Notes under the pieces: model-generated
What the model was told of the DNA's origin: nothing
Seen by the model: only the letters and a program-made list of their open reading frames with translations
The model's database searches: none
Shown here: piece after piece, positions 1 through 64,000 of the stretch
How the letters are laid out: every line of letters starts with the position of its first letter
Position numbering within the stretch: the first letter of the stretch is position 1
Assembly (NCBI GenBank): GCA_035084275.1
Contig: CM068756.1
Span: 14,508,001 to 14,572,000, forward strand
DNA: 64,000 bases
Source of the DNA: Hydrolagus colliei
Taxonomy: Eukaryota
Reading direction: 5' to 3'
Made by a program: the position numbers and the translations under genes

Positions 1-275
1 AGAATCATGTGATTTGTGATCCGTTGGAATATATAACTTTATGCTCATTTGAATTGTACAATAGCTGTTTCCTTCTTCACGAGCAGCGAAGAAATTGGAA
101 TGAAAGCTCAGCCACCATTCTAGAGCAACAACAGGCCACATTATACACCGCCCTCATTCAGGATAGTGACCTTAATGCAGATTTAAATAGAGATTTTGCC
201 ACACATAGAGAAAGACGCAACAAATTCCCATTCACATCAAAACTAATTTTCTTCCACTCTATTAATCTACATTTT

Positions 276-3200
276 GGAAAAATTGGCAGGTAAGACAACT
301 AACGAGCAGTGGGCAGCGTTCAAAGAGGAGATAGTTCAAATACGGGAGGGGTAATAAGGAGGACAGGGGTAAAGGGAAGACGGGAGAAAAATGCAGAGGA
401 AGTAATTTGTGCCTTAGAGTGCATGTATGTAAATGCACGAAGTTTGAGAAATAAAATTGGTGAGCTGCAGGCTCAGGTTGCTGCGAGGCGATATGATGTT
501 ATAGCAGTAACAGAGACTTGGCTCCAGCATGGGCAGGAATGGGAGTTGAACATTCCTGGTTATAATGTATTCAGGAGGGATAGAGAAGGGAGAAAAGGGG
601 GCGGGGTGGCAATTTTAGTTAAGGACTCAGTGACTGCCTTAGAAAGGAACGAGGTGGAAGAAGGACTAAAAACCGAATCTATCTGGTTAGAATTGAGGAA
701 TAAAAAAGGTGCAGTTACACTGTTAGGGGTATACTATAGACCACCAAATAGTGGGGAGGAGATAGACAAGCAGATCTGCAAGCGTATCACGGAGAAATGC
801 AGAGCTAATAGAGTAGTGATAATGGGTGACTTCAACTATCCCAACATAGACTGGCAGAATAGTAGAGTAAAGGGCAAGGAGGGAGAAGAATTCCTGAAGT
901 GTGTGCAGGACAACTTTCTTGATCAGTATGTTTCCAGTCCAACGAGGAAAGAAGCATTGCTGGATCTAGTTTTGGGAAATGAGGTAGGGCAAGTTCAACA
1001 GGTTTCTGTAGGTGAGCATCTAGGGAATAGTGACCACAATATCGTTAGATTCAGAATAATTATGGAAAGGGATAAGGAACGATCACAGGTGAGGACACTC
1101 AACTGGAAAAGGGCTAATTTCAATGAGTTGAGGTGGGACCTAGCCAAGGTGGATTGGAAAGAAAAATTGGCAGGTAAGACAACTAACGAGCAGTGGGCAG
1201 CGTTCAAAGAGGAGATAGTTCAGGCACAGGTCAAAAGCATCCCCACAAAGGTGAAATGTAAGGCATCCAAACCTCCCTGGATGACTAAGGAAATCGGGGC
1301 CAAAATCAAACAAAAAAAAGAGGCTTATGATAAGTGTCAGGCTCAAAATTCAGAAGGGAACCAAGCAGAATATAGGAAGTGTAGGATAGAACTAAAAAAG
1401 GAAGTTAGAGGGGCAAAGAGACTGCATGAAAAACAATTAGCGAGTAAGATTAAGGGGAACCCTAAGGTTTTTTACCAACATATTAAGAGTAAAAGGTTGG
1501 TCAAGGAGAGGGTGGGGCCAATTAGGGACCTAGGAGGAAATCTCATTGTGGAGGCAGAGGGCATGGCTGATGTACTGAATGAGTACTTCGCCTCTGTCTT
1601 CACAAAAGAAAATGATACAGCCAATGCCATGGTATTAGAGGAGAGGGTAGGAGAAATGGATAGAATAATTATAACCAGAGAGGAAGTGCTAAAAAGGTTG
1701 ACGTCGCTCAAGGTGGATAAGTCACCTGGTCCGGATGGGATGCACCCTAGGTTACTAAGTGAGGCACGGGAGCAAATAGCAGGGACTCTGGCCACGATCT
1801 TTCAATCTTCCTTGGACACAGGGGTCGTGCCAGAGGACTGGAGGATAGCTAATGTTACTCCCTTGTATAAAAAGGGGCAGAAGGACAAGCCTGGTAACTA
1901 CAGACCAGTCAGTCTAACGTCGGTAGTGGGCAAACTTCTAGAGTCCATAATCAGGGACAAGGTAGATCTTCACTTAGAAAGATATAGGCTAATAAAGGAC
2001 AGTCAACATGGATTTGTCGAAGGCAAATCTTGCCTTACAAATCTGATAGAATTTTTTGATGAGGTAACGGAATGGGTGGATAATGGTAGCGCAGTTGATG
2101 TAGTTTACATGGACTTTCAAAAGGCATTTGACAAAGTGCCACATGAGAGACTTATTATGAAATTAAAGGCCCATGGCGTAAAAGGGACAGTGGCAGCGTG
2201 GATCCACAACTGGCTGCGAGACAGAAAGCAGAGAGTTGTAGTGAGCGGCTGTTTTTCAGATTGGAGGGAAGTGAGCAGTGGTGTGCCACAGGGATCGGTT
2301 TTGGGACCATTGCTGTTTGTAATCTTCATCAATGATCTGGACTTGGGTGTACGGAGTACAGTTTCCAAGTTTGCAGATGACACTAAGTTAGGGAGAATAG
2401 TAAACAGTGAGGAGGATAGTAGCCATCTGCAAGAGGATATAGACAAATTGGTAAAGTGGGCAGACACATGGCAGATGAAGTTTAATGCAGAGAAGTGTGA
2501 GGTGATGCATTTTGGGAGAAGAAATGAAGGGAGGCAACATAGGCTAGATAGTACAATTTTAAATGGTGTGAAGGAACAGAGAGACCTGGGGATTTGTGTT
2601 AGTGACTCGTTGAAGGTGGCAGGACAGGTAGACAAGGCTGTTAAGAAGGCATATGGGATACTAGGCTTTATAAATAGAGGTATAGAGTACAAAAGTCAGG
2701 AAGTGCTGACTAACCTCTATAGGACTTTGGTGAGGCCTCAGCTGGAATACTGTGTTCAATTCTGGTCACCACACTACAGAAAGGATGTGAAGGCATTGGA
2801 AAGGGTACAACGAAGATTTACTAGGATGGTGCCAGGATTGAGGGACTTCAGCTATGAGGAGAGGCTAGATAGGCTAGGGTTATTCTCTCTGGAGCAGAGA
2901 AGATTGAGGGGAGACCTAATAGAGGTTTATAAGATCATGAGGGGTTTCGACAGGGCAAATAGAGAAAAACTATTTCCACTCGTGGGTGAATCTGTGACTC
3001 GTGGTCACAGATTTAAAATAGTTTCAAGGCGCAGTAGAGGGGAGCTGAGGAGAAATTTTTTCACTCAGCAAGTTGTTCGAATCTGGAATGCATTGCCTGA
3101 AAAGGTGGTGGAGGCTGATTCGATAACAACTTTTAAAAGGGAATTAGATCTTTATTTAGGGAGAACGGGTCTATTAGGCTATGGGGAGCGGGCAGGGCAA

Positions 3201-3305
3201 TGGGGTTGAATCGCTCTTTTCAAAGAGCCGGCACAGACTAGATGGGCCGAATGGCCTCCTTTTGTGCCGTAAAATTCTATGATTCTATGATTCTATGATT
3301 CTATG
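276..3305 (+). mobile_element. CR1-clade LINE, 5'-truncated, with intact ORF2, inserted antisense in the V-C1 intron of gene A1
   Basis: APE endonuclease + RT ORF; 3' tail (ATTCTATG)x4 at 3274-3305; ATTTT flanks both sides (271-275, 3306-3310). The paralogous intron at about 23895-23915 reads ctacattttaataag without the insert. Confidence 0.95.
423..3209 (+). CDS. CR1 ORF2 (AP endonuclease-reverse transcriptase), 928 aa from the first ATG
   Basis: Uninterrupted ORF with YVNARS, AVTETW, GDFN, SDH (APE) and [22 protein letters not shown] (RT). The ORF-track start at 309 lies in a duplicated junction fragment. Confidence 0.93.
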   Translation: MYVNARSLRNKIGELQAQVAARRYDVIAVTETWLQHGQEWELNIPGYNVFRRDREGRKGGGVAILVKDSVTALERNEVEEGLKTESIWLELRNKKGAVTLLGVYYRPPNSGEEIDKQICKRITEKCRANRVVIMGDFNYPNIDWQNSRVKGKEGEEFLKCVQDNFLDQYVSSPTRKEALLDLVLGNEVGQVQQVSVGEHLGNSDHNIVRFRIIMERDKERSQVRTLNWKRANFNELRWDLAKVDWKEKLAGKTTNEQWAAFKEEIVQAQVKSIPTKVKCKASKPPWMTKEIGAKIKQKKEAYDKCQAQNSEGNQAEYRKCRIELKKEVRGAKRLHEKQLASKIKGNPKVFYQHIKSKRLVKERVGPIRDLGGNLIVEAEGMADVLNEYFASVFTKENDTANAMVLEERVGEMDRIIITREEVLKRLTSLKVDKSPGPDGMHPRLLSEAREQIAGTLATIFQSSLDTGVVPEDWRIANVTPLYKKGQKDKPGNYRPVSLTSVVGKLLESIIRDKVDLHLERYRLIKDSQHGFVEGKSCLTNLIEFFDEVTEWVDNGSAVDVVYMDFQKAFDKVPHERLIMKLKAHGVKGTVAAWIHNWLRDRKQRVVVSGCFSDWREVSSGVPQGSVLGPLLFVIFINDLDLGVRSTVSKFADDTKLGRIVNSEEDSSHLQEDIDKLVKWADTWQMKFNAEKCEVMHFGRRNEGRQHRLDSTILNGVKEQRDLGICVSDSLKVAGQVDKAVKKAYGILGFINRGIEYKSQEVLTNLYRTLVRPQLEYCVQFWSPHYRKDVKALERVQRRFTRMVPGLRDFSYEERLDRLGLFSLEQRRLRGDLIEVYKIMRGFDRANREKLFPLVGESVTRGHRFKIVSRRSRGELRRNFFTQQVVRIWNALPEKVVEADSITTFKRELDLYLGRTGLLGYGERAGQWG

Positions 3306-4091
3306 ATTTTAATAAGATTTCAACTGATTTACAAGAGGTACAATGTGTGCTTCGAAACCATTCGATAACTGTGTGGGGAACAATGTTGAGCGTGAAATGT
3401 TCAGGTTTTCTAAATTGTTGCCATCTGCCTTTCATATTAACAATAATAATCCTGGCATTGGATGCAGCATTTTAGACATTATTAATGTACCTCAAATCGC
3501 TGCACATAGTACAGTGTGAAGTGGATTGATTGTGTGTGACTTTGGGTGACATTTAGAGAGAAAAAAATGGAACTGAATAAACGAACATTTGATCGATCAT
3601 GGGTGGCCTCCACACAGCGATGTACCGTAAATAGTCAAGAAACAAGTAACTAAATTTAACTTAGTAATTCACTGCTCAGCCCAGGTCCAGGAAGAATCTC
3701 TCTCCTCCACTTTCATTGTACCAAAGCATCTTTAATATCCATCCAAACAAGCAGAAACAACCTCGGGTTAAATATTTCCCCAAACAGTGGACAATATAAC
3801 GTATATTGGGACAATCTGGGATAATCTGAATCAATCCATAGAATACAATTCAGACACAGCAATGTTCTAGTGATGGTGGCATGGAGGGCTATGAATGTGT
3901 TTGAAAGCAAAATGCTTATCACATTTATAGAGCAAGTCACCTTCCCGTTTGTGGTGTTTGATGATATATTTGCCGGCTCAGATCAGTACAGTAATGAAGA
4001 GCAAACATTAATAATTTATCCAGATCGATTCCAAAACGCAACGAAGTGTCGCCTTTGGAATATTCTACATTACCTTTGTATTCACACTTAC

Positions 4092-4397
4092 CTTGTACAA
4101 TTAAATGTGACCCAGATCCATGTTTGGTGACTTTCCCCTGACCGGCCAGTGTGCAGACATAGACCCCAGAGTCGTGGAAAGTCACGTTCAGCAGCTGGAG
4201 CGATTTGGAATCAAATATTTTCCGGTTAGTAGGTGTTTGATGCAAGTATTCACCCTCTCCTTCTTTCCACCAGTGAAATGCTCTATCTGAATTTTGTTGA
4301 TCGTTGTCAATCCTGCAACTGAATTTAACGTCTTCACCTCGCAACGCTGTCTGTTTGGCAGGATATTGGATCACGTTCATCGATGCCTCAGCAGGAA
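4092..4397 (-). CDS. Gene A1 VJ-type Ig V exon
   Basis: cag| acceptor 4400-4398, |gtaagt donor 4091-4086, 306 nt, phase 1-1. VPAEASMNVIQYP..KFSC..HWWKEG..DSGVYVC..HGSGSHLIVQ. Confidence 0.92.
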
Positions 4398-4589
4398 CTG
4401 TCAGGGAATGAATTAACCTATAATTAGTGATTATTATTGAAAGGAAAAAGCGCAATTAAATAGACGAGAAGAGGGAGAGAAAGGTGGGAGAACGTTAGAG
4501 GGAAAGAAAGACGGACGTATTCACTACATGTTTTAAAACTGCATGTGTACCGTTTTGTATTTTAACTATAATATAGTAAAATGACAGAC

Positions 4590-4642
4590 CTGTGGCTATA
4601 ATCCCCATTAGAGAAAGACGGGATCACATCACTGGCCAACAT
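4590..4642 (-). pseudogene. Gene A1 leader exon, 53 nt, 2-nt deletion relative to A3 (frameshift)
   Basis: Aligns to the 55-nt A3 leader. ATG at 4642, donor gtctgt. Spliced to V it hits TGA after 3 codons. Confidence 0.7.
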
Positions 4643-5604
4643 TGTGAGCAGTTGTTGAGACTCACAGTGAACCAGTCACTGTGACAAACCTTTGCTGATT
4701 TTGTTGATTTTGCAGTGAGGTTTGACTTCCTGTCCCCGAGATTCAGAGACGGCTCAGTTACTATTGGCAAGGACAGATGTGCCTTTCGATACTAAGTCGG
4801 ATCATTCCGTGTATCGGCAGGAGAAAGGGGGGTTTAAACATTGCCGTTGTCTGTGTATCGCATTATTACCTTTCATATACGATTATGAAACGTAACCACC
4901 TGTACGTAAATGGGAAATCAATTGACTGTACATTGTGTGGAGGAAATGGGAATAGAAAAGGTCAGTTTGTTGCCAAATAATTATTGTTATTAAAATGTAA
5001 AACACCAGTTTAGGCGACAGAACCCGAGCCACCAGTGATTGAAATCACTATTGTATTGAATTCCCTTCCAATAGTTTATTTAATGCGATTGAAAACCGTG
5101 AATACAAATCTGATGATTTCAGTAACAATACATTATGTGTCAGGATCCAAACCCATTTATTGAACGTTTAACGGTAGATATGACGTAGCTCAAATATATT
5201 TTCACAAAGTCAAATTAATCTTCGTTGTAACTGCGACAACGATGTGCGCAGCTTCGCTCTAAAAACACAAGTAGCTAACGATCTTGATGGTCCGCGTGAA
5301 CTAGAGACAAACTTAAATGATTTTCGAGTGTGCTTTGGGCAATGTTCTTTGCACACAGCAATACTGTATCTTCCATGGGTTTTTTTTCGTAGAATTTACA
5401 GTAACTGACCAGAAAATGAAATCAAACTCTGATTTAGACCCCGGGTTGTCCTGGATGTAAATTAATTTTGATATTGTTGATAATTGATTACATCATGTGC
5501 CATAGGGCGTAACACGAGGGAACAAATGGGAGCTGTATTGACAGGAATTTGCACCCATTTTACCCCAGTTTACATCACCATTAGAAATCACAAGGTGTAT
5601 TATT

Positions 5605-8116
5605 CAGGGCCGTACGCAGGATTTTTTTTGGGGGGGTGCGAATTGCTAGTGATGGGACCAACAATGGCCAGGGGTTTGCGGGCTGCCCCCGAAGCCCCCT
5701 CGAGGTCTCCGACGTTTTACACAGTTTGAGGTCTTATTTAATCGGTTCAGAAGATCTAATATGAATGGTAAATGTTTCATGCCCTTGGTGTTTAAGAGCA
5801 TCATTATTTATTCAGTATTTATATTTTCCCCGGTAGTCCGTGTCTAATTGGGAAGGTCGAATGTGTTCGCCGATAAAAGCAAACACGATTGTTGACTCGA
5901 TGATGTAAGGAATGCGAACGATAAAGTAAATTACAATCCAATTAACACAGTACAATGACGAATGCTTGGTAAATGTAGGCGTATAGAGAAAATGATCATA
6001 AACTACAGATTGACGGTAATTAATAAGTTGTTCTGCATTGTTATCCTAAGACTAAATTTCTTTCGGACTGTAATGAACAATAATGTAAGAGTAAAGTATG
6101 AATGATGTGCTCAGATATTCCAGCAAAGCAAATTTTATAAAAGACAAGAAAATATACAGAAACTGAAAATCAGTGTCAAACAGTTAATTCACACGTGTTA
6201 CAAGCCTGTTATCAGCATTATCCTGAAAATATCGTTGAACTGTGAGCAATAGTGTAGTTAGTTTTTATTTATTTATTTAGAATCAAAATTAAAGGCATCA
6301 AGCAATACTGATCTGACGAAAAAATACTTGAAAAAATAAGGGAGGGGAAATTAATTCTTTAATAGCGTTCCGTATTCGAGACGCCTCGGTCGCTTTGAAG
6401 CCAATACGTCAACCGCTCTACCAATATCGATTTTCATATTATAATGAATGTGCATTAACGCGAGGGCTGAAAGTCGCTCTTATACGGAGCAGAATGCTGG
6501 ACACTTAGGCAAACCTCGACCAGGAGATTAGGTGACTCGTGAGGTATATATCAGGCTTCTAAGAGACGCCCTGAACGTTTACTGGCGACAGCATCTGACA
6601 AATAGTGAGCTATATGGTACACTACCACACTGGTATCACAGACATTACCGCAGAGGCGTCTTAGGTTTAGCGGACATAGCTGGAGAAGCCGGGAGGAAAC
6701 TGTCCATAGTGCTACTATCCTATGGGAACCATGGCACGGTCACAGAACACGAGGTAGACCGACCCTAACCTACCTCGCTACATGAAATGCACGGATTATA
6801 TTATTATTCAAAGAGAGAAAGAGTGACTTTCAGAGGAGTCACGTTGAAGAGATTTGTGTAGGAAGAGCTGTTGCTTTGCAGACTCGACTGCACCTGTCCT
6901 TTATATCCCGCTGGTGTGAGGCAGCAGTTCTGGGGACCTCAACTCTAACAGGTGCAGGTTAACAATCCTTTAAGTTATAGCCAATTACGTGACACTGCCC
7001 ACAAACCCTGAAAAGAAATCTCAGTTGTCAATCAGTCAGATATGCAACCTCGACCTTGGGAATGTCTTCAGATTCAGAGGCACTGAGTAGGAGGGAAAGA
7101 AAGTTTCCCACAGGTGATAGAAGACAGCAGCATCACCTGGCGAGTCGCCTGGCACAGTGAATTGGTTGAGATGCTGAACCGAGGTCTGATCCGTCTGTTT
7201 AGATGGATGTGAAAAGATCCTCTGACACTACTCGAAAAGCGGAGGGAAGTCTCTCTCCTGTTGTCCTGGCCAACAAACGCCCCCAAATAAAATCGGTGAC
7301 TCACTCCATCGGTGTTTGTGGGACAATCCTGGGCAAAAACTGGCCACTTTACAGTACGTTCTGTGAAGCGCTCTGAGCTGTCTCGACAGTGTACTAAGGC
7401 ACTATTATCAATTGCTAACATTATCAGATTAAAATACGATTTCAGCTTCCACAAAGTGGTGCTACCTTTTTATGTAGTGACTGTATACGGGATGATTTCC
7501 GATTGACACACCACGTGGAATAGGCGCTAAAGCATTAGGCCTACGTCCATGAGTATTTTTTTTAAAGATAGGCATTCCCGTCCAGACACATATAACTTTT
7601 TTGTTGGGTTCTCAAAAGCTTTAATTTCTCAGAAGCTTGTAAATATGTTGTCATTGTTTGCTAGCATTACAGTCACACCTTTCAAAACTTGAGTCATTTT
7701 TACTTACGGTGATCAGATGAAAAGATGATTTTAACTCCAGAATTGGTGCTGCCCCTTGTGGCTGTTTACGGGATGATTTCCAAACGAGGATTTGAGTCTT
7801 GGCGCCTATGTTTATCCAATCACGAGTCACAGACTCGCCGCGTCATGGACTGGTCTATCGACGCGGTATGTTTTGGGGAGACGCCGATTCTGGTGCGCGA
7901 CTCGATAATTTTATATTAATACTAAATCATTCAAAGATGTGTGTTTATAATTTATACATAGTTTTGAAGAACTGATTGTTGCACAAATGTTCAATAAATT
8001 TACTTGGTATTTAAATTTGATAAAAAAATGCAATTCTCTACCCCGGAAAATGTGGACCTTTTATAATTTGGGGGGGTGCGTACGCATCCGTCGCACCCCC
8101 CCTGCGTACGGCCTTG
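5605..8116. mobile_element. 2.5-kb non-autonomous TIR (hAT-like) element or composite
   Basis: CAGGGCCGTACGCAGG at 5605-5620 and CCTGCGTACGGCCTTG at 8101-8116 are inverted with 15/16 match. GGGGGGTGCG subterminal motifs at both ends. No transposase ORF and no matching TSD. Confidence 0.7.
6535..6780 (+). mobile_element. RTE-clade LINE ORF C-terminal fragment, frameshifted
   Basis: RLLRDALNVYWRQHLTNSELYGTLP, then in a shifted frame QRRLRFSGHSWR..LWEPWHGHRTRGRP, typical of the post-RT region of RTE/RTEX elements. Confidence 0.65.
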
Positions 8117-8937
8117 CATCTCCCGGTGACTTGGACAAACTTCCCGAATACAATTACTATTACTTGTGGCAAATATTTTTGCCACAAGTGTTTGATTAAA
8201 AGATTAGCACATCACATTGAATATCCCCTTCGACTTTACTTGTTATTAATCTATGCACTTCTAAATATGTCTTATTTGACTTGATACTGTGGTTTGGATA
8301 TAAGAATCTCTGATCAGCCTGATTAATGGACATATTGTTATGGACCTTGTTATGTGCAAATTTCTTTCAGGTCAGTTAACAGCGTTGTGGCAGACTGAAC
8401 TGTGATCTCAACAGCAAGAATCATTGACCACATTTCCATTGTGTTGCAATCTCAGCCTAAATTGAAAGCTAGTCACGAGAAGTGATATGATCATTTCCTC
8501 TTTTAAATTAAGAAAACAAATTGCAACACTGAATTGCTCAATACAGTTTAAAAAAATACGTTTAAGTAGAAAAACAACCTCTGTGCTTTAAAAGTAATTC
8601 TCATACAAACATATACTTTTGAACAAAAAAAAATATTATTATTATTATAATAATAAACATCATCACCACCATCATGTTAATCAACAACACAATCACCAAC
8701 ACAATAATATGCCATTCGTGGCAAGTTTCCCTCTGTTTGTCCATCTAGTAAAACCCTACGAGTTAGGGCTTTGGGCTGCAGTGTTAACAGCAGCTGCAAT
8801 GGGAAGAATCCCTGTTTCCGAATGGTCTGAGCCATTCTGGCTGGTCTGTATCAGCAATGCTCTGGAGTCCATCAAAGTATTGTACTTTGGTACCGTCAAA
8901 AAATACCCTAGTATTTCCAATAATACGCTTCCCTCAC

Positions 8938-9231
8938 CTTCTGGAATGACTGTGTAAGTGACCGTCTTGGGTGAATTCTTGAGGGCGGAGTGCGATACCT
9001 TACAGGAATATACGGTCCCAATCGGGACAGGCTGTTTCTCTTCCACAGAGCTGGAAAAATTATAGTCTCCCTCTGGTGTCTTTTGTTTCAGTTCTTTTAC
9101 TGCTGTTAGTTTTTTGTCATTTTTAAAGAACTCCATCTTTAAGTTATCAGGATAAAACCCGGTGGTTGTGCACATATATGTTGGAGAAAGCGACGACCCC
9201 GTGGAGGAAATCTTCAGGTCAGTTGGAGGAG
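8938..9231 (-). CDS. Gene B Ig C1 exon
   Basis: aag| acceptor, |gtgagg donor, 294 nt, phase 1-1. APPTDLKI..YMCTTTGFYP..YSCKVSHSAL..TVTYTV. The canonical C1 Trp is replaced by Phe (MEFFKND). The frame stays open past the donor to TAG at 8758-8756. Confidence 0.9.
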
Positions 9232-12200
9232 CTTGAAAGATGTTAACAAACAAGAAAAGAGTTTTCAATTTTTAATATAATATGAAATATTTTGTACCAT
9301 ATTTCACTGGGTATCACAATGCTGATTTGCTTTGCAGTACTGTATTTAATAACTCCATGGATACTAAGTTTGAGTCAGAAAGTTAATAAACGGTATGAAA
9401 CGAAAGTTGCACATAATGTAACTTAATATAATGTTCTATCACACAAAAGCAATCATTTCCAGATTTTTCTCCAAAGTGTAGTGACTGGGTATTTGTGGAC
9501 AAATCCTGCAGTTGGTCTGTGCACAGCAATAGCCCACATGAAGAGTAGCATATTTTTGTTTTCTCTGGGGTATTGTCTGTCAGGATAATGGTAGAAAGTC
9601 CTTTCATCTATGAAAGAATGAACTTGAAGTTTGAAAGCACCTATAGCTTGGAAACATCCCAAAGTATTTCTCGACAACAGAGAGAGCATCTCCCGGTGAC
9701 CTGGACAAACTTCCCGAATACAATTACTCATATGTTTCATGGCTGTTTATGGGACATTGCTGTGTGCAACTGGGCTGCAAAAGTGTCAGTCTGAAAATAT
9801 AGTCAATCCATTTAACAAGGTGCAAGGTGCCAACAAAGTTAATTGTATTCTGTGTAAACTAAACAAATGAATGTTTGTCAAAAGAAATAGCTTGCAGCAG
9901 CTGTAATGTATTACTGAACATTAAAGACAACACTATATATTGTCTAAAACAGAATTTAAGATCCTTAAGGAAATAAAATTAGAAGTTTCAATTTAGCATA
10001 AAGTTATGGTCATTACCTAAGGAAGAAGGGGAATCAAAGGAAGCTCTGCGTCAGGCAATCAGGATATGAATTGCTTCTGTTGTAAAAATTCCCCTAAATT
10101 TCCTTTTTTCTGTGGTGATTTAAAAAATATTTCAAATAAATTTTAATAGCCATCTAAAAATGCTTCACAAAATATATGGTGAAGTCAGCCTGACTGTGTA
10201 TTTTGTGGGCAAAACGCGGCAGCCAATTTCCCACCAACTGTTTCAATTCAGGTTTATTCGTTGCTTGGGTTGAAATTCGGACTTCTTGTACCACCTAGAT
10301 GACAACAATGTCAACATAAGAATATAAAATGTAGGAAGCAGGAATAGACCATTCGCCCCCCGGCCATTTAATAAGATTCTATCCTAATTCCATTTACCCG
10401 CCCTTAACCCCATATCCCTTAATCCCTTCAGCTTTTGAAAAGTTGTCAATTTCAGTCTTGAATATGTTCAATGACTGAGCATCTACACCTTCTGGGGTAG
10501 AGAATGTCATAAATAAAGAGTGCTTTTCGAGGGATTATGAAGATAGTTTCCGCTCCATCTGATAATCCTCCAGATAAATTGTGTGTTTGCTTCAGAGCTA
10601 TATGTGGGATAGATAGTGCTATGTACAAATTGACTAGTCCTGTGAAAGACACAGTCAGTACACTTTATGATAAATCCCGCAAAGTGCTTTGCGATGTCCT
10701 CCTCATATGAAATTAAATGCAATGATTATTATTAATAGTGTAGTTCCCAATATTCTGGATGTGATTCTGTCCTGTTAGAAATCCAGAGCCTTGGGTTAGG
10801 CAAATATCTGTTACAATGTGGCGCTGGATTAAAGTACACTATTTCTGAACACCTTTTCTTTCAGCCGATATTAAAAGATTGTGGATCATTGATGTGCACA
10901 AATTGGCTACAGCATCTACCTGCAAAACACACAGCCATCAGAATTTACAGTTTCGCTCAGAAAACACACAACCAATTCATTTTAACAGTATATCCTGTGA
11001 AGTGCGTTTGAGACATGTCAACAACATGATAAGACACTATATCAACTGCAAGGATTAGTATTATTATTATTATACAACCCTGTGAAATGCTTATGAGACA
11101 TCGTCTGGAGTTGAACAGTGATGTATCAAATGCAAGGATTATTCTTAGTAGTATTGTCCCAAATGTTCAGTTTAGGTTAAAATACCGAACTCCGGAAGTG
11201 GTATCTGATCATGCAGTACATCCACAGGGTAGTTTGAAGTCTGCCATTAACTTAGTTGTAGTGGGCATCGGGGAGATTCTTTAAGTGATATTTGAAATAA
11301 AATTTTAAAAATCGTTTTGCATCAAACATAGCTCAGAATGAGGGGACCATTCTACTAAAGTGAATGTGATTATTTGATGTGAAGGAAATTATTTGTGACC
11401 TGAGTGAAAAGTTAAAACATTTAAATCAATAATAGGGTAAATTACCTGATTTCATTTCAAATAAAACTGAGAGAGTAATAACAACCATGATGTCTCCTCC
11501 CATTGATTCAGAGACAGACGTTTTAAATATAAATTAATTTCAATGCATATCTCCCGGTAAAGCTAACACATAAACCTAAACACAGATTATACTAGGTTAG
11601 CTGTTTGTCTGACGCTTATTGTGGCATTTCTTGATGTATAGATTCGATGGGTTTTGAAATAATCTCTCAAAACTTTCCACCTCCTCATACACATAAATAG
11701 AATCGATTTCGAAACATCGTTGTATATGGGACAGTGCGGTGGGCACTAGAAATATAGCCAATGTTGTGCAATCCGATATAGTAAGCAATCGTTCTCACAC
11801 ACCTGAATGTGTTTGTTTTTATTGTAGGGCTCAGATCAGTCTTTATATACTCGAAAATAGTCTGAAATAGCAGCAGCCTCAGTGACACGTGTTTTTTTTA
11901 GCACAAACAGCTACTAAATGCAATCAAATGTGAGGTGTCTATGGGACTGACTGAGAGATCCGTTTTGCAAATTAAATTCAATTGTTTTCAGTGCAGTTGT
12001 GGAAGCAACGAAAACTCACTGTTGCAAAGTAAATTTATACATATAAACATTATATACACACATATATATCCATATATAATTCATATGTATAGGATATATA
12101 AACCATATATACATACTAATATGTGAGGTATGTTTACATATATAATAGAAAACAGCTAAAGCAGAAGATTTTGAGTGAAATATAACATATAAACATTATA

Positions 12201-12314
12201 TAGAAATTGAACTAATACAATATATATTTCAGAAAACCGAAGAAAACGAAGATATTTACAAATACATTAAACGTGCACAATTTTTTTTCAAGCCACATTG
12301 GTGTTGACACTCAC

Positions 12315-12623
12315 CAGAGACACGGAGCTCGGAGCCTGTCCCATTGCCAGTGTACTCGCCCTCCACTTTGCAGTAATACATTCCTGCATCGCTCACCCTC
12401 AATCTCTGAAGCTGAAACTCCGCGCTTGCCCTGCTTGCAATGGTGAAGGTATTTCGGGAATCTTTCTTTGCGTCTAAGAAATCACGATCTCCGTCTTTCC
12501 ACCAACGAACCTTAATTGCATTTTGATCGGAAATGAGGGGAAAGACGCAGTAAAACTTGACCGTAGAGCCTTTCTCACTTTGCAGAGAGGGGGGAATTTG
12601 CTTAATCTGGGAATTCTCAACAA
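12315..12623 (-). CDS. Gene B VJ-type Ig V exon (absent from the ORF track)
   Basis: cag| acceptor, |gtgagt donor, 309 nt, phase 1-1. Hand translation: VENSQIKQIPPSLQSEKGSTVKFYCVFPLISDQNAIKVRWWKDGDRDFLDAKKDSRNTFTIASRASAEFQLQRLRVSDAGMYYCKVEGEYTGNGTGSELRVS. Confidence 0.92.
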
Positions 12624-13025
12624 CTGTAGAGAATGGACAACATCACATCAGTAAATATCTACATACAGTATATATATATATATAGATATAAAAAACCGTC
12701 AAATATAGACACAGTTAATAATTTAAACCACTGTTCTGCTCCGTTTCCCTATGAAACACTGTCAATGCAGTTTAGTGAATTCTGTGAAGCGCGTTGAGAC
12801 GTCTCAACAAGGCTCTAATATCAAATCAAAACGTTTTTTTATTATTAATATTGTTTCAAAATAACTACGAATAGAACCAATGGTCACGCCAAAATAACAA
12901 ACCATTGTATAATTCATACAGAGACCCTGCTTTACCCTCAAATCAATCGTTTTGGAGAATTATTACTAATTAATACAGTCATTCTCAATAACTAATTATT
13001 GAAGGCTTCATTTGGAAGGACTGAC

Positions 13026-13080
13026 CTGTGTAAATCATCCCCAGGATGAATGCCCATCGAACCGAGCTCCTCACAAACAT
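13026..13080 (-). CDS. Gene B leader exon (MFVRSSVRWAFILGMIYT)
   Basis: ATG at 13080, 55 nt, phase-1 donor gtcagt, in frame with the V exon. Confidence 0.78.
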
Positions 13081-13562
13081 GTTAGACAACAGATTTAAAC
13101 GGATTTCTTCGCCAGGACTGGGCAAAGGGCTACCAAGTTATTTTGTGAATGGATTTTTTGCAGTCTTTGCCCTTAATCTGAAACCTACAACACACACACG
13201 CACACACATAAAACGGATGTCACGCTTATGGCCTGCAGTTTCCAACAAAATCGAGGTTTCCTGGCCAAGAAACTACGACCCCGAAGCTCTGAGATCGAGT
13301 TAAAGGATAACAGCTGTGGGTTGTTTATTGAAATGTTCTGTTGATCGACACTTATGCAAACTTATCGGTTCGCTTCTGTGTCAATTCACCGGCAACTTTT
13401 AACGTCATTAAATATATACATACAGTATAGTTTAACACCTTTATTTTATGTTCAGCACTCTGCATCTTTTCAGCACATTTTATTATGGTCATTCAAATCC
13501 CTATTTTATTCGTTTTTTTCACATTGTTTGGAGACCATGGTTTTATTCGTCCCTTTATAAGT

Positions 13563-13862
13563 GGAGTCCTGTGGCTCAGTGTTTGGAGCACTCGCCTCTC
13601 AAGCGAGAGACCTGGGATTGATTCCAGGCAAGTATGAAACTTTGGGGGCAAGTTTCCTTACTCCACACGTGAGAGGAAAAAAAAGCAATAATACATTGCA
13701 CATTTCAACCCTCAGCTGTTTGTGGAACACTGCTGTGGGAAATTAGTTGTCGTGTTTCGCCCACTAATATATAGTCAATTCCCTTTACAGTATATTCTCT
13801 GAAGCGCTTTCAGGCATCTAGAAGATGTGAAACGCACTTTATCAAATACAAGGATTATTGTT
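13563..13862 (+). mobile_element. tRNA-derived SINE with L2-like tail
   Basis: A-box-like GGCTCAGTG head, central ttgtcgtgtttcgccc domain, tail ctgaagcgcttt..gtgaaacgcac..atcaaatacaag. Confidence 0.75.
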
Positions 13863-14157
13863 AGTGAAATGGAAAAAAAAATCAGGTCACTCACATTCAC
13901 GCTTAAATGCCTCATCTCTAAAACACAGTTCTAGCATTGGCGACTGGGATTAAGTGAATATAGGTTAATTTGGATATAATACATTTAACAAGAAAACAAT
14001 TCCCCCATTGAAGCCTCGAGGTGAATCTTGCCATTGAGGTAAATGAAGTGCTGTAGTTCTAACTATAGCGTTCACTTCGTATTTTGTTGTAGCCAAAGTG
14101 AAATGTCAAAACGATTTCTGGTTGTTTCTCATCACTGAAGCTGATGAAGATGATTGT

Positions 14158-14470
14158 GGAGTCCTGTAGTGTAGCTCAGTGGTTAGAGCACTTGCCTTAC
14201 AAGCGCGAGACCTGTGCTCGAATCCAGGCAGGTCAGGGTGAAACCTTGGGCAAGTTTCCTTACTCCACAGGCCTAATAATAATCCCTCCAAAAAAAAAAT
14301 AACTTGCAGTTGAATCCACGACTGTTTGTGGGGCGCTGCTGTGCGCAATTGACTGCCACGTTTCAACCATAAATATATGGTCAATTCACTTTACAGTATA
14401 TTCTGTGAAGCGCTTTGAGATGTCCACAAGGTGTGAAAAGTGCGATATCAACTGCAAGGATTATTATTAT
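14158..14470 (+). mobile_element. tRNA-derived SINE, full length
   Basis: TAGCTCAGTGG A box, CTCGAATCC B box, tgactgccacgtttc core, L2-like tail ending in attattatt. Confidence 0.8.
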
Positions 14471-15014
14471 TAATGATTGCGAGACAGTGGTTCTTTCGCA
14501 AAATATTAATAATCATTGCTTTTATCACATTTTTGAGACGTTTGAAATGTGTCACAGAATATAATTTCAAGTGTAGTGACTGTATGTTTTCTGGGCGAAA
14601 CGATGCGGCTAATTGAGAACAGCAAATGTTTGTGCATTGAGCGAACAAATCTATATATGTTAAGGGCTCATTACTCCCAGAAATCAATCTATCAATTGAG
14701 CAAGTGGGTTTCTACTTATTGTAAACATAGGTGTGTGTGTGTGTGTGTGTGAAGGATTTGCCCTGCCCATGAATCAAACCCAGTTCCTCTCGTTTGTTAG
14801 GTGAGCGCTCTAACTGCTACACTACGGACTCAATCTATTATTGGCCAAATTCTATCACCACATAGACATCACAAAACGCTTCACAGAATACATTGTAAAG
14901 TATAGTGACCCTGTGTTTTGTGGGTGAAACTCAGCAGCCAACTGTGGATAATTAGATTTCTGAGACAAAAAAATTAAGCTGTAACTCGCAAATGTGGAAT
15001 GTTTGATATAGAAT

Positions 15015-15160
15015 AGGCAGCTGTGACACTGAAGTCCTGTTTATTTTGGTTTGTGAAATGTGGTTGCTGTAGTTGTTGTGATTTGACATCCATTTCTACA
15101 ATTACATTGTGAGAATAATAATGCTTCCTGTTAATAGCAGAGGAAGGTTAAACACACATC
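15015..15160. promoter_or_regulatory. Conserved non-coding element, copy 1 (RUNX TGTGGT 15059, ETS CTTCCTG 15124)
   Basis: Aligns by eye with 26320-26450 and 30075-30215. Confidence 0.5.
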
Positions 15161-16126
15161 TAAATATAAAACGTAGCATTCGGAAAGGTTGTTTTAAGCA
15201 TCAACTACACTTGGAGTCAATAGGGACAGAAATAAGCAATTTCTGCTGACAGTTCTATCCGTGCCAAATTGATAGAAATAAATAATTCCCTCTAAAGCAC
15301 ATCCCACCCCTCCAAATACCTAAATTATCATTCCATCTTCACCTTACCTTTTGTATCCAAAGACCTGACCACTGAACTTTGTTCCCACCTGTTTCTGCAC
15401 TGAGTCCTTGACGTCCAGTTTCTACCGAAACCCGAGACAGCACAGTCAAAGTAATGATCATACACTCTCTCTTTGGTTCTCTCTCACTCTGCAATGTCGG
15501 CCCTTTGGCTTTTTGTATTGCTTTGTATCCAAGGTCCTGGTCACTCAACTTTGTTCCCACGTTTTACTGCACTCGGTGCTAGAACACCTCAAGTTAAGCT
15601 TGTGCGCACAGCATAGAAAGACTAGTAACAGAAAACAAAGTCTCTCTCTCTCTGTTTGTCTGTCTCTTTCTGTCTCCATCCATCTTTGTTGCACTGCATG
15701 GCCACCTGCAGTTTCCAAGAACTGTATTTTAGGCCTCATTCTATTTCTCATTTATCTCTTTGTGATACTTTCCACGTACAAGCTACTAACTTTCGTATTT
15801 ATGTCAATCAAAGACCGCTCTTCTTTTCAACTTCCACTGTTGATTCCAGGTCCACTGAAGCTCTAACTATTTGGGTGTCAAGATGAAGATGACCCCAGAC
15901 TTCCTCTAACTTAATATGGATGATGGAAGCCATTTTCCTCCACTTCTGCAAACATTTCTTTACTCTCATTTCTTGCCGCACCCTATGTGCACCACCATTA
16001 GTGGCCATACCTCCGGTTCTTTGCCCACAAAAATACACAGAAATTTAATTTCACATTATAGGAAGTTCCTATCACTTGAATATTTAGTTGCCTTTAGGAA
16101 GACTGAAAGGATCAGAGCTGTTATTA

Positions 16127-16900
16127 TCCCAGGCAGCCACAGCGCACAAGGTCCTCTGGTCTCTCTGTACATGAATCGTGTCACCATCTTTTGCTCATTC
16201 TAGTGATCAGTCTACTGTTCAGTCGCAAGGCTACTGGGTGTCCTCAAAGAATTGAAATGAGATTTGGGCAGCAAAGCAACTGCCAAAATGGCATGGTGAT
16301 GTATTTTGATCACTGGCATGACTGCATGTGCAACAAAAACTTCCAGTCAGCCTAGACTATATCAAGGTATTTTGATCTGGTTGGGTTCTCTGTGTGTGCC
16401 ATGAACAGTGGGAATAGTGTTAAGCATAGCAAGGACCTGCAAATGTGGTATGAGTGCTTGCTGCCCAACATCGGGAAAAATCTAATGAGCAGGTGTGAAA
16501 TGCTCTCAGTGTTATTGTTGTGATGTGTGCAAATCTGATCTCTTTCACAGACCAGTGTCACTGAGTTCAACATAGTCAACTTCCACTTCATCTTGTGATC
16601 CAAGATGGATGTTGTCCACTGGGCTACAATGCATAAGGGCCCAGTTTAAGAGAGACCTCACTATGACAACCGCACATACCGCTGCAAGCCTGACATAATT
16701 TTTCTACTCAGTGTCAAGAATGATGTGACAGACAAGCCTGCCTCGGGATGTCACATCCATATGGAAGAATCTGTCAGCTGTTAAGCAATTCCTGGATCAC
16801 TACACTGAGTCTACATGTCAGGTCATGATTTTCTCAAGGAGTGAAATGTGGCATAACCTGCTCCCTCCCAACTTTGTGTAGCCTTACAATCCAATTCAAA
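16127..16900. repeat. Intergenic block paralogous to 32803-33530 (3' flank of the A2/A3 duplication unit)
   Basis: Shared strings such as gcacaaggtc..ctctctgta..atgaatc.tgtcacc and cagcctagactatatcaagg. Confidence 0.8.
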
Positions 16901-16919
16901 ATTATGTTTGTACAGCACC

Positions 16920-17740
16920 TTTCACATCAGGAGTACATCTCAAGGTACTGGATGGTCAGGGATATGGAACCAAGAAGTGGAATATTGGGGTACAGTAAAA
17001 TGGAGGGCAGGGAGGATACAAAGGTGACAAAAGAATGGTTGAAGAGGATGGTCTTGAGACACGCCTTGAAGGACTGAAGAAGTGAAGTGAAGGGAATGTG
17101 GGATGGAGTACCAAAGGTTGGGGACAGAAAGGCTGAAGGCCTGACCACTGACATTTGGGTGGTCCATGTAGGGGATGTACAGCAATCTGGTGCCAGCTGA
17201 CTGGACAGGTTGAACAGGAGTTGGCTCATCACATGGGTATGAAGGGGGAAGGCCATAGAGAGCCTTGTAGGTGCAGGCAAAGATCTGCAACTCTATCTCT
17301 GAGGGATTGGGAGCCAGTGTAGAAGAGAGGCGAAGAGTGGAGATCATGAAGTCAGGCATAGGGGAGAGCATGAATTAGAGGGTAGTCCATTATCTGCAGC
17401 TCATGGAGGTGGGAAGGAAGATGAGAGGCAAGTTGGCGTAGTCAAGCCTAGATGTGCTGAAAATGAGAATGAAGGTTTTGGTGGTTTGAGAGTTGAGACA
17501 GTGGCAAAGCCGAATGATGTTGCGGTGATGAGGTAATGCAGATGAGGTCCTGGCATGGATGCTGGTCAGAAAAGTCAGTGGGAGGGCAAGGCGGCAAGGT
17601 TCTGAATTGGATTAGTGAGTTGGAGTGTGGATCTGTCATTGGTAAAGGTGATTTGGACAGTGCCTGAAGTGCAGAGAAGCTGATAGTAGCCAATCAGGAG
17701 GGCCTCAGTGCTGTTGACATTCAACTGTAGAAAGTTTGTT
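16920..17740 (-). mobile_element. L2-like LINE 3' fragment, old, shared with the A3 unit
   Basis: Decayed L2 C-terminal and 3' UTR text (AFSFLSPTFGT, SFKACLKT); homologous to 33540-33630 plus 34890-35150. Confidence 0.7.
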
Positions 17741-18351
17741 CTAAAATACAGCAGAATTATTCGTTTATTAACACTTAGTTGTTTCATGTTAAGTGTTTTT
17801 TTTTGTGGTTCAAAGCATTTGAAAAGTTCAACTCCCACACCACAATGTTTTCACTAACATTGTATGAATAGCGACAGATTTTGTACATTCTCTTTTAAGG
17901 TAGCCCATACCAACTGATTTTTTCACGAATGCTGAAGAGACAGTTGTAGAGGAGACATATTCACGCAATTTTGTTTATTGAAAAGCTGATAGAACATGTT
18001 ACACAAAACAAAATTTCCTAACTTTTATATTCAGTTTTTAGTTTTGTAGCAGTTACAGTACAATTCAATTGTCTTTATGAGGCATACAACTAACTAGTTA
18101 TCTTTAAAAATATTATCAGATTAATATACAGAATATGTTTTTGCAATTACCTATGGCCTATAAAGGTATGGTGAGCAATGTTTTCAAATAATTTTCCTAA
18201 GGACATATCATGTAACAAATTAATCAATGCAGTTGTGTTTAAAACTGATGCAAGGAGCATTGCAGCACAAGACTAATAGTAAATTCAGTAAATTGGAAAG
18301 CTACATCTAGTCTACATCTATACACCAATAGCAGTTTCTGTGCCTGACACA

Positions 18352-18525
18352 TTATTTGGATCTTGGTTCCCTGGAGACAGCTGCTGCTCCTCCTCTGTGG
18401 TTTCTCACATGGATCTCTGCATACTCTGTATTCTCAACAGTACTTTTATGTTTCCCTGTTTTTTTTGAGCAATGTAAATCTAGAACACTGTATGTCAGAT
18501 TGTTCCCAGCTGCTCTTTGATTGTT
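18352..18525 (-). CDS. A2 terminal tail exon (LTYSVL ITIM, TEYAEI ITSM)
   Basis: cag| acceptor, phase 0, NNQRAAGNNLTYSVLDL..ENTEYAEIHVRN..PRSK-TAA. Confidence 0.8.
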   Translation of the reverse strand, partial: NNQRAAGNNLTYSVLDLHCSKKTGKHKSTVENTEYAEIHVRNHRGGAAAVSREPRSK

Positions 18526-18980
18526 CTGAAAAGGTAAAATTTGAGAATTTAATTACATTAAGTTGTCTTCCTTCAGTTTACAAACATGTCCACAAATATT
18601 TGCCAATTATTATTTGCAGCCAAACATGCTCCATTGTTTATTTGATGAAGGCACTGCTCCTCACCGAATTGAGCTTAATAGAATCTAGTGGTGAAAATTC
18701 AGTTTCATATTGGAGTAGTTGTGCGTCAACAGCAATGCTAGGCTGGGAAAGAAAAGCAAAAATCAATCAGGGTAGAAGTCGTTCAAGTGATCTGGATTAG
18801 AAACGTTTCTGTTTTGCTAAACAATGCCGGATTCTCACCATACTTTCATTGCTGGGGTCAGAGACAGGATGAAGAAAGATCAGAGGAGAATGAAACATTA
18901 ACTGCAGAAATGGATTTCATAATAAATAATAAATTGAGATCTACTACATATAATGAAGCAAGTAATATTCTGGGATATAC

Positions 18981-19091
18981 CTGGGAGTACACAGTCCTCT
19001 CGTCTTGTTTTTTAGGTCTTGGTGTTTTTTTGCAATGTTTCAAATCCACTTTGGCATAAGTCACCAACTCATTCCCTGTTCCCTGCTGTGT
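18981..19091 (-). CDS. A2 tail exon 2 (VTYAKV ITIM; TVYSQ|V)
   Basis: 111 nt, phase 0-0, cag| and |gtatat. Confidence 0.8.
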
Positions 19092-19212
19092 CTGTAAAAC
19101 AGAATGTGATAGATTGTCAACATCAATGGTCTAGAGAATCCTTTATATGTATTGATCAAAATGTCCTCAAGAATAAATATTTTTACCTAAGTTTAAAAGT
19201 TGGTGCTACCAT

Positions 19213-19525
19213 TGTGGAGTCCTGTAGATCAGTGGTTAGAACACTCACCTCACAAGCGAGAGACCCACATTTGATTCCCAGTAAGGCAAAATTATCATCA
19301 ACTTTGTTTACTGCGCACACCTGATAATAATCCCTCAAATAGAAGAAATAAATAAATTGGTCACTTCAGTCCATGACTATTTGCATCACAATGCTGTATA
19401 CAATTGGCTGCTGCATTTTGCCCAGAAATATATGGTCAATTCACTTTACAATGTATCCTGTGAAGTGCTTTGAGACGTCCAGAATACTGGAAAAGTTCTA
19501 TATGAAATGCAAGGAATTTTATTAA
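19213..19525 (+). mobile_element. tRNA-derived SINE, shared with the A3 intron (37106-37335)
   Basis: gagtcctgtagatcagtggttagaacactc head, ttggctgctgcatttt core, L2-like tail. Confidence 0.75.
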
Positions 19526-19922
19526 TATTATTTAATATATAGCATTCAAATATTTTACCCGCAAAAATCAACCAGTGTAGTAGTTGTTCATTGATCTACA
19601 GAAATATGGTATGCGCTTTTCTATATATGATTGATGTCCCAGTGCCTTATAGACTGATACAGAGAATACCTGGTCTTTCACAAGAAAAATAACTATTTGA
19701 CTCTACAGTGACAGATTCTTGCCATCATATCACAACCCAGGACAGTGCCAGAGGATTAGTATCAGTTACAGTGCCAGAGTGAAGATTAGAGAACAAAGAA
19801 AGATTAACCACAAAAATGTACAAAATATCTTACAGTAAACACTGAAGTGAGTCCAACAGAAGCAAAATAATTCAATTGGATAGAAAAGGTTTTAGTTTTG
19901 ATTCTGTGTTTCTGAGAAATAC

Positions 19923-20033
19923 GTGGGAGTACACAATGCTCTCCTCTTGCCTTTCAGGTTTTGAAATTTTCGTGGAACTAGTCAAATTTAATGGGGCATA
20001 AGACAATGGTGCATTCTCTGCTGCACGCTTTGC
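19923..20033 (-). CDS. A2 tail exon 1 (LSYAPL ITIM; IVYSH|V)
   Basis: 111 nt, phase 0-0, tag| and |gtattt. Confidence 0.8.
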
Positions 20034-20356
20034 CTATAAAACAAAATCTGATTTACAACAATAAAAATACAATGCATTTCTGAATGCATCTCAGGTTTGG
20101 ATGATGTCCTGATGGACAACATGGAGTCCTGTAGCTCTGTGGTTAGAGCACTCGCCTTACAAGCATGAGAGCTGTGTTCCAGGCAGTTCAGGGCAAAACC
20201 TTGGTCAAGTTTTCTTACTCCACACCCCTAATAATAATCCCTCCCCCCAAAAAACAATAATAGAATTGGTCATCTCAATCCACGACTGTTTATGGGACTG
20301 TGCTCAATTGGCTGCCATGTATCACCCACAAATATACAGTCAATTCACTTTACAAT

Positions 20357-20630
20357 AGTAGAGGGGAGCTGAGGAGAAATTTTTTCACTCAGCGAGTTGT
20401 TCGAATCTGGAATGCATTGCCTGAAAAGGTGGTGGAGGCTGATTCGATAACAACTTTTAAAAGGGAATTAGATCTTTATTTAGGGAGAACAGGTCTATTA
20501 GGCTATGGGGAGCGGGCAGGGCAGTGGGATTGAATCGCTCTTTTCAAAGAGCCGGCACAGACTAGATGGGCCGAATGGCCTCCTTTTGTGCCGTAAAATT
20601 CTATGAATCTATGAATCTATGAATCTATGA
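20357..20630 (+). mobile_element. Short CR1 3' fragment inserted inside a SINE (20124-20356 and 20631-20700)
   Basis: Near-identical to 3033-3305, tail (AATCTATG)n. The paralogous SINE at 38205-38525 is uninterrupted. Confidence 0.9.
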
Positions 20631-21099
20631 TGTGAAGTGCTTTGAGTCATCTAGAAGATGTAAAAAGCGCAATACCAAAATGCTGGGTTTATTATTATTA
20701 ATATCTTTCCATTCGAATAATTCTATTTTCAGGTGAAAAATCTGCTGCAATGAATTCAATAAATTTACCTGATCTTTGCAATGGCCCAATATGTGCTGAT
20801 TTCCGCACCTTAGAAAGAATTTGAAAAAAAATGTGGATATTCACTAAATTTTACATAAATAGTTTCAAATATATTTTGGTTATACTGTACCGAACAAAAA
20901 GCTGTCCAAAGACTAGAAACTCTAAGAGCCTGGTTGTAAAAGGGTAGTTGTCTTCCAACTGCCCTTCTAGTTTGAATGTTTACACATTACAACCTGGATT
21001 AAAGTCACACTAATCACATAGTTCCAGATCCTTAATGTGATTCCCTCAATTGGGGAATTGAATATAAAACCAAAGGGGGTAATGTTAAGATGAAAAATC

Positions 21100-21900
21100 A
21101 TTAATTAGACCATGATTAGAATATTGTGTGTAGGATTCTTTTCCCCACTAGAAAAGATGGAAAACATGAAATGTGATTGACCAGGATGAGACTGGGGAAG
21201 GTTGGTGTCCCTATGAGCAGATACTTTCACCTTGGAACAAAAAAGTTTGAGTAGTGACCTGCTAGAGGACTTTAAATTTATGAAGGCTTTTGATGGCATC
21301 AATGGAGAATTTATTTCCAATGATAGTTGATTCAGTGACATGAAGGCAGTGGCTAAAATTGCTATGGAATGGAAAATGTGGAGGTAAGGGTATTTATTTT
21401 TCCTTATCCTCAAACTTCGCACTCAATGGGGTATTCTATATCGTAACTAGTCTATTAGTGAGGAGGCAATAGATGAGTTCATGAGTAGACACTGCTATTC
21501 TGTAGTTAGGATATGGGATATGCCATTGAGTGTGATGGTTGAGGCGATAACAATACGAGAAGAAGTAGTCTTCTTTTCGCTTTGATAAGAGTACTCGAAG
21601 AAATACAGTAATCTAACACTTTTCAAATGGGGTAATGGAAAAAAAGCAGGTAAATTGGGGACTGAAAGTATTGCTCTTAAAAAGCAACCACAGACACAAT
21701 GGATGGGATGAGTTTCATGTATGCTGTAAATTTGTATGTTTCTATCAAGCTCTATGATAAGTATCTCTTTGTCTTTAGTTTCAGAGATCTTCCCTGTTCC
21801 CACACCCTACTCCAACACAAGAGGTGGGTGTCCTTTCATGCAGTGGCAATCATTTTTGGTTTCCATAAGACATGAATAGTGCTAAATAAATATGAAATTG
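21100..21900. mobile_element. Heavily decayed CR1-like remnants, paralogous to 39100-39900
   Basis: ttggaacaaa..agtgacctgctagag..tttatgaa..ttttgatggcatcaatggaga echoes the LFSLEQRRLRGDLIEVYKIM region and is present in both units. Confidence 0.55.
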
Positions 21901-22725
21901 TATTGCAATGTGACATCTTTCCCTATTTCCCTATGTTAAAAATTTCCCTTATACCATTTTTTCGCTATTATAATAATAGCAATACTAATAATAATCCTTG
22001 CATTTGTCATAACGTTTTTCCCATCCTCAATAAGTCTCAAAGAACTTCGCTGAATATACTGTAAATTGAATCGCCTGTATACTTGTGGGCAAAAAGTGGC
22101 AGCCAATTGCACACAACAATGTCCCACGTACATTCGTGGGTTGAATGACCAAATTATTATTATTTTTTGTTCGCAGGATTATTATCCCGGAAAAACTATC
22201 AGATTTCTACTTACTGCAGGGTAAACAGACGGGGTGGAGAAAAGCAACTGGCTCAACATTTCGCCTTCCTCGAATAGAACTTGGGTCTCTTGCGAGGCAA
22301 GTGTCCTAACCAACTGAGATACAGGACTCCATAGGTGAACAGTAGTGAACACTGGTGCTCACTGTGAACCTGGGCTCTGGTTAGTAAGGAGGCAATTGAT
22401 AAGTTCATGACTATACATACACTGCTACCAGCCGGCATTGATATCTCCACACTCCCCCCAACGCCCCCAACACCCCACTTTTCCCCGCTCCATGCTTGGC
22501 TATTAGAAATGGAATGTAAATTTTGTCACTACTTTGAATGGAACGTAAATCCTTTAAAAAGTGAAAAGAGATACAGTACTATGGGCTGAATGTCACAGCA
22601 CATGAATCATTTCCACAGCTTGACCTGATGTTGGGTTCTCTCTCATTGTTCAGCTCTAGTCTATGAAATTAATTATTCTATTAAACATTTACAAATAACA
22701 TAAATAAAGCAGGAATATATCTTAC

Positions 22726-22851
22726 CTTTCTTTTTGTTTAATTGGCATTGTTTCCTAATAGTGATGAAAAGGATCAGAAATATCAGCAGGAATGTCAGCC
22801 CTCCACCCACACACCCAGCCATCAGTCCATAGGGAGGCTGAGCGGCACCGT
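22726..22851 (-). CDS. A2 transmembrane exon
   Basis: 126 nt, phase 1-1. DGAAQPPYGLMAGCVGGGLTFLLIFLILFITIRKQCQLNKKK; no charged residue in the TM. Confidence 0.88.
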
Positions 22852-23292
22852 CTACAAGAACAGCAACAACTGAATGTGTTAATGATTCCAGCAATGAGGT
22901 TATGCTTTCATTACCTGCATCAGATCAGAAATGCGTATGCAGATTTTTTCATGAAAAAAAACTTTTTAAATTGTCCTGGCAGATCCGTTCTAAACCAACT
23001 CACCATTTATCAAAAGTCATCCAGCTCATTAACGAGACTGAGAGTGGCTCCCCAGACTACAGCTAATCTGAGCCATAAAATGTTACCAAGTAGAGGTACC
23101 AAACGGTGATAATTTAACACCCAATTTGAAGGGAAGTTTTTATCATATAATAACAACAAAATAGTACATACCACGCTTAAAGATATGCTTTTGATTCGCT
23201 CAGTTCTAATTGAGCAGAGTTCTAAGTATTTAAATGTTATAAAAGACAATTGAACAGAGCGAGAGGGTAATTATGACAGGTTGGCATCCTAC

Positions 23293-23613
23293 CATCCAAT
23301 CCTGAGTTGGGTTTAGAAACCGTGTAACTGGCAACCACTGGATTCCGAAGGGTGACATGAGATGCCAGACAGGTATAAACAACCTCTCTCTCTAAAGGCT
23401 GAGTCTCTTCCATAGAGCTGGAAATGTTGAAAAGTCCATTTGTATTCATTTCTTTCTTTGAATTGATCCCTGTTTTAACTTCATTGCCATCTTTCAGCCA
23501 CGTGAGCGTTAAATCCCCCGGGAAAAAGTCAGTCATTTCACACACAAGAGTCAGAGACTTTGAGGAATTTCCTTCAGGATCTCTGGGGAATATCTTCAGT
23601 GGAGTCGGGGGCA
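23293..23613 (-). CDS. A2 Ig C1 exon
   Basis: 321 nt, phase 1-1. LVCEMTDFFPGDLTLTWLKDG..YTCLASHVTL. Confidence 0.9.
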
Positions 23614-24696
23614 CTGGAGGACAGAGAATAGAGCAGAATCATGTAATTTGTGATGAGTTGGAATATATAACTTTATGCTCATTTGAATTGTACAATAGCT
23701 GTTTCCTTCTTCACGAGCAGCGAAGAAATTGGAATGAAAGCTGAGCCACCATTCTAGAGCAACAACAGGCCACATTATACACCGCCCTCATTCAGGATAG
23801 TGACCTTAATGCAGATTTAAATAGAGATTTTGCCACACATAGAGAAAGACGCAACAAATTCCCATTCACATCAAAACTAGTTTTCTTCCACTCTATTAAT
23901 CTACATTTTAATAAGATTTCAACTGATTTACAAGAGGTACAATGTGTGTTTCGAAACCATTCGATAGCTGTGTGGGGAACATTGTTGAGCGTGAAATGCT
24001 CTCTTGTTTTCTAAATTGTTGCCTTCTGCCTTTCATATTAACAATAACAATAATAATCCTGGCATTGGATGCAGCATTTTAGACATTATTAATGTACCTC
24101 AAATCGCTGCACATAGTACAGTGTGAAGTGGATTGATTGTGTGTGACTTTGGGTGACATTTAGAGAGAAAAAAATGGAACTGAATAAACGAACATTTGAT
24201 CGACCATGGGTGGCCTCCACACAGCAATGTGCCATAAATAGTCAAGAAACAAGTAACTAAATTTTACTGGGTAATTCACTGCTCAGCCCAGGCCCAGGAA
24301 GGATCTCTCTCCTCCACTTTCATTGTACCAAAGCATCTTTAATATCCACCCAAACAAGCAGAAACAACCTCGGGTTAAATATTTCCCCAAACAGTGGGCA
24401 ATATAAAGTATATTGGGACATTCTGGGACAATCTGAATCAATCCATAGAATAAAATTCACATACAGCAATGTTCTAGTGATGGTGGTATGGAGGTATGAA
24501 TGTGTTTGAAAGCAAAATGCTTATCACATTTATAGAGCAAGTCACCTTCCCATTTGTGGTGTTTGATGATATATTTGCCGGCTCAGATCAGTACAGTAAT
24601 GAAGGGCAAATGTTAATAATTTATCCAGATCGATTCCAAAACGCAACGAAGCGTCGCCTTTGGAATATTCTACATTACCTTTGTATTCACACTTAC

Positions 24697-25002
24697 CTTG
24701 TACAATTAAATGTGACCCAGATCCATGTTTGGTGACTTTCCCCTGACCGGCCAGTGTGCAGACATAGACCCCAGAGTCGTGGAAAGTCACGTTCAGCAGC
24801 TGGAGCGATTTGGAATCAAATATTTTCCTGTTAGTAGGTGTTTGATGCAAGTATTCACTCTCTCCTTCTTTCCACCAGTGAAATGCTCTATCTGAATTTT
24901 GTTGATCGTTGTCAATCCTGCAACTGAATTTAACGTCTTCACCTCGCAACGCTGTCCGTTTGGTAGGATATTGGATCACGTTCATCGATGCCTCAGCAGC
25001 AA
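24697..25002 (-). CDS. A2 VJ-type V exon
   Basis: 306 nt; 5 substitutions versus the A1 V exon by manual comparison. Confidence 0.92.
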
Positions 25003-26319
25003 CTGTCAGGGAATGAATTAACCTATAATTAGTGATTATTATTGAAAGGAAAAAGCACAATTAAATAGACGAAAAGAGGGAGAGAAAGGTGGGAGAACGT
25101 TAGAGGGAAAGAAAGACGGACGTATTCACTACATGTTTTAAAACTGCATGTGTACCGTTTTGTATTTTAACTATAATATAGTAAAATGACAGACCTGTGG
25201 CTATAATCCCCATTAGAGAAAGACGGGATCACATCACTGGCCAACATTGTGAGCAGTTGTTGAGACTCACAGTGAACCAGTCACTGTGACAAACCTTTGC
25301 TGATTTTGTTGATTTTGCAGTGAGGTTTGACTTCCTGTCCCCGAGATTCAGAGACGGCTCAGTTACTATTGGCAAGGACAGATGTGCCTTTCGATACTAA
25401 GTCGGATCATTCCGTGTATCGGCAGGAGAAAGGGGGGTTTAAACATTGCCGTTGTCTGTGTATCGCATTATTACCTTTCATATAAAACATGTACGATTAT
25501 GAAACGTAACCACCTGTACGTAAATGGGAAATCAATTGACTGTACATTTTGTGGAGGAAATGGGAATAGAAAAGGTCAGTTTGTTGCCAAATAACTATTG
25601 TTATTAAAATGTAAAACACCAGTTTAGGCGACAGAACCCGAGCCACCAGTGATTGAAATCACTATTGTATTGAATTCCCTTCCAATAGTTTATTTAATGC
25701 GATTGAAAACCGTGAATACAAATCTGATGATTTCAGTAACAATACATTATGTGTCAGGATCCAAACCCATTTATTGAACGTTTAACGGTAGATATGACGT
25801 AGCTCAAATATATTTTCACAAAGTCAAATTAATCTTCGTTGTAACTGCGACAACGATGTGCGCAGCTTCGCTCTAAAAACACAAGTAGCTAACGATCTTG
25901 ATGGTCCGCGTGAACTAGAGACAAACTTAAATGATTTTCGAGTGTGCTTTGGGCAATGTTCTTTGCACACAGCAATACTGTATCTCCCATGGTTTTTTTT
26001 TCGTAGAATTTACAGTAACTGACCAGAAAATGAAATCAAACTCTGATTTAGACCCCGGGTGGTCCTGGATGTAAATTAATTTTGATATTGTTGTTAATTG
26101 ATTACATCATGTGCCATAGGGGGTAACACGAGGGAACAAATGGGAGCTGTATTGACAGGAATTTGCACCCATTTTACCCCAGTTTACATCACCATTAGAA
26201 ATCACAAGGTGTATTATTTCATGCCTGAATGATTCTATGAAAGACAAAAGTCACTGTGTGTGATCTGGCTGTGATGGGCTGTAACATGCGAATGTGGATC
26301 ATTTGGTGTATTAGGCGGT

Positions 26320-26450
26320 CGATGTGACACAGACTTCCTGTTCCTTTGCGTTACTGAAATTGTAGCTGGTGTGTTACGTGCAATGTGAAACCACACGTCA
26401 GTGAAAATAACAACTCATCCTATTAATAGCAGACAAAAGGCTGAACACCT
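26320..26450. promoter_or_regulatory. Conserved non-coding element, copy 2 (ETS ACTTCCTG 26333, RUNX ACCACA 26390)
   Basis: gatgtgacacagacttcctgtt..gtgaaaataacaac.catcct.ttaatagcaga.aaaaggctgaaca, shared with copies 1 and 3. Confidence 0.55.
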
Positions 26451-27730
26451 AATTAAACATAACAATCACTGATGGTCTGATGCTTAACGGAAATGTTGTA
26501 TTCACTGTTTCACTCAACACCAACAACAACAACAACTTTGATGTATATCGCGCTCTCCACGCCGCACCGCGTCTCAGAGGCTTTAACAGCTTTCACGGCT
26601 CGCCGACCGATGGTGGTGTGAGTGGACTGTGGGGGTCTTGAAATTGAATCCTCTCTGTGATGGAGTCCAGCGAGGATGGGGTGACAGGTTTGCAGTGCCC
26701 GGTGCAGGGGAGGACACGGGCTGCAGTATTCTGGATGATCTGCAATCTACAGAGGGAGGAATTGGGGAGGTTCGCAAGCAAGGCATTGGTGTAGTCAAGC
26801 CTGGACATAGGGAACCCATGAAGTGAGAGTTTAAATGCCGTGAGGGGGCATGGGGTGTTAGTGATGGAGTTGTGTAATGTTGCGAAGATATAGGAAGGAA
26901 GAATCGTAGAGTCATAGACTCTTATGACTGATTGTGGGGACACTGCTGTGCGCAATTTGGCTGCCACGTTTCGCCCACTAATATACAGTTACTTTTCCTA
27001 CTGTTCTTCATCCTGCCCTGATCCTTCCCACCCTGCTCTTGTCCTACCTGACTGTACAGCGCCTTGGGACGTCCTCTCGACGTGAAAGGCGCTATATAAA
27101 TGTAAGTTTTGTTGTTTGTTGTTATGGCAGAAAAGGAGAACATTCGGCCGATCGAGTCTGTGCTGGCTCTTTAAAAAGAGCAATTTAATCCCACTCCCCA
27201 GCTCTCTCCCCTAACCTCACAAACCCGTCCTCCCCAAATAAATGTCTACCTCTCTTTTAAAAGTTGTTATCGAATCGGCCTCCATCACCCTTTAACAACT
27301 CACTGGGTGAAGTAATTTCTCCTCATCTCCCCTCTGTTTCGTTTTCAAACTATTTTAAATCTGTGACTACGAGTCACTGATACGCCCACCTATTAGGTCT
27401 CCTCGCAACCTTCTTTGTTCCAATGAGAATAAACCTAGCTTCTCTAGCCTTTCCTCGTAGCTGAAGTCCCTGATTCCTGGTAACATTCAAGTAAATCTCC
27501 TCTGCCCCCTTTCCAATGCCTTAACATCCTTCCTAAAGTGTGGTGACCAGAATTGCACACAGTACTCTAGCTGAGGCCTACCCAAAGTTTTATAGAGTTT
27601 AGTCAGAACTTACCTGACTTTTGTACTCTATTCCCCTACTTATAAAACCTAGTATCCCATATGCTTTTTTAATAGCCTTGTCTACCTGTCCTACCACCTT
27701 CAAAGAATTACTCACACAAACCACCAGGTC

Positions 27731-28417
27731 TATTTCCATCTGCGCAACATTGCCAGGCTCCGCAACTATCTTACCCCCCGCGCTGCCGAAACACTTGTGC
27801 ACGCATACATCACCTCACGGCTGGACTACGGAAATTCTCTCCTAGTCGGCCTCCCCAGTTCCTCCATTCATAGGCTGCAGGCCATCCCAAACTCTGCAGC
27901 CCGTGTACTATCCCGCACCCGCCTCCGCGACCATATAACCCCCACCCTCTCCCGTCTCCACTGGCTCCCCATCCTCCAGAGGATCGAGTTTAAGATCCTC
28001 GTCCTCAACTACAAGGCCTTGCACGGCCTTGCCCCATCCTACCTAACCGATCTACTCTCCCCCTACACGCCCACCCGGACCCTCCGTTCAACAGGACTTG
28101 GCCTGCTCCAAGCCCCCCGCCCGAACCGCCCCACCATCGGAGGCCGGGCCTTCAGTTTCTCTGCTCCCACCTTATGGAATGCCATCCCTCAATCCCTCCA
28201 TTTCGCCTCTTCCCTTTCCTCTTTCAAGGCCGGTTTGAAGACTTTCCTCTTCGATCGTGCCTTTTGTTCCACCCCGAACTCTTTTACCTCCCCTTCGTGT
28301 TTCACCCCTTCCCAAACACTCCCCTCCCAGCTCGGGTCACACGCCTCTTGTTCAGCGCCTTGGGACGTCCTCCCGACGTGAAAGGCGCTCTATAAATGTA
28401 AATTGTTGTTGTTGTTG
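27731..28417 (+). mobile_element. Young L2-like LINE 3' portion
   Basis: [27 protein letters not shown]; 3' end gcgccttgggacgtcc..gtgaaaggcgctctataaatgtaaa(ttg)n. Confidence 0.88.
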
Positions 28418-28591
28418 TCTGTTCCTTCACATATCTTAAAATTTTGCTACCTAGCCTATATTGCCTCCCATTATTTCTCCTCGCAAAATGCATTACCTCA
28501 CATTTCTCTATATTAAACTTCATCTGCCATGTGTCTGCCCATTTTACCATTCAGTCTATATCTTCTTGCTGATGACTACTATCCTCCTCAC

Positions 28592-29478
28592 TAGGGTCCG
28601 TTGATATGGAAATTTTCCGATTTAGATATATTGATCGGCTCATATCGAGATATACCGAAATATCGATATTTTCGGGATTTTCGTACTGCGCATGCACGCA
28701 TGGCGCGCGCATTCCGGGTGCGCGCGCATTCGGGGCCTATCTACTCAGGAGGTAAATATCTTTCTCTCTCTGTGTCTCTCACTCTCTCCATCTCTGTGTT
28801 TTTCTGTCTGTGTTTCTGTGTCTCTCTCACATCCCCCCCATCTCTATCTATCTGTATATTATCACATCCACCTCATCTCCCCCCCCACCACCCCCACCAT
28901 CTTTATCCCTCCCCCCTCCCACCCCCCCCAGCCGTCTCTCTCTCCCTCCCCCCGCCGCCGCCGTCTGTCTCTACCCTCCACCTCTCTCCAGCCGTCAGCC
29001 GTCTCTCTCCCCCCTCCACAACGCCCCCCAACCGCCTATCTCCCTCCCCACAACACCCCCCTGAGCCATCTCTCTCCCTCTCACACCCCGCCAGCCGTCT
29101 CTCTCCCGCCCACCACACCGCCCCCAGCCGTCTCTCTCCCTCCCACCCCCCTCAGCCGTCTCTCTCCCCCCCCACCCCCCCACCAACCATCTCTCTCCCC
29201 CCCCACCTCCCCCAGCCGTCTCTCTCCCCCCCCACCTCCCCCAGCCGTCTCTCACCCCTCCCCCCCCCCACCCCTTGCATACCTGTATATTGTATTCGAG
29301 GACTATGACTACAATATGGCGGCTTTGCACCTTGGTCTGTGCATTGTGTATAGAGATGAGCATTCTGGGTCTTGTAGTTCAGTGTGTGGCATTCCGATTT
29401 TTGAAATGCCTATATCGGCGTATCGATCTGAAAATTATGTTGGGTTTTAGCGATATATCGATATATCGCCGGACCCTG
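28592..29478. mobile_element. Non-autonomous hAT element (887 bp)
   Basis: TIRs TAGGGTCCG..GATAT and ATATC..CGGACCCTG; exact 8-bp TSD CTCCTCAC at 28584-28591 and 29479-29486. Confidence 0.9.
28880..29275. repeat. C-rich degenerate minisatellite, unit about cagccgtctctctccc(c)n
   Basis: About 8 recurrences of CAGCCGTCTCTCT or variants, separated by C-runs, inside the hAT element. Confidence 0.8.
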
Positions 29479-30074
29479 CTCCTCACTAATTAATATTTTT
29501 CCTAACTTTGTGTCATCTGCAAACTTCGAAATGGTACTTCCATTATATCCCAAATGTACCCAAGTCTAGATCATTAATATAAATTAGAAACAACAGTGGT
29601 CCCAATAGTGATTCCTGGGGGACACCACTGTACACTTCCCTCCAGTCAGAAAAGCAGTCATTCACTACAACTCTCTGCTTTCTGTCTCCCAGCCAGCTTT
29701 GGATCCACGCTGCCACTGATCCTTTTACGCCGTGCACCTCTATTTTCTTTATAAGCCTTTCATGTGGCACTTTGTTAAATGCCTTTTGAAAGTCCATATA
29801 AACTACATCAACTGCACTACCCTCATCTACCCATTCCATTACCTCATCAAAAGATTCTATCGGATTTGTCAGGCAAGATTTGCCTTCAACAAATCCGTGC
29901 TGGCTGTCCTTTATTAACCTATATCTTTCTAAATGAAGATCTATCTGATTATAGTCTCTAGAAATTTCCCCACTGATGGGTCATTGCATGGATGTAGAGG
30001 AGGTAAGATAGCTGAGGTTTGAACAGTTTAATGACTGGCTTGGAGAGGTATATTGTGAATTTGATATAGAGGTG

Positions 30075-30215
30075 ATTGATGTGATACTGACTTCCTGTTT
30101 CTTTGGATTGCTGAAATAGTAGATGGTGTGGTGGGTGCAGTGTGAAACTACACTTCAGTAAAACTGTGAAAATAACAACACATCCTGTTAATAGCAGAGA
30201 AAAGGCTGAACATCT
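30075..30215. promoter_or_regulatory. Conserved non-coding element, copy 3 (ETS ACTTCCTG 30090, RUNX TGTGGT 30127)
   Basis: Aligns with copies 1 and 2. Confidence 0.55.
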
Positions 30216-30289
30216 ATCAAAAACAAGCATTCAGCATCACTAATGAGCTTCGATGCTTTCTGCAACTGGAAATGTTGTTTTGAACATCA

Positions 30290-31620
30290 ACAGAGCTGGA
30301 GTCAGAAATGGGGACGGCAAATGGAACTGATGGGGGAAATGGGTGACTAATTGCACTGTAGAAGAGGGTGGTCTTGGGGCAGGTCTCAATGCAGGCGTGG
30401 CAGGGGGCAAGGCAGAGTTATTGCACAATGGTATTCCAAAGGTTGGGAGTAGAGTAACTGAAGACTTGCCCACTGATGGTGAGGCGAGTGGAGTGTGGGG
30501 GCGAGAACGAGGGTCTTGAAATTGAGCCTCTGTGTGATGGAGTCCAGCGAGGAAGGATTGATAGGTTTGCAGAGACTGGTGCAGGAAAGGACATGGGCTG
30601 CAGTTTTCTGGATTATCTGCAATGTATAGATGGAGCAATAGTCATTGGCATAGTCAAGTATGGACCAAATGAAGGCATGAGTTTAAGCAGCCTGAGGGGG
30701 CATGGGGGATTGCTGGTCGAGTCATGCAATGTTGTGAAGGTGAGGGTAGGTAGCACAGCTCATGGCATGGACGTGGAGGAAGAAAAATACCTGAAATTTA
30801 ACAAGATGCTTATTTTAATGACTAGCTTGGAGAGGTGGAGTGTGAATCCATGGAGGTTGATTCTGAGGTGCGGAGGTGGAGATGCAATGCAATCAACAGG
30901 GTGTTAGACTTGACGTTCAACTGTAGAAACATAGTTGTCATCCAGGATTTGATGTCTGCCAGGAAGTCTGTCACCAAGTAGGATTTGTGGGATAGATTTT
31001 GTAAAGTGCCCTGAGGGATGTAACACACGATGATGCTGGGGCTAGAGGAGAAGCCATTAGTGAGGATAAAGCAGAGACAATGGGAGAGGTAAGACTCAAA
31101 CCGGGTAATGGTAGGTCCATGAACTTTGAATGAATTGGCGAGGTGGTGTAAGAGGATAGCATGGTCGATAGTGTTGAAGGTGGTAGAGAGGTAGAGTAGG
31201 ACAAGGAGTCCAAGAAAGCACAGGTCAGAGATATTTAGAATGGTATTAGAGACTTTGACCAGGACTGATTTCATGCTGTGAAAGCCCAGAAACCAGATTG
31301 TAGGAATTCAAGGTGGGATTGGTGGGAAAGGACAGAGCAAATCTGGGACATGATGACTCATTCCAGGGCATGGGGGAGGAATGAGCAGTTGGAAATGTGG
31401 TAGTATCTGGAGAGTCTCCAGTGAAGATTTTTTCAGGATATGGGTGATAACAGCTGCTTTTAGTTAATGGTAAATGTGCCAGTGAATAACGAGTGCTTGA
31501 TGATATCGGTTAGAAGTGAAGCTAAGAGTTGGAACTGTGAGGTGAGGAGAGAGTCGTGTGGTCAAGGCAGCAGGTGGTGGACTTAATTTTAGAGATGATG
31601 GATTAGAGGCCTAACCAGTA
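30290..31620 (-). mobile_element. Decayed L2-like LINE (RT and 3' region)
   Basis: LVLLYLSTTFNTIDHAILL..SYLSH..LQLNVKS; broken frames. Confidence 0.75.
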
Positions 31621-32170
31621 TTATATAAAGGTTCATTTTAGCTTGACTTTTGTATTCTATCTCACTATTTATTAAAGCATAGTTTCCTGAAATACTTTTT
31701 TAACAGCTTTATCCGCATGTTCTGCGCTATTCAAAGATTTACTTTTGTCACAAAGTTTCTCTATTCCATCGCTCCATTTAAGATTCTACTACCTGTCTTA
31801 TATTGGCTCTCCTTATTATGCTTGCCAAAGTTAATCACTTTGTATTTCTCCACATTAAAGTTCATCTCCATGTGTCTTGCCATTTTACTAATCTGTCTAA
31901 GTCTTCTTGCAGTCTGCTACTAACATACTGTTTCCTACTTTCCTAATTTAGCACTATCCGCAAACTTGGAAAGTGTACCCCTACACCAAGTCCACGTCAT
32001 TTATATACAACAAAAACAGCAGTAGCCCCAATACCGATCCCTGGGGGAAAATATTTCTCACTTCTCTCCAGTTAGAAACACAACCGTTAACATCCAATCT
32101 CTTCTATCTGTCTCCCAGTCAGTTCTGTATCCATGTTGCCACTGTCCCTCTAATACTGTGGGCTTCTATA
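31620..32170 (-). mobile_element. Decayed CR1 RT fragment
   Basis: Reverse strand resembles [23 protein letters not shown]. Confidence 0.6.
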
Positions 32171-33636
32171 TTGCTTATAAAATCAATCAACTTTACTATT
32201 TTACAAACCGGAATTAGTTCACGGATCAATCTTCTGAACTCCAGGGAACAGAAAATCAAGAAATGAAAATAGGGAATAGAGAACAGAGGCTTGGAGTGAA
32301 TAGTGTGTTACAGTGCCATAGAAACGTATCAGTCTAGTGGAGTGTCACTTCTGATACTCGGCCTTTAGAGGGTAGCATGTGTGTAAACTTATTCCTTCAG
32401 GCTGTACAGAGTTACTTTTTTTTCTCTTTCACTCCTTTTATTTTCTCCATGGCATATGATATAAGGAATCTATGTTTGACTGATATCTAACTGGTCCATC
32501 TCAATCAGGACAAAGCCTGTGACAGAATATTTCAGGAATGCTTGTTTGAGGTATGCTCCACAATGGGCTGCTAGGAGGGAATATTCTGTTTTAGTTGGCC
32601 TTTCTATAAAAACATTTGTGGTGCAGTCATACTCAATAGTTACCAGATGCAATTATTCATCAACAGGTCCGGAAACAGTCCAGAAACAGGTAAGAGTGTC
32701 CTCTTTCCTCTGTGCTGTTCCTTTGCTGCCTAGTGCCCTTTGCTGCCTAGTGCCCTTTGCTGCATGCCTTTGGGAGGACTGAAAGCATCGGAGCTGATAT
32801 TCTCCCAGGCAGTTACTGCGCACAAGGTCCCCCGGTCTCTCTGTATATGAATCATGTCACCATGTTTTGCTCATTCCAGTGATCAGCCACAAGGCTACTG
32901 GGTGCCCTCAATGAATTGAACTGCGATTTGAGCAGCGACGCAACCAACAGAAAACCAAGGTGATGTATTTTGGTGATTGGCATAACTGTACTCGCAACAC
33001 ATTTGCAGTCAGCCTAGACTATATCAAGGTAGTTTGATCTGGTTGGGATTCTCTGGGTGTGCTATAAATGGTGGGAAGCGTGTTAAGCATAGCTAGGAAC
33101 TGCAAATGTGGTGTGAGTGCTTGCTGTCCACCATCGGGAAAAACCCAATGAGCAGGTGCGAAGTGCTCTCAGAGAGAGCAATGTGACGTGTGAAAATCTG
33201 ATCACTTCCACAGAAAAGTGCCACTGGGTTCAATACAGTCATCTTCCACTTTATCTTGTGTTCCAAGATGGATGTTGCCCCCTGGGCCACCATGCATAAG
33301 GGCCCAGTTTATATAGAACCTCACTATAACAGCTATTTGTCTGGCTTTGTTTTTGTACTCATTGCCAAGAAGGATGCGACAGACAGACCTGAATCAGGAT
33401 GTCCCATCCATATGGAAGCACCTGTCAGATGTTAAGAAATTCCCCGGATCACTACATGTCAGGTCATGAGTTTCTCAGAGAGTGCAATGTGGCATAACCA
33501 ACGTTTTGTAGCCTTACAATCGAATTCAAAATTCGCCTGTCACATCAGGAGTACATCCCAAGGTGCTAGATGGTGAAGGATTTGGAACCGAGATGGGGGA
33601 TAATATTGAGGTAAGGGAGAATGTAGGTCAGCGAGG

Positions 33637-34890
33637 ATGACTGCCTCCTCGTCCTCCTTGACCTGTCTGCTGCGTTCGACACAGTCGATCACACCATCCT
33701 CCTCCAACGTCTTTCCTCCCAAAGGCACAGTCCTTGACTGGTTCCATTCCTATCTGACCCACCGTTTACACTTTGTTTCTTCCAACGGTTTTTCTTCAAA
33801 CCCCTGCACAGTTTCTCACAGCGTCCCTCAGGGCTCTGTTTTAGGCCCCCTCCTTTTCACCCTTTACACGCTCCCTCTGGGCGATGTCATCCGCAAACAT
33901 GGGGTAAATTTCCACATGTATGCGGACGACACCCAGCTGTACCTTTCTGCCTCATCCCTCAACCCCCAGACCATCGATGTTCTGACAGCATGTCTGTCCG
34001 ACATCGAGTCCTGGACGAGGGACAACTTCTTACAATTGAACATGAGTAAGACCGAAGCCCTCCTGATTGGCTCAAGCCAGCGCCTCCGCACATCGGGCGC
34101 TGCCAGCCTCAACATCCAAGGCTGCACTCTCCACCTCACAAAGCCAATCAGGAACCTCGGCATCATGTTCGATCAAAAACTTTCCTTCCTCCCCCACATC
34201 CGTGCCTTGACCGGCACCGCTTATTTCCACCTGCGCAACATTGCCACGCTCCGCAACTATCTTACCCCCTGCGCTGCCGAAACACTTGTGCACACATACA
34301 TCACCTTGAGGCTGGACTACGGAAACTTTCTCCTCGTCGGCCTCCCCAGTTCCTCCATTCACAGGCTGCAGGTCATCCAAAACTCTGCAGCCCGTGTATT
34401 ATCCCGCACCCGCCTCCGCGACCATATAACCCCCACCCTCGCCCGCTCCCCATTCTCCAGAGGATCGAGTTCAAGATCCTCGTCCTCACCTTCAAGGCCT
34501 TATACGGCCTTGCCCCGCCCTATTAACCAATCTACTTTCCCCCTACAAGCCCACCCGGACCCTCCGTTCAACAGGACTTGGCCTGTTCCAAGCCCCCCGC
34601 CCGAACCGCCCCACCATCGGAGGCCGGGCCTTCAGTTTCTCTGCTCCCACCCTATGGAATGCCATCCCTCAATCCCTCTGTCTCGTTTCTTCCCTTTCCT
34701 CTTTCAAGGCCGGTTTGAAGACTTTCCTCTTCAACCGTGCCTTTTGTTCCACCCCAAATTTTTCGACCTCCCCTTCGTGTTTCACCCACTCCACTCTCAG
34801 CTCGGGTCATACGCCTCCTGTGCAGCGCCTTGGGACGTCCTCCCGATGTGAAAGGCGCTCTATAAATGTAATTGTTGTTGTTGTTGTTGT
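33637..34890 (+). mobile_element. Young L2-like LINE RT/3' portion, inserted in an older antisense L2
   Basis: [36 protein letters not shown]; (ttg)n tail at 34873-34890. Confidence 0.9.
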
Positions 34891-35225
34891 TGGAAGTGTG
34901 GCCAAAGGCACGATTGAAGAGAATGGTCTTGAGACATGCCTTGAAGGACTGAAGGACTGAAGTGAAGGGAATGTAAGATAGAGTACCAAAAGTTGGGGGC
35001 AGAAAGGCTGAAGGCCTGACTACCAATAGTGGGGTGGGCCAAAGTGGGAGACATACAGTAGTCTGGTGCCTGCTGGCTTGAGAGAGTGGACAGGTTGATA
35101 AGTAATCAAGAGGGTCTCAATGTTGCTGACATTCAACTGTAGAAAGTTAGCTCTGCAGAACGGCAGAATGATTAGAGTTTTAAAACTTAGCTGTTTCATG
35201 TTAAGTGTTTTGTTTATGGTTCAAC

Positions 35226-35735
35226 TGTGAAACTGGTTCGTTTCAGTACCTTGGTTGGTGGTTCTGTTCACAAATATGTGACTCGGGTGTGTACTTCAAC
35301 AAGTTTATTCAGCATTTGCAAAGCGGTGTACACCTTAGGTGCAGACTCTCGTCCGTCTACTCCAAGTGCACACTTAGAACAACCTTTACATGGGTAGTTA
35401 TACATTTTTCGCCACATGACTTTTGCCGTGTTACAAAACATCACATGAAAACCTTTAACCCAGTAAATGGCCTCGGGGTTAATGCGATAAGATAGCCTAC
35501 AGCTTTTTGTGCAACAACAAGGCAGTATAGGAGTCAGTTTACACAAACAACCGAACAATGGTATGTCCGCCAGACACAATATCAAAACCATGGTATGTCT
35601 TAAAAGACATAACATCGCTCCTGTTTTCCTCTTATTGCTAAACAGGCTCACGAGTGCTGACCAAAGGTTAAGGAAAGCATAGTGCAGGTTTGCAGATAAC
35701 TAGTATGCGTACAAGTCAGACGAGCTGACTTCTCA
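35226..35735 (-). mobile_element. Solo LTR (510 bp)
   Basis: TG..CA ends, 4-bp TSD CAAC (35222-35225, 35736-35739), minus-strand TATAA at about 35400 and AATAAA at 35309-35304. Absent from the paralogous flank at about 17810. Confidence 0.65.
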
Positions 35736-36258
35736 CAACGACACTTGAAAAATTCCACGCCTACTCCACAACTTTTTCATGGCATTGTATGAAATGCAGC
35801 ATGTTTTGTACATTCTCTTTTAAGGTAGCCCATATCAACTGATGTTTTCACGAATGCTGAAGTTACAGAGTATGTTACAGTTACAGACCAAAGAAGACTT
35901 ACTCATGCAATTTATGTGTTTATTATTGAAAGCCTGATTGAACATGTTACACAAAACTGAATGTCCTAACTTTTATATTCAGATTTTAGTTTGACAGCAG
36001 TTACAGTTCAATTCAATCCTCTTTGTGAGATACACAACTAACTAGCTTGCAGTTCAAACCATTATGAGATTAAAACACAAAACATTTTTTGACAAATACA
36101 TATTGTTATAAAGGTATGGTGAGTGATATTTTCCAAGAAGTTTCCTAAGGACATATCATGTGACAAACTAATAAATGCAAGACAAATAGGACACATAATT
36201 TGGTAAATTGGAAATCTACATCTAATACACACCAATATCAGTTTCTGTGCCTGATACA

Positions 36259-36432
36259 TTACTTGGATCTTGGTTCCCTGGAGATAGCTACTGCTCTTCC
36301 TCCATGGTTTCTCACATGGATCTCTGCATAGTCTATATTCTCAACAGTACGTTTAGGTTTTCCTGTTTTTTTGGAGGAATGTAAATCCAGAGCCGAATAT
36401 GTCAGATTGTTCCCAGCTGCTCTTTGATTGGT
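36259..36432 (-). CDS. A3 terminal tail exon (LTYSAL, IDYAEI)
   Basis: Phase 0. TNQRAAGNNLTYSALDLHSSKKTGKPKRTVENIDYAEIHVRN..SK*. Confidence 0.82.
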   Translation of the reverse strand, partial: TNQRAAGNNLTYSALDLHSSKKTGKPKRTVENIDYAEIHVRNHGGRAVAISREPRSK

Positions 36433-39400
36433 CTGAAAAGACAACATTTGTGAATTTAATTAGATTACTTTGTTTTTCTTCAGTTTACAAAAATTTCCTC
36501 AAATATTTGCCAATTATTATTTGCAGCCAAATTGCTCATTGCTTATTTGATGAAGGCACTGCTCCTCACAGAGCTGCGCTGAACAGAATCTAGTGGTGAA
36601 AATTCTGTTCCATATTGGATTAGCTGTGCATCAACAGTGACAGTAGGCTGGGAAAGGAAAGTGAAAATCAGCCAGGGGAGAAGTTGTTCAAATGATCTGG
36701 ATAGGAATTATTTCCTGTATGTTAAACAATGCCAGATCAGGGAGAGGAAAGATTGGAGGAGAAAGAAAGATGAACTGCAGAAATAGATTTCATGATAAAT
36801 AATGAAGTGAGATCAACTACATAAAATGTAACAAGTAATATTCTGATATATACCTGGGAGTACACAGTCCTCTCGTCTTGTTGTTTAGGTCTTGGTGTTT
36901 TTTTGCAATGTTTCAAATCCACTTTGGCATAAATCACCGACTCATTCCCTGCTCCCTGCAGCGTCTATAAAACAGAATATGATAGATTGTCGGCATTCAC
37001 TGGTCCGGAGAATCCTGTATAAGTATTGATCAAAATGTCTTGAAGGATAAATGTTTTCACCTAAGTTTTAAATATGTTCCTATCATTTTTGTTATCATTG
37101 TGGAGTTCTGTAAATCAGTGGTTGGAATACTTGCCTTGCAAGTGAGAGACCTGAATTTGATTCACCAAGGCAAAATAAATGAATAAAGTGGTCACTTCAG
37201 TCCATGACACTGGTGGACACAATTCGCTGCCGCATTTTGCCCACAAATATATGGTCAATTCACTTTACAATATAACTAGTGAAGCACTTTGAGACGTCCA
37301 GAAGTCGTGAAATACGCTATATCAAATGCAAGGTGGTGGGAGATGAAGAAAGCCGTTCATATTAATTTTTAGTATTAACATTAGCTTATCAAAAGTTTCT
37401 AGGGGCGCACATCTGAAGGCTCACCTAGGGTGCCAAATACCCTTGCGCCAGCCCTGTATATGAGCGATGTCCCAGTGTCTTATAGATTGATACAGATAAT
37501 AACTTGTCTTTCACCAGAAAAATAACTATTTGACTATACAGTGGCAGAATCTCGCCATCAAATCACAACCCAGGACAGTGCCAGAGTATCAGTGTCAGTT
37601 ACGGTGCCAGAGTGCAGATTAGAGAACAAAAAAAGATTAACCACAAAAATGTACAAAATATTTTACAGTAAACACTGAAGTGAGTCCAACAGATTCAAGA
37701 TAATTCAATTGGATAGAAAAGGTTTTTGTTTTGACTCTGTATTTCTGAGAAATACCTGGGCGTACACAGTGCTCTCCTCTTGCCTTTTAGGTTTTGAAAT
37801 TTTCCTTGAACTAGTCAAATTTAATGTGGCATAAGACAATGATGTATTCTCTGCTGCACGCTTTGCCTATAAAACAAAATATGATCACAATAAAAATACA
37901 TTGCATTTCTGTAGCACCTTTCGAGTCTGGATGATGTCTTCAGATGCTGATAGATTATTGGCTCCACGGTTTGTAAATTGTTGTGTAGGTACTATTCAGA
38001 AAGCCCTTAGGAATAAATATTTTCACCAAAGTTTATAATTTTTGATATAAAGCTTTGAAATATTTTACACGGAAAGTTTTATTGAATACTCTGTCTCCAA
38101 GGGCATGAAACTCAATGCCTCATTTTTCAATAATACATTGAGGCCATATGGATGCACAGAGCAAAGCCTTCTTTATTTCTTAATCATTAATAATATGGAC
38201 AATGTGGAGTCCTGTAGCTCAGTGATTAGAGCACTCGCCTCACAAGCGTGAGAGCTGTGTTCGAATCCAGGTAGGTCAGGGTGAATCCTTCAACAAGGTT
38301 TCATACTCCATGCATTATTATGTTAATCATTCGAAAAAAATAATAAAATTGGTCATCTCAATCCCCGACTGTTTGTGAGACAACACTGTGTGCAATTGGC
38401 TGCCGCATTTAGCCCACAAATATACAGTCAATTCACTTTACAATACATGTTCTGAAGCACTTTGAGACATCCAGAAGATGTAAAATCCGCTTTTCTGTAC
38501 TAAAATGCAAGGATTAATATTATTACTATCTTTCCATTTGAATAATTCTGTTTTCAGGTGAATTATCTGCTGAAATGAATTTAATAAATTTACCTGATCT
38601 TCGCAATGGCCCGATATGTTCTGGCTTCTGTGTGACCCTTAAAAACAAATTGAAAAAATAATGTATTCATCAACAACAAAATTACATTTATAGAACGCCT
38701 TTCCCATTGGGAGATGTTCCAAAGCGTCCAATTCACTTTATTTTACATAAATAGTTTCAAATATATATTGGTTATACCCAATAAAAAGCTATTCAAAGAC
38801 CACAAATTCCTGAAACCTGATTCTAAAAATATAGTTGTCTTTCATCACACAACTGCCCTTCTAATTTGAATATATACACAACACAACTGTATTAGAGTCA
38901 CATTAATTACATGATTTCAGCTTCATAATACGACTCCCCACTCACGCCCAACTTTTCTTATTCCTTCTCATACTGTCAACCACTGACCCCAGTTCTCGAA
39001 CTGCCCCTGCTCTGTGGAGCACCATACCTGAAAGCCTCCAATTGCCTGTATCCACAGATCCTTCAAATTGTTGAAGGAATAACTGAGAGAATAGATAATT
39101 TGTGGAATTGGGTATAAAACCAAACGGGTAATGTTAACAAGAAAATTATTTAATTAGACCACAATTAGAATATTGTTTCCAAAAATTCTTTTGCCGACTT
39201 AGGAAGGATGGAAAACATGAATTGGTGCAGATGTTATTCACCAGGACAATACTGGGGAATTTGTTGTGCCCTATGATCAGACACTTTCACTTTGGAACAA
39301 AGAAATTTGAGTGTGACCTGCTAGAGGATTTTAAATTTATGAAAGGTTTTGATGGCATCAATGGAGAATTTATTTATAATGATAGTTGATTCAGTGACAT

Positions 39401-42400
39401 GAAGGCAGTGCCTAAGATTGCTATAAAATGGGAAATGTGGAGGTAAGGATATTTAGTTTTTCTTTTCCTCAACCATCACACTCAACCCGGTATTCCATAT
39501 CCTAACTACTCTGTTAGTGAGGAAGCAATTGATGAGTTGATGACTAGACACTGATATTCTCTAGTTAGGATATGGGATACGCCATTGAGGCAGTAAAAGT
39601 ACGCGAAGAAATACTCTTCTATTCGCATTAATAAAATGAATAGAAGAAGCAATCTAAAACTTTTCAGATGGGGTAACGAGGAAAAGCAGGTAAACTTGGG
39701 ACTGAAAGCATTGCTCTAAAAAACACAAGCACGGCTACAATTGATGGGATGGGTTTCATGAGTGCTGCAAATTTGTATGTTTCTATTAAGTTCTATGTGT
39801 ACCTCTTTGTCTTTAGTTTCAGAGGTCTTCCCGGTCATCACACCAAATTCAAACACAAGGTGTGGGTTTCCAGTGATGCACTAGCCATCATTTGGGGTTT
39901 TCCACAAGCTATGAATAGCTCTATATAAATATGTATTTGTAATGCACTGTGACATGTTTCCCTATTTCCCTATGTTAAATATTTCCTTTACTCCTTTGTT
40001 TCCCTATTATAATAAGAGCAATAATAATCACTATTGGCATGGCAGAGCCTCGTCCCCACCTTCAAGGCCATTCTCAGCCTTGCCCCCGCCTATCTCTCCA
40101 ACCCTATCAGCCCGCCTGTCCCCTCCACTCAGCAGGCTTTGGCATGCTCCATGTCCACCGTCCTAACTGCCCAACCATCATTGGCCAGGCTTTCCGCCTC
40201 GCTGCTCCCACAATGTGGAACTCCATCCCACGATCCCTTCACCTCACTTCCTCTCTTTCCTCCTTCAAGGCCGGTCTCAAGACCTTTCTCTTCGACCGTG
40301 CCTTCTGCTCCCCTCCTAACTCTTCCCCTTCTCCTACTCTCCTTCCCCTTCCCCTTCCCTCAACCCCGACCCTTCCTCCCCTGCTCGGTTCCCGACCTGA
40401 TTGTTCAGCGCTTTGGGACATCCTCCCGACATGAAAGGCGCTCTATAAATGTAAATGTGTTGTTGGTGTAGCATTTGTCCCATCTTCTAGATGTCTCAAA
40501 GAAATTCACAGAATATACTGTGAAGTGAATTGCCTGTACATTTCTGGGTGAAAAGCAGCAGCCAATTGGGAACAGCAATGTCCCACATATGGTCATGGAT
40601 TGAGTGACCAAAAAATGTTTTGTCTCCAGGTTTACTATCCCAGAAATTTGTTCCGCAAATCAACTAACAATCACGGTTAGATTTACTGCATGGTAAACAG
40701 ACACGGGTGGAGTAAGGAAACTGGCTCAACATTTCACCTTGCCGATAATAGAACTCAGGTCTCTTGCTTGTGAGGCACGTGTCCGAACCACTGAGATGCA
40801 AGATTCCACAGAATCAGCACCAATGTTGAAAAGTAGTGAACACTGGTGCACACTTTGAACCTGTGCTCAGGTTAGTGAGGATGCAATTGATAAGTTGATG
40901 ACTATACATATACGGCTCCCAGCCAGAATTGCTCTCTCCCTGCAGCACCCCCCACCCCCCCTCCCGCACCCCAACACCCCACTTTTCCCCGCTCCAAGCT
41001 TGGCAATTGGAAATGAAATGTAAACTTTGTCACAAGTGAATGGGATGTGAATTCTTTAAAGATCGAACAGAGATACTATGGGCTGAACGGCCTTCTATTC
41101 TGTAAGTTTCTTGAGTTCAATCGTAACAGATTTCAGATACTTGTTGCTTGTTGAAATATCTTACTAAACATGCAGCTTAATATATACAAGGTGAGATTCT
41201 TTGAGGACATGTTATCGCATAGTCTCTCATTGTCACCTCTAGTCTATAAAATGAATTATTCTATTAAACATTCACAAATAACGTAAATAAAATAGGAATA
41301 TATCTTACCTTTCCTTTTGTTTAATTTGTAATGGGTCTTAATAATGATCAAAAGCAGCAGAAATATCAGCCCTCCACCTACACATCCAGCAATCAGTCCA
41401 TAGTGAGGCTGAGCGTCAATCTCTACAAGAACAGAATCAACTGAATGTGTTAATAATAATAATAAGATAATAATCGTTGCATTTGATATAGCAGTTTTCC
41501 CATCTTATCGACGTCTCAAAGCACTTCACAGAATATACTGTAAAGTGAATTGACTATATTTGTGGATGGGCGGCGGGGAGAAGGAACGTTTAATAGACTA
41601 TTGTTAGTTGTTGGTTGTTATTGTTTTTATTGTTAATATTGTTGCTTTTGTTGTTTATTGTTCTTGATTTTGTTGTTTATGTTGTTGTTTGATTCCCCCC
41701 CTTGCCCCTTGGTCTTCCCCCCCACCCTCTTCTTCTTCCCTCATTCCCTTCCCCACTTTCTGTTCCCCCTTTTCCCCTTCTCTCCATTTTCCATCTTGCC
41801 CCCCTTTCTCCCTGATTTTGCCCCCCACCCACCTTTCCCTCCCTCTCTCCTTTACCCCACTTTCTCCTCCCTCTTCCTCCCTGACCTTGCTCTACACCAC
41901 CATTCTCTCCCTCCGTCTTCCCCCTTGCCCTCTTTTCCCCCCTTTCTCCCCTGGCCACATTTCTGTGACAGTGGGACACTGCTGTGCGCAATTTGGCTGC
42001 CGCGTTTCACCCACAAGTATACAGTCAATTTTCCTACTCTTCTTTATCCTGCCTCGACCCCTCCTCACCTGCTCTTGTCCCTACCCAACTGTACATCGCC
42101 TTGGACATCCTCTCGACATGAAAGGCGCTATATAAATGTAAGTTGGGATTGATTGATTGCTCGGTTGATTGATTGATTGATTGATTCACTCATTCATTGA
42201 TTGAAACGAGGCAGCCTATTGCACACAGTATATGGATTGAAATGACCAATTTTTATAACTTTTTTTTTGGACAGATTATTATTAGGCGTGTGGAGTAAGG
42301 AAAGTTGCCCAAGGGTTCCACCTTGATCTGCCTGGATTGACTCCAGCAATGAGTTATGCTTTGATCACATCAGATCAGAAATATTAAACCAGATTTTTTT

Positions 42401-44898
42401 TAATTAAAAAGAATTCCTGGCTGAACTGTTGTAGTTGAACTCACTGTTTATCAAAAGTCATCTAGCTGATCAGCGAGACTGAGAGTGGCACCCCTCAGTC
42501 ACCGGGGGCAAAGACAACAGCTAATCTGCACCATATAATGCCACTAAGTGGAGGTTACCAAACGGTGAAAATTTATCACCCAATTTGAAGGGAAGTTTTT
42601 ATCATGTAATAACAACAAAATAGGACAACGATATGCATTTGATATGCATAAGACAAGTAGGCTTCCTACCATCAAATCCTGTGTTGGGTGTAGAAACTCT
42701 GTAACTGGCAACCGCTGGATATTGAAGGCTGACATGAGATACCAAACAGGTATAAACAACCCCACACTCCAAAGGCTGTGTCTCTTCCATATACAGGTAG
42801 CTAGAAACTTCGTAAAGTCCATTTGAATTATTTTCTTTCGTGAAATTCATCACAGTTTTAAGTTCATTGCCATCTTTCAACCACGTGAGCTTTATGTCCT
42901 CCGGAAAAAACGCAGCCGTTTCACACACAAGAGTCAGAGAATTTGCTGAATCTCTTTCAGAATCTCTGCGGAATATCTTCAGCGGGGTCGGGAGGACTGG
43001 AGGACAGAGAATGGAGCAGAATCATGTTGCTGGTGATCAGTTGGAAGATAACGTTTTATGCTCATTTGAATTGTATATTAACTATTTCCTTAAAACATTG
43101 TAGCAAGGAATCTGGATTGTAATAGCAAGAAAATTATTTTGCAATTTTAAAAGTGTTAGTATTTTTTGTGCTGAAAAATGTGTCCTGTTTAGTAGATATA
43201 GTCACTTTGGAGGGGCTAACGAAGGTAGTAGTACATAATCTTAACATTGTGGCTCTGATAAATGATGTTGAACCCTTCTCATCACATGGATTGTTGTGAT
43301 GTTGTGGAATCCAGTCCCACAAGTGGCTTGAGTTGCAGGTAAAGTGGAATACAGTATATAAAGAGAGACAGATCATAGTTGTAAAGGAGTTGACGAGTAG
43401 TGAAGAAATTGGAATAAAAGCTCTGCCACCATCCTAGAGCAACAACAACCCACATTTATACAGTGCTCCTCAAGCAGCATAGTGACCTTAGATTCAGATT
43501 TAAATAGAGATTTCACCATACACAAATAAATAGGTAACAAATCCCCATTCAGACCAAAATTTATTTTCTTCCACTGTATTTCTCTACATTTTATAAAATT
43601 TGAACCAATTTACACAAGTGCTTCAAAATATTGTTGTGCATGAAATGTTCACGTTTTCTAAACAGTTACCTTCTGCCATTCGTATTATCAATAATAATCC
43701 TGGCATTTGATGTAGCATTTTAGATATTATTAAGATATCTCAAATCGTTGCACATATTATACTGTGAAGCGGATTGGTTGTGTTGGGGGCGAAATTTAGA
43801 AAAAAATGTTACTCAATAAATTATAATTTTGTGGACCATGGGTGGAAAATATTAGGATCTCCACAAAGCAATGTAACATAAATAGTCACATAGTAAAAAC
43901 AAAATTTAACTGGGAATTTCATTGGCGAGCACATGGTGAGGAAGAATCTCTCTTCTCTACACTAATACTGTAATACCATAGAATCTTTAATATCCATCTG
44001 AACAAGCAGAAGGGACCTCGGTTTAATGTCTCCCTCAAATAGTAGGAAGCCACTGAGAGCTCCCCCAACATTGCATTGAATTGTAAGCAACGTGGGACAA
44101 CCTGAATCAATGCATAGAATAAAATATCAAATATAGTAAAATTCTAGTGATTGTGGTATGGAGGGATACAAATGTTTGAAAGCAATTATGGAGAATCTCA
44201 ACTTCCCACTTTGTTATGTTTGATAAATTTGTTGGCTCAGATCAGTACAATAACAAAGGGGAAAACCTAATAATTTACTCATATTGATTCCAAAATGCAC
44301 CAGTGATGATTCTATGGTACTAATGTATTCACACTTACCTTGTACAATTAAATGTGATCCAGTTCCATTTATTGCTACTTTCCCCCGATGGATCACTGCA
44401 CAGAAATAGACCCCTGAGTCATGGAAAGTCACATTCAGCAGCTGGAATATTTTGGAATCAAATATTTTCCCGTTATTAGGTTTATTATGCAAGTGTTCAC
44501 TCTCTCCTTCTTTCCACCAGTGAAATGCTGCATCTGAAGTTTGGTGATTACCGTCAATACGGCAAGTAAATTTAACGTCTTCGCCTTGCATTGTTGTCCA
44601 TTTTGGAGGATATTGACTCACTTTCACGGATGAATCAGCAGCAACTGTTAGGAAATGAATTAACCTATAATTAGTGATTATCGAGAGGAAAAAAACGCAA
44701 GAAAACAAATGGAAAGAGGGTGAGAACGGTGGGAGAACATTAGAGGAAAAGAAAGACGGACATATTCACTGTAGACATTTTTAAACACTTTATATCGTTT
44801 TGTATTTTAACTATACTACAGTATATATAGTAAAATGACATACCTGTGGCTACAATCCCCATTAGAGAAAGGTAGGGGATCACATCACTCTCCATCAT
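36259..44898 (-). CDS. Gene A3: intact L-VJ-C1-TM-(ITIM/ITSM)x3 receptor, 413 aa
   Basis: Exons 44844-44898, 44339-44644, 42670-42996, 41309-41422, 38594-38637, 37756-37866, 36854-36964, 36259-36432. All GT-AG and phase-compatible; total 1242 nt, open to TAA. Confidence 0.85.
36854..36964 (-). CDS. A3 tail exon 2 (VIYAKV; TVYSQ|V)
   Basis: 111 nt, phase 0-0. Confidence 0.82.
37756..37866 (-). CDS. A3 tail exon 1 (LSYATL; TVYAQ|V)
   Basis: 111 nt, phase 0-0. Confidence 0.82.
38594..38637 (-). CDS. A3 juxtamembrane linker exon (GSHRSQNISGHCEDQ)
   Basis: taag| and |gtaaat, 44 nt; converts phase 1 to phase 0 as the model requires. Confidence 0.72.
40030..40460 (+). mobile_element. L2-like LINE 3' fragment
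   Basis: [27 protein letters not shown] and the shared 3' end. Confidence 0.8.
41309..41422 (-). CDS. A3 transmembrane exon
   Basis: 114 nt, phase 1-1. EIDAQPHYGLIAGCVGGGLIFLLLLIIIKTHYKLNKRK. Confidence 0.85.
42146..42200. repeat. (GATT)n microsatellite
   Basis: Direct reading. Confidence 0.8.
42670..42996 (-). CDS. A3 Ig C1 exon
   Basis: 327 nt. LVCETAAFFPEDIKLTWLKDG..PLECGVVYTCLVSHVSL; carries one extra Cys. Confidence 0.9.
44339..44644 (-). CDS. A3 VJ-type V exon
   Basis: 306 nt. KFTC..HWWKEG..DSGVYFC..NGTGSHLIVQ. Confidence 0.92.
44844..44898 (-). CDS. A3 leader exon (MMESDVIPYLSLMGIVAT)
   Basis: 55 nt, donor gtatgt, phase 1. Confidence 0.78.
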
Positions 44899-45848
44899 TG
44901 TGATTAGTTGTTGAGCCTCACACTGAACCAGTTACTGTAGTTTGCCTATTGTTTAAAATGAAAGATTTCGCAGTGTCATTTAACTTCCTGTTTCCATGAT
45001 TCAGAGATGGGTTGGATGCAATTGGCAAAGACAGATGTGCCTTTCGAGTAAGTAGAATTACTCCACAGATCGACAGGAAAAAGGAGGATTAAATATTGCC
45101 GTAATCTGTGGTTATATTTCTGCATATTGCATTATTTTTTACTTTTCATAGAAAACATTCACGTTTATAATAAGTAACCATATGACAATAAAGCTGACAT
45201 ACAGACCTAATGAATCAACATTCTGTTTAGTTTAATAATAATATTATTAATGGTTGCATTTAATATAGCACCTGATCACGTCTTGGAGATGTCTCAAAGC
45301 ACTTCACAGAATATGCTATAAAATGAATTGAGTGTACATTTTGTGGTGGAAACGTGTATAAATGAACGGTTAGTTTTTCTGTAACCTAAAACTGATATAG
45401 ATATAAAGAAAATTATAGATATAGATATAAAGAAAATTTTTAACATCAGTTTTAGGCAACAATGCAGATTCTAACAAATCTAATGAATGTTTATGGGGTA
45501 CAGGGTACATGCATTGATCCTTAAACAAAACCCAATGGTCGGATTAATTTAAAGTTATGTGCATAAAATTTCATCTGAACCTGAGCAGTTAATCATAGAA
45601 TATATTACCATATTGAATGTGATTCCATATTTCATTTAATGCAATTCAAAATCATGAATGCAAATCTGATGATTTCAGTAATTATTTATCAAGATTTGAA
45701 CATAATTAGTCAAAGTTTAGTGATAGATATCACAGACATATTTTTGTTTCATTTTTGCAAACACATCTTTATCTTCCTTGCAACAGCTACAGTGATGTGA
45801 CAGCTGTGCCTTTCTGCAGAGGAACCCAAATGCGCAAACTTTTTTTAA

Positions 45849-46900
45849 AGCGGCTGTTTTTCAGACTGGAGGGAAGTGAGCAGTGGTGTGCCACAGGGAT
45901 CAATTTTGGGACCATTGCTCTTTGTAATCTACATCAATGATCTGGACTTGGGTGTAGGGAGTACAGTTTCCAAGTTTGACACTAAATTAGGGAGAATAGT
46001 AAATAGTGAGGAGGATAGTAGCCATCTGCAAGAGGATATAGACAAATTAGTAAAGTGGGCAGACACATGGCAGATGAAGTTTAATGCAGAGAAGTGTGAG
46101 GTGATGCATTTTGGGAGAAGAAATGAAGGGAGGCAATATAGGCTAGATAGTATAATTTTAAATGGTGTGAAGGAACAGAGAGACCTGGGGATTTGTGTTA
46201 GTGACTCGTTGAAGGTGGCAGGACAGGTAGACAAGGCTGTTAAGAAGGCATATGGGATACTAAGCTTTATAAATAGGGGTATAGAGTACAAAAGTCAGGA
46301 AGTGCTGACTAACCTCTATAAAACTTTGGTGAGGCCTCAGCTGGAATACTGTGTTCAATTCTGATCACCACACTACAGAAAGGATGTGAAGACATTGGAA
46401 ATGGCATAAAGAAGATTTACGAGGATGGTGCCAGGATTGAGGGACTTCAGCTATGAGGAGAGGCTAGATAGGCTAGGGTTATTCTCTCTGGAGCAGAGAA
46501 GATTGAGGGGAGACCTAATAGAGGTTTATAAGATCATGAGGGGTTTCGACAGGGCAAATAGAGAAAAACTATTTCCACTCGTGGGCGAATCTGTGACTCG
46601 TGGTCACAGATTTAAAATAGTTTCAAGGCGAAGTAGAGGGGAGCTGAGGATAATTTTTTTCACTCAGCGAGTTGTTCGAATCTGGAATGCATTGCCTGAA
46701 AAGGTGGTGGAGGCTGATTCGATAACAACTTTTAAAAGGGAATTAGATCTTTATTTAGGGAGAGCAGGTATATTAGGCTATGGGGAGCGGGCAGGGCAGT
46801 GAGATTGAATCGCTCTTTTCAAAGAGCCGGCACAGACTATATGGGCCGAATGGCCTCCTTTTGTGCCGTAAAATTCTATGAATTTATGAATCTATGAATC
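45849..46900 (+). mobile_element. CR1 5'-truncated copy, defective
   Basis: Near-identical to 2243-3305. A 6-nt deletion turns FADD into FD; in-frame TGA at about 46362; tail AATCTATG-like. Confidence 0.92.
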
Positions 46901-47807
46901 TCTACAACAAAGATAAAATGTCTGCCTGTGTATCCGACAATAACGCAATAACCGATTGATATAGAGACATGATTTGTACCTCATCAGAAATGTCTTACAT
47001 CTGTCAGTGTCTGGGGCACATTTGGGGGTATCCTATCTTTGATGAGCTATATTAAAACAGGTTTTAATCAAGCACCAAAATATAAGATGTACCTTGTATT
47101 GCGCAACTACGTAGTGACAGTTATGTTCCCCCATTTTTTACCTGTTTTTGACAGTACAATTGCATGGTGCTGGTAGGAACCATGGCTTACTGCATGAGAA
47201 AAGTAATCATCCTATATCTGCAGAAGGCAGGCAGAGAGGGAGAAAAATAAGGACTGATAATCAATTTAGGTGCTGAGTGCAATGATAATCAGATTAATAA
47301 CCTTTGCATTTAATGTGGTGCTTTTCATGTCTTTTAAACATGTGTCTCAAAGTGCTTCTAGAATATATACAATTGGCAAAACATGGAAGCCAATTGTGCA
47401 CAGCAACATCCCACAAACAGTTGTGGATTGACTGACCAAATCATTTTTTTTCTTGAGGGATTATTCGCAGGCATATGGTGCAAGGAAACTTGCTCAAGGT
47501 TTTGCGCTGCTTGGAATCTAACCCAGATCTCTTGCATGCAAAGTGAGTGCTCTAACCACTGGACTCCATAATATCCTGGCAAGGGGATCTCAAAGCAGAT
47601 TAAGACAGTACTGTAAGGTGATCCTCTCTGCCAAGATCTGCGTGATTCCAGGCTGTAAAACCTCTGAAACAACTGAGGGATACCATTGCCTATGTGCAGG
47701 AAAGGTAGGGTGGAAATTTGACTGATCCACCTCAACCAGGAATAAACCTTTCACTGAGTAACTAGTCTGCTTTAACACTGAAACAATAAGCAGAAATCGC
47801 TGGCAAG

Positions 47808-47927
47808 ACTCAGCAGGTCAGGCAGCATCTATGGAGAAAGGAAAACAAGTTTTCCGAAGAAGGGTTGTGGACCCAAACTGTTGACTTGCTTTTCCTTTCT
47901 CCATAGATGTTGCCTGACCTGCTGAGT
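47808..47927. repeat. Palindromic element with about 43-bp arms (Penelope-like terminal repeat remnant)
   Basis: actcagcaggtcaggcagcatctatggagaaaggaaaa-caagt and its inverse at 47884-47927. Confidence 0.75.
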
Positions 47928-49769
47928 GTTCCCAGGGATTTTTATTTTTGTTTTGGAGTTCCAGCATCTGCAGTGTTTTGCATTTTTGTCTGCTCTATCC
48001 CTGCTTGTATTGCTCGGACCACTCTACACATTAGGGTTTTGCGGAGTTAGCAAGAAGATATCCCACTCACAGTGACACGTCTGCATGAATCGATTCGAAC
48101 ATTCTTTTGCCAACCAGAATACATTGGACCTAACGCAGCCACAGGGAGACCGGGTTTGCTTCCAAGGATAGTCAGTCATTGGCAATTAGACATCCATTTA
48201 ATGACAGGCTTTAGTCTGAACTGTACAGAAACACAAACCAGGACTTTCCTTTGAACCTCTGTGAGCAGTACAACTAATCCTTGAGTGTGTGAAAGGATAG
48301 AGCCCCTCATGGTCCACTTGGCTCACATTCGCACAGACTGAGTGGTGGCTGAACCATTTGGCATAGTGCCATTTCACAGAAAGATTGAATGAAACAATAA
48401 ACAATCTCAAGATTTTTTTTTAAAAAGGCTTCTGTTAAAGTAGCACAAACAGACAGTATTGGACACAAAACATACACAGCAACAAAATGTACAGAATATC
48501 CTGCAAAACACTTTGAGACATTGTGACCACGCGATGACACTATATCAAAATCATGGCTACTAATAGATAATTCTTTGAAGTACACCCACAACATAGCTAT
48601 ACTTGTGGAGAGTCAGCATACAGGCGCAGATCTCCAGAATGATATGTCTCAAGTCATTAGAATGCATATCTGCAATTACATTAACAATGAAATATTGTGC
48701 ACAATAGGTGCAGCTACTTCATCACTCTTTGAGAAACAATGAATATCAAAGCTGCCAAAAGATAGAAAAGGTTAATATTGTGCTCTATTTTTAATTTGAT
48801 TCGTCTAATTTCATGCAATGCAATTATTTATCAACATTTTTAAATACAGCAACACCTTTGCGGTTTTAACTCTTAGATGTTTCATGTTAGGTGTATTTTT
48901 TTTAGCAGATATGTGAACAGTAATGTACAACGCCCAAACCACAACATTCTTTAGACTTGTTTTGGACGAATTGCAACATATTTTGTTGAACAGCCTGTAC
49001 CAACTGTTTCATTGATGCTGAAAAAACAGAGTGACCAGGGGAGACCAGTATGAGAATTCATGTTTTTATTTATTAAAAGACTGATTTCCGTCTTGCATAA
49101 GAGTTGTTAAGTTTTATACTGTCATTTTAGTGTCTCGTGGAATAATGCACATAATTACGAGCCTTACACGGAAAGACCAAGTGTTTTGCTAAACAGTGGC
49201 ATATTATTGCCACCATATCACAGCTCAGAACAGCGTTAGAGGAAGAAAAAGTTAGAGGGACAAGAAAGATGAGTTATTGTAGTCTTTTTTTTGGACGGAT
49301 TATTATTGGGTGTATGGAGTAAGGAAACGTGCCCAAGGTTTCGCCCTGAACTGCCTAGATTCAAAACACAGATCTCATACTTGTAAGGCGAGTGCTCTAA
49401 CCACTGAGCTACAGGACTCCACTTATCCAGGCCCTGAATGTTTGCCATCATTGCAACTTTCACTTCACCACCGTCATGTTGTTCCTGCTGCTTGGCTATG
49501 TCAGTGGGCATGTTTGAAGCCACAGCACCACTGGGAGACAGCACAGCCATCAGGTGTAACTGCCAGACATGTGTGACGAGCATTTTTTTATACAACTGAT
49601 CGACGATATGAATTCACCGAAAAAAAATATTCCCATGATACTCCCTCCTGCAAGAGCTTTCCAATGAGGTATAAATAATATCACACAGATTAATAGACAT
49701 TACAACTGTATTAGCATAGAATAGACAAACTCAGCAACACATAATGCAGCTTAGTGAACAACAACAAAT

Positions 49770-50530
49770 AAATTACACTGATAAGCGCCTTTCAAGTAGG
49801 GAGGACGTCCCAAAGCACTGAACAGTCAGGGACCCGAGCAGGGGAGAGAGGGTCGGGGTAAAGGGAAGGGGAAGGAGAGTGGGAGAGGGGGAAGAGTTGG
49901 GGGCAGCCGAAAGTGCGGTCGAAGAGGAAGGTCTTGAGACAGGCCTTGAAGGAGGAAAGGGAGGAAGGAAGGTGGAGGGACTGCGGAATGTAATTCCACA
50001 GTGTGGGGGCAGAGAGACTGAAAGCCTCTCTGCCCCACTGATGGTTGTGTGATTAGGGCGGTGGATGCGGATCAGACGTGACTCTGCTGAACGGAGGGTG
50101 TGGGCAAGGTGATAGAGAGACAGAAGGTCAGAGAGATAGGTGGGGGCAAGTCCATGGATGGCCTTGGAAGTGAGGACGAGGATCTTTAATTCGATCCTCT
50201 GGGTGACGGGGAGCCAGTGGAGACGGGCGAGGGGGGGAGTGATGTGCGAAGCCTGGTGCGGGAGAATACACGAGCTGCAGAGTTCTGAATGATTTGCAGC
50301 GTGTGAAGGGAGGAGCTGGGGAGGCCAACGAGGAGAAAGTTCCCGTAGTCGAGCCTGGAAGTGATAAAGATGTAAATCAGCATTTTGGCAGTGTCGGGGG
50401 TGAGGTAGTGGTGGAGTCTGGCAATATTGCGGAGTTGGTGGAAGGCTGTGCCGGTCATGGAGCGGATGTGGGGGAGGAAGGATAGTTCGGGGTCAAACAA
50501 GACGCCCAGATTTCTGATTGGCTTCGAGAG
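49770..50530 (-). mobile_element. L2-like LINE 3' portion
   Basis: [34 protein letters not shown] and the shared tail. Confidence 0.85.
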
Positions 50531-50999
50531 GTGGAGAGAGCAGCAGGTTGGCAAAGGAAGAAAATGTAATAACCAATTTGAAGGGAGGTATTTACCATGT
50601 AATGTTAATAAAATAGGACAAAATAGATAGACATTTGATGCTCACACTTCTGGTTAAGCAAGATTTTCAGGAGACTTCCTCTTGGGCAAATAGTCTCAGA
50701 TGAATCTGTTCAATTCAAAACATTATTAGTGAAGTTGAATGCTATTTAATACAACTTTTTATGAAATATTCAGCAAGACAATATTTGGTTCCAAGTAATA
50801 GTTAATATATTTCCAATAACAACTCCTGTTAGAGTTGTGAGGCAACAACTCTTTCAAATACTTTTGACAGTAAGGGGAGGTTGGAGATGGGCCAATAGCT
50901 TGAGACCTGCGATGCATCACAGGAAGTTTTCTTGAGGATGGGGGGGATGGCGGCTATTTTGAAGTTGGTGGGAACGATGTCGGATGAAAGGAACATCAC

Positions 51000-51652
51000 C
51001 TGTTCCTTTAAGCGAAACAACTTTAAGTGAAACAGGCTTAAGCAAACACATTTTTTCCCATAAGAATTAATGCATGAACCGGAGTTAGGTTGTTTTGGAC
51101 ATTTTTTGTCAAAGTGTTCTTTAAAAAAAATGATCAGTTGAAATACATGTACATTCATATATAAAATATAGAATTGAAATAACATAACACTCATGGCATC
51201 AAAACGGGTTAAAACATCTAATTTCATTAAAGAGTAATAGATTTCCTGTTTTTTTTACTACCAGATTCACCACTGTCACTTCCTGGGCGTTTTTGACTCA
51301 TGTTTATAGAGGAAATAAATAAGCACAAATAACAGCAACAACAAAATCATATTTATAGAACGCCTTTCACGTTGGTAGGACGTACCAAGGTGCTGAAAAT
51401 AAATCACGATCAAAAAAATATTACCGACCTCACACTGCGCACTAACTTAAAATGGCAACATTAAGACTGTAGATAGACGCTGCGTCAGAATACTGGACAG
51501 TAGCCTACGCTACCCAAACTAAAATAGTTTGTTTCCATCTGCTGGGGAACGATGTAATAGCGAACGTTGCAAATGTATATATGTTTCCTGTGTATCAGCA
51601 ACAGCATAATGAAACAATGTTGACCGAAGCAATGTTAAGCGGGGTCTACCTG
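51000..51652. mobile_element. Possible TcMar/Tigger-like DNA transposon remnant
   Basis: The right end gttaagcggggtctacctg is the reverse of CAGGTAGACCCCGCTTAAC, resembling Tigger TIRs. No matching left TIR found. Confidence 0.4.
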
Positions 51653-51963
51653 TGTACGTATATACGTATCAATATTGTGTAATAGAGATTTATTAATCAT
51701 AGTAACACATACAAAACTGGTAAAATAATAATGTCACTTCCAGAAACAAAATTATCATGCCAGTTTTGGAGCAGTCAGACTCAATGGTCTCTGTGTGTCT
51801 TTCCTTGGCTGGTTCTGCCTCCTCGCTTATCATGTGATTCCCTACCGTTTGGAAGACAAAGAGTAAATATAGTGATATATTTAACTGAATATGTTTTTCT
51901 GTTTTCTGTCCTTCACAATTATCATATCTACTACAACTGGTGCCAACCTGGCTATATTCAGTA

Positions 51964-52106
51964 ACAAAAACTAAAGTTGCTGGGGAAACTCAGCAGGTCA
52001 AACAGCATCCATGGAGAAAGGGAAAGGAGTCCACGTTTGACTCTTTTTCATTTCTCCATAGATGCTGCCTGACCTGCTGAGTTTCCCCAGCAACTTTTGT
52101 TTTTGT
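51964..52106. repeat. Second palindromic element, about 56-bp arms
   Basis: acaaaaac.aaagttgctggggaaactcagcaggtca..catc.atggagaaa with its inverse at 52051-52106; same family as 47808. Confidence 0.75.
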
Positions 52107-54419
52107 TTCAGATTCCAAGCATCTGTGGTATTTTGTGATTTGGCTATATTCAGTTCTGTTTTACAGACAGGCTGGTTCCTGCAATTCTGCAGCCTTCTCA
52201 GTTATATATATAAATTTCTAATGTTATACTACATATTATACACATTGAATTACTGATTAAACATAAAATAAACCTAATGATTCGACTAAACCTAACACAA
52301 CATAATTTTTGACAATAAAGTACAAGAACACAAATATAAATATTATAAATGTGTACTATTTAATTGTGTACTTCAATTGCAGTGATGCCAATCTTCAGTA
52401 AAATGTCACTTACCATAAAAAACAAACTTTTATTTGTCACCAAATTTTATTCTGGCTGTAATTGTTTCGAACTGAGCTCTGCAATCAAGCGCTTCACATT
52501 CACATCCACATTAGATGAATCTTAAAAGAGAATAACGTTTAGTTGAAGGTATTATCTGTGTCTTTCTGTATCATGCTTGAACGTTCATTGGCCATACCAC
52601 CAAAAAGTAAAAATTCAATTGCATATGTAACCCAAAGATCAGACATGGCAAAATATACAAATCAAAAGTGAGTGTGTCCTTTTAAGAGGCAAGGGGCAGG
52701 ATGCACAAAACATAGCCATTTTGCGTAATGGAAAATGACTGCTTGCTGCAAATAAATGCGGTTCTGGTGGTTTTGGAAATTTCGACAGTCTAATGTGAGC
52801 TATTTTAGTGGGTTATATATGTTTGCGTCCGCCTAAAAATCATGTTTACAGAGATGTAAAGATGCGATCTGCAATTGCGTACAAGTGGTTGTGCACTTTA
52901 AAACAACAGTGAATGTTATCTGATGTTCCGCTTAACCGCTGATTGATTTTGTATGTCTGATATATTTACTAACAACTAACTTAGAGGAAGCAAATGTTGC
53001 ACATTTTGCTGGGTAGCGGGTGCTGTTAATTTGGTTTGTGTATTAATAAATCCTTCGAAAATTAACCATAAAAAACATGGTTAATAAAATATTAACAGAT
53101 ATGAAGAAGGAACTGGAATATTGAATTCATTAAAACGCATGACACAGAAACATGCGTGACAGTGGCACAGACACGATCACTGCCTCATATAAATTATTGT
53201 TTCTATGTAAGTTTAAACTTGTGCTTAGTTATTCCACAAAACCATCCTCAATTAAATCAGAGGCAATGCGCTCTCAAAAGAGGAATGATTACACTGTTTC
53301 CTTTTACAGCCAATGCCCAACATGTATGGAAACCAATTGCCAGGCTTATGAGCAACCAAACCAGATGGAGAGTTCCAACTGAATTGTACCATTGTAGCTC
53401 AATGTTGTAGAGAGCGTTTATATTTACATTTACTGCCAAAGGATGGCACTTCTAAAAATGCAATTCACTCAGAAATGCACTGAGGTGCAGCCCAGACTAC
53501 AGTACATGAATTGTAAGTGTCATGGTAAAGCTTCAATCCACACCTTGTGACTCAGAGAGTGCTCCCAACTGAGCGAGACTGACAGACCGACAACTATTTC
53601 CCCTCAGTGAGTCACATTAAATCACGTGATTGGCGTTAACTTTATGAAATCGTGATCTAAACTAGATGAAAAACAAACATTTGCACTGCAATTAGTGTTC
53701 TGTAGGTTGCAGAAGCATCTGAAAGTTGCAGAGGCAACACGGTAGAAAGACCAGTTTCTCCTGGTTAGATATATTTTAGGTACGCCCACGCTGAGGATGT
53801 TACATTGCGCCATACTTTGTCAAGTTCTTTATAAGTTAACTCATAACCCGGTCACAGTCAGTTTTCATTGCGGCCATCCTGAGATATATTTGAGTTATCC
53901 ACTTTATTGCAATACTTTGTTAATTCAGAGTTGAATCTCGTGGGCTGGGCTAACAGTTACATATATCATGAAACATAAACACTTTATTAAATATTCATCA
54001 AACGATTAAGAGTTTTTTTTACATATCATTGATTTAATGTGACTGCTGGAATATTCTTAGCTATAATCATAGGTGATTTCCTGAAGATATCAATAATGAA
54101 AGTTGAAGTACATGGATAATCCTCAGGATGATATGCACACAAACACATCCAATCTAATGTGCTTGTGAACTACTGATTTAGAATTGTGTTGTGGGAGCAC
54201 CTAAGTAAATATTTGTGGCATTTATACTTCACCTTAACACAGGGGAATATTTAAAAGACAATGTTTACAAAGCTTTGAAAGCGCAAAATAGTTTTTTTTT
54301 GCATATATCTGATAGAAAACCTGAAGGTGACAAAGAGTTTCATATTTTTAATAACATGAGAAAAAAATCAGGTAGAATAGCAGACAGATTGATTTCAATA
54401 CAGTAATTCATTGTACATA

Positions 54420-54785
54420 ACAACAACATTGATTTATGTAGCACCCTCTACGCTGGACGGGATCTCAGAGTGCTTCACAATAATGAATCCCAGGCCCGAG
54501 CCATGGGCAGGGAGTAAAAGGCGAAAAGAAAAGTCTTTAGCTGAGATCTGAAACTAGGAAGAGAGGGAGCAAGGTAAAGGAATGAGGATGGGAGTTCCAG
54601 AGCTTCGGGGCAAAGTGGCTGAAGGCACAGCTGCAGATGGTGGAGTGAAGGATTCGGGGGACAAGGAGGAGACCAGAACCGGAGGAGCAAAGTCAACAGA
54701 TGCTGTGTTGGGGAGAGAGGAGGTCAGAGAGGTAGTGGGTGCAGAGGAATGGAGAGATTTGAAAACAAGAGTGAGGATCTTGAAA
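54420..54785 (-). mobile_element. L2-like LINE 3' fragment
   Basis: PSFRSQLKTFLF and a tail with (ttg)-like end at about 54420. Confidence 0.65.
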
Positions 54786-56633
54786 TAGTTAGGGATGCAG
54801 AAAAATTTATGGTTACGGACATGAGCAAATAATAGGTTCCATCTTGATACAATCTGCTCTTCAGAAATTTATTCAAGTGTGAGGTAAATTTAAATGAGGT
54901 GAACCTATGATTCTGTAAAGTCGAAGGAATATGGGTAAGAATAGGGGAGTGGGACTAGTTGGATGCCAAGAGCAGGCACAGGCATGATGAGCTGAATGGC
55001 TTCCTTTTGTGTTGTAAAATTCTGTGATTCTATGATTCCGTGTTGAACATAGTTTTACAAGCATGCTAAAACTAAAATTTACACATTGGTTGCTGGAATT
55101 GTGTACAAAAAAGTTGAACTTAAAATCTGTGAAGTGCTTTGAAACGTGCAACATTCATTCATTCGTTCGTCACTCCGTCCGTCCATCCGTCTGTCCGTCC
55201 ATCCAACCATCCATCTGTACCTTCCTCCATCTATTCATTCATATTACATGCTCTACCAACTGAACCAAGCAGACTTGCAAAGCATGCAGAAAATGTGTTT
55301 ATTGGCAAATTCTGATCTACAAATGTATACATTATTAACATTTACTCTCTAATAAAATTGAGCTTGTGTATATCTAATTAAACTTATTTTCCTCCACTTA
55401 AACCCACATGCTTAAAATGATCTCCACATCTGTGAACCACATTTAGCTATCTGTTTACCTGCAAAACACTTCTGAATTATTTTAAAATATTAAGGTATCC
55501 TAGTGATCTGAACAATGAGAAAATCTCTTACTACAGTAGATTATGTGATATGAAATTTATGCATTCAAAAACAGAATCATTGCTTTATAACGTAATTTGT
55601 TTTGTTGACAGTATCACATGTGACGGATGAGAGCTAACATCGTTGAATGTCGACAAGTCACAGGCTCATCTGCTTGGTTTCCATCAGAGCCTTCAAACCT
55701 CAGGCACTGTCAGCATCAATTTACAACAGAAACAACACATTATATTTGAATACTGTCTTTCATGTCGGGAGGCGCTGATATAATAATCATTGCACTTGAT
55801 ATAACTCTGATCATGTTTTCGAGTCATCACAAAATACTTCATACAATATACTGTAAAGTGAATTGACTGTATTTTGGGATAGAAACATGGCAGCGAGTTA
55901 TGCACAGCAGTATCCCCAAAACAGTTGCGGATTCAGTGACCAATATTTTTAAAGAGATTATTACCACAGAAAAGCATTTTGTTAATTGACTAACAACTAG
56001 GTTCCTATTCACTGCTGGTAAACAAAAGCATGTGGGGTAAGGAAGATTCCCCTACATTTCGCCGAACCCGAGATTCGAACCCAGTGTTCTTCTTTGTGAG
56101 GCCTGTGCTCCAACAATTAACCTGTAGGACTCCATGGGTGTACTTGGATGTCGATTGTCAACTGTCCTTTAAACCCTAAATTTGTATCTTGATCCAGTCA
56201 GCTGTCCCTCACCTAGGCAATTTTGCCGGCCCTCTGGCCACCAAAACCCTTATCCATGCCTCCATCACTGCTTATTGGAAATGACTACATTGCTACGTTT
56301 TATTTCAGTGACACAACTGCTCGGTTTTTATGTTAGACATGACATATTTAGGTATAAACACATTACTAGATTGATACAGATACCCATGGTTAATTGAACT
56401 AAGACATATTTGTCAAATATTATTTTATGCAGACTGAAGCAGGAGGTTCATTTTCCATGAAGCATATTTTCGCGACAGAACACCAAAATAAACAACAGCC
56501 ACCAATAATTACAGGTACCTCTGGAAATGATGGTTGAATAGTGATGTGATACTGGCACGCACTTGAGCGCACTAAGCCACAAAGCAAGACACACGACTTA
56601 AATATGTCAGTACTTTGTACAACTTGTTGCTCA

Positions 56634-56786
56634 CTAGAGATGGCTTCTGCTGCTCCTCTGTAGTTTTTCCGCATGTACTTCTGCATAGTCCGTATTCTCG
56701 TTGCGATTAATTTTCCCTGTTTCCTTGGAACCAGACATATCTAAAGCAGCATAGGTCACGTTGTTACTGGGCGTCCCCTGTTTGGT
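56634..56786 (-). CDS. A4 terminal tail exon (VTYAAL ITIM, TDYAEV ITSM)
   Basis: cag|, phase 0. TKQGTPSNNVTYAALDMSGSKETGKINRNENTDYAEVHAEKLQRSSRSHL*. Confidence 0.8.
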   Translation of the reverse strand, partial: TKQGTPSNNVTYAALDMSGSKETGKINRNENTDYAEVHAEKLQRSSRSHL

Positions 56787-59700
56787 CTGTAAAGCCAATG
56801 TTTCACAATATCATTAGTTGACATTTGGCAAATCTAGTAGCTTAACCAACAGTAGTGTGTCAATTTGTAAGCATTTGTAGGTGTGGAAATAAAGTGGACA
56901 GTTCAAGGAGGTTCACTTTAGATCAATAATCTGTGTGGTCAGCAGTAGACAGGGAAGATGGGATAATTAAATAGCTTTTGTAGAATTTATGTAATCAATG
57001 TGTTAAATATTATCTCAAATTATATTTGGAATGCTTATATATTTGAGACATATGATCGACCTCATATGAGGGGAACTAGTGACTAGTTTCAAAGAAGATC
57101 TTTGCTCAAGGAGGAGAAACAGAAGACTGTTTATGAACAACAAACTCCTTTCATTCCTTATCAGTCATTTCCTTGTGGAAAAATGATCTGCAGCTGGAGA
57201 GAGCAATGTTGCATTTGTTTTCAGAAAGGAACCATCTTTCAAAGAACAATAATTAAGTGAAAGGTCACCTTTTGAACAACATAAATGGAGATCGATTCAA
57301 AAGAGAAAAGAAAGAAATTGCAACTTGAAGTCACAACCCATATGCCAGCTTCTAAAGAATGAATATCAAAATTACCATTTAAGCAACACGAAATGTACAG
57401 TAATAACTATATACTTTTCGATTATATGGAACTGGAAACCGTACAACAATACTTGGATTCCTTTTGAGGACATATTTGGATTTGAATGGGACATTAAATT
57501 AGAGATTGCTTCTCTATCTCTATCTCTATCTCTATCTCATAGCATGTGGTTTGGTCAACTTAAATTGTTGTGAACTATAGTATACATGTGGATACATAAG
57601 CACAATTAGATTTTTAAAAAAATACTTATCACCATATTGATCTGAATTAATAAACCTTGATTAATTGTTCAACATTTGTGTCAGTCCTTACTTCACCGCA
57701 GGGTCATTAAATAGATTAACCCTTACATTTGTCAATTCCTGATTATTCTGCAGGACTGTAATGTATTAGCATTATCAACAGTGACCCGAAAAATTCACGA
57801 TAATGAAGGATTATGAAAGAGCAATATATTATTTGTACACTTCTGCAATAGAAAGTAACCAAAGGGAACAAATTTAAGATAATCACACAAAAAAATTAAC
57901 TGGAGGTTAGAAATATATATTTTTGCCAAGGATGGTTTCGTATATAAATTGCTGCCTCAATGCATAGTGGAAGAAAAGATAAAGAAAAGATCAAGATCAA
58001 AGATCATAAAAGTATTCTTAAATAGAAATGTTTAAGTAGATACATGATGGAACATATCAACGAGTGTGGAGAGTGAGTTGAAAAATATTCAACTTTTTTT
58101 TTGTATGTGGTAAACATTATGTATCACATTCAATGATTAGATTTTCTCATGCCGAGAAAACACAAGGGAAAATTTGACGAAACGATGGATCTGTTTTGGG
58201 GTCACAACATTTTGTGGTGTATGAGTCCCAACATTGCCTACACTGCTGAACTCATCGCCTTACAAGAGGAATGGGCATTTGGATAAATGATGAATGATTG
58301 CTGGACGCTCCCTGCAAAATCGGGGTGGATGTGTGAAAAATGTGAGAAGCAACTAAGAGTGTTTAGGTACAATGGACCCCAACAACGAAGTACGGAAATT
58401 CCATTGAAACTTATCTGTTTTCCTTTGACGAGTAAAATATCCCCAAATCGGTTGGCTGAAAGTGGTTTGTATCTTGTCTTTGTGCTTTAAAAAATCTCTA
58501 CCTGGGCATATACTGTCCTCTCCTCTTGATGCCTGGGTTTTGGAACTTTCTTCGAACTATTTAAATCCAATGTGGCATAAGCCATCCTCTCAGAATCTGC
58601 TTCCATCACAGTCTGTTAAAACAGAAAATCATTTTACATTGTCCAGTACTTTCAATAGGCTGCATCATTTCATTTTGTTCCTACAAACAAACAAAATTAC
58701 ATTTATATAATGGCTATCCTAAACAAGTGGTCGTGTATCCAAACAACAACAACAAAATTACATTGGTATAGCGCCTTTCATGTCAGGAGGACGTCCCAAG
58801 GCGCTAGACAGTTACTGCTTCATCTCCCGCTAACGGTGGGGCCGGTGGGGGGGAACGGGACGTGGAGCAGGCCTGCTGAGTGGAGGGGATGGGCAGGTTG
58901 GTAAGGGGATAGGAGGTCATGGATGTGGGGTGGGGTTCTGGACGATCTGCAGCCTGTGGAGGAAGGAATTGGGAAGGCCGACCAGCAGGCATTTGCCTAA
59001 TCGAGCCGGGATGTAATGAATGCGTGTTTGAGGGTTTCAGCGGCTTTGAGGGTGAGATATTGGCAAAGGTTATTCTTTATGAGGTTAACTGATTTATAAT
59101 TAATTTTACACGTACGTGGAACAATCATTTTAAGTTGTATGATATTTTGCCTCAGAAAGTTCCAATGTGAGCTCCTGCGATGGCTCACTGTCCTCGAGGA
59201 ACACTGTACTTTCTGCCACAACGCCCTCCTGACCCGCCAGTGATCTAACTTTCAACCATTTACCTCGCACTCCAGCAATGCTTTCTGGAATCACAGCCTC
59301 GGCTGCTAGTCCTTTTAAGCATCACAATGTATTTAAAAAGAAACAAAATAGCTAAATATCACCGGTATTTTTACATTTAAAATGGTCTCACTTAATTTGC
59401 TTTAACTGTGTTAACAATCTTACCAGTTCTCCAGGACAGTCCAGTCTATTTGAACCTAAACATGAATATAATTCAAGTAAATCAATTAAATATTTATTAA
59501 CTTTTCATGGCAGTAATATCAAAGGTACACTCAACCAATTTCAAACATAAAGTTGCAACATATAGTCTTATACAGTACGTTTTCTTCTATACACTTACAT
59601 TTGTTCAAGCGCTGTAGTATTTAAGAGTTCCTACATGTTCATCCTGTCTATTAATGCAAGTTATTGTTCTTGTTGTATGGAATTTTAAAAATCCATCCGA

Positions 59701-62700
59701 CTCAACGTTTTCTATCCCACTTTCTGTCGAAGATATTGCCTCTTCAAATCTTTCCTCTCCCAACATTCACCTCGCAAATTCAGCATCCCATGAGAAATAC
59801 ATCTCGTTTGTTTATGCTAATTTTTCAGCTTCCGTGGCTCCTATACGCCCACCCGGACCGTCCGTTCAACAGGACTTGGCCTGCTCCAAGCCCCCCGCCA
59901 GAACCGCCATCGGAGGCCGGGCCTTCAGTTTCTCCACTCCCACCTTATGGAATGCCATCCCTCAATCCCTCCATTTCGCCTCTTCCCTTTCCTCTTTCAA
60001 GGCCGGTTTGAAGACTTTCCTCTTCGATCGTGCCTTTTGTTCCACCCCAAACTCTTTTACCTCCGCTTCGTGTTTCACCCCTTCCCAAACACTCCCCTCC
60101 CAGCTCGGGTCACATGCCTCCTGTTCAGCGCCTTGGGACGTCCTCCCGACGTGAAAGGCGCTCTATAAATGTAAATTGTTGTTGTTGTTGTTGTTATTTG
60201 GGTCTGCTCCCTTCACCGTTTACCAAATATAAACACAGTAATCATCGGGGCCTATTACAAAATTGTGTTCTTCAACTCCTTGTCTCTAGGTGGGGTGAGG
60301 TAATTTTACTCGCCAAATTATACATTTAATAGGAGTAAAACTCAATGATTTCTTACCTTTCCTTTTAATTCTTCTGCATCCAATCACGAACATGATCAAA
60401 ATAACCGATGATACACATGCACCAACTGCATATTTAACAATTAGTAAATAGTTGTTCGAACTTCCATTCCCTACAAGGACAGAATAAACTAGTCATGAAC
60501 CTACACTTGCTACATGAACCTACATGAGCGAGTCACTCATTTTAGAGTCCGTTGCTTATTCTGTAAATCAGAAAGACTAGCTGCTCCAACTCTAATTGCT
60601 CAAACTGTGAAAGGTGATTTCCAGAGCGCATTTTCACACTCCAATCTTTCCCTCGAATGAAACATGAAGCAGGTTTTATATTCCAAAATTTTTGTTTTAC
60701 GTATAATGTTTGCATGACATTAACGGCACATCTATAATTTTCAACCTGGATTAACACAAGAAAATATTCCGTCACAATTTAATATATCATAAAATAATAC
60801 CAAGATTGTTGGTGACCTACCTTTATCAGGAGGTTGAACTGTATAGTTAGCAATCTCCGGATTTTGGAGACTGATGTGAGATACCGAACAGGTGTAAACA
60901 TCCCCGTTCTGGACACGCTGTGTCTTCATGTAACTGTAAGCTTTAAACAATTTCCCGAGATTCTGCTGCTTGACGGTGTTAGTCACTGTTGTCATTTCTG
61001 TGCCATTTCTAAACCAAGTAAAGTTCAGATCCTCCGGGTAAAACTCAGCCGTTTCACACACAAGAGTCAGAAACACAGACTGATTTGTTTCGGGAAACCT
61101 GCGGGAAATCGTCAGTGGAGTTGGGGGAACTGGGGAACAGGTAAGGAGACAAAATCATGTTACTTGAGGGATTGTGAGTCTTTGTAAATCTTTCTGGCTT
61201 TTTTTTAGGGTGGTGGGAGTGTGTGTGGGGGTGGTGAGGGTAGCGGTGGCTATGTGCGCACATTGGCTGCCTCATTCGCCTGCAGATACGGTTAAAACGC
61301 GTTTGGAGACTGTCCAGCACATGATTCTGCACCTTATGAATTGCAGTGACTATTGTTTCCAGTTGACCCCCACCCCCCCCAGTGCGACCACATTGAATTG
61401 AGATTTCACCTGCCGCTTCAGGTGCTTGCTTAAGATCCCATAGCATTTTTGGAAAAGCGAAGAGAGATTTCTCCTCGGGTCCTGGCCAACAATCCCACAG
61501 ATAAACTGGGTCAAGTATGTCGCGAATGGCTATGGAACATTGTTGTTTGCCAATCGGGTAGCGATTTCACATCCAAAAGTTACTGGATTTTTACAGCGAT
61601 TCATGTTGACACGAAAAGCATCAGCATATTATCCAATATATCATTCTACTTCTCATTATTAATGATTGAAATGTGGCAATATCTTCAATAAAATAAATAG
61701 GAGAGAATCAGATACTCACTGAAGGCAATTCAACTACATATCAAAAACATGGGACATTTATCTGGTGGATAAACTCTTAGAGATTGCTAATCAGTAGTGG
61801 GTACCGAATGGTTGCTGCTGGAATAAATAGACTAGTGAGAAGTCCCGTTCCTTCCAGCACTAGAAAATCCACAAATCATTCCTAATTAAATTCTGTGTAT
61901 TTAAGTTAAAAGGGGACGCATGTATATGAAATTATCAGAATACTGCTCCTTGCATTTGATATAGCACTTTTCTTATCTTCTAGATGTCTCATGGTGATTC
62001 ACAGAATATACTGTAAAGTAAATTTACTGTATAGATATGCGTGAAACGTGGCAGCCAATTGCACACAGTAGTGTCCCACAAACAGTCGTGGATTGAAATG
62101 ATGATTTTTTCTCGAGGGATTATTATCAAATGTGTGTGGTAAGGAAACTAGTCCAAAGTTTTCCCCAGCCTGGAATCGAACCTAGGTCTCTCACTTGTAA
62201 GGCGAGTGCTCTAACCACTGAGCTACAGGACAATTAATGCTCAGAGTTGTCAAATCATGAAGCATTATATTATCATAATAATAATTATTGTATTTGATAT
62301 ACAACAACAATAACAAAATTACATTTGTATAACGCCTGTCACATTGGGAGGACATCCCAAGATGCTATATAGTTTTTTCACCTCTTGTGACAGTGTCCCA
62401 CAAACAGTCGTGATTCTTTGACCAATTATTATCATATTTAATAAAATAATGAGAGTGAATTTAGGTGGCTGCCAGTTTGAATTGTGCACAATTCATTTTT
62501 TTTAATTGGATTTTTCAGCGTAATTATATTTCTTTCCTGGGGAGCGCAACATTGCCATAAATTTACAGATAATGAAATTCAAGAACACAACTGTAAATGT
62601 AACGAAAACTATAGAAGAGATTCGTAAAGAATTCTTGTGGGATATTCAAAGATAGGAACAGTTTCAATATCCGTATTAGTCACTTACCGTACACGGTTAA

Positions 62701-63291
62701 ACGCGATCCATTTCCATTCCCTGCTTTTTCCCCCAGTGACCTCACGGCGCAGTAATAGACTCCAGCATCCTGAATATTCACATCCAGGAGCTGGAAGAAG
62801 CCACTTCCTTTGGTTTTAACCCCAAACTGCTTCCTGCTGTCCTCTTCTGTATGTAGGTAGACACTCTCCCCCTCCTTCCACCAGTACACATGGATTCGCA
62901 AAGAGTGTAGAGAGAATGGATAGCTGCAGTAGAAGGTTATGTTTGTTCCTCTGTTTGCCGTCAAATGTTTGGGGAATTGACTTATTTCAACGGATTTATC
63001 GCCAGAAACTATGAAGAATTAAATATTGATGCATGTTAATATTGATAATTGGTTAGGGAAGCAAATAAGTAAAAACAGATAACATACATACAGATGCATT
63101 GAGAGTAAGTCAGTAAATTGTGTTTATTCTGAAACTACTCGGTGATAATAATAATGCTTGGATTTGATATCACGCCTTATCACAGAAAAATATACTGTAA
63201 AGTTTAGTCACAATCTACTTTCACCACTAAATAAACACTTACCCGTGGAAATAATAACCAGAACACACGTGTATAGCAAATAACATCTCAT
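56634..63291 (-). CDS. Gene A4: intact L-VJ-C1-TM-(Tyr motif exon)x2 receptor, 362 aa
   Basis: Exons 63243-63291, 62688-63008, 60821-61129, 60357-60470, 59424-59455, 58502-58612, 56634-56786. All GT-AG and phase-compatible; 1089 nt, open to TAG. Confidence 0.82.
58502..58612 (-). CDS. A4 tail exon 1 (MAYATL; TVYAQ|V)
   Basis: 111 nt, phase 0-0, cag| and |gtagag. Confidence 0.8.
59424..59455 (-). CDS. A4 linker exon (GSNRLDCPGEL)
   Basis: ttag| and |gtaaga, 32 nt, phase 1 to 0; the start resembles the A3 linker GSHRS. Confidence 0.65.
59845..60195 (+). mobile_element. Young L2-like LINE 3' end
   Basis: Near-identical to 28070-28417. Confidence 0.88.
60357..60470 (-). CDS. A4 transmembrane exon
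   Basis: 114 nt. GNGSSNNYLLIVKYAVGACVSSVILIMFVIGCRRIKRK. Confidence 0.85.
60821..61129 (-). CDS. A4 Ig C1 exon
   Basis: 309 nt. LVCETAEFYPEDLNFTWFRNG..YTCSVSHISL. Confidence 0.9.
61950..62230 (-). mobile_element. tRNA-derived SINE (other minus-strand copies at about 21990-22265, 40440-40810, 47335-47570, 49270-49420, 55790-56135)
   Basis: Reverse complement of gtcctgtagctcagtggttagagcactcgccttacaagtgagagacctaggttcgattccagg. Confidence 0.8.
62688..63008 (-). CDS. A4 VJ-type V exon
   Basis: 321 nt. TFYCSYP..VYWWKEG..DAGVYYCAV..GNGNGSRLTVY. Confidence 0.92.
63243..63291 (-). CDS. A4 leader exon (MRCYLLYTCVLVIIST)
   Basis: 49 nt, donor gtaagt, phase 1, hydrophobic. Confidence 0.82.
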
Positions 63292-64000
63292 ATTTCTAAC
63301 CGCCTGGCGCGACTGATCTGAAGCTGTTGCTGGTCTATAATATGCATTTGCAGATTGATGTGAAATACATTTTGTGACGTTTGACTTCCTCTCTCTTCAG
63401 GAATGGTCAATTGGTTAATAGGCTGTAGCGATTTACACCGAAACAGTGGTTTAGGATTGCATCAGCAAAAGCTTGAGAGGCTCGTCGAAAAAAATATGAT
63501 ACGAACAAGATAAAATGTAATCGAAGTTGGGGGTTTAAAAATAACCTTCGCTTCTTGAATCTGAATGTTGGTTAAAGGAAGTCGTTCCCCACTATAATTT
63601 TTGGGATGAATTTTACGAGACACCTCTTTACCTTACAGTTGCGTCATATTTCTCTCTACTTTTAATACATACTAATTGTGAAACCTACTATAAATATGTT
63701 TCCATGTACATATTTCATCAGCGATTTTCTTTACAGGTTTCGTTTGATTGTTTGATTAAATAAGTATTTATTGATATCATGTTTGATTGAGGGTAAAGTG
63801 TAAGGCTAAAACTGCATCCATGTAAACTCTTTAAATACATTCAAACTGTTTTCTAACTTATGGAAAACAGCATATTATTGATTATTAATCCTCTCCTCAA
63901 TCATGGCCCGAACCTGCTTTCGGCCATGATTGAAGAGAAAAGCAGCAATAAATATATTGCAATATATTGTTCTTGATTTCATAATATTGCCACACAGCTT

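Follow-up and report, generated by a model that had tools for sequence, protein, structure and literature searches.

What kind of receptor is encoded where V domains, J-like strands and C domains lie side by side in a chimaera genome without separate gene segments? The window analyzed here, a stretch of 64,000 nucleotides of Hydrolagus colliei contig CM068756.1, contains no N and holds genes of one receptor family and transposons, but nothing else. Five receptor genes (g1–g5) are arranged head-to-tail on the minus strand, bounded by the A of the g1 start codon (63291) and the final base of the g5 V exon (4092). A first-pass annotation had proposed five same-strand genes with one VJ exon each at 4092–63291, and both coordinates and motifs were confirmed. 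Two of the five copies are intact: g1 (362 aa) and g2 (410 aa as modelled) have full open reading frames with AG/GT at all junctions and are the sole complete canonical models. Their exon order is that of predicted Callorhinchus milii proteins, e.g. P0001, P0003 and P0004. A C1-set exon is present in four genes, and a transmembrane exon, a small linker exon and 2, 3 and 3 tyrosine cassette exons were found in the three genes at 56.6–63.3, 36.3–44.9 and 18.4–25.2 kb, respectively. Three genes with a transmembrane exon and two to three tyrosine exons had indeed been announced as A2–A4, but no A1–A5 numbering fits them. The findings are best explained by type I receptors composed of leader, VJ domain, one C1 domain, transmembrane segment, short linker and two to three cytoplasmic cassettes, and by a window that is part of a tandem cluster in a holocephalan (chimaera-type) genome, shaped by duplication and loss. 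All features are compiled in Table 1.

Table 1. Exons of the five receptor genes and the inserted LINE, in window positions.
Gene	Feature	Position	Strand	Basis or remark
g1	Leader exon, MRCYLLYTCVLVIIST, phase-1 donor	63243..63291	-	ATG-plus-donor scan; in-frame join in 362-aa model
g1	VJ exon, V-set ending GNGNGSRLTVY	62688..63008	-	Pfam V-set and Ig_3; pLDDT above 90
g1	C1-set exon	60821..61129	-	Pfam C1-set 3e-17; CETAEFYP, SVSH
g1	Transmembrane exon	60357..60470	-	Hydrophobicity scan, splice sites; model helix residues 229-263
g1	Linker exon, 32 nt, phase 1 to 0, SNRLDCPGEL	59424..59455	-	Sole phase-compatible candidate
g1	Tyrosine cassette 1, 111 nt, phase 0-0	58502..58612	-	MAYATL, TVYAQ 23 residues on
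g1	Terminal cassette and stop	56634..56786	-	VTYAAL ITIM, TDYAEV ITSM 22 residues on
g2	Leader exon, MMESDVIPYLSLMGIVAT	44844..44898	-	tblastn with C. milii P0001
g2	VJ exon	44339..44644	-	Pfam match and in-frame gene model
g2	C1-set exon	42670..42996	-	Pfam C1-set 4e-20
g2	Transmembrane exon	41309..41422	-	Hydrophobicity scan, splice sites, gene model
g2	Linker exon, 44 nt, SHRSQNISGHCEDQ	38594..38637	-	tblastn with P0004
g2	Tyrosine cassette 1, 111 nt	37756..37866	-	LSYATL, TVYAQ 23 residues on
g2	Tyrosine cassette 2	36854..36964	-	VIYAKV, TVYSQ 23 residues on
g2	Terminal cassette and stop	36259..36432	-	LTYSAL, IDYAEI 23 residues on
g3	Leader exon, derived 2-bp deletion	25195..25247	-	Comparison with g2 and C. 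milii gene
g3	VJ exon, open	24697..25002	-	ORF, Pfam
g3	C1-set exon, open	23293..23613	-	ORF, Pfam
g3	Transmembrane exon	22726..22851	-	Hydrophobicity, splice sites
g3	Linker exon, 40 nt, derived 4-bp deletion	20769..20808	-	Comparison with g2 and C. milii gene
g3	Three tyrosine cassettes (19923-20033, 18981-19091, 18352-18525)	18352..20033	-	Open, in-frame access lost
g4	Candidate leader exon	13026..13080	-	Pattern alone; sole candidate
g4	VJ exon, divergent lineage	12315..12623	-	Best match Heterodontus P0020, 49%
g4	C1-set exon, C-strand Trp to Phe	8938..9231	-	Pfam C1-set
g5	Leader exon, 2-bp deletion as in g3	4590..4642	-	Comparison with g2 and C. milii gene
g5	VJ exon	4092..4397	-	ORF; near-copy of g3
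	LINE ORF, intact, 966 aa, endonuclease and reverse transcriptase	309..3209	+	Within g5 V-C1 intron

All five V exons are of phase 1-1 with AG/GT borders and combine a WWK[ED]G motif with a J-like GxG[ST]xLxV strand (GNGSRLTV, GTGSHLIV, GSGSHLIV twice and GTGSELRV). V and J are contiguous in one open reading frame with no separated segments. The WWK signature suggested earlier is borne out by 14 family sequences, all of which have W59 and K61 and nearly all W60. Across 13 family V domains the J-like strand always has G96 and L101, and almost always G98 and V103. None of the five exons has the canonical Phe or Trp ahead of GxG, the position being N or H (NGNG, NGTG, HGSG), and the N is nearly invariant across the family. 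A strict pattern search for recombination signal sequences (RSS) gave no site in the window, and a lax scan gave one, scored at two spacer lengths and located within a cytoplasmic exon, against a shuffle mean of 0.6. This chance-level result agrees with the initial statement that no RSS-flanked D/J segments are visible.

The C1 assignment of the first-pass annotation in four genes, based on CxxxxF[YF]P and YxCxxxH, is likewise in accordance with Pfam, where g1–g4 match C1-set with 44.7–72.5 bits (cut-off 21) and E-values from 2e-11 to 4e-20. Hatherley 2009 characterizes C1 domains by three features: (F/Y)(F/Y/H)P in the BC loop, xVxH following the F-strand Cys, and a distance of exactly 13 residues between the B-strand Cys and the C-strand Trp (PMC2785349). 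All of these are seen in g1 (CETAEFYPEDLNFTW, SVSH, 13 residues) and in g2 (CETAAFFPEDIKLTW, LVSH). The C1 domains of g3 and g4 exhibit the 13-residue spacing, but with LASH (xAxH) in g3 and Phe for Trp in g4. With a pLDDT above 90 for the ectodomain, the AlphaFold model was compared with known structures by Foldseek, and every one of the best 50 matches listed is an antibody chain of the Fab type, mostly (nearly all) a light chain, aligned over about 215 columns at only about 20% identity. The Ig-light-chain layout that had been pointed out for VJ plus C1 is borne out for the ectodomain.

Germline-joined Ig light-chain clusters are known in cartilaginous fish. With light chains as best structural matches, and with the automatic name ‘immunoglobulin lambda-1 light chain-like’ on some truncated relatives, the genes might be such clusters or decayed Ig/TCR genes misread as receptors. 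We regard this as extremely improbable. Ig light and TCR chains do share the V-C1 two-domain layout, the C1-set hallmarks and a J-like GxGxxLxV, but the V and J of the family are fused in the germline without RSS, an FGxG motif with its Phe or Trp is missing, and identity to the Ig lambda constant domain amounts to only about 30%. Moreover, the C1 exon is followed, with reading frames intact, by a transmembrane region, a linker and tyrosine cassettes, both in g1 and g2 and in dozens of homologues, and these gene models contradict a light-chain reading. By description only, the family can also be likened to PRARP and NITRs, which are germline VJ- or V-type innate receptors, some with ITIMs. NITRs are teleost genes for V or V-I receptors and are not known to have C1. 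PRARP is cited as an MHC-region VJ gene in PMC10751288.

The intracellular part required correction. Since the transmembrane exon ends in phase 1 and the tail exons are in phase 0, a linker exon is needed between them. Such an exon of 32–44 nt, absent from the first-pass list, was found, and the DCPG of the g1 linker is kept in the C. milii orthologue P0032 (tree support 100/100). With it, the g1 and g2 models agree with the proposal that VJ-C1 is joined in the germline and does not rearrange, and that the products are membrane receptors whose tails carry tyrosine motifs. The internal cassettes are single exons of 111 nt in phase 0-0, and each cassette carries an ITIM-type tyrosine followed by a second tyrosine 22–23 residues on. 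The proposed combination of ITIM and ITSM is seen in the terminal cassette of g1. In the internal cassettes the TxYxxV ITSMs arose because the GTA of the splice donor was read as valine; after splicing the second tyrosine reads TVYAQT or TVYSQT and is neither a canonical ITIM nor an ITSM. For cassette 2 of g2, starting the exon at 36964 (111 nt) yields TLQGAG, which C. milii P0003 and P0004 also have; an alternative acceptor, likewise in frame, is located at 36955. The transmembrane helix is uncharged, and no activating partner with a charged transmembrane segment was seen among the sequences read.

Which known receptor comes closest to this architecture? SIRP had been mentioned in the first-pass annotation merely as a holder of C1 domains, which missed that SIRPα itself already combines V(J-like)-C1 with an ITIM tail and that in 2009 it was suggested to be related to the precursor of antigen receptors (PMC2785349). 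The family matches SIRPα from leader to C-terminus. Residues 8–215 of the family profile align with residues 15–236 of bat SIRPα at 61 bits, and residues 124–361 with 251–503 at 89 bits (E 3e-20, 1.8 billion proteins). From C1 to tail the profile matches SIRPα of bat, corvid and lungfish, and from the leader on that of bat and corvid. In the exhaustive search, the C1-transmembrane-tail matches outside cartilaginous fish were the SIRPα of bat, corvid and lungfish. On SIRPα tails a tail-only profile reached 40–43 bits, compared to a maximum of 9–11 bits for 1000 shuffles per tail and only about 10 bits for the ITIM tails of unrelated reptile multi-V receptors. Pairwise BLASTP of family and SIRPα tails gave 6e-7, and the tyrosine spacings match, with 23-14-23 in the family and 24-17-26 in SIRPα. 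By these sequence comparisons the tail likeness is order-specific, and the paired-tyrosine tail is the most specific common feature; it could also result from convergence on the geometry of tandem SH2 binding.

In both receptors an N-terminal V domain, whose G strand is J-like, is followed by C1-set, an uncharged transmembrane helix and the paired-tyrosine tail. Differences were found as well. SIRPs have two C1 domains whereas the present family has one, and the second tyrosine of SIRPα lies in xEYAS[IV], the internal one of the family in TVYAQT. Unlike SIRPα, the family builds its tail from two or three one-exon cassettes and is multigene and fast-turning in cartilaginous fish. With regard to a SIRPA-like neighbourhood, the window has no other genes next to the family besides transposons, and the flanks retrieved for the C. 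milii and Heptranchias genes gave no informative neighbours. On the best reading, the closest known relative would be the inhibitory receptor SIRPα (SHPS-1/PTPNS1), with the position as nearest outside relative resting on a one-way best match.

The ectodomain on its own points in several directions. Against solved structures, the V domain alone has no special affinity for SIRP V domains. The C1 domain alone reaches 57 bits with SIRPα but scores higher with UrIg2 and with an Ig lambda constant domain (77 bits); the latter is the top solved structure for the C1 exon of g2, with UrIg2 and SIRPα matching too. A VJ-C1 query lists SIRPα second (7e-19) and UrIg2 third (1e-17). These C1 scores and the VJ-C1 layout, as in the Ig light chain, would also suit genes that, in the manner of UrIg/UrIg2, survive independently as a relic of the precursor of antigen receptors, with a SIRP-like tail that is convergent or exon-shuffled. 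A fused VJ exon with a leader exon is the state expected before insertion of the RAG transposon (PMC12227049). UrIg/UrIg2 share with the family VJ in one exon followed by C1-set and a confinement to cartilaginous fish. Their C domains, however, number 3 to 11, an ITIM tail is missing, they are reported from elasmobranchs only, and liver and gill are their main sites of expression (PMC12227049), whereas the family has one C1 domain and a predicted inhibitory tyrosine tail and includes holocephalans. SIRPα is matched not only in the tail but also over V-C1, a canonical Phe/Trp ahead of GxG is missing from the J strand, and about 100 sites per domain cannot resolve deep IgSF relationships. Taken together, a relic of this kind appears quite unlikely. 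Membership in UrIg/UrIg2 proper, i.e. VJ with three or more C1-type domains and no inhibitory tail, was discarded in view of one C1 and the cassettes.

The family itself is widespread. The cartilaginous-fish origin supposed in the first-pass annotation is supported, the closest relatives being C. milii proteins with 52–73% identity. A first search returned 31 cartilaginous-fish homologues, the exhaustive search 170 cluster representatives at E<1e-30. They come from chimaera, shark and ray species, and SIRPα-like is the automatic name of most of the proteins. The family is unstudied, yet it is already predicted in public chimaera, shark and ray annotations under this and similar names. Most homologues have a single C1 exon; where two C1 domains are predicted, in ray and shark, the family's own C1 is repeated internally in nearly identical form.

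In sharks and rays, C1-less VJ-transmembrane-tail proteins occur as isoforms or separate genes, and a C1-less C. milii isoform, P0013, is named ‘NCR3-like’ by NCBI. The genes could accordingly belong to the shark NKp30 (NCR3) family, MHC-linked non-rearranging VJ receptors, with an extra, skippable C1 exon. Several NCR3 genes exist in sharks (Sci Adv 2025; MBE 2023 supplement), and NKp30 is the classic example of a receptor with a lone VJ domain. Compared by description and map position, both groups have a non-rearranging VJ domain and are multigene in sharks, and the C1-less family isoforms have the same VJ-stalk-transmembrane layout. Curated shark NCR3 genes, however, map to MHC class III with AIF1 on one side and DDAH2 on the other, at sites on white shark chr19 and sawfish chr34 (MBE 2023 supplement). 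The gene table for chromosome 13, which carries the catshark MHC, does not list the catshark family gene LOC119970986, and catshark family members map to a 198.8-Mb record. Mammalian NKp30 signals via a charged transmembrane residue. The family helix is uncharged and the tail, predicted to be inhibitory, is SIRPα-like; NKp30/NCR3 has a single VJ and no C domain, unlike the main family isoform and g1–g4 with their C1. We consider an NCR3 origin rather unlikely.

The exons of the proposed five-gene receptor cluster are real, but only g1 and g2 are intact; g3 and g5 are frameshifted, and g4 has no detectable tail. In g3, a 2-bp deletion in the leader puts the first ATG out of frame with the V exon, and a 4-bp deletion in the linker does the same for the tail exons. 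Both are derived, judged against g2 and one Callorhinchus milii gene. In addition, the first ITIM of g3 is altered to LSYAPL, and the donor of the same exon reads CAC|GT. With 97% identity over 2.3 kb, g3 and g5 have the leader deletion in common, and their V exons differ by 5 nucleotides (dN/dS about 1). The g5 C1 exon is placed just past the window start, and the LINE open reading frame in the intron is an insertion and no part of the receptor. For g4, no transmembrane or tyrosine exon was detectable in the 4.3 kb ahead of the next gene. In the tree, g2 and g3 are sisters within a holocephalan-only clade; their V and C1 exons are equally diverged (67% identity each, dN/dS 0.65 and 0.80, respectively). 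Because of this equal divergence and of two or three decaying copies among the five, the designation as a ‘diversified’ family is weak. Best read, this is a large multigene family of cartilaginous fish with fast turnover by gene birth and death.

Overall, the genes probably belong to a family of inhibitory receptors of the SIRP type that carry a single C1 domain, recruit SHP-1/2 and evolve by birth and death. From sequence only, we infer phosphorylation, SHP recruitment, a ligand and an expressing cell type. An NK-receptor role and a special relevance to the origin of antigen receptors, both put forward in the first-pass annotation, are speculative on sequence grounds. The V domain would bind a ligand that is probably exposed on cells, Src-family kinases would phosphorylate the tyrosine pairs, and each pair may then dock the tandem SH2 domains of SHP-1 or SHP-2. 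The docked phosphatase would dampen activation of the receptor-bearing cell, and each receptor would have as many docking units as cassette exons, which makes two for g1 and three for g2.

Reading the window in six frames revealed five open minus-strand segments with the V-type motif D[SA]GxYxC, WWK and a J-like GxG[ST]xLxV strand, and another four on that strand that carry CxxxxF[YF]P and YxCxxxH. According to splice-site inspection, all V and C1 segments are phase 1-1 exons with AG/GT borders. They belong to five tandem genes, numbered g1 to g5 in transcription order (Table); the window contains no N runs. Hydrophobicity scans, motif scans and tblastn, with homologues from Callorhinchus milii as queries, located the transmembrane, linker and tyrosine exons of g1-g3. 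A linker exon of 32-44 nt joins the transmembrane exon, whose end is in phase 1, to the phase 0-0 tyrosine exons. The first-pass annotation had listed V, C1, transmembrane and tyrosine exons and omitted this bridging exon; its limits of the cluster were exact: the g5 V exon ends at base 4092, and the ATG of g1 is at 63291. The assembled models of g1 and g2 have canonical splice sites at all junctions.

Table. Receptor genes, retroelements and repeats in the window and at the C. milii locus L001.
Feature	Position	Strand	Remarks
g1	63291 to 56634	-	intact 362-aa protein
g2	44898 to 36259	-	intact 410-aa protein; 413 aa with C. milii-like acceptor at 36964
g3	25247 to 18352	-	all exons open; two frame-breaking deletions
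g4	13080 to 8938	-	candidate leader, VJ exon and C1 exon
g5	starts 4642, continues past window start	-	copy of g3
LINE ORF	309-3209	+	uninterrupted, 966 aa; AP-endonuclease and reverse-transcriptase domains; within g5 V-C1 intron
LINE fragments	45876-46802 (+), 20300-20533 (+), 29543-29839 (-)		decayed copies of the same element, scattered across the cluster
Second retroelement family	33637-34851	+	404-aa fragment matching RVT_1
RVT_1 element 3' parts (tails)	27797-28381 (+), 40034-40471 (+), 59654-60154 (+), 50186-50554 (-)
About 320 bp repeat, window	14154-14472, 13561-13863, 19212-19538, 38203-38529
About 320 bp repeat, C. milii L001	1307-1625, 14256-14574, 19551-19876, 27077-27399
C-rich low-complexity tracts	28600-29450 and 41658-42152		strong strand skew; GC skew down to -0.42

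The copies differ in their state of preservation. In g3, 2 bp are deleted from the leader exon and 4 bp from the linker exon, and alignment to g2 and one C. milii gene identifies both deletions as derived. Alternative acceptors and exons of the right phase were sought for g3 and none restores the frame; an internal ATG was rejected as start, as the leader exon that it leaves has only 6 residues (MGIIAT), which seems not enough to form a signal peptide. Gene g5 duplicates g3 with 97% identity over 2.3 kb and has the leader deletion in common with it; positions 1-285 are g5 intron immediately upstream of its C1 exon. For g4, no transmembrane or tail exon could be recognised by homology, hydrophobicity or motif in the 4.3 kb before g5, and an AT-rich low-complexity stretch downstream (8604-8744) was rejected as a transmembrane or tyrosine exon. 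The dN/dS ratio is about 0.4 for g1-g2, 0.65 (V) and 0.80 (C1) for g2-g3, and about 1 for g3-g5. The gene models and these ratios point to a cluster in which two genes work, two are probable pseudogenes and one gives a truncated or secreted form.

Retroelements and repeats are interspersed with the genes. The LINE in the g5 intron could be a recently active element. The 3' part of the RVT_1 element recurs at least five times between receptor genes and is also found near a C. milii homologue. The repeat of about 320 bp resembles a SINE in its length and number of copies; it shows 75-83% identity between the window and the C. milii locus and could mark holocephalan genomes. The C-rich tracts translate as long proline/serine-rich pseudo-ORFs in several frames and are probably simple-repeat DNA rather than genes.

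All 31 proteins found in the first homology search belong to cartilaginous fish. Best matches were paralogues from C. milii that lie together on a single 18.1-Mb scaffold (52-62% identity); the other sources were Heptranchias, Heterodontus, Scyliorhinus, Chiloscyllium, Mustelus and Mobula, to which later searches added Hypanus, Amblyraja and Narcine. Fourteen full-length members can be aligned end to end, with WWK, GNGTGSxLxV and PPTPLKI nearly fixed. No database protein identical to those encoded in the window was found; in comparison with C. milii, protein identity reaches 73% and DNA identity about 70-80% in colinear segments. The window therefore does not come from C. milii, and a different chimaera is its most likely source. 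In a maximum-likelihood tree g1 pairs with the C. milii protein P0032 (100/100 support, 71% identity), and g2 and g3 are sisters in a holocephalan-only clade. The branch of g4 is long and unresolved, and its best match is a Heterodontus protein. A region-restricted homologue search with the g1 V domain gave 2 matches among 15 candidates.

Automatic names of the proteins are mixed (SIRPα-like, SIRPβ1-like, tapasin-related-like, Ig lambda-like, NCR3-like, NCR3LG1-like, CD276). The lesson for annotation is that SIRPα-like, SIRPβ-like, tapasin-related, NCR3-like, CD276 and similar labels denote one family. It is already predicted in public annotations, and no paper describing it was found in an incomplete literature survey. 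In the predicted proteins P0048 (Amblyraja), P0017 (Chiloscyllium), P0011 and P0002 (C. milii), the C1 domain is present twice in near-identical form or whole V-C1 units are repeated. Recent duplication of exons, fusion of gene models or collapse in the assembly could account for this, and the doubled C1 domains are not the old pair of C1-set domains d2 and d3 of SIRPs.

Pfam recognises the C1-set at 2e-11 to 4e-20, and the first domain matches V-set, Ig and I-set. Hatherley et al. (PMC2785349) characterise C1 domains by the motifs (F/Y)(F/Y/H)P and xVxH and by a Cys-Trp spacing of 13 residues. All of these features are present in g1 and g2; g3 has LASH, and g4 has Phe replacing Trp. AlphaFold2, with a 56-sequence alignment, gave pLDDT above 90 across both ectodomain domains and placed a transmembrane helix at residues 229-263. 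The light-chain/TCR layout proposed in the first-pass annotation is real, since each of the 50 PDB matches listed by Foldseek is a Fab-type antibody chain, in nearly every case a light chain (about 215 aligned columns, E around 1e-14). A germline-joined Ig light chain was nevertheless rejected because transmembrane, linker and cassette exons follow the C1 exon, FGxG is missing and no recombination signal is evident. The canonical Phe or Trp before GxG is absent from the J strand. For RSS, the strict pattern gave 0 matches in the window, and a lax scan gave one site (two spacer lengths scored), within a cytoplasmic exon and at chance level.

The relation to SIRPα surfaced only in an exhaustive HMMER profile search of 1.84 billion representatives; a word-index profile search returned cartilaginous-fish proteins only. 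With 170 matches below 1e-30, the exhaustive search found bat SIRPα (8e-39), corvid SIRPα and a lungfish SIRPα-like protein as the matches from outside the cartilaginous fish that span C1, transmembrane segment and C-terminus. Run again locally, the family profile aligns twice on bat SIRPα: positions 8-215 with the leader, V and d2 at residues 15-236 (61 bits), and positions 124-361 with d3, transmembrane segment and tail at residues 251-503 (89 bits). A tail-only profile scored 40-43 bits on three SIRPα tails, where shuffling gave a maximum of 9-11 bits (1000 per tail), and about 10 bits at most on ITIM tails of unrelated reptile multi-V receptors. Pairwise BLASTP of family against SIRPα tails gave 6e-7. 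Among solved structures, the VJ-C1 query found SIRPα second-best at 7e-19 and UrIg2 third.

Several observations speak against a plain SIRP label. SIRPα has two C1 domains, whereas the family has one, and for this C1 domain alone Ig lambda C and UrIg2 outscore SIRPα. Taken by itself, the V domain gives the family no placement, because no SIRP or NKp30 V domain was among the top 60 when solved structures were searched with it, either as single sequence or as 13-sequence profile; these searches were topped by multi-domain proteins (titin, Robo, pIgR, antibodies) via summed scores. Up to 10 kb on each side of the C. milii P0001 and Heptranchias P0012 genes, the neighbours were another family member or nothing. 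Judged by sequence, the cluster is best described as the SIRPα receptor design in a cartilaginous-fish version that has one C1 domain and docking cassettes of modular build. The first-pass annotation had observed the cluster largely correctly and its architecture correctly, and overstated the novelty of a design that is of SIRPα type and already annotated.

Alternatively, the family might be the shark NCR3 (NKp30) cluster. C1-less VJ-transmembrane-tail proteins exist among its members, which accounts for the NCR3-like automatic names. However, the curated tables of Veríssimo et al. place shark NCR3 genes between AIF1 and DDAH2 in MHC class III, and LOC119970986, the one family member compared and in catshark only, is missing from the table of genes on the MHC chromosome of that species. 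This comparison, made by map position, argues against identity with the NCR3 cluster.

VJ-type domains were also seen in P0153, P0161, P0116 and P0122 from viper and turtles, membrane proteins with 3-4 of them in succession, each ending GNGTGTxVTI, and an ITIM tail VTYADL…VVYAEV. Automatically given unrelated names (otk, pIgR-like, FcRL5-like, titin-like), they have the look of a further, undescribed family of non-rearranging VJ receptors.

The SIRPα-like tails of the fish receptors are built from cassette exons with two tyrosines each. The first stands in an ITIM context (LSYATL, VIYAKV, LTYSAL, VTYAAL; the MAYATL of g1 is a non-canonical ITIM) and the second follows after 22-23 residues, in TDYAEV or IDYAEI in the terminal cassette and, once spliced, in TVYAQT or TVYSQT in internal ones. 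An ITSM (TxYxxV), as previously assigned, appears in internal cassettes only when translation runs on into the GTA of the splice donor. Tyrosine spacing is 23-14-22 in g1, 23-14-23 in the homologues P0001, P0032 and P0012, and 24-17-26 in bat and corvid SIRPα. Motifs, spacing and homology together suggest an inhibitory mechanism. Docking cassettes of one phase 0-0 exon are a plain case of inhibitory-tail strength being tunable by exon duplication or skipping. Predicted family isoforms of several kinds (P0013, P0039, P0036 and P0005, from C. milii and Heterodontus) lack the C1 exon (VJ-transmembrane-tail), leave out the transmembrane exon and are then possibly soluble, or continue through the cassette donor into TVYTQV and a different C-terminus, so that modularity at the level of exons may be in use in vivo.

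Hatherley et al. (PMC2785349) knew of no SIRP genes in organisms predating adaptive immunity. The occurrence of a paired-tyrosine SIRP-type family in chimaeras, sharks and rays dates the design at or before the split of cartilaginous and bony fish. SIRP-type receptors are thereby traced to the base of the jawed vertebrates and a simpler, single-C1 form is revealed, a finding of moderate importance. That the family is the cartilaginous-fish branch of the lineage that also yielded SIRPs, retaining a minimal ancestral unit with a single exon each for VJ and C1 plus an inhibitory tail, we consider improbable. If true, an inhibitory SHP-coupled VJ-C1 receptor would already have been present in the common ancestor of jawed vertebrates, and the view that non-rearranging relics survive in elasmobranchs only would be challenged. 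Beside the described NCR3 genes, the family is a candidate inhibitory innate receptor family for cartilaginous fish that is testable with respect to SHP-1/2 binding, ligand and cell type.

Follow-up and report, generated by a model that had tools for sequence, protein, structure and literature searches.

Gene B, encoded on the reverse strand of the window (the whole 64-kb stretch of DNA analysed here), raises the question of how an immunoglobulin-type gene that looks intact came to lack a membrane anchor. An earlier, sequence-only reading found leader, V and C1 exons with no transmembrane (TM) exon, and proposed (a) a secreted chain pairing with the products of the neighbouring A genes as a light chain does with a heavy chain, (b) a soluble decoy, (c) an activating member using read-through of the C1 donor as an atypical TM segment, or (d) a gene whose 3′ exons were lost at a breakpoint at position 8116. 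The last is the best supported, both by the TM and tail exons of the orthologs and by the structure of the junction. We consider that the gene B in the window is probably a copy of a conserved chondrichthyan gene, whose anchor was lost or displaced by a transposon-associated rearrangement or duplication, and that it is probably not a light-chain-like design. The features are listed in Table 1.

Table 1. Gene B and the features downstream of it, in window coordinates
Feature	Position	Strand	Details
Gene B leader exon	13026..13080	-	55 nt, phase 1; encodes MFVRSSVRWAFILGMIYT(G)
Gene B V exon with fused J-like motif YYCKVEGEYTGNGTGSELRVS	12315..12623	-	309 nt, phase 1
43-nt direct repeat, copy 1	9686..9728	.	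Inside gene B V-C1 intron
Gene B C1-set exon	8938..9231	-	294 nt, phase 1-1; donor AAG/GTGAGG
Read-through extension	8756..8937	-	60 codons plus stop; not hydrophobic enough for TM
Sole B-specific DNA remaining 3′ of C1	8159..8937	-	779 nt; read as the 5′ remnant of the C1-to-TM intron
43-nt direct repeat, copy 2	8116..8158	.	Junction filler between B intron remnant and transposon
TIR DNA transposon, complete	5605..8115	.	hAT-like CAGGG/CAAGG ends
A4 unit	3292..5604	-	5′ flank, leader 4642-4590, V exon 4397-4092; 97.1% identical to A3
LINE	276..3291	+	Intact 966-aa ORF2; inserted in A4 V-C1 intron, not in A3

Gene B does have intact leader, V and C1 exons, as is confirmed by their phases, their splice sites, Pfam and their homologs. 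They are in phase 1 throughout, with AG acceptors and GT donors, and when spliced give a product of 219 residues. V and J lie within a single exon, and the gene is therefore of the non-rearranging type. The product contains a C1-set domain (E 2.6e-11) together with V/I-set matches in Pfam, its best homolog is matched with E 2.5e-94, well past chance, and the Ig fold of the V exon is predicted with pLDDT >90. The leader is close to that of Callorhinchus milii, MFARSSV(Q/H)WAFTLGMIYT.

The earlier observation that the C1 domain has Phe in place of the canonical Trp also holds: the strand-C sequence is MEFFKND, compared to xxWxKNG in relatives. The same Phe is present in C. milii, and β-2-microglobulin likewise has no Trp at this position, so that on sequence comparison the change is harmless and not a defect. 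Of 66 residues that are invariant across six orthologs, 62 are kept in gene B and the other four are conservative changes. By this measure the coding exons have not decayed, which fits either a recent event or a copy that is still used.

Gene B is the 1:1 ortholog of C. milii LOC103185897 (70% identity over all 219 residues), and is 41–46% identical to the orthologs of sharks and rays. In the IQ-TREE phylogeny it is sister to the protein of C. milii, the other holocephalan, with support of 100/100, within a 10-member clade (98/95) whose branching is that of the species tree. The orthogroup is old, and spans chimaeras, sharks and rays. The V/J signature YYC(R/K)V(E/Q)GExTGNGTG and the C1-set domain are present in gene B as in its orthologs, and there is a single C1 domain in gene B, in the A genes and in all relatives examined. 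Through the change N213T, gene B has lost a conserved N-Y-T sequon that its orthologs have where C1 ends. NCBI has assigned the orthologs at least six inconsistent automatic names (SIRP/SHPS-1-like, NCR3LG1-like, Ig lambda-1 light chain-like, tapasin(-related)-like, butyrophilin-like 10 and CD276 homolog), and the proteins are uncharacterised. Literature searches returned no published description of the B-type orthogroup, only work on UrIg and UrIg2 and general papers on MHC and antigen receptors.

The 12 orthologs found in other cartilaginous fishes are 318–327 residues long, and all carry the sequences PWWIYxC...CCKxCK and CVRCS...KKHRK. The full-length genes consist of five exons, namely leader, V, C1, a TM exon encoding the first of these sequences and a tail exon encoding the second. 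This order was mapped in Hemiscyllium, Hemitrygon and Heterodontus, where the C1-to-TM introns are 4.5, 11.3 and 3.1 kb respectively. The TM exon includes a Cys-rich juxtamembrane stretch, no charged residue occurs in the ancestral B-type TM, and the tail is basic and has no tyrosine. These two exons are the orthogroup traits that are missing from the copy in the window.

The missing TM exon was upheld by three approaches. The TM and tail peptides of C. milii gave no match to the window in a tblastn search. A scan of every AG acceptor from 8937 to 1 found nothing credible as a TM exon that could be reached in phase 1. The entire window was translated in all six frames and searched with a TM and tail profile built from the 12 orthologs, with a best E of 0.9; as a positive control, a profile made from elasmobranchs alone recovered the spiked C. 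milii TM (E 6.5e-8) and tail (E 2.3e-9) exons. A hydrophobic low-complexity open reading frame at about 8726 (HIIVLVIVLLINMMVVMMFIII...) was rejected, being AT-rich simple sequence that is unreachable in phase 1 from any AG, and TM candidates found within the transposon or on the strand opposite the LINE were discarded as chance.

Read-through of the C1 donor gives the 60-residue extension exactly as first quoted, ending with a stop codon at 8758–8756. No homolog of it was found and it is not conserved. Judged by eye alone, its C-terminus also seems not hydrophobic enough to serve as a GPI signal. The suggestion that gene B is an activating member that uses this Glu- and Lys-containing segment as an atypical TM draws on the short hydrophobic run SVLLEILGYFLTV, but this is only 13 residues, broken by Glu and not conserved. 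The best 19-residue Kyte–Doolittle window is 1.04, compared to 2.3–3.5 in the real TM exons of the family, which rules out the read-through as a TM, and the ancestral B-type TM offers no precedent for a charged residue. The chance that this reading is right is negligible.

Beyond C1, B-specific sequence ends at a complex junction, where the order is B intron remnant, 43-nt copy, TIR transposon and then the start of the A4 unit. The B-specific part has no similarity to anything elsewhere in the window. The two copies of the 43-nt repeat are identical at 42 of 43 positions, with 0 matches expected by chance. The TIR element that had been placed near 8116 is confirmed at 5605–8115/8116: within the window its core, GGCCGTACGCAGG, occurs only at the two ends of the element. 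A fragment of a LINE reverse transcriptase is found inside it (6532–6768). There is no target-site duplication, since the flanks GTATTATT and CATCTCCC do not match.

On the far side of the transposon, the A4 unit has its counterpart in A3 at 23892–26218. Overall the two are 97–98% identical, that is, 2–3% diverged, and the homology begins exactly at the transposon end (5604 = 26218). The A3 copy lacks the LINE, which was therefore inserted after the A3/A4 duplication. A4 is incomplete here, as the window start falls inside it. Simple insertion of a transposon was rejected as the source of the junction, given the missing target-site duplication and the failure of the homology to A3 to carry on past the element; non-allelic homologous recombination between two transposon copies is not supported, because there is no copy at 26218. 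Several rearrangement models would accommodate both the 43-nt filler and a transposon that lacks a target-site duplication.

The junction could also be an artefact of the assembly, with A4 a retained alternative haplotype of A3, or with a mis-join mediated by two copies of the TIR element, such that the true 3′ exons of B follow 8159. Flanks from unrelated sites without a target-site duplication are the product expected from joining across a collapsed repeat, and the identity between A4 and A3 is high. However, the window contains no runs of N, a divergence of 2–3% together with the insertion of a LINE of 3 kb would be high between alleles, a simple mis-join leaves the 43-nt filler unexplained, and long reads easily cross a repeat of 2.5 kb. 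An artefact is therefore considered quite improbable.

We prefer to read the junction as a genuine structural truncation or displacement in gene B, because all full-length orthologs keep the TM and tail exons, and because B DNA ends at a rearrangement junction. The conserved gene encodes a non-rearranging VJ-C1 surface protein in five exons, including TM and tail, of which the window has only the first three. The B DNA breaks off 779 nt into an expected C1-to-TM intron of >1 kb, and the remnant is joined, via 43 nt copied from its own upstream intron and the complete TIR transposon, to a recent duplicate of A3, namely A4. The rearrangement would have removed the TM and tail exons or displaced them. 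Had it duplicated the segment 26218..8159 in tandem, a complete copy, B′, would be expected downstream of A4, just past the window start; a complete B′ may thus lie just outside the window. The window copy, if transcribed, would give either a secreted V-C1 protein with a 60-residue non-conserved tail, or a transcript that is spliced onwards.

The first of these outcomes is close to the suggestion that gene B is a functional gene for a secreted-only V-C1 protein, which, by design or after losing its anchor, would be made by read-through of the C1 donor and would either compete, in soluble form, with the membrane forms for their ligand or pair with A chains. The intact leader, V and C1 and the retention of almost all the invariant residues are what would be expected of a functional secreted gene, but the event is recent, and intact exons therefore prove little. 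TM-less isoforms are predicted by NCBI for five orthologs, and because of this a soluble form of the B lineage is plausible from sequence. However, these isoforms skip the TM exon and keep the conserved basic tail, so the plausible route is exon skipping and not read-through, and gene B has neither exon. Evolution of a new terminal exon is disfavoured because the C1 donor remains a consensus splice donor and because neither AATAAA nor ATTAAA occurs from the donor at 8937 to the transposon at 8116, which includes everything between the read-through stop and the transposon. The lack of conservation of the extension also counts against a secreted gene.

Pairing with an A chain likewise has no positive support. 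Ig light chains are the top Foldseek matches to gene B in the PDB, yet these are generic Fab matches with TM-scores of only ~0.4, and are uninformative on function. The aromatic residue (F or W) of the FGXG J motif, which in Ig and TCR packs in the V-V interface, is replaced in every one of the 17 family sequences by the Asn of an invariant N-G-T sequon (Asn112). The only cysteines of gene B are four intradomain ones (C44, C103, C142 and C198), and it has no Cys, whether membrane-proximal, C-terminal or in a stalk, that could form an interchain disulfide. In addition, the leader exons of the proposed partners A3 and A4 share a 2-nt deletion (the A4 leader is 53 nt) that breaks the frame. The secreted partner and the decoy of the sequence-only reading were thus left without positive support, and a functional secreted-only gene is unlikely.

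Onward splicing could take a particular form. If the C1 donor of B were spliced to the V acceptor of A4 at 4397, the result would be a V-C1-V-C1-TM-ITIM receptor that bypasses the broken A4 leader. All exons are in phase 1 and the join between B C1 and A4 V is in frame and open, the implied intron of 4.5 kb is near the local intron sizes, and canonical poly(A) signals are absent from 8937 to 8116. This support is purely structural, however; canonical poly(A) hexamers are present on the sense strand for gene B within the transposon (7625 and 6277), and no four-domain relatives with this arrangement were seen among the family proteins examined. Such a fusion gene is very improbable.

A broader proposal would treat the B-type lineage as an ancient non-rearranging VJ-C1 gene that makes membrane and secreted forms, as immunoglobulins do, by using the TM exon in one form and not in the other, as predicted for five species, with the window copy being either a natural secreted-only derivative, retained as a soluble decoy or opsonin-like factor, or the 5′ half of a fusion between B and A4. 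We regard this as distinctly unlikely.

It is concluded that the simplest view of the missing anchor of gene B is as a by-product of duplication associated with a transposon, in a cluster of immune receptors that changes fast and where such events are ordinary. Of greater use are the relatives of the gene. They form a 1:1 orthogroup kept across three groups of cartilaginous fishes, made distinctive by the Cys-rich juxtamembrane stretch, the tyrosine-free basic tail and a TM-skipping isoform that is recurrently predicted. Gene B sits in a cluster with fast-evolving paralogs that bear ITIMs (the A genes carry ITIM-type exons, with xTYxxL and xVYxxV), and could on that account be a conserved member with a non-signalling or ligand-like role.

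Among known systems, the SIRP family (SIRP-α, β, γ and the soluble SIRP-δ) resembles gene B in that a V domain bearing the J-like motif G-x-G-T-x-L-x-V stands at the N-terminus and C1-set sequence comes after it, and both belong to gene clusters that combine ITIM-bearing members with a non-signalling member. The SIRP family includes short-tailed members and a soluble member. It differs in having two C1 domains compared to one in B, and the B-type tail CVRCS...KKHRK is unrelated to SIRP tails; the link between the orthogroup and SIRP comes from automatic NCBI names alone. NKp30 (NCR3) is also of the non-rearranging VJ type and shares the G-N-G-T motif of the G strand with its N-glycan sequon, and a V-only isoform from Pristis has been automatically named NCR3-like. 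NKp30 differs in having no C1 domain, and in the charged Arg in its TM. B7-H6 (NCR3LG1) resembles B in its V-C1 ectodomain, and PDB 6yjp_C is a sequence match, but its V domain is of the B7 type.

The Ig light chain is, like gene B, a two-domain V-C1 chain without an anchor, although in gene B this state is secondary. Gene B differs from it in having V and J fused in one exon with no rearrangement, in the replacement of the FGXG interface aromatic by the N-G-T sequon, and in having no C-terminal Cys.

The orthogroup would be of interest in relation to non-rearranging VJ-C1 genes and the origins of antigen receptors. UrIg and UrIg2 are non-rearranging shark VJ-C1 'antibodies', both of which form disulfide-linked homodimers; UrIg is secreted only and has three C1 domains, while UrIg2 has nine (PMC12227049). 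PRARP genes, which are cited in PMC10751288, are non-rearranging VJ-C1 IgSF genes that have been described from chicken. The searches did not recover UrIg, UrIg2 or PRARP as close relatives of gene B, and the three or nine C1 domains of UrIg and UrIg2 contrast with the single one in B. What all these genes have in common with gene B is a non-rearranging VJ exon followed by C1-type domains.

Gene B is a leader-V-C1 immunoglobulin-type gene on the minus strand. The sequence-only reading described it as having no transmembrane (TM) exon, and this is correct: it has three clean exons, with TM and tail exons absent from the window, which contains no runs of N. Splice sites are canonical throughout, with a consensus C1 donor, AAG/GTGAGG. 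The joined product is 219 aa, with Pfam matches to C1-set (E 2.6e-11) and to V/I-set models. AlphaFold, run on a 17-sequence alignment, gave two confident Ig domains with a mean pLDDT of 85. The top Foldseek matches are Fab light chains at TM-scores of ~0.4, which reflects only the common V-C1 domain order. Searches using tblastn with B and a Heterodontus relative revealed a minus-strand array of V-C1 genes in the window, comprising B and its neighbors A1-A4.

Features of gene B, the surrounding cluster and the junction (window positions)
Feature	Position	Strand	Remarks
B leader exon	13080-13026	minus	55 nt, phase 1
B V exon	12623-12315	minus	309 nt, phase 1; includes J-like motif YYCKVEGEYTGNGTGSELRVS
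B C1 exon	9231-8938	minus	294 nt, phase 1; tblastn, no other exons
A1	V 62988; C1 61130; TM ~60.4 kb; Tyr-motif exons ~58.6, ~56.8 kb	minus	tblastn
A2	V 44648; C1 42991; TM 41402; Tyr-motif exons 37.8, 36.9, 36.4 kb	minus	tblastn
A3	V 24979; C1 23614; TM 22831; Tyr-motif exons 20.0, 19.1, 18.5 kb	minus	tblastn
A4	V 4397-4092; C1 beyond window	minus	tblastn; no other exons within window
A2 leader exon	44898-44844	minus	length comparison
A3 leader exon	~25246-25194	minus	length comparison
A4 leader exon	4642-4590	minus	length comparison
LINE	276-3291; ORF 309-3209	plus	intact 966-aa endonuclease/RT ORF2, in A4 V-C1 intron
TIR element	5605-8115/8116		complete, 2.5 kb; ends CAGGGCCGTACGCAGG... and CAAGGCCGTACGCAGG...
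~300-nt repeat	13557-14472, 19210-19531, 20112-20357, 38196-38529, 61939-62231 and others	both

The closest database relative of B is Callorhinchus milii LOC103185897, with 70% identity across all 219 residues (E 2.5e-94). A HMMER scan of 1.84 billion representatives and a profile search recovered one B ortholog per species, in Hemiscyllium, Chiloscyllium (two species), Stegostoma, Heterodontus, Carcharodon, Heptranchias, Mustelus, Hemitrygon, Hypanus, Mobula and Narcine (partial); a V-only isoform from Pristis was also recovered. In a maximum-likelihood tree, B and the C. milii protein are a sister pair (support 100/100), nested in a 10-member clade (98/95) that branches as the species tree does: holocephalans, then batoids, then sharks. 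The A genes occupy a separate part of the tree and are expanded in a lineage-specific manner; A1 is sister to C. milii XP_007902825 (71% identity). The tree placement indicates that the window is from a holocephalan other than C. milii and that B stands in 1:1 orthology to an old gene. The orthologs carry inconsistent NCBI names (SIRP/SHPS-1-like, NCR3LG1-like, Ig lambda-1-like, tapasin(-related)-like, butyrophilin-like 10, CD276 homolog), and literature searches found no published description of this orthogroup.

Full-length orthologs are 318-327 aa long, and all carry a TM segment and then a tail after C1. The TM segment, PWWIY(I/L/V)C...LLL...CCKxCK, has no charged residue, and the basic tail of ~65 residues has no tyrosine but contains the motifs C(V/S)RCS and KKH(R/H)K. 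The exon order is leader, V, C1, TM, tail in all three species mapped, where the V-to-C1, C1-to-TM and TM-to-tail introns are 9.0, 4.5 and 7.1 kb (Hemiscyllium), 3.7, 11.3 and 4.3 kb (Hemitrygon), and 8.2, 3.1 and 5.3 kb (Heterodontus).

None of the missing exons was found in the window. There was no tblastn match to the C. milii TM and tail peptides, and a TM and tail profile from 12 orthologs reached a best E of 0.9 when all 64 kb were searched in six-frame translation. As a positive control, a profile lacking any holocephalan detected spiked C. milii TM (E 6.5e-8) and tail (E 2.3e-9) exons. Every phase-1 AG acceptor between 8937 and 1 was scanned, and only chance hydrophobic stretches emerged, either inside the TIR element or antisense to the LINE. 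AT-rich simple sequence at 8600-8730 (minus) encodes a hydrophobic pseudo-ORF, HIIVLVIVLLINMMVVMMFIIIIIII..., which mimics a TM segment and is unreachable in phase from the C1 exon. Translation past the C1 donor reproduces the 60-residue extension quoted earlier. The suggestion that it serves as an atypical TM is rejected: its best 19-residue hydropathy is 1.04, compared to 2.3-3.5 in real TM exons of the family.

Self-comparison of the window matched 1-275 with 23635-23909 (98.2% identity) and 3292-5604 with 23892-26218 (97.1%), which marks A4 as a recent duplicate of the A3 unit. The LINE is missing from the A3 copy and is thus young; 62 nt at its 5' edge (277-338) are identical to an internal stretch, 1161-1222. 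The A3/A4 homology starts exactly at 5604, and the adjoining TIR element ends in hAT-like CAGGG and has G/C-run palindromes in subterminal position. The element is single-copy within the 64 kb, its TIR core occurring nowhere in the window except at its two ends, and it contains a fragment resembling a LINE reverse transcriptase C-terminus (6532-6768, plus). The element lacks a target-site duplication, as the 8 bp on its two sides differ (GTATTATT and CATCTCCC). Immediately adjoining it, 8116-8158 matches 9686-9728 of the B V-C1 intron at 42 of 43 positions. The two stretches form a 43-nt direct repeat, set 1570 nt apart with the C1 exon between them; one possibility is that the repeat is templated filler at the junction. 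The copy at 8116-8158 limits the B-specific DNA past C1 to 8937-8159 (779 nt), shorter than every ortholog C1-to-TM intron seen. The arrangement points to a complex rearrangement with its junction within the C1-to-TM intron of B.

Insertion of a transposon alone is ruled out, since past the TIR element the A3 homology does not carry on, and recombination between two copies of the element is unsupported, there being no copy at 26218. This leaves as models a tandem duplication of 26218..8159 associated with the transposon, a deletion adjacent to the transposon, template switching in replication or repair and, though improbable, an assembly mis-join or retained haplotig. Since B lies between A3 and A4, a tandem duplication yielding A4 must also have copied the 5' part of B, and would place a complete second copy, B', downstream of A4, just past the window edge. 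Deletion of the 3' exons at 8116 had been suggested. Their loss is supported, but a simple deletion is not the only outcome, as they are perhaps displaced or in a second copy. On balance we favor B being a copy, truncated or with its 3' part displaced, of a conserved but uncharacterized VJ-C1 gene of cartilaginous fishes; the cause would be a recent rearrangement or duplication, associated with a transposon, within a cluster of immune receptors.

The neighboring A genes look like inhibitory receptors, by analogy of their tail exons: several small exons (18406-20030, 36313-37863 and 56652-58615, minus strand) carry ITIM-like motifs (NLTYSALDL, TVYAQV, DYAEIHV) and resemble the SIRP-alpha tail. 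At 53 nt, the leader exons of A3 and A4 are 2 nt shorter than those of A2 and B (55 nt). This common 2-nt deletion puts the A3/A4 ATG out of frame with the phase-1 V exon, and they are probably pseudogenes, or use an alternative start. The ~300-nt repeat, at 70-85% identity, is scattered across the cluster, in introns and between genes alike, and is probably a SINE.

The proposals that B is a secreted partner chain for the A proteins or a soluble decoy found no positive evidence. The C1 donor is consensus, the extension is unconserved, and there is no free Cys. Reading on from the donor, no AATAAA or ATTAAA occurs before the transposon, which holds the earliest ones (7625 and 6277). The position of the Ig/TCR FGXG interface Phe/Trp is Asn112 of an N-G-T sequon in B, invariant in 17 family members; NKp30 has the same arrangement. 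The suggested partners, A3 and A4, have out-of-frame leaders. Splicing of the B C1 donor to the A4 V acceptor (4397) would produce a read-through fusion, in frame since all exons are phase 1, but nothing supports it and we consider it very unlikely.

B retains 62 of 66 residues invariant in six orthologs, with four conservative changes (I/V, M/V, K/R, N/T), while the C. milii protein departs at 9 of 71 such positions. This comparison shows no sign of decay in the B coding exons; with just 2-3% divergence since duplication, a gene still in use and one recently disabled would look the same. Truncation of B within the window is a fairly ordinary finding. The orthogroup is the more interesting lead, having a conserved anchor, an unusual tail and a second NCBI-predicted isoform of 284-289 aa, which skips the TM exon alone and keeps the tail in five species (C. 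milii, Chiloscyllium plagiosum, Hemiscyllium ocellatum, Heterodontus francisci and Heptranchias perlo). If real, this would be a conserved route to a soluble form with a basic tail. The Phe noted in place of the canonical Trp in the C1 domain is indeed present, in strand C (motif MEFFKND), and is confined to the two holocephalans; elasmobranch orthologs retain Trp. Trp is likewise lacking at this position in beta-2-microglobulin, whose C1 type matches best in the PDB.

What the first reader, a model, noticed from the sequence alone, without database searches (positions are those of the whole stretch)
18352..20033. Tail built by duplicating the terminal exon, with the Val codon of YxxV turned into the splice donor: a splice-controlled ITSM switch
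Seen: five internal tail exons (A2 x2, A3 x2, A4 x1) are all exactly 111 nt, phase 0-0, and homologous to the terminal exon (xxYxxL/V-[DN]L...K.P...E.xxY). Each ends Y-[SA]-[QH]|GTA. Splicing gives TVYAQ-T, TVYSQ-T/N or IVYSH-T, so the motif is broken. Read-through of GTA gives Val and completes TVYAQV/TVYSQV (ITSM) or IVYSHV (ITIM) before a stop. The read-through text (VFLRNT, VYIRI) aligns with the coding continuation of the terminal exon (IHVRNH), and the A4 terminal exon uses GTA for that Val. Inference: the exons arose from terminal-exon copies, and intron retention or alternative 3' ends would tune the ITIM:ITSM ratio (SHP versus SAP-type adaptors).
Basis: partly seen in the sequence, partly recalled or inferred. 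Interest (0 to 1): 0.75.

Follow-up and report, generated by a model that had tools for sequence, protein, structure and literature searches.

The report
Modular inhibitory tail exons, chimaera SIRP-like genes
Three neighbouring immune-receptor genes of a chimaera-like fish build their inhibitory tails from repeated 111-base exons that all end one codon short of a signalling motif; the pattern is real and ancient, but nothing shows that it works as a splicing switch, and the gene copy at the reported coordinates is knocked out of frame.

Summary
Five minus-strand tail exons are each 111 nt, phase 0-0, flanked AG|...|GTA, and end at Y+2 of a TxYxx motif. They align in register with the first 111 nt of the terminal exons (50% nt identity at shift 0, 23-34% at other shifts).

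The genes are V-C1-TM receptors. RefSeq labels their relatives "SIRP-alpha-like" in elephant shark, sharks and rays.

What I add:
- The 37-aa units form two ancient types, proximal and distal, each present in both chimaeras and sharks. All five window exons are proximal type, so the junction at Y+2 arose once.
- RefSeq models are spliced (TVYAQ|TKQ). Thr at Y+3 is the commonest residue across the family.
- In elephant shark, distal-type copies that became internal use the next Val codon (Y+5, GTGAGA) as donor, and the intron after it is plainly homologous to terminal-exon coding sequence. This supports "Val codon becomes donor" in kind.
- At Y+3 the intron homology is only a weak trace.
- Gene A2, the reported span, has a 4-nt deletion in an upstream 44-nt exon, so its tail is out of frame.
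- There is no conserved read-through ORF and no conserved intronic poly(A) signal.

The parts
19923..20033 (-). A2 tail exon e2, proximal-type unit, 111 nt, ends IVYSH|GTATTT
   Evidence: The donor CAC|GTATTT is very weak (U1 duplex -1.5 kcal/mol). There are 8 aa changes from 9 nt differences against A3 e4; 5 changes map to the A2 branch.
18981..19091 (-). A2 tail exon e1, second proximal-type unit, 111 nt, ends TVYSQ|GTATAT
   Evidence: It groups at 99% support with the second units of elephant-shark genes.
18352..18525 (-). A2 terminal exon, distal-type unit with LTYSVL and TEYAEI, stop codon included
   Evidence: From acceptor to Y+2 is 111 nt.
18403..18411 (-). Latent donor-like CAT|GTGAGA (Val at Y+5) inside the A2 terminal exon; the same string is at 36310-36318 in A3
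   Evidence: The homologous GTGAG is the real donor of 117-nt internal exons in elephant shark (L005 8764-8880, L007 9248-9364).
20769..20808 (-). A2 short cytoplasmic exon (cyt1), 40 nt: a 4-nt deletion that shifts the frame of all A2 tail exons
   Evidence: The exon is 44 nt in A3, in five elephant-shark genes and in Heptranchias.
22726..22851 (-). A2 transmembrane exon, ends in phase 1 (AAAG|GTAAGA)
37756..37866 (-). A3 tail exon e4, 111 nt, ends TVYAQ|GTATTT
36854..36964 (-). A3 tail exon e3, 111 nt, ends TVYSQ|GTATAT
36259..36432 (-). A3 terminal exon (LTYSAL and IDYAEI), stop codon included
38594..38637 (-). A3 cyt1 exon, 44 nt, keeps the tail in frame
41309..41422 (-). A3 transmembrane exon
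58502..58612 (-). A4 tail exon e5, 111 nt, ends TVYAQ|GTAGAG; read-through gives VEIF then a stop
   Evidence: Its orthologue is L002 10327-10437.
56634..56786 (-). A4 terminal exon (VTYAAL and TDYAEV, with Val = GTA at 56676-56678), stop codon included
59424..59455 (-). A4 cyt1 exon, 32 nt (in-frame 12-nt deletion relative to the elephant-shark orthologue)
60357..60470 (-). A4 transmembrane exon
24701..25006 (-). A2 V-set exon (approximate limits from tblastn); the C1-set exon lies at about 23312-23632
44343..44708 (-). A3 V-set exon (approximate limits); the C1-set exon lies at about 42692-43015
62689..63033 (-). A4 V-set exon (approximate limits); the C1-set exon lies at about 60819-61130
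17974..17979 (-). AATAAA 373 nt after the A2 stop; equivalents are at 35919-35924 (A3) and 56299-56304 (A4). These are the likely true poly(A) signals.
   Evidence: The position is conserved in all three genes; no such hexamer is conserved in the tail introns.

Best explanation
The window holds three tandem minus-strand genes (A2, A3, A4) of a receptor family specific to cartilaginous fish. The layout is leader, V-set Ig, one C1-set Ig, transmembrane exon, a short 44-nt cytoplasmic exon, and then a modular inhibitory tail.

The tail is a string of 37-aa units, each with a proximal ITIM-like tyrosine (xxYAxL/V) and a distal TxYxx tyrosine. Internal units are encoded by symmetrical 111-nt phase-0 exons, so units can be duplicated or lost without breaking the frame. 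Relatives carry one to five units.

There are two ancient unit types. The 'proximal' type (...PRPKxQEERTVYAQ|) is always internal, and its donor GT occupies the Y+3 codon. The 'distal' type (TKQ..NKLTYAAL..KNTEYAE[IVL]...) is normally the terminal exon. The most economical history is that an ancestral one-unit terminal exon was duplicated, and the upstream copy became internal by using the NTN/GTN codon at Y+3 as its 5' splice site. That happened once, before chimaeras and sharks split. The internal exon was later re-duplicated in the chimaera lineage, giving e1/e3 beside e2/e4.

The same route was taken again later at the next Val codon (Y+5, GTGAGA), giving the 117-nt exons in elephant shark.

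In the mature, normally spliced mRNA, the Y+3 residue of internal units comes from the first codon of the next exon. It is mostly Thr, so only the proximal ITIMs and the last unit's TxYxx[IV] are canonical docking sites for SHP-type phosphatases (inferred from the motif rules, not tested).

Reading through the donor is a by-product of this history, not a demonstrated regulatory device. A2 is a recently disabled copy: a 4-nt deletion in its 44-nt exon puts the whole tail out of frame.
For: Ig domains are.

Family membership and spliced RefSeq models in Callorhinchus, Heptranchias, Heterodontus, Scyliorhinus, Mobula and others come.

The same exon plan (TM 114-120 nt, 44-nt exon, 111- or 102-nt proximal exon with GTA donor, terminal exon) was mapped on genomic DNA of five elephant-shark genes and one Heptranchias gene.

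In-register exon homology is shown. The two unit types are separated by a branch with 98% SH-aLRT support, and each type includes both chimaeras and elasmobranchs. All five window exons fall in the proximal type, and e1/e3 sit with elephant-shark second units at 99%.

The Y+5 Val donor, with unmistakable intron-to-coding homology, is. The Y+3 residue in spliced proteins is mostly T, but also N, I, V, L, M, S and A. The A2 frameshift is, with about twice as many substitutions on the A2 branch as on the A3 branch (21 against 10).
Against: The direction of the first duplication (terminal to internal, or the reverse) is inferred, not shown.

The trace of homology in the first 18 intron bases is weak. 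It would not be expected to survive more than 400 million years unless it is constrained or renewed by gene conversion.

All 11 chimaera-lineage proximal donors lack G at +5 and pair weakly with U1, which could mean that inefficient splicing is selected for.

Three UniProt entries for elephant shark read straight through the donor to the first intronic stop.

No RNA data were available. The A2 frameshift could in principle be an assembly error.
Confidence: 0.62

Rival explanations
1. The GTA donors at Y+3 are kept weak so that regulated intron retention, or an intronic 3' end, converts TxYxxT (inert) into TxYxxV (ITSM) and truncates the tail. This would tune SHP-type against SAP-type adaptor use.
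For: All holocephalan proximal donors lack +5G and pair with U1 at only -5.7 to -8.3 kcal/mol, against -7.7 to -12.5 for ectodomain and TM donors. UniProt entries P0014, P0028 and P0029 for elephant shark are exact read-throughs of the intron after the proximal exon. Heterodontus and Hemiscyllium genes include [IV]G after YAQ, and RefSeq lists alternative isoforms that stop just after the first unit. The junction position is conserved across cartilaginous fish.
Against: The read-through ORFs differ in length and frame between orthologues (4 against 24 codons in the A4 pair; 16 against 48 in the e2 type). No poly(A) hexamer is conserved in the introns; A3 e4>e3 and A4 have none at all. Retention of any intron but the last would place a stop upstream of further junctions, which by the established rule predicts nonsense-mediated decay. 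Spliced tails already end in a complete motif, so the qualitative gain is small. The T at Y+3 (TKQ) recurs from chimaeras to rays in spliced models. The UniProt models may be annotation artefacts; they join V and C1 exons of the upstream gene to this tail.
Confidence: 0.1
2. Splicing does tune the tail, but by cassette-exon skipping. The 111-nt phase 0-0 exons can be skipped singly, changing the number of ITIMs and the spacing to the terminal motif, as in CEACAM1-L/S or Ly108 isoforms. This does not exclude the best explanation.
For: Symmetrical exons of identical length and phase and weak donors are the usual attributes of cassette exons. Unit number varies from 1 to 5 among paralogues. Precedents are exon 7 of CEACAM1 and exons 7/8 of Ly108.
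Against: None of the retrieved RefSeq isoform pairs differs by exactly one 37-aa unit. No RNA data were available.
Confidence: 0.2
3. Reverse direction. The internal 111-nt exon is the older form, and the terminal (distal) unit arose from it when a donor was lost and translation ran on into the intron to a new stop and poly(A) site.
For: Both unit types are equally ancient on the tree. The boundary is demonstrably labile in the family, with donors at Y+3, at Y+5, and 6 nt downstream giving [IV]G.
Against: Every gene needs a terminal exon, so a one-unit ancestor must have had a terminal unit. The two documented recent cases (the 117-nt exons) go from terminal to internal, with intron sequence still readable as former coding sequence.
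Confidence: 0.12

Closest known systems
Mammalian SIRP-alpha / SHPS-1 (PTPNS1)
   Same: It has an N-terminal V-set domain with a J-like GxGTxL strand, C1-set domain(s), a single TM, and a tail of paired tyrosines (an ITIM-like YADL followed about 23 residues later by TEYAS[IV]) repeated twice. RefSeq names the shark and chimaera relatives 'tyrosine-protein phosphatase non-receptor type substrate 1-like'. The human tail sequence is from my own memory, not checked here.
   Different: There is one C1 domain here, not two. There are 1-5 tail units, not two. The distal tyrosine of internal units has Thr at +3 after splicing, whereas both distal motifs of SIRP-alpha are complete. Orthology, CD47 binding and the mammalian exon boundaries were not tested.
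CEACAM1-L/S and Ly108 (SLAMF6) tail isoforms
   Same: These are inhibitory or switch receptors whose ITIM/ITSM content is set by alternative splicing of short cytoplasmic exons. Skipping the 53-bp exon 7 of CEACAM1 removes all tyrosines, and Ly108-H1 lacks exons 7 and 8 and so lacks one ITSM (PMC11646291, PMC3135348).
   Different: There the whole motif is included or excluded by exon skipping or frameshift. Here the proposal is that the last residue of the motif is supplied either by the next exon or by the retained donor, and no isoform data exist.
Tandem exon duplication (general phenomenon)
   Same: Adjacent exons of equal length and phase with clear sequence homology.
   Different: The textbook outcome is mutually exclusive splicing. 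Here the copies are used in series to lengthen a signalling tail, and a terminal exon was made internal by co-opting a sense codon (Val, GTN) as its donor. This is clearly documented for the Y+5 GTGAGA site.
Predicted elephant-shark genes XP_007902825 (P0030, A4 orthologue), XP_007902824 (P0032), and the RefSeq/nr proteins P0038 and P0042
   Same: They have the same exon plan and the same YAQ|GTA junction. P0030 is the orthologue of A4, with 69-75% aa identity per exon.
   Different: It is a different species. The window's genome does not appear in the protein collections searched. A2's frameshift and A4's 12-nt deletion are specific to the window.

Membership tests
SIRP-like V-C1 Ig receptors of cartilaginous fish (RefSeq 'PTPNS1-like') | V-set domain followed by a C1-set domain, TM and tyrosine tail | tested here: met
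   Pfam V-set/ig and C1-set hits on the exon ORFs of A2, A3 and A4. TM and tail come from conceptual splicing. The tail-unit profile finds 25 proteins, the best named PTPNS1-like.
SIRP-alpha proper (orthologue of mammalian SIRPA) | Two C1 domains, CD47 binding, conserved synteny | tested here: not met
   Only one C1 exon lies between the V and TM exons in all three genes and in six mapped relatives. Ligand and synteny are not testable with these tools. I therefore file the genes as SIRP-like, not as SIRPA.
ITIM ([SIVL]xYxx[IVL]) | Consensus around the first tyrosine of each unit | tested here: met
   LSYATL, VIYAKV and LTYSAL in A3; VTYAAL in A4. MAYATL in A4 e5 has Met at -2 and is borderline. 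Phosphorylation and SHP binding are not testable here.
ITSM (TxYxx[VI]) | Consensus around the second tyrosine of each unit in the spliced protein | tested here: not met
   Internal units give TVYAQ-T, TVYSQ-T/N and IVYSH-T after splicing. The consensus is met only in the terminal exons of A2 (TEYAEI) and A4 (TDYAEV); A3 has IDYAEI, which is ITIM-type. It is met in internal units only if the donor is read through.
Tandem exon duplication | Neighbouring exons of the same length and phase with significant sequence homology | tested here: met
   111 nt, phase 0-0. Internal exons are 63-68% nt identical to each other and 44-53% to terminal units, in register.
Terminal-exon internalisation with a sense codon as donor | The intron downstream of the new donor is homologous to the terminal exon's coding continuation | tested here: inconclusive
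   For the window's proximal-type exons (donor at Y+3) there is only a weak trace: 0.42 at shift 0 against at most 0.39 at other shifts, and local alignments are not significant. For elephant-shark 117-nt distal-type exons (donor at Y+5) the feature is clearly met: 73-87% over 15 nt against at most 53% at other shifts.
Regulated intron retention or alternative last exon | Transcripts with the retained intron, a conserved read-through ORF, and an intronic poly(A) signal | tested here: not met
   The ORF is not conserved and there is no conserved poly(A) hexamer.

The most novel reading that the evidence does not exclude
In a whole family of cartilaginous-fish inhibitory receptors, the last residue of the distal tyrosine motif is deliberately placed across a weak GTA donor. 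The cell could then choose, by 5' splice-site use or intron retention, between an inert TxYxxT and a SAP/SHP-competent TxYxxV. That would be a one-codon, splice-encoded SH2 switch maintained for more than 400 million years. Separately, Val codons next to the motif (Y+3 GTA, Y+5 GTGAGA) act as pre-formed splice donors that repeatedly let terminal exons become internal.
Probability: 0.1. Interest if true: 0.75.

Novelty: new variant of a known kind. Interest (0 to 1): 0.38.

Why it matters
Inhibitory-receptor tails with several ITIM/ITSM motifs are central to immune checkpoints such as SIRP-alpha, PD-1, CEACAM1 and the SLAM family. This locus gives an unusually legible record of how such tails grow. 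A terminal exon is duplicated, and a Val codon beside the motif is reused as a splice donor. The new internal exon, being 111 nt and phase 0-0, can then be copied again.

The locus also shows that the Y+3 specificity residue of a motif can be handed to the next exon. Single-codon changes at an exon start (T, N, I, V, L in different paralogues) then decide whether the site is canonical.

If retention at these weak donors proved to be regulated, it would be a new and very economical way of switching SH2 recruitment. As it stands, it is a tidy evolutionary case in an unstudied family.

Tried and rejected
- Transcript-derived proteins: none of the 45 relatives of P0014 came from read assemblies, so I ran no further search on tail fragments.
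- P0014, the read-through model, is not on record on any contig. I mapped it instead onto locus L003 of the spliced RefSeq model of the same tail.
- L001, next to L003, holds a short-tailed paralogue and no tail units.
- Heterodontus and Mobula loci came back without DNA. The [IV]G junctions and the possible read-through in isoform X2 could therefore not be checked on DNA.
- Smith-Waterman alignment of 150 nt after each donor against 150 nt after Y+2 of the terminal exons gave z from -1.4 to 2.0, not significant.
- I looked for compensating splice sites that would rescue the A2 frame (alternative acceptors in cyt1 and e2, alternative TM donor). Reading the sequences, I found none.
- The 2025 paper on SIRP-alpha splice isoforms concerns ectodomain isoforms only. 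Searches for work on shark or chimaera SIRP-like tails found nothing relevant.
- A tRNA scan of the SINE-like repeats in the A2 introns found no tRNA gene.
Full report
**What is at the coordinates**

The span 18352-20033 lies on the minus strand. A motif scan of all six frames found exactly five stop-free segments ending [TI]VY[SA][QH] followed by Val. All are on the minus strand, at 18981, 19923, 36854, 37756 and 58502.

Each is an exon-like block of exactly 111 nt. Each follows a pyrimidine tract and AG, and is followed by GTA. Three terminal exons carry the same unit and run on to a stop:
- 18525..18352
- 36432..36259
- 56786..56634

From acceptor to the Y+2 codon they measure 111, 111 and 108 nt. 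The eight units align without gaps apart from one codon in A4, with Y12, E31 and Y35 invariant.

**Is it more than chance?**

Internal exons are 63-68% identical to one another, and 92-95% between the A2/A3 twins. They are 44-53% identical, ungapped, to the terminal units.

Sliding the terminal sequence by 1 to 15 nt drops the mean identity from 0.50 to 0.23-0.34. One representative pair has 55/111 matches, with z=5.5 and 0 of 20000 shuffles as high. The exon-level homology, in register, is therefore solid.

Two things temper the '5 of 5'. The exons are paralogues of one another. And any phase-0 GT intron reads Val when read through, because GTN always codes Val.

**What the genes are**

Upstream of each tail lie a V-set exon, one C1-set exon and a TM exon (Pfam; tblastn).

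A profile of the eight units, searched against 1.84 billion representative proteins, gave 25 hits. Twelve had E-values at or below 1e-10, with 2 to 5 matched units each. The named ones are RefSeq or UniProt predictions from Callorhinchus milii, Heptranchias perlo, Heterodontus francisci and Scyliorhinus torazame. A later search added rays. Most are called 'tyrosine-protein phosphatase non-receptor type substrate 1-like', that is SIRP-alpha-like.

The window's own proteins are not in those collections. The A4 exons are 69-75% identical to elephant-shark XP_007902825, so the genome is another holocephalan. Earlier notes of this scan also call it 'chimaera-like'.

**Exon plan on genomic DNA of relatives**

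I fetched five elephant-shark loci and one Heptranchias locus and mapped the RefSeq proteins on them. All have the same plan:
- a TM exon of 114-120 nt that ends in phase 1
- a 44-nt exon
- one or two proximal tail exons of 111 nt (102 nt in two genes), ending Y-x-x|GTA
- a terminal exon

The junction at Y+2 is thus shared by chimaeras and a hexanchiform shark, and it is the junction used in RefSeq models (TVYAQ|TKQ...). Conceptual splicing in the window gives in-frame tails for A3 and A4.

**A2 is out of frame**

The 44-nt exon of A2 (20808..20769) is only 40 nt. An alignment with A3 and three elephant-shark genes shows a clean 4-nt deletion. A4 has an in-frame 12-nt deletion.

The TM exon ends in phase 1, so canonical splicing reads e2 in the wrong frame and stops inside it. 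I found no alternative AG or GT that would restore the frame, reading the sequences.

Other signs point the same way:
- A2 e2 has the worst donor of all, CAC|GTATTT, with a U1 duplex of -1.5 kcal/mol.
- It differs from A3 e4 by 8 amino acids for 9 nucleotide changes.
- Polarised with elephant shark, the A2 branch carries 21 changes against 10 on the A3 branch.

The copy at the reported coordinates is therefore probably a recently disabled tail. Its 'IVYSHV ITIM' variant is better read as decay than as design.

**Two ancient unit types**

A tree of 59 units splits them by a branch with 98% SH-aLRT support into two types:
- a proximal type (...PRPKxQEERTVYAQ), which is always internal
- a distal type (TKQ..NKLTYAAL..KNTEYAE[IVL]), which is usually terminal

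Each type contains both holocephalans and elasmobranchs. All five window exons are of the proximal type. A2 e1 and A3 e3 group at 99% with the second units of elephant-shark genes.

So the window's exons are copies of an exon that was already internal. The event that put a donor at Y+3 happened once, before the chimaera-shark split. With only 37 columns the finer branches of the tree are unresolved.

**The Val-codon-to-donor idea**

Laid out codon by codon from Y+3, the distal-type sequences read [I/L/V]-[H/Q]-V-R-N-H, that is NTN CAN GTG AGA AAC CAC.

Two elephant-shark exons of the distal type have become internal (L005 8764-8880 and L007 9248-9364). They are 117 nt long, end Y-x-x-[LV]-Q, and use GTGAGT or GTGAGA as donor. 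Their introns continue AAC CAC GG. GGA...

In register, they are 73-87% identical over 15 nt and 53-73% over 30 nt to terminal-exon coding sequence, including the window's own. Other shifts reach at most 53%.

That is a clear case of a duplicated terminal exon made internal by a Val codon. But it is the Val at Y+5, and the motif stays whole. The same latent CAT|GTGAGA sits in the window's terminal exons at 18403-18411 and 36310-36318.

For the proximal exons, where the donor is at Y+3, the evidence is thinner:
- Local alignments of 150 nt are not significant.
- Single in-register pairs give p from 0.002 to 0.9.
- Pooling 11 holocephalan introns against 8 distal sequences, positions +4..+18 reach 0.42 at shift 0. 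That is the best of 25 shifts, but the next best is 0.39, and beyond +19 there is nothing.

**The switch hypothesis**

In favour:
- All 11 holocephalan proximal donors lack G at +5. They pair with U1 at -5.7 to -8.3 kcal/mol, against -7.7 to -12.5 for the V, C1 and TM donors.
- Three UniProt entries for elephant shark end in exactly the read-through of the L003 intron, up to its first stop.

Against:
- Those entries join the V and C1 exons of the upstream gene to this tail and may be annotation artefacts. The RefSeq model of the same tail is spliced.
- Read-through ORFs are not conserved. A4 gives VEIF* while its orthologue gives 24 residues in another frame. The e2 type gives 16 against 48 codons.
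- The three 3' UTRs share an AATAAA 330-373 nt after the stop. The introns share none, and two introns have none at all.
- By the established rule for nonsense-mediated decay, retaining any intron but the last would mark the mRNA for decay.
- The spliced proteins already end with a complete TxYxx[IV] or IxYxxI motif. Retention would change the count (for example 2 ITIM + 1 ITSM to 1 + 1 in A4), not the kind.
- Thr at Y+3 (TKQ) recurs from chimaeras to rays in spliced models. Some paralogues have I, V, L or M there, supplied by the next exon. Evolution evidently adjusts this residue through the next exon's first codon.

**Comparison with what is known**

Tail isoforms that add or drop ITIM/ITSM by splicing are well known. 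Examples are CEACAM1 exon 7 (PMC11646291) and Ly108-H1 lacking exons 7/8 (PMC3135348). Tandem exon duplication is a textbook process.

The domain plan and the paired-tyrosine unit resemble SIRP-alpha. But there is only one C1 domain, and orthology is untested, so I file the genes as SIRP-like.

What seems new is the documented route by which a terminal signalling exon becomes internal, using Val codons flanking the motif as donors. A consequence is that the Y+3 specificity residue is encoded across an intron. I found no paper describing this family's tails.

It has not been followed up.

**Verdict**

The functional half, a splice-controlled switch, is unsupported and on present evidence unlikely (about 0.1). 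The specific copy reported is frameshifted.

Noticed in passing
window 303-3206 (+); also 33610-34848 (+) and 45849-46361 (+): There is an intact-looking 968-aa ORF of a non-LTR retrotransposon, with an endonuclease/exonuclease/phosphatase domain plus reverse transcriptase (Pfam). Two further reverse-transcriptase fragments lie between the receptor genes.
   Followed up: partly
window about 19205-19330 and 20105-20230 (both in A2 introns); similar text near 14109-14390 and 49239-49613: These are SINE-like repeats that begin with a tRNA-like head (GGAGTCCTGTAG..GGTTAGA..). ARAGORN calls no tRNA gene there. They account for much of the A2/A3 intron length difference.
   Followed up: partly
L004 13928-13966 (Callorhinchus milii, gene of P0042): The terminal exon of this elephant-shark paralogue stops at ...NNLT-TGA, exactly where the ITIM tyrosine codon stands in its relatives. 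That gene has lost the whole distal unit.
   Followed up: no
window 36334-36336 (A3 terminal exon, codon 33): A3 has changed the Thr at -2 of the terminal motif to Ile (IDYAEI, ITIM-type instead of ITSM-type). A2 and elephant shark keep Thr.
   Followed up: no
proteins P0049/P0079 and P0080 (Heterodontus) and P0061/P0078 (Hemiscyllium): In these shark genes the first unit ends [YH]AQ-[IV]G before TKQ, as if the donor had moved 6 nt downstream and the old GTA were now translated. Isoform X2 of one gene continues ...IG-ASSWSFSI-stop, which would fit read-through of a GC-type donor (GCAAGT). No DNA was available to check.
   Followed up: partly
window 28595-29447 (+): This is a GC-rich, strongly skewed stretch that reads as Pro/Ser/Leu-rich low-complexity ORFs in several frames. 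It looks like a simple repeat rather than a gene.
   Followed up: no
window 60357-60470 (A4 TM exon): The A4 TM exon has a Lys near the start of the hydrophobic stretch (..LLIVKYAVGAC..) that the elephant-shark orthologue lacks. I did not examine whether it lies inside the membrane span.
   Followed up: no
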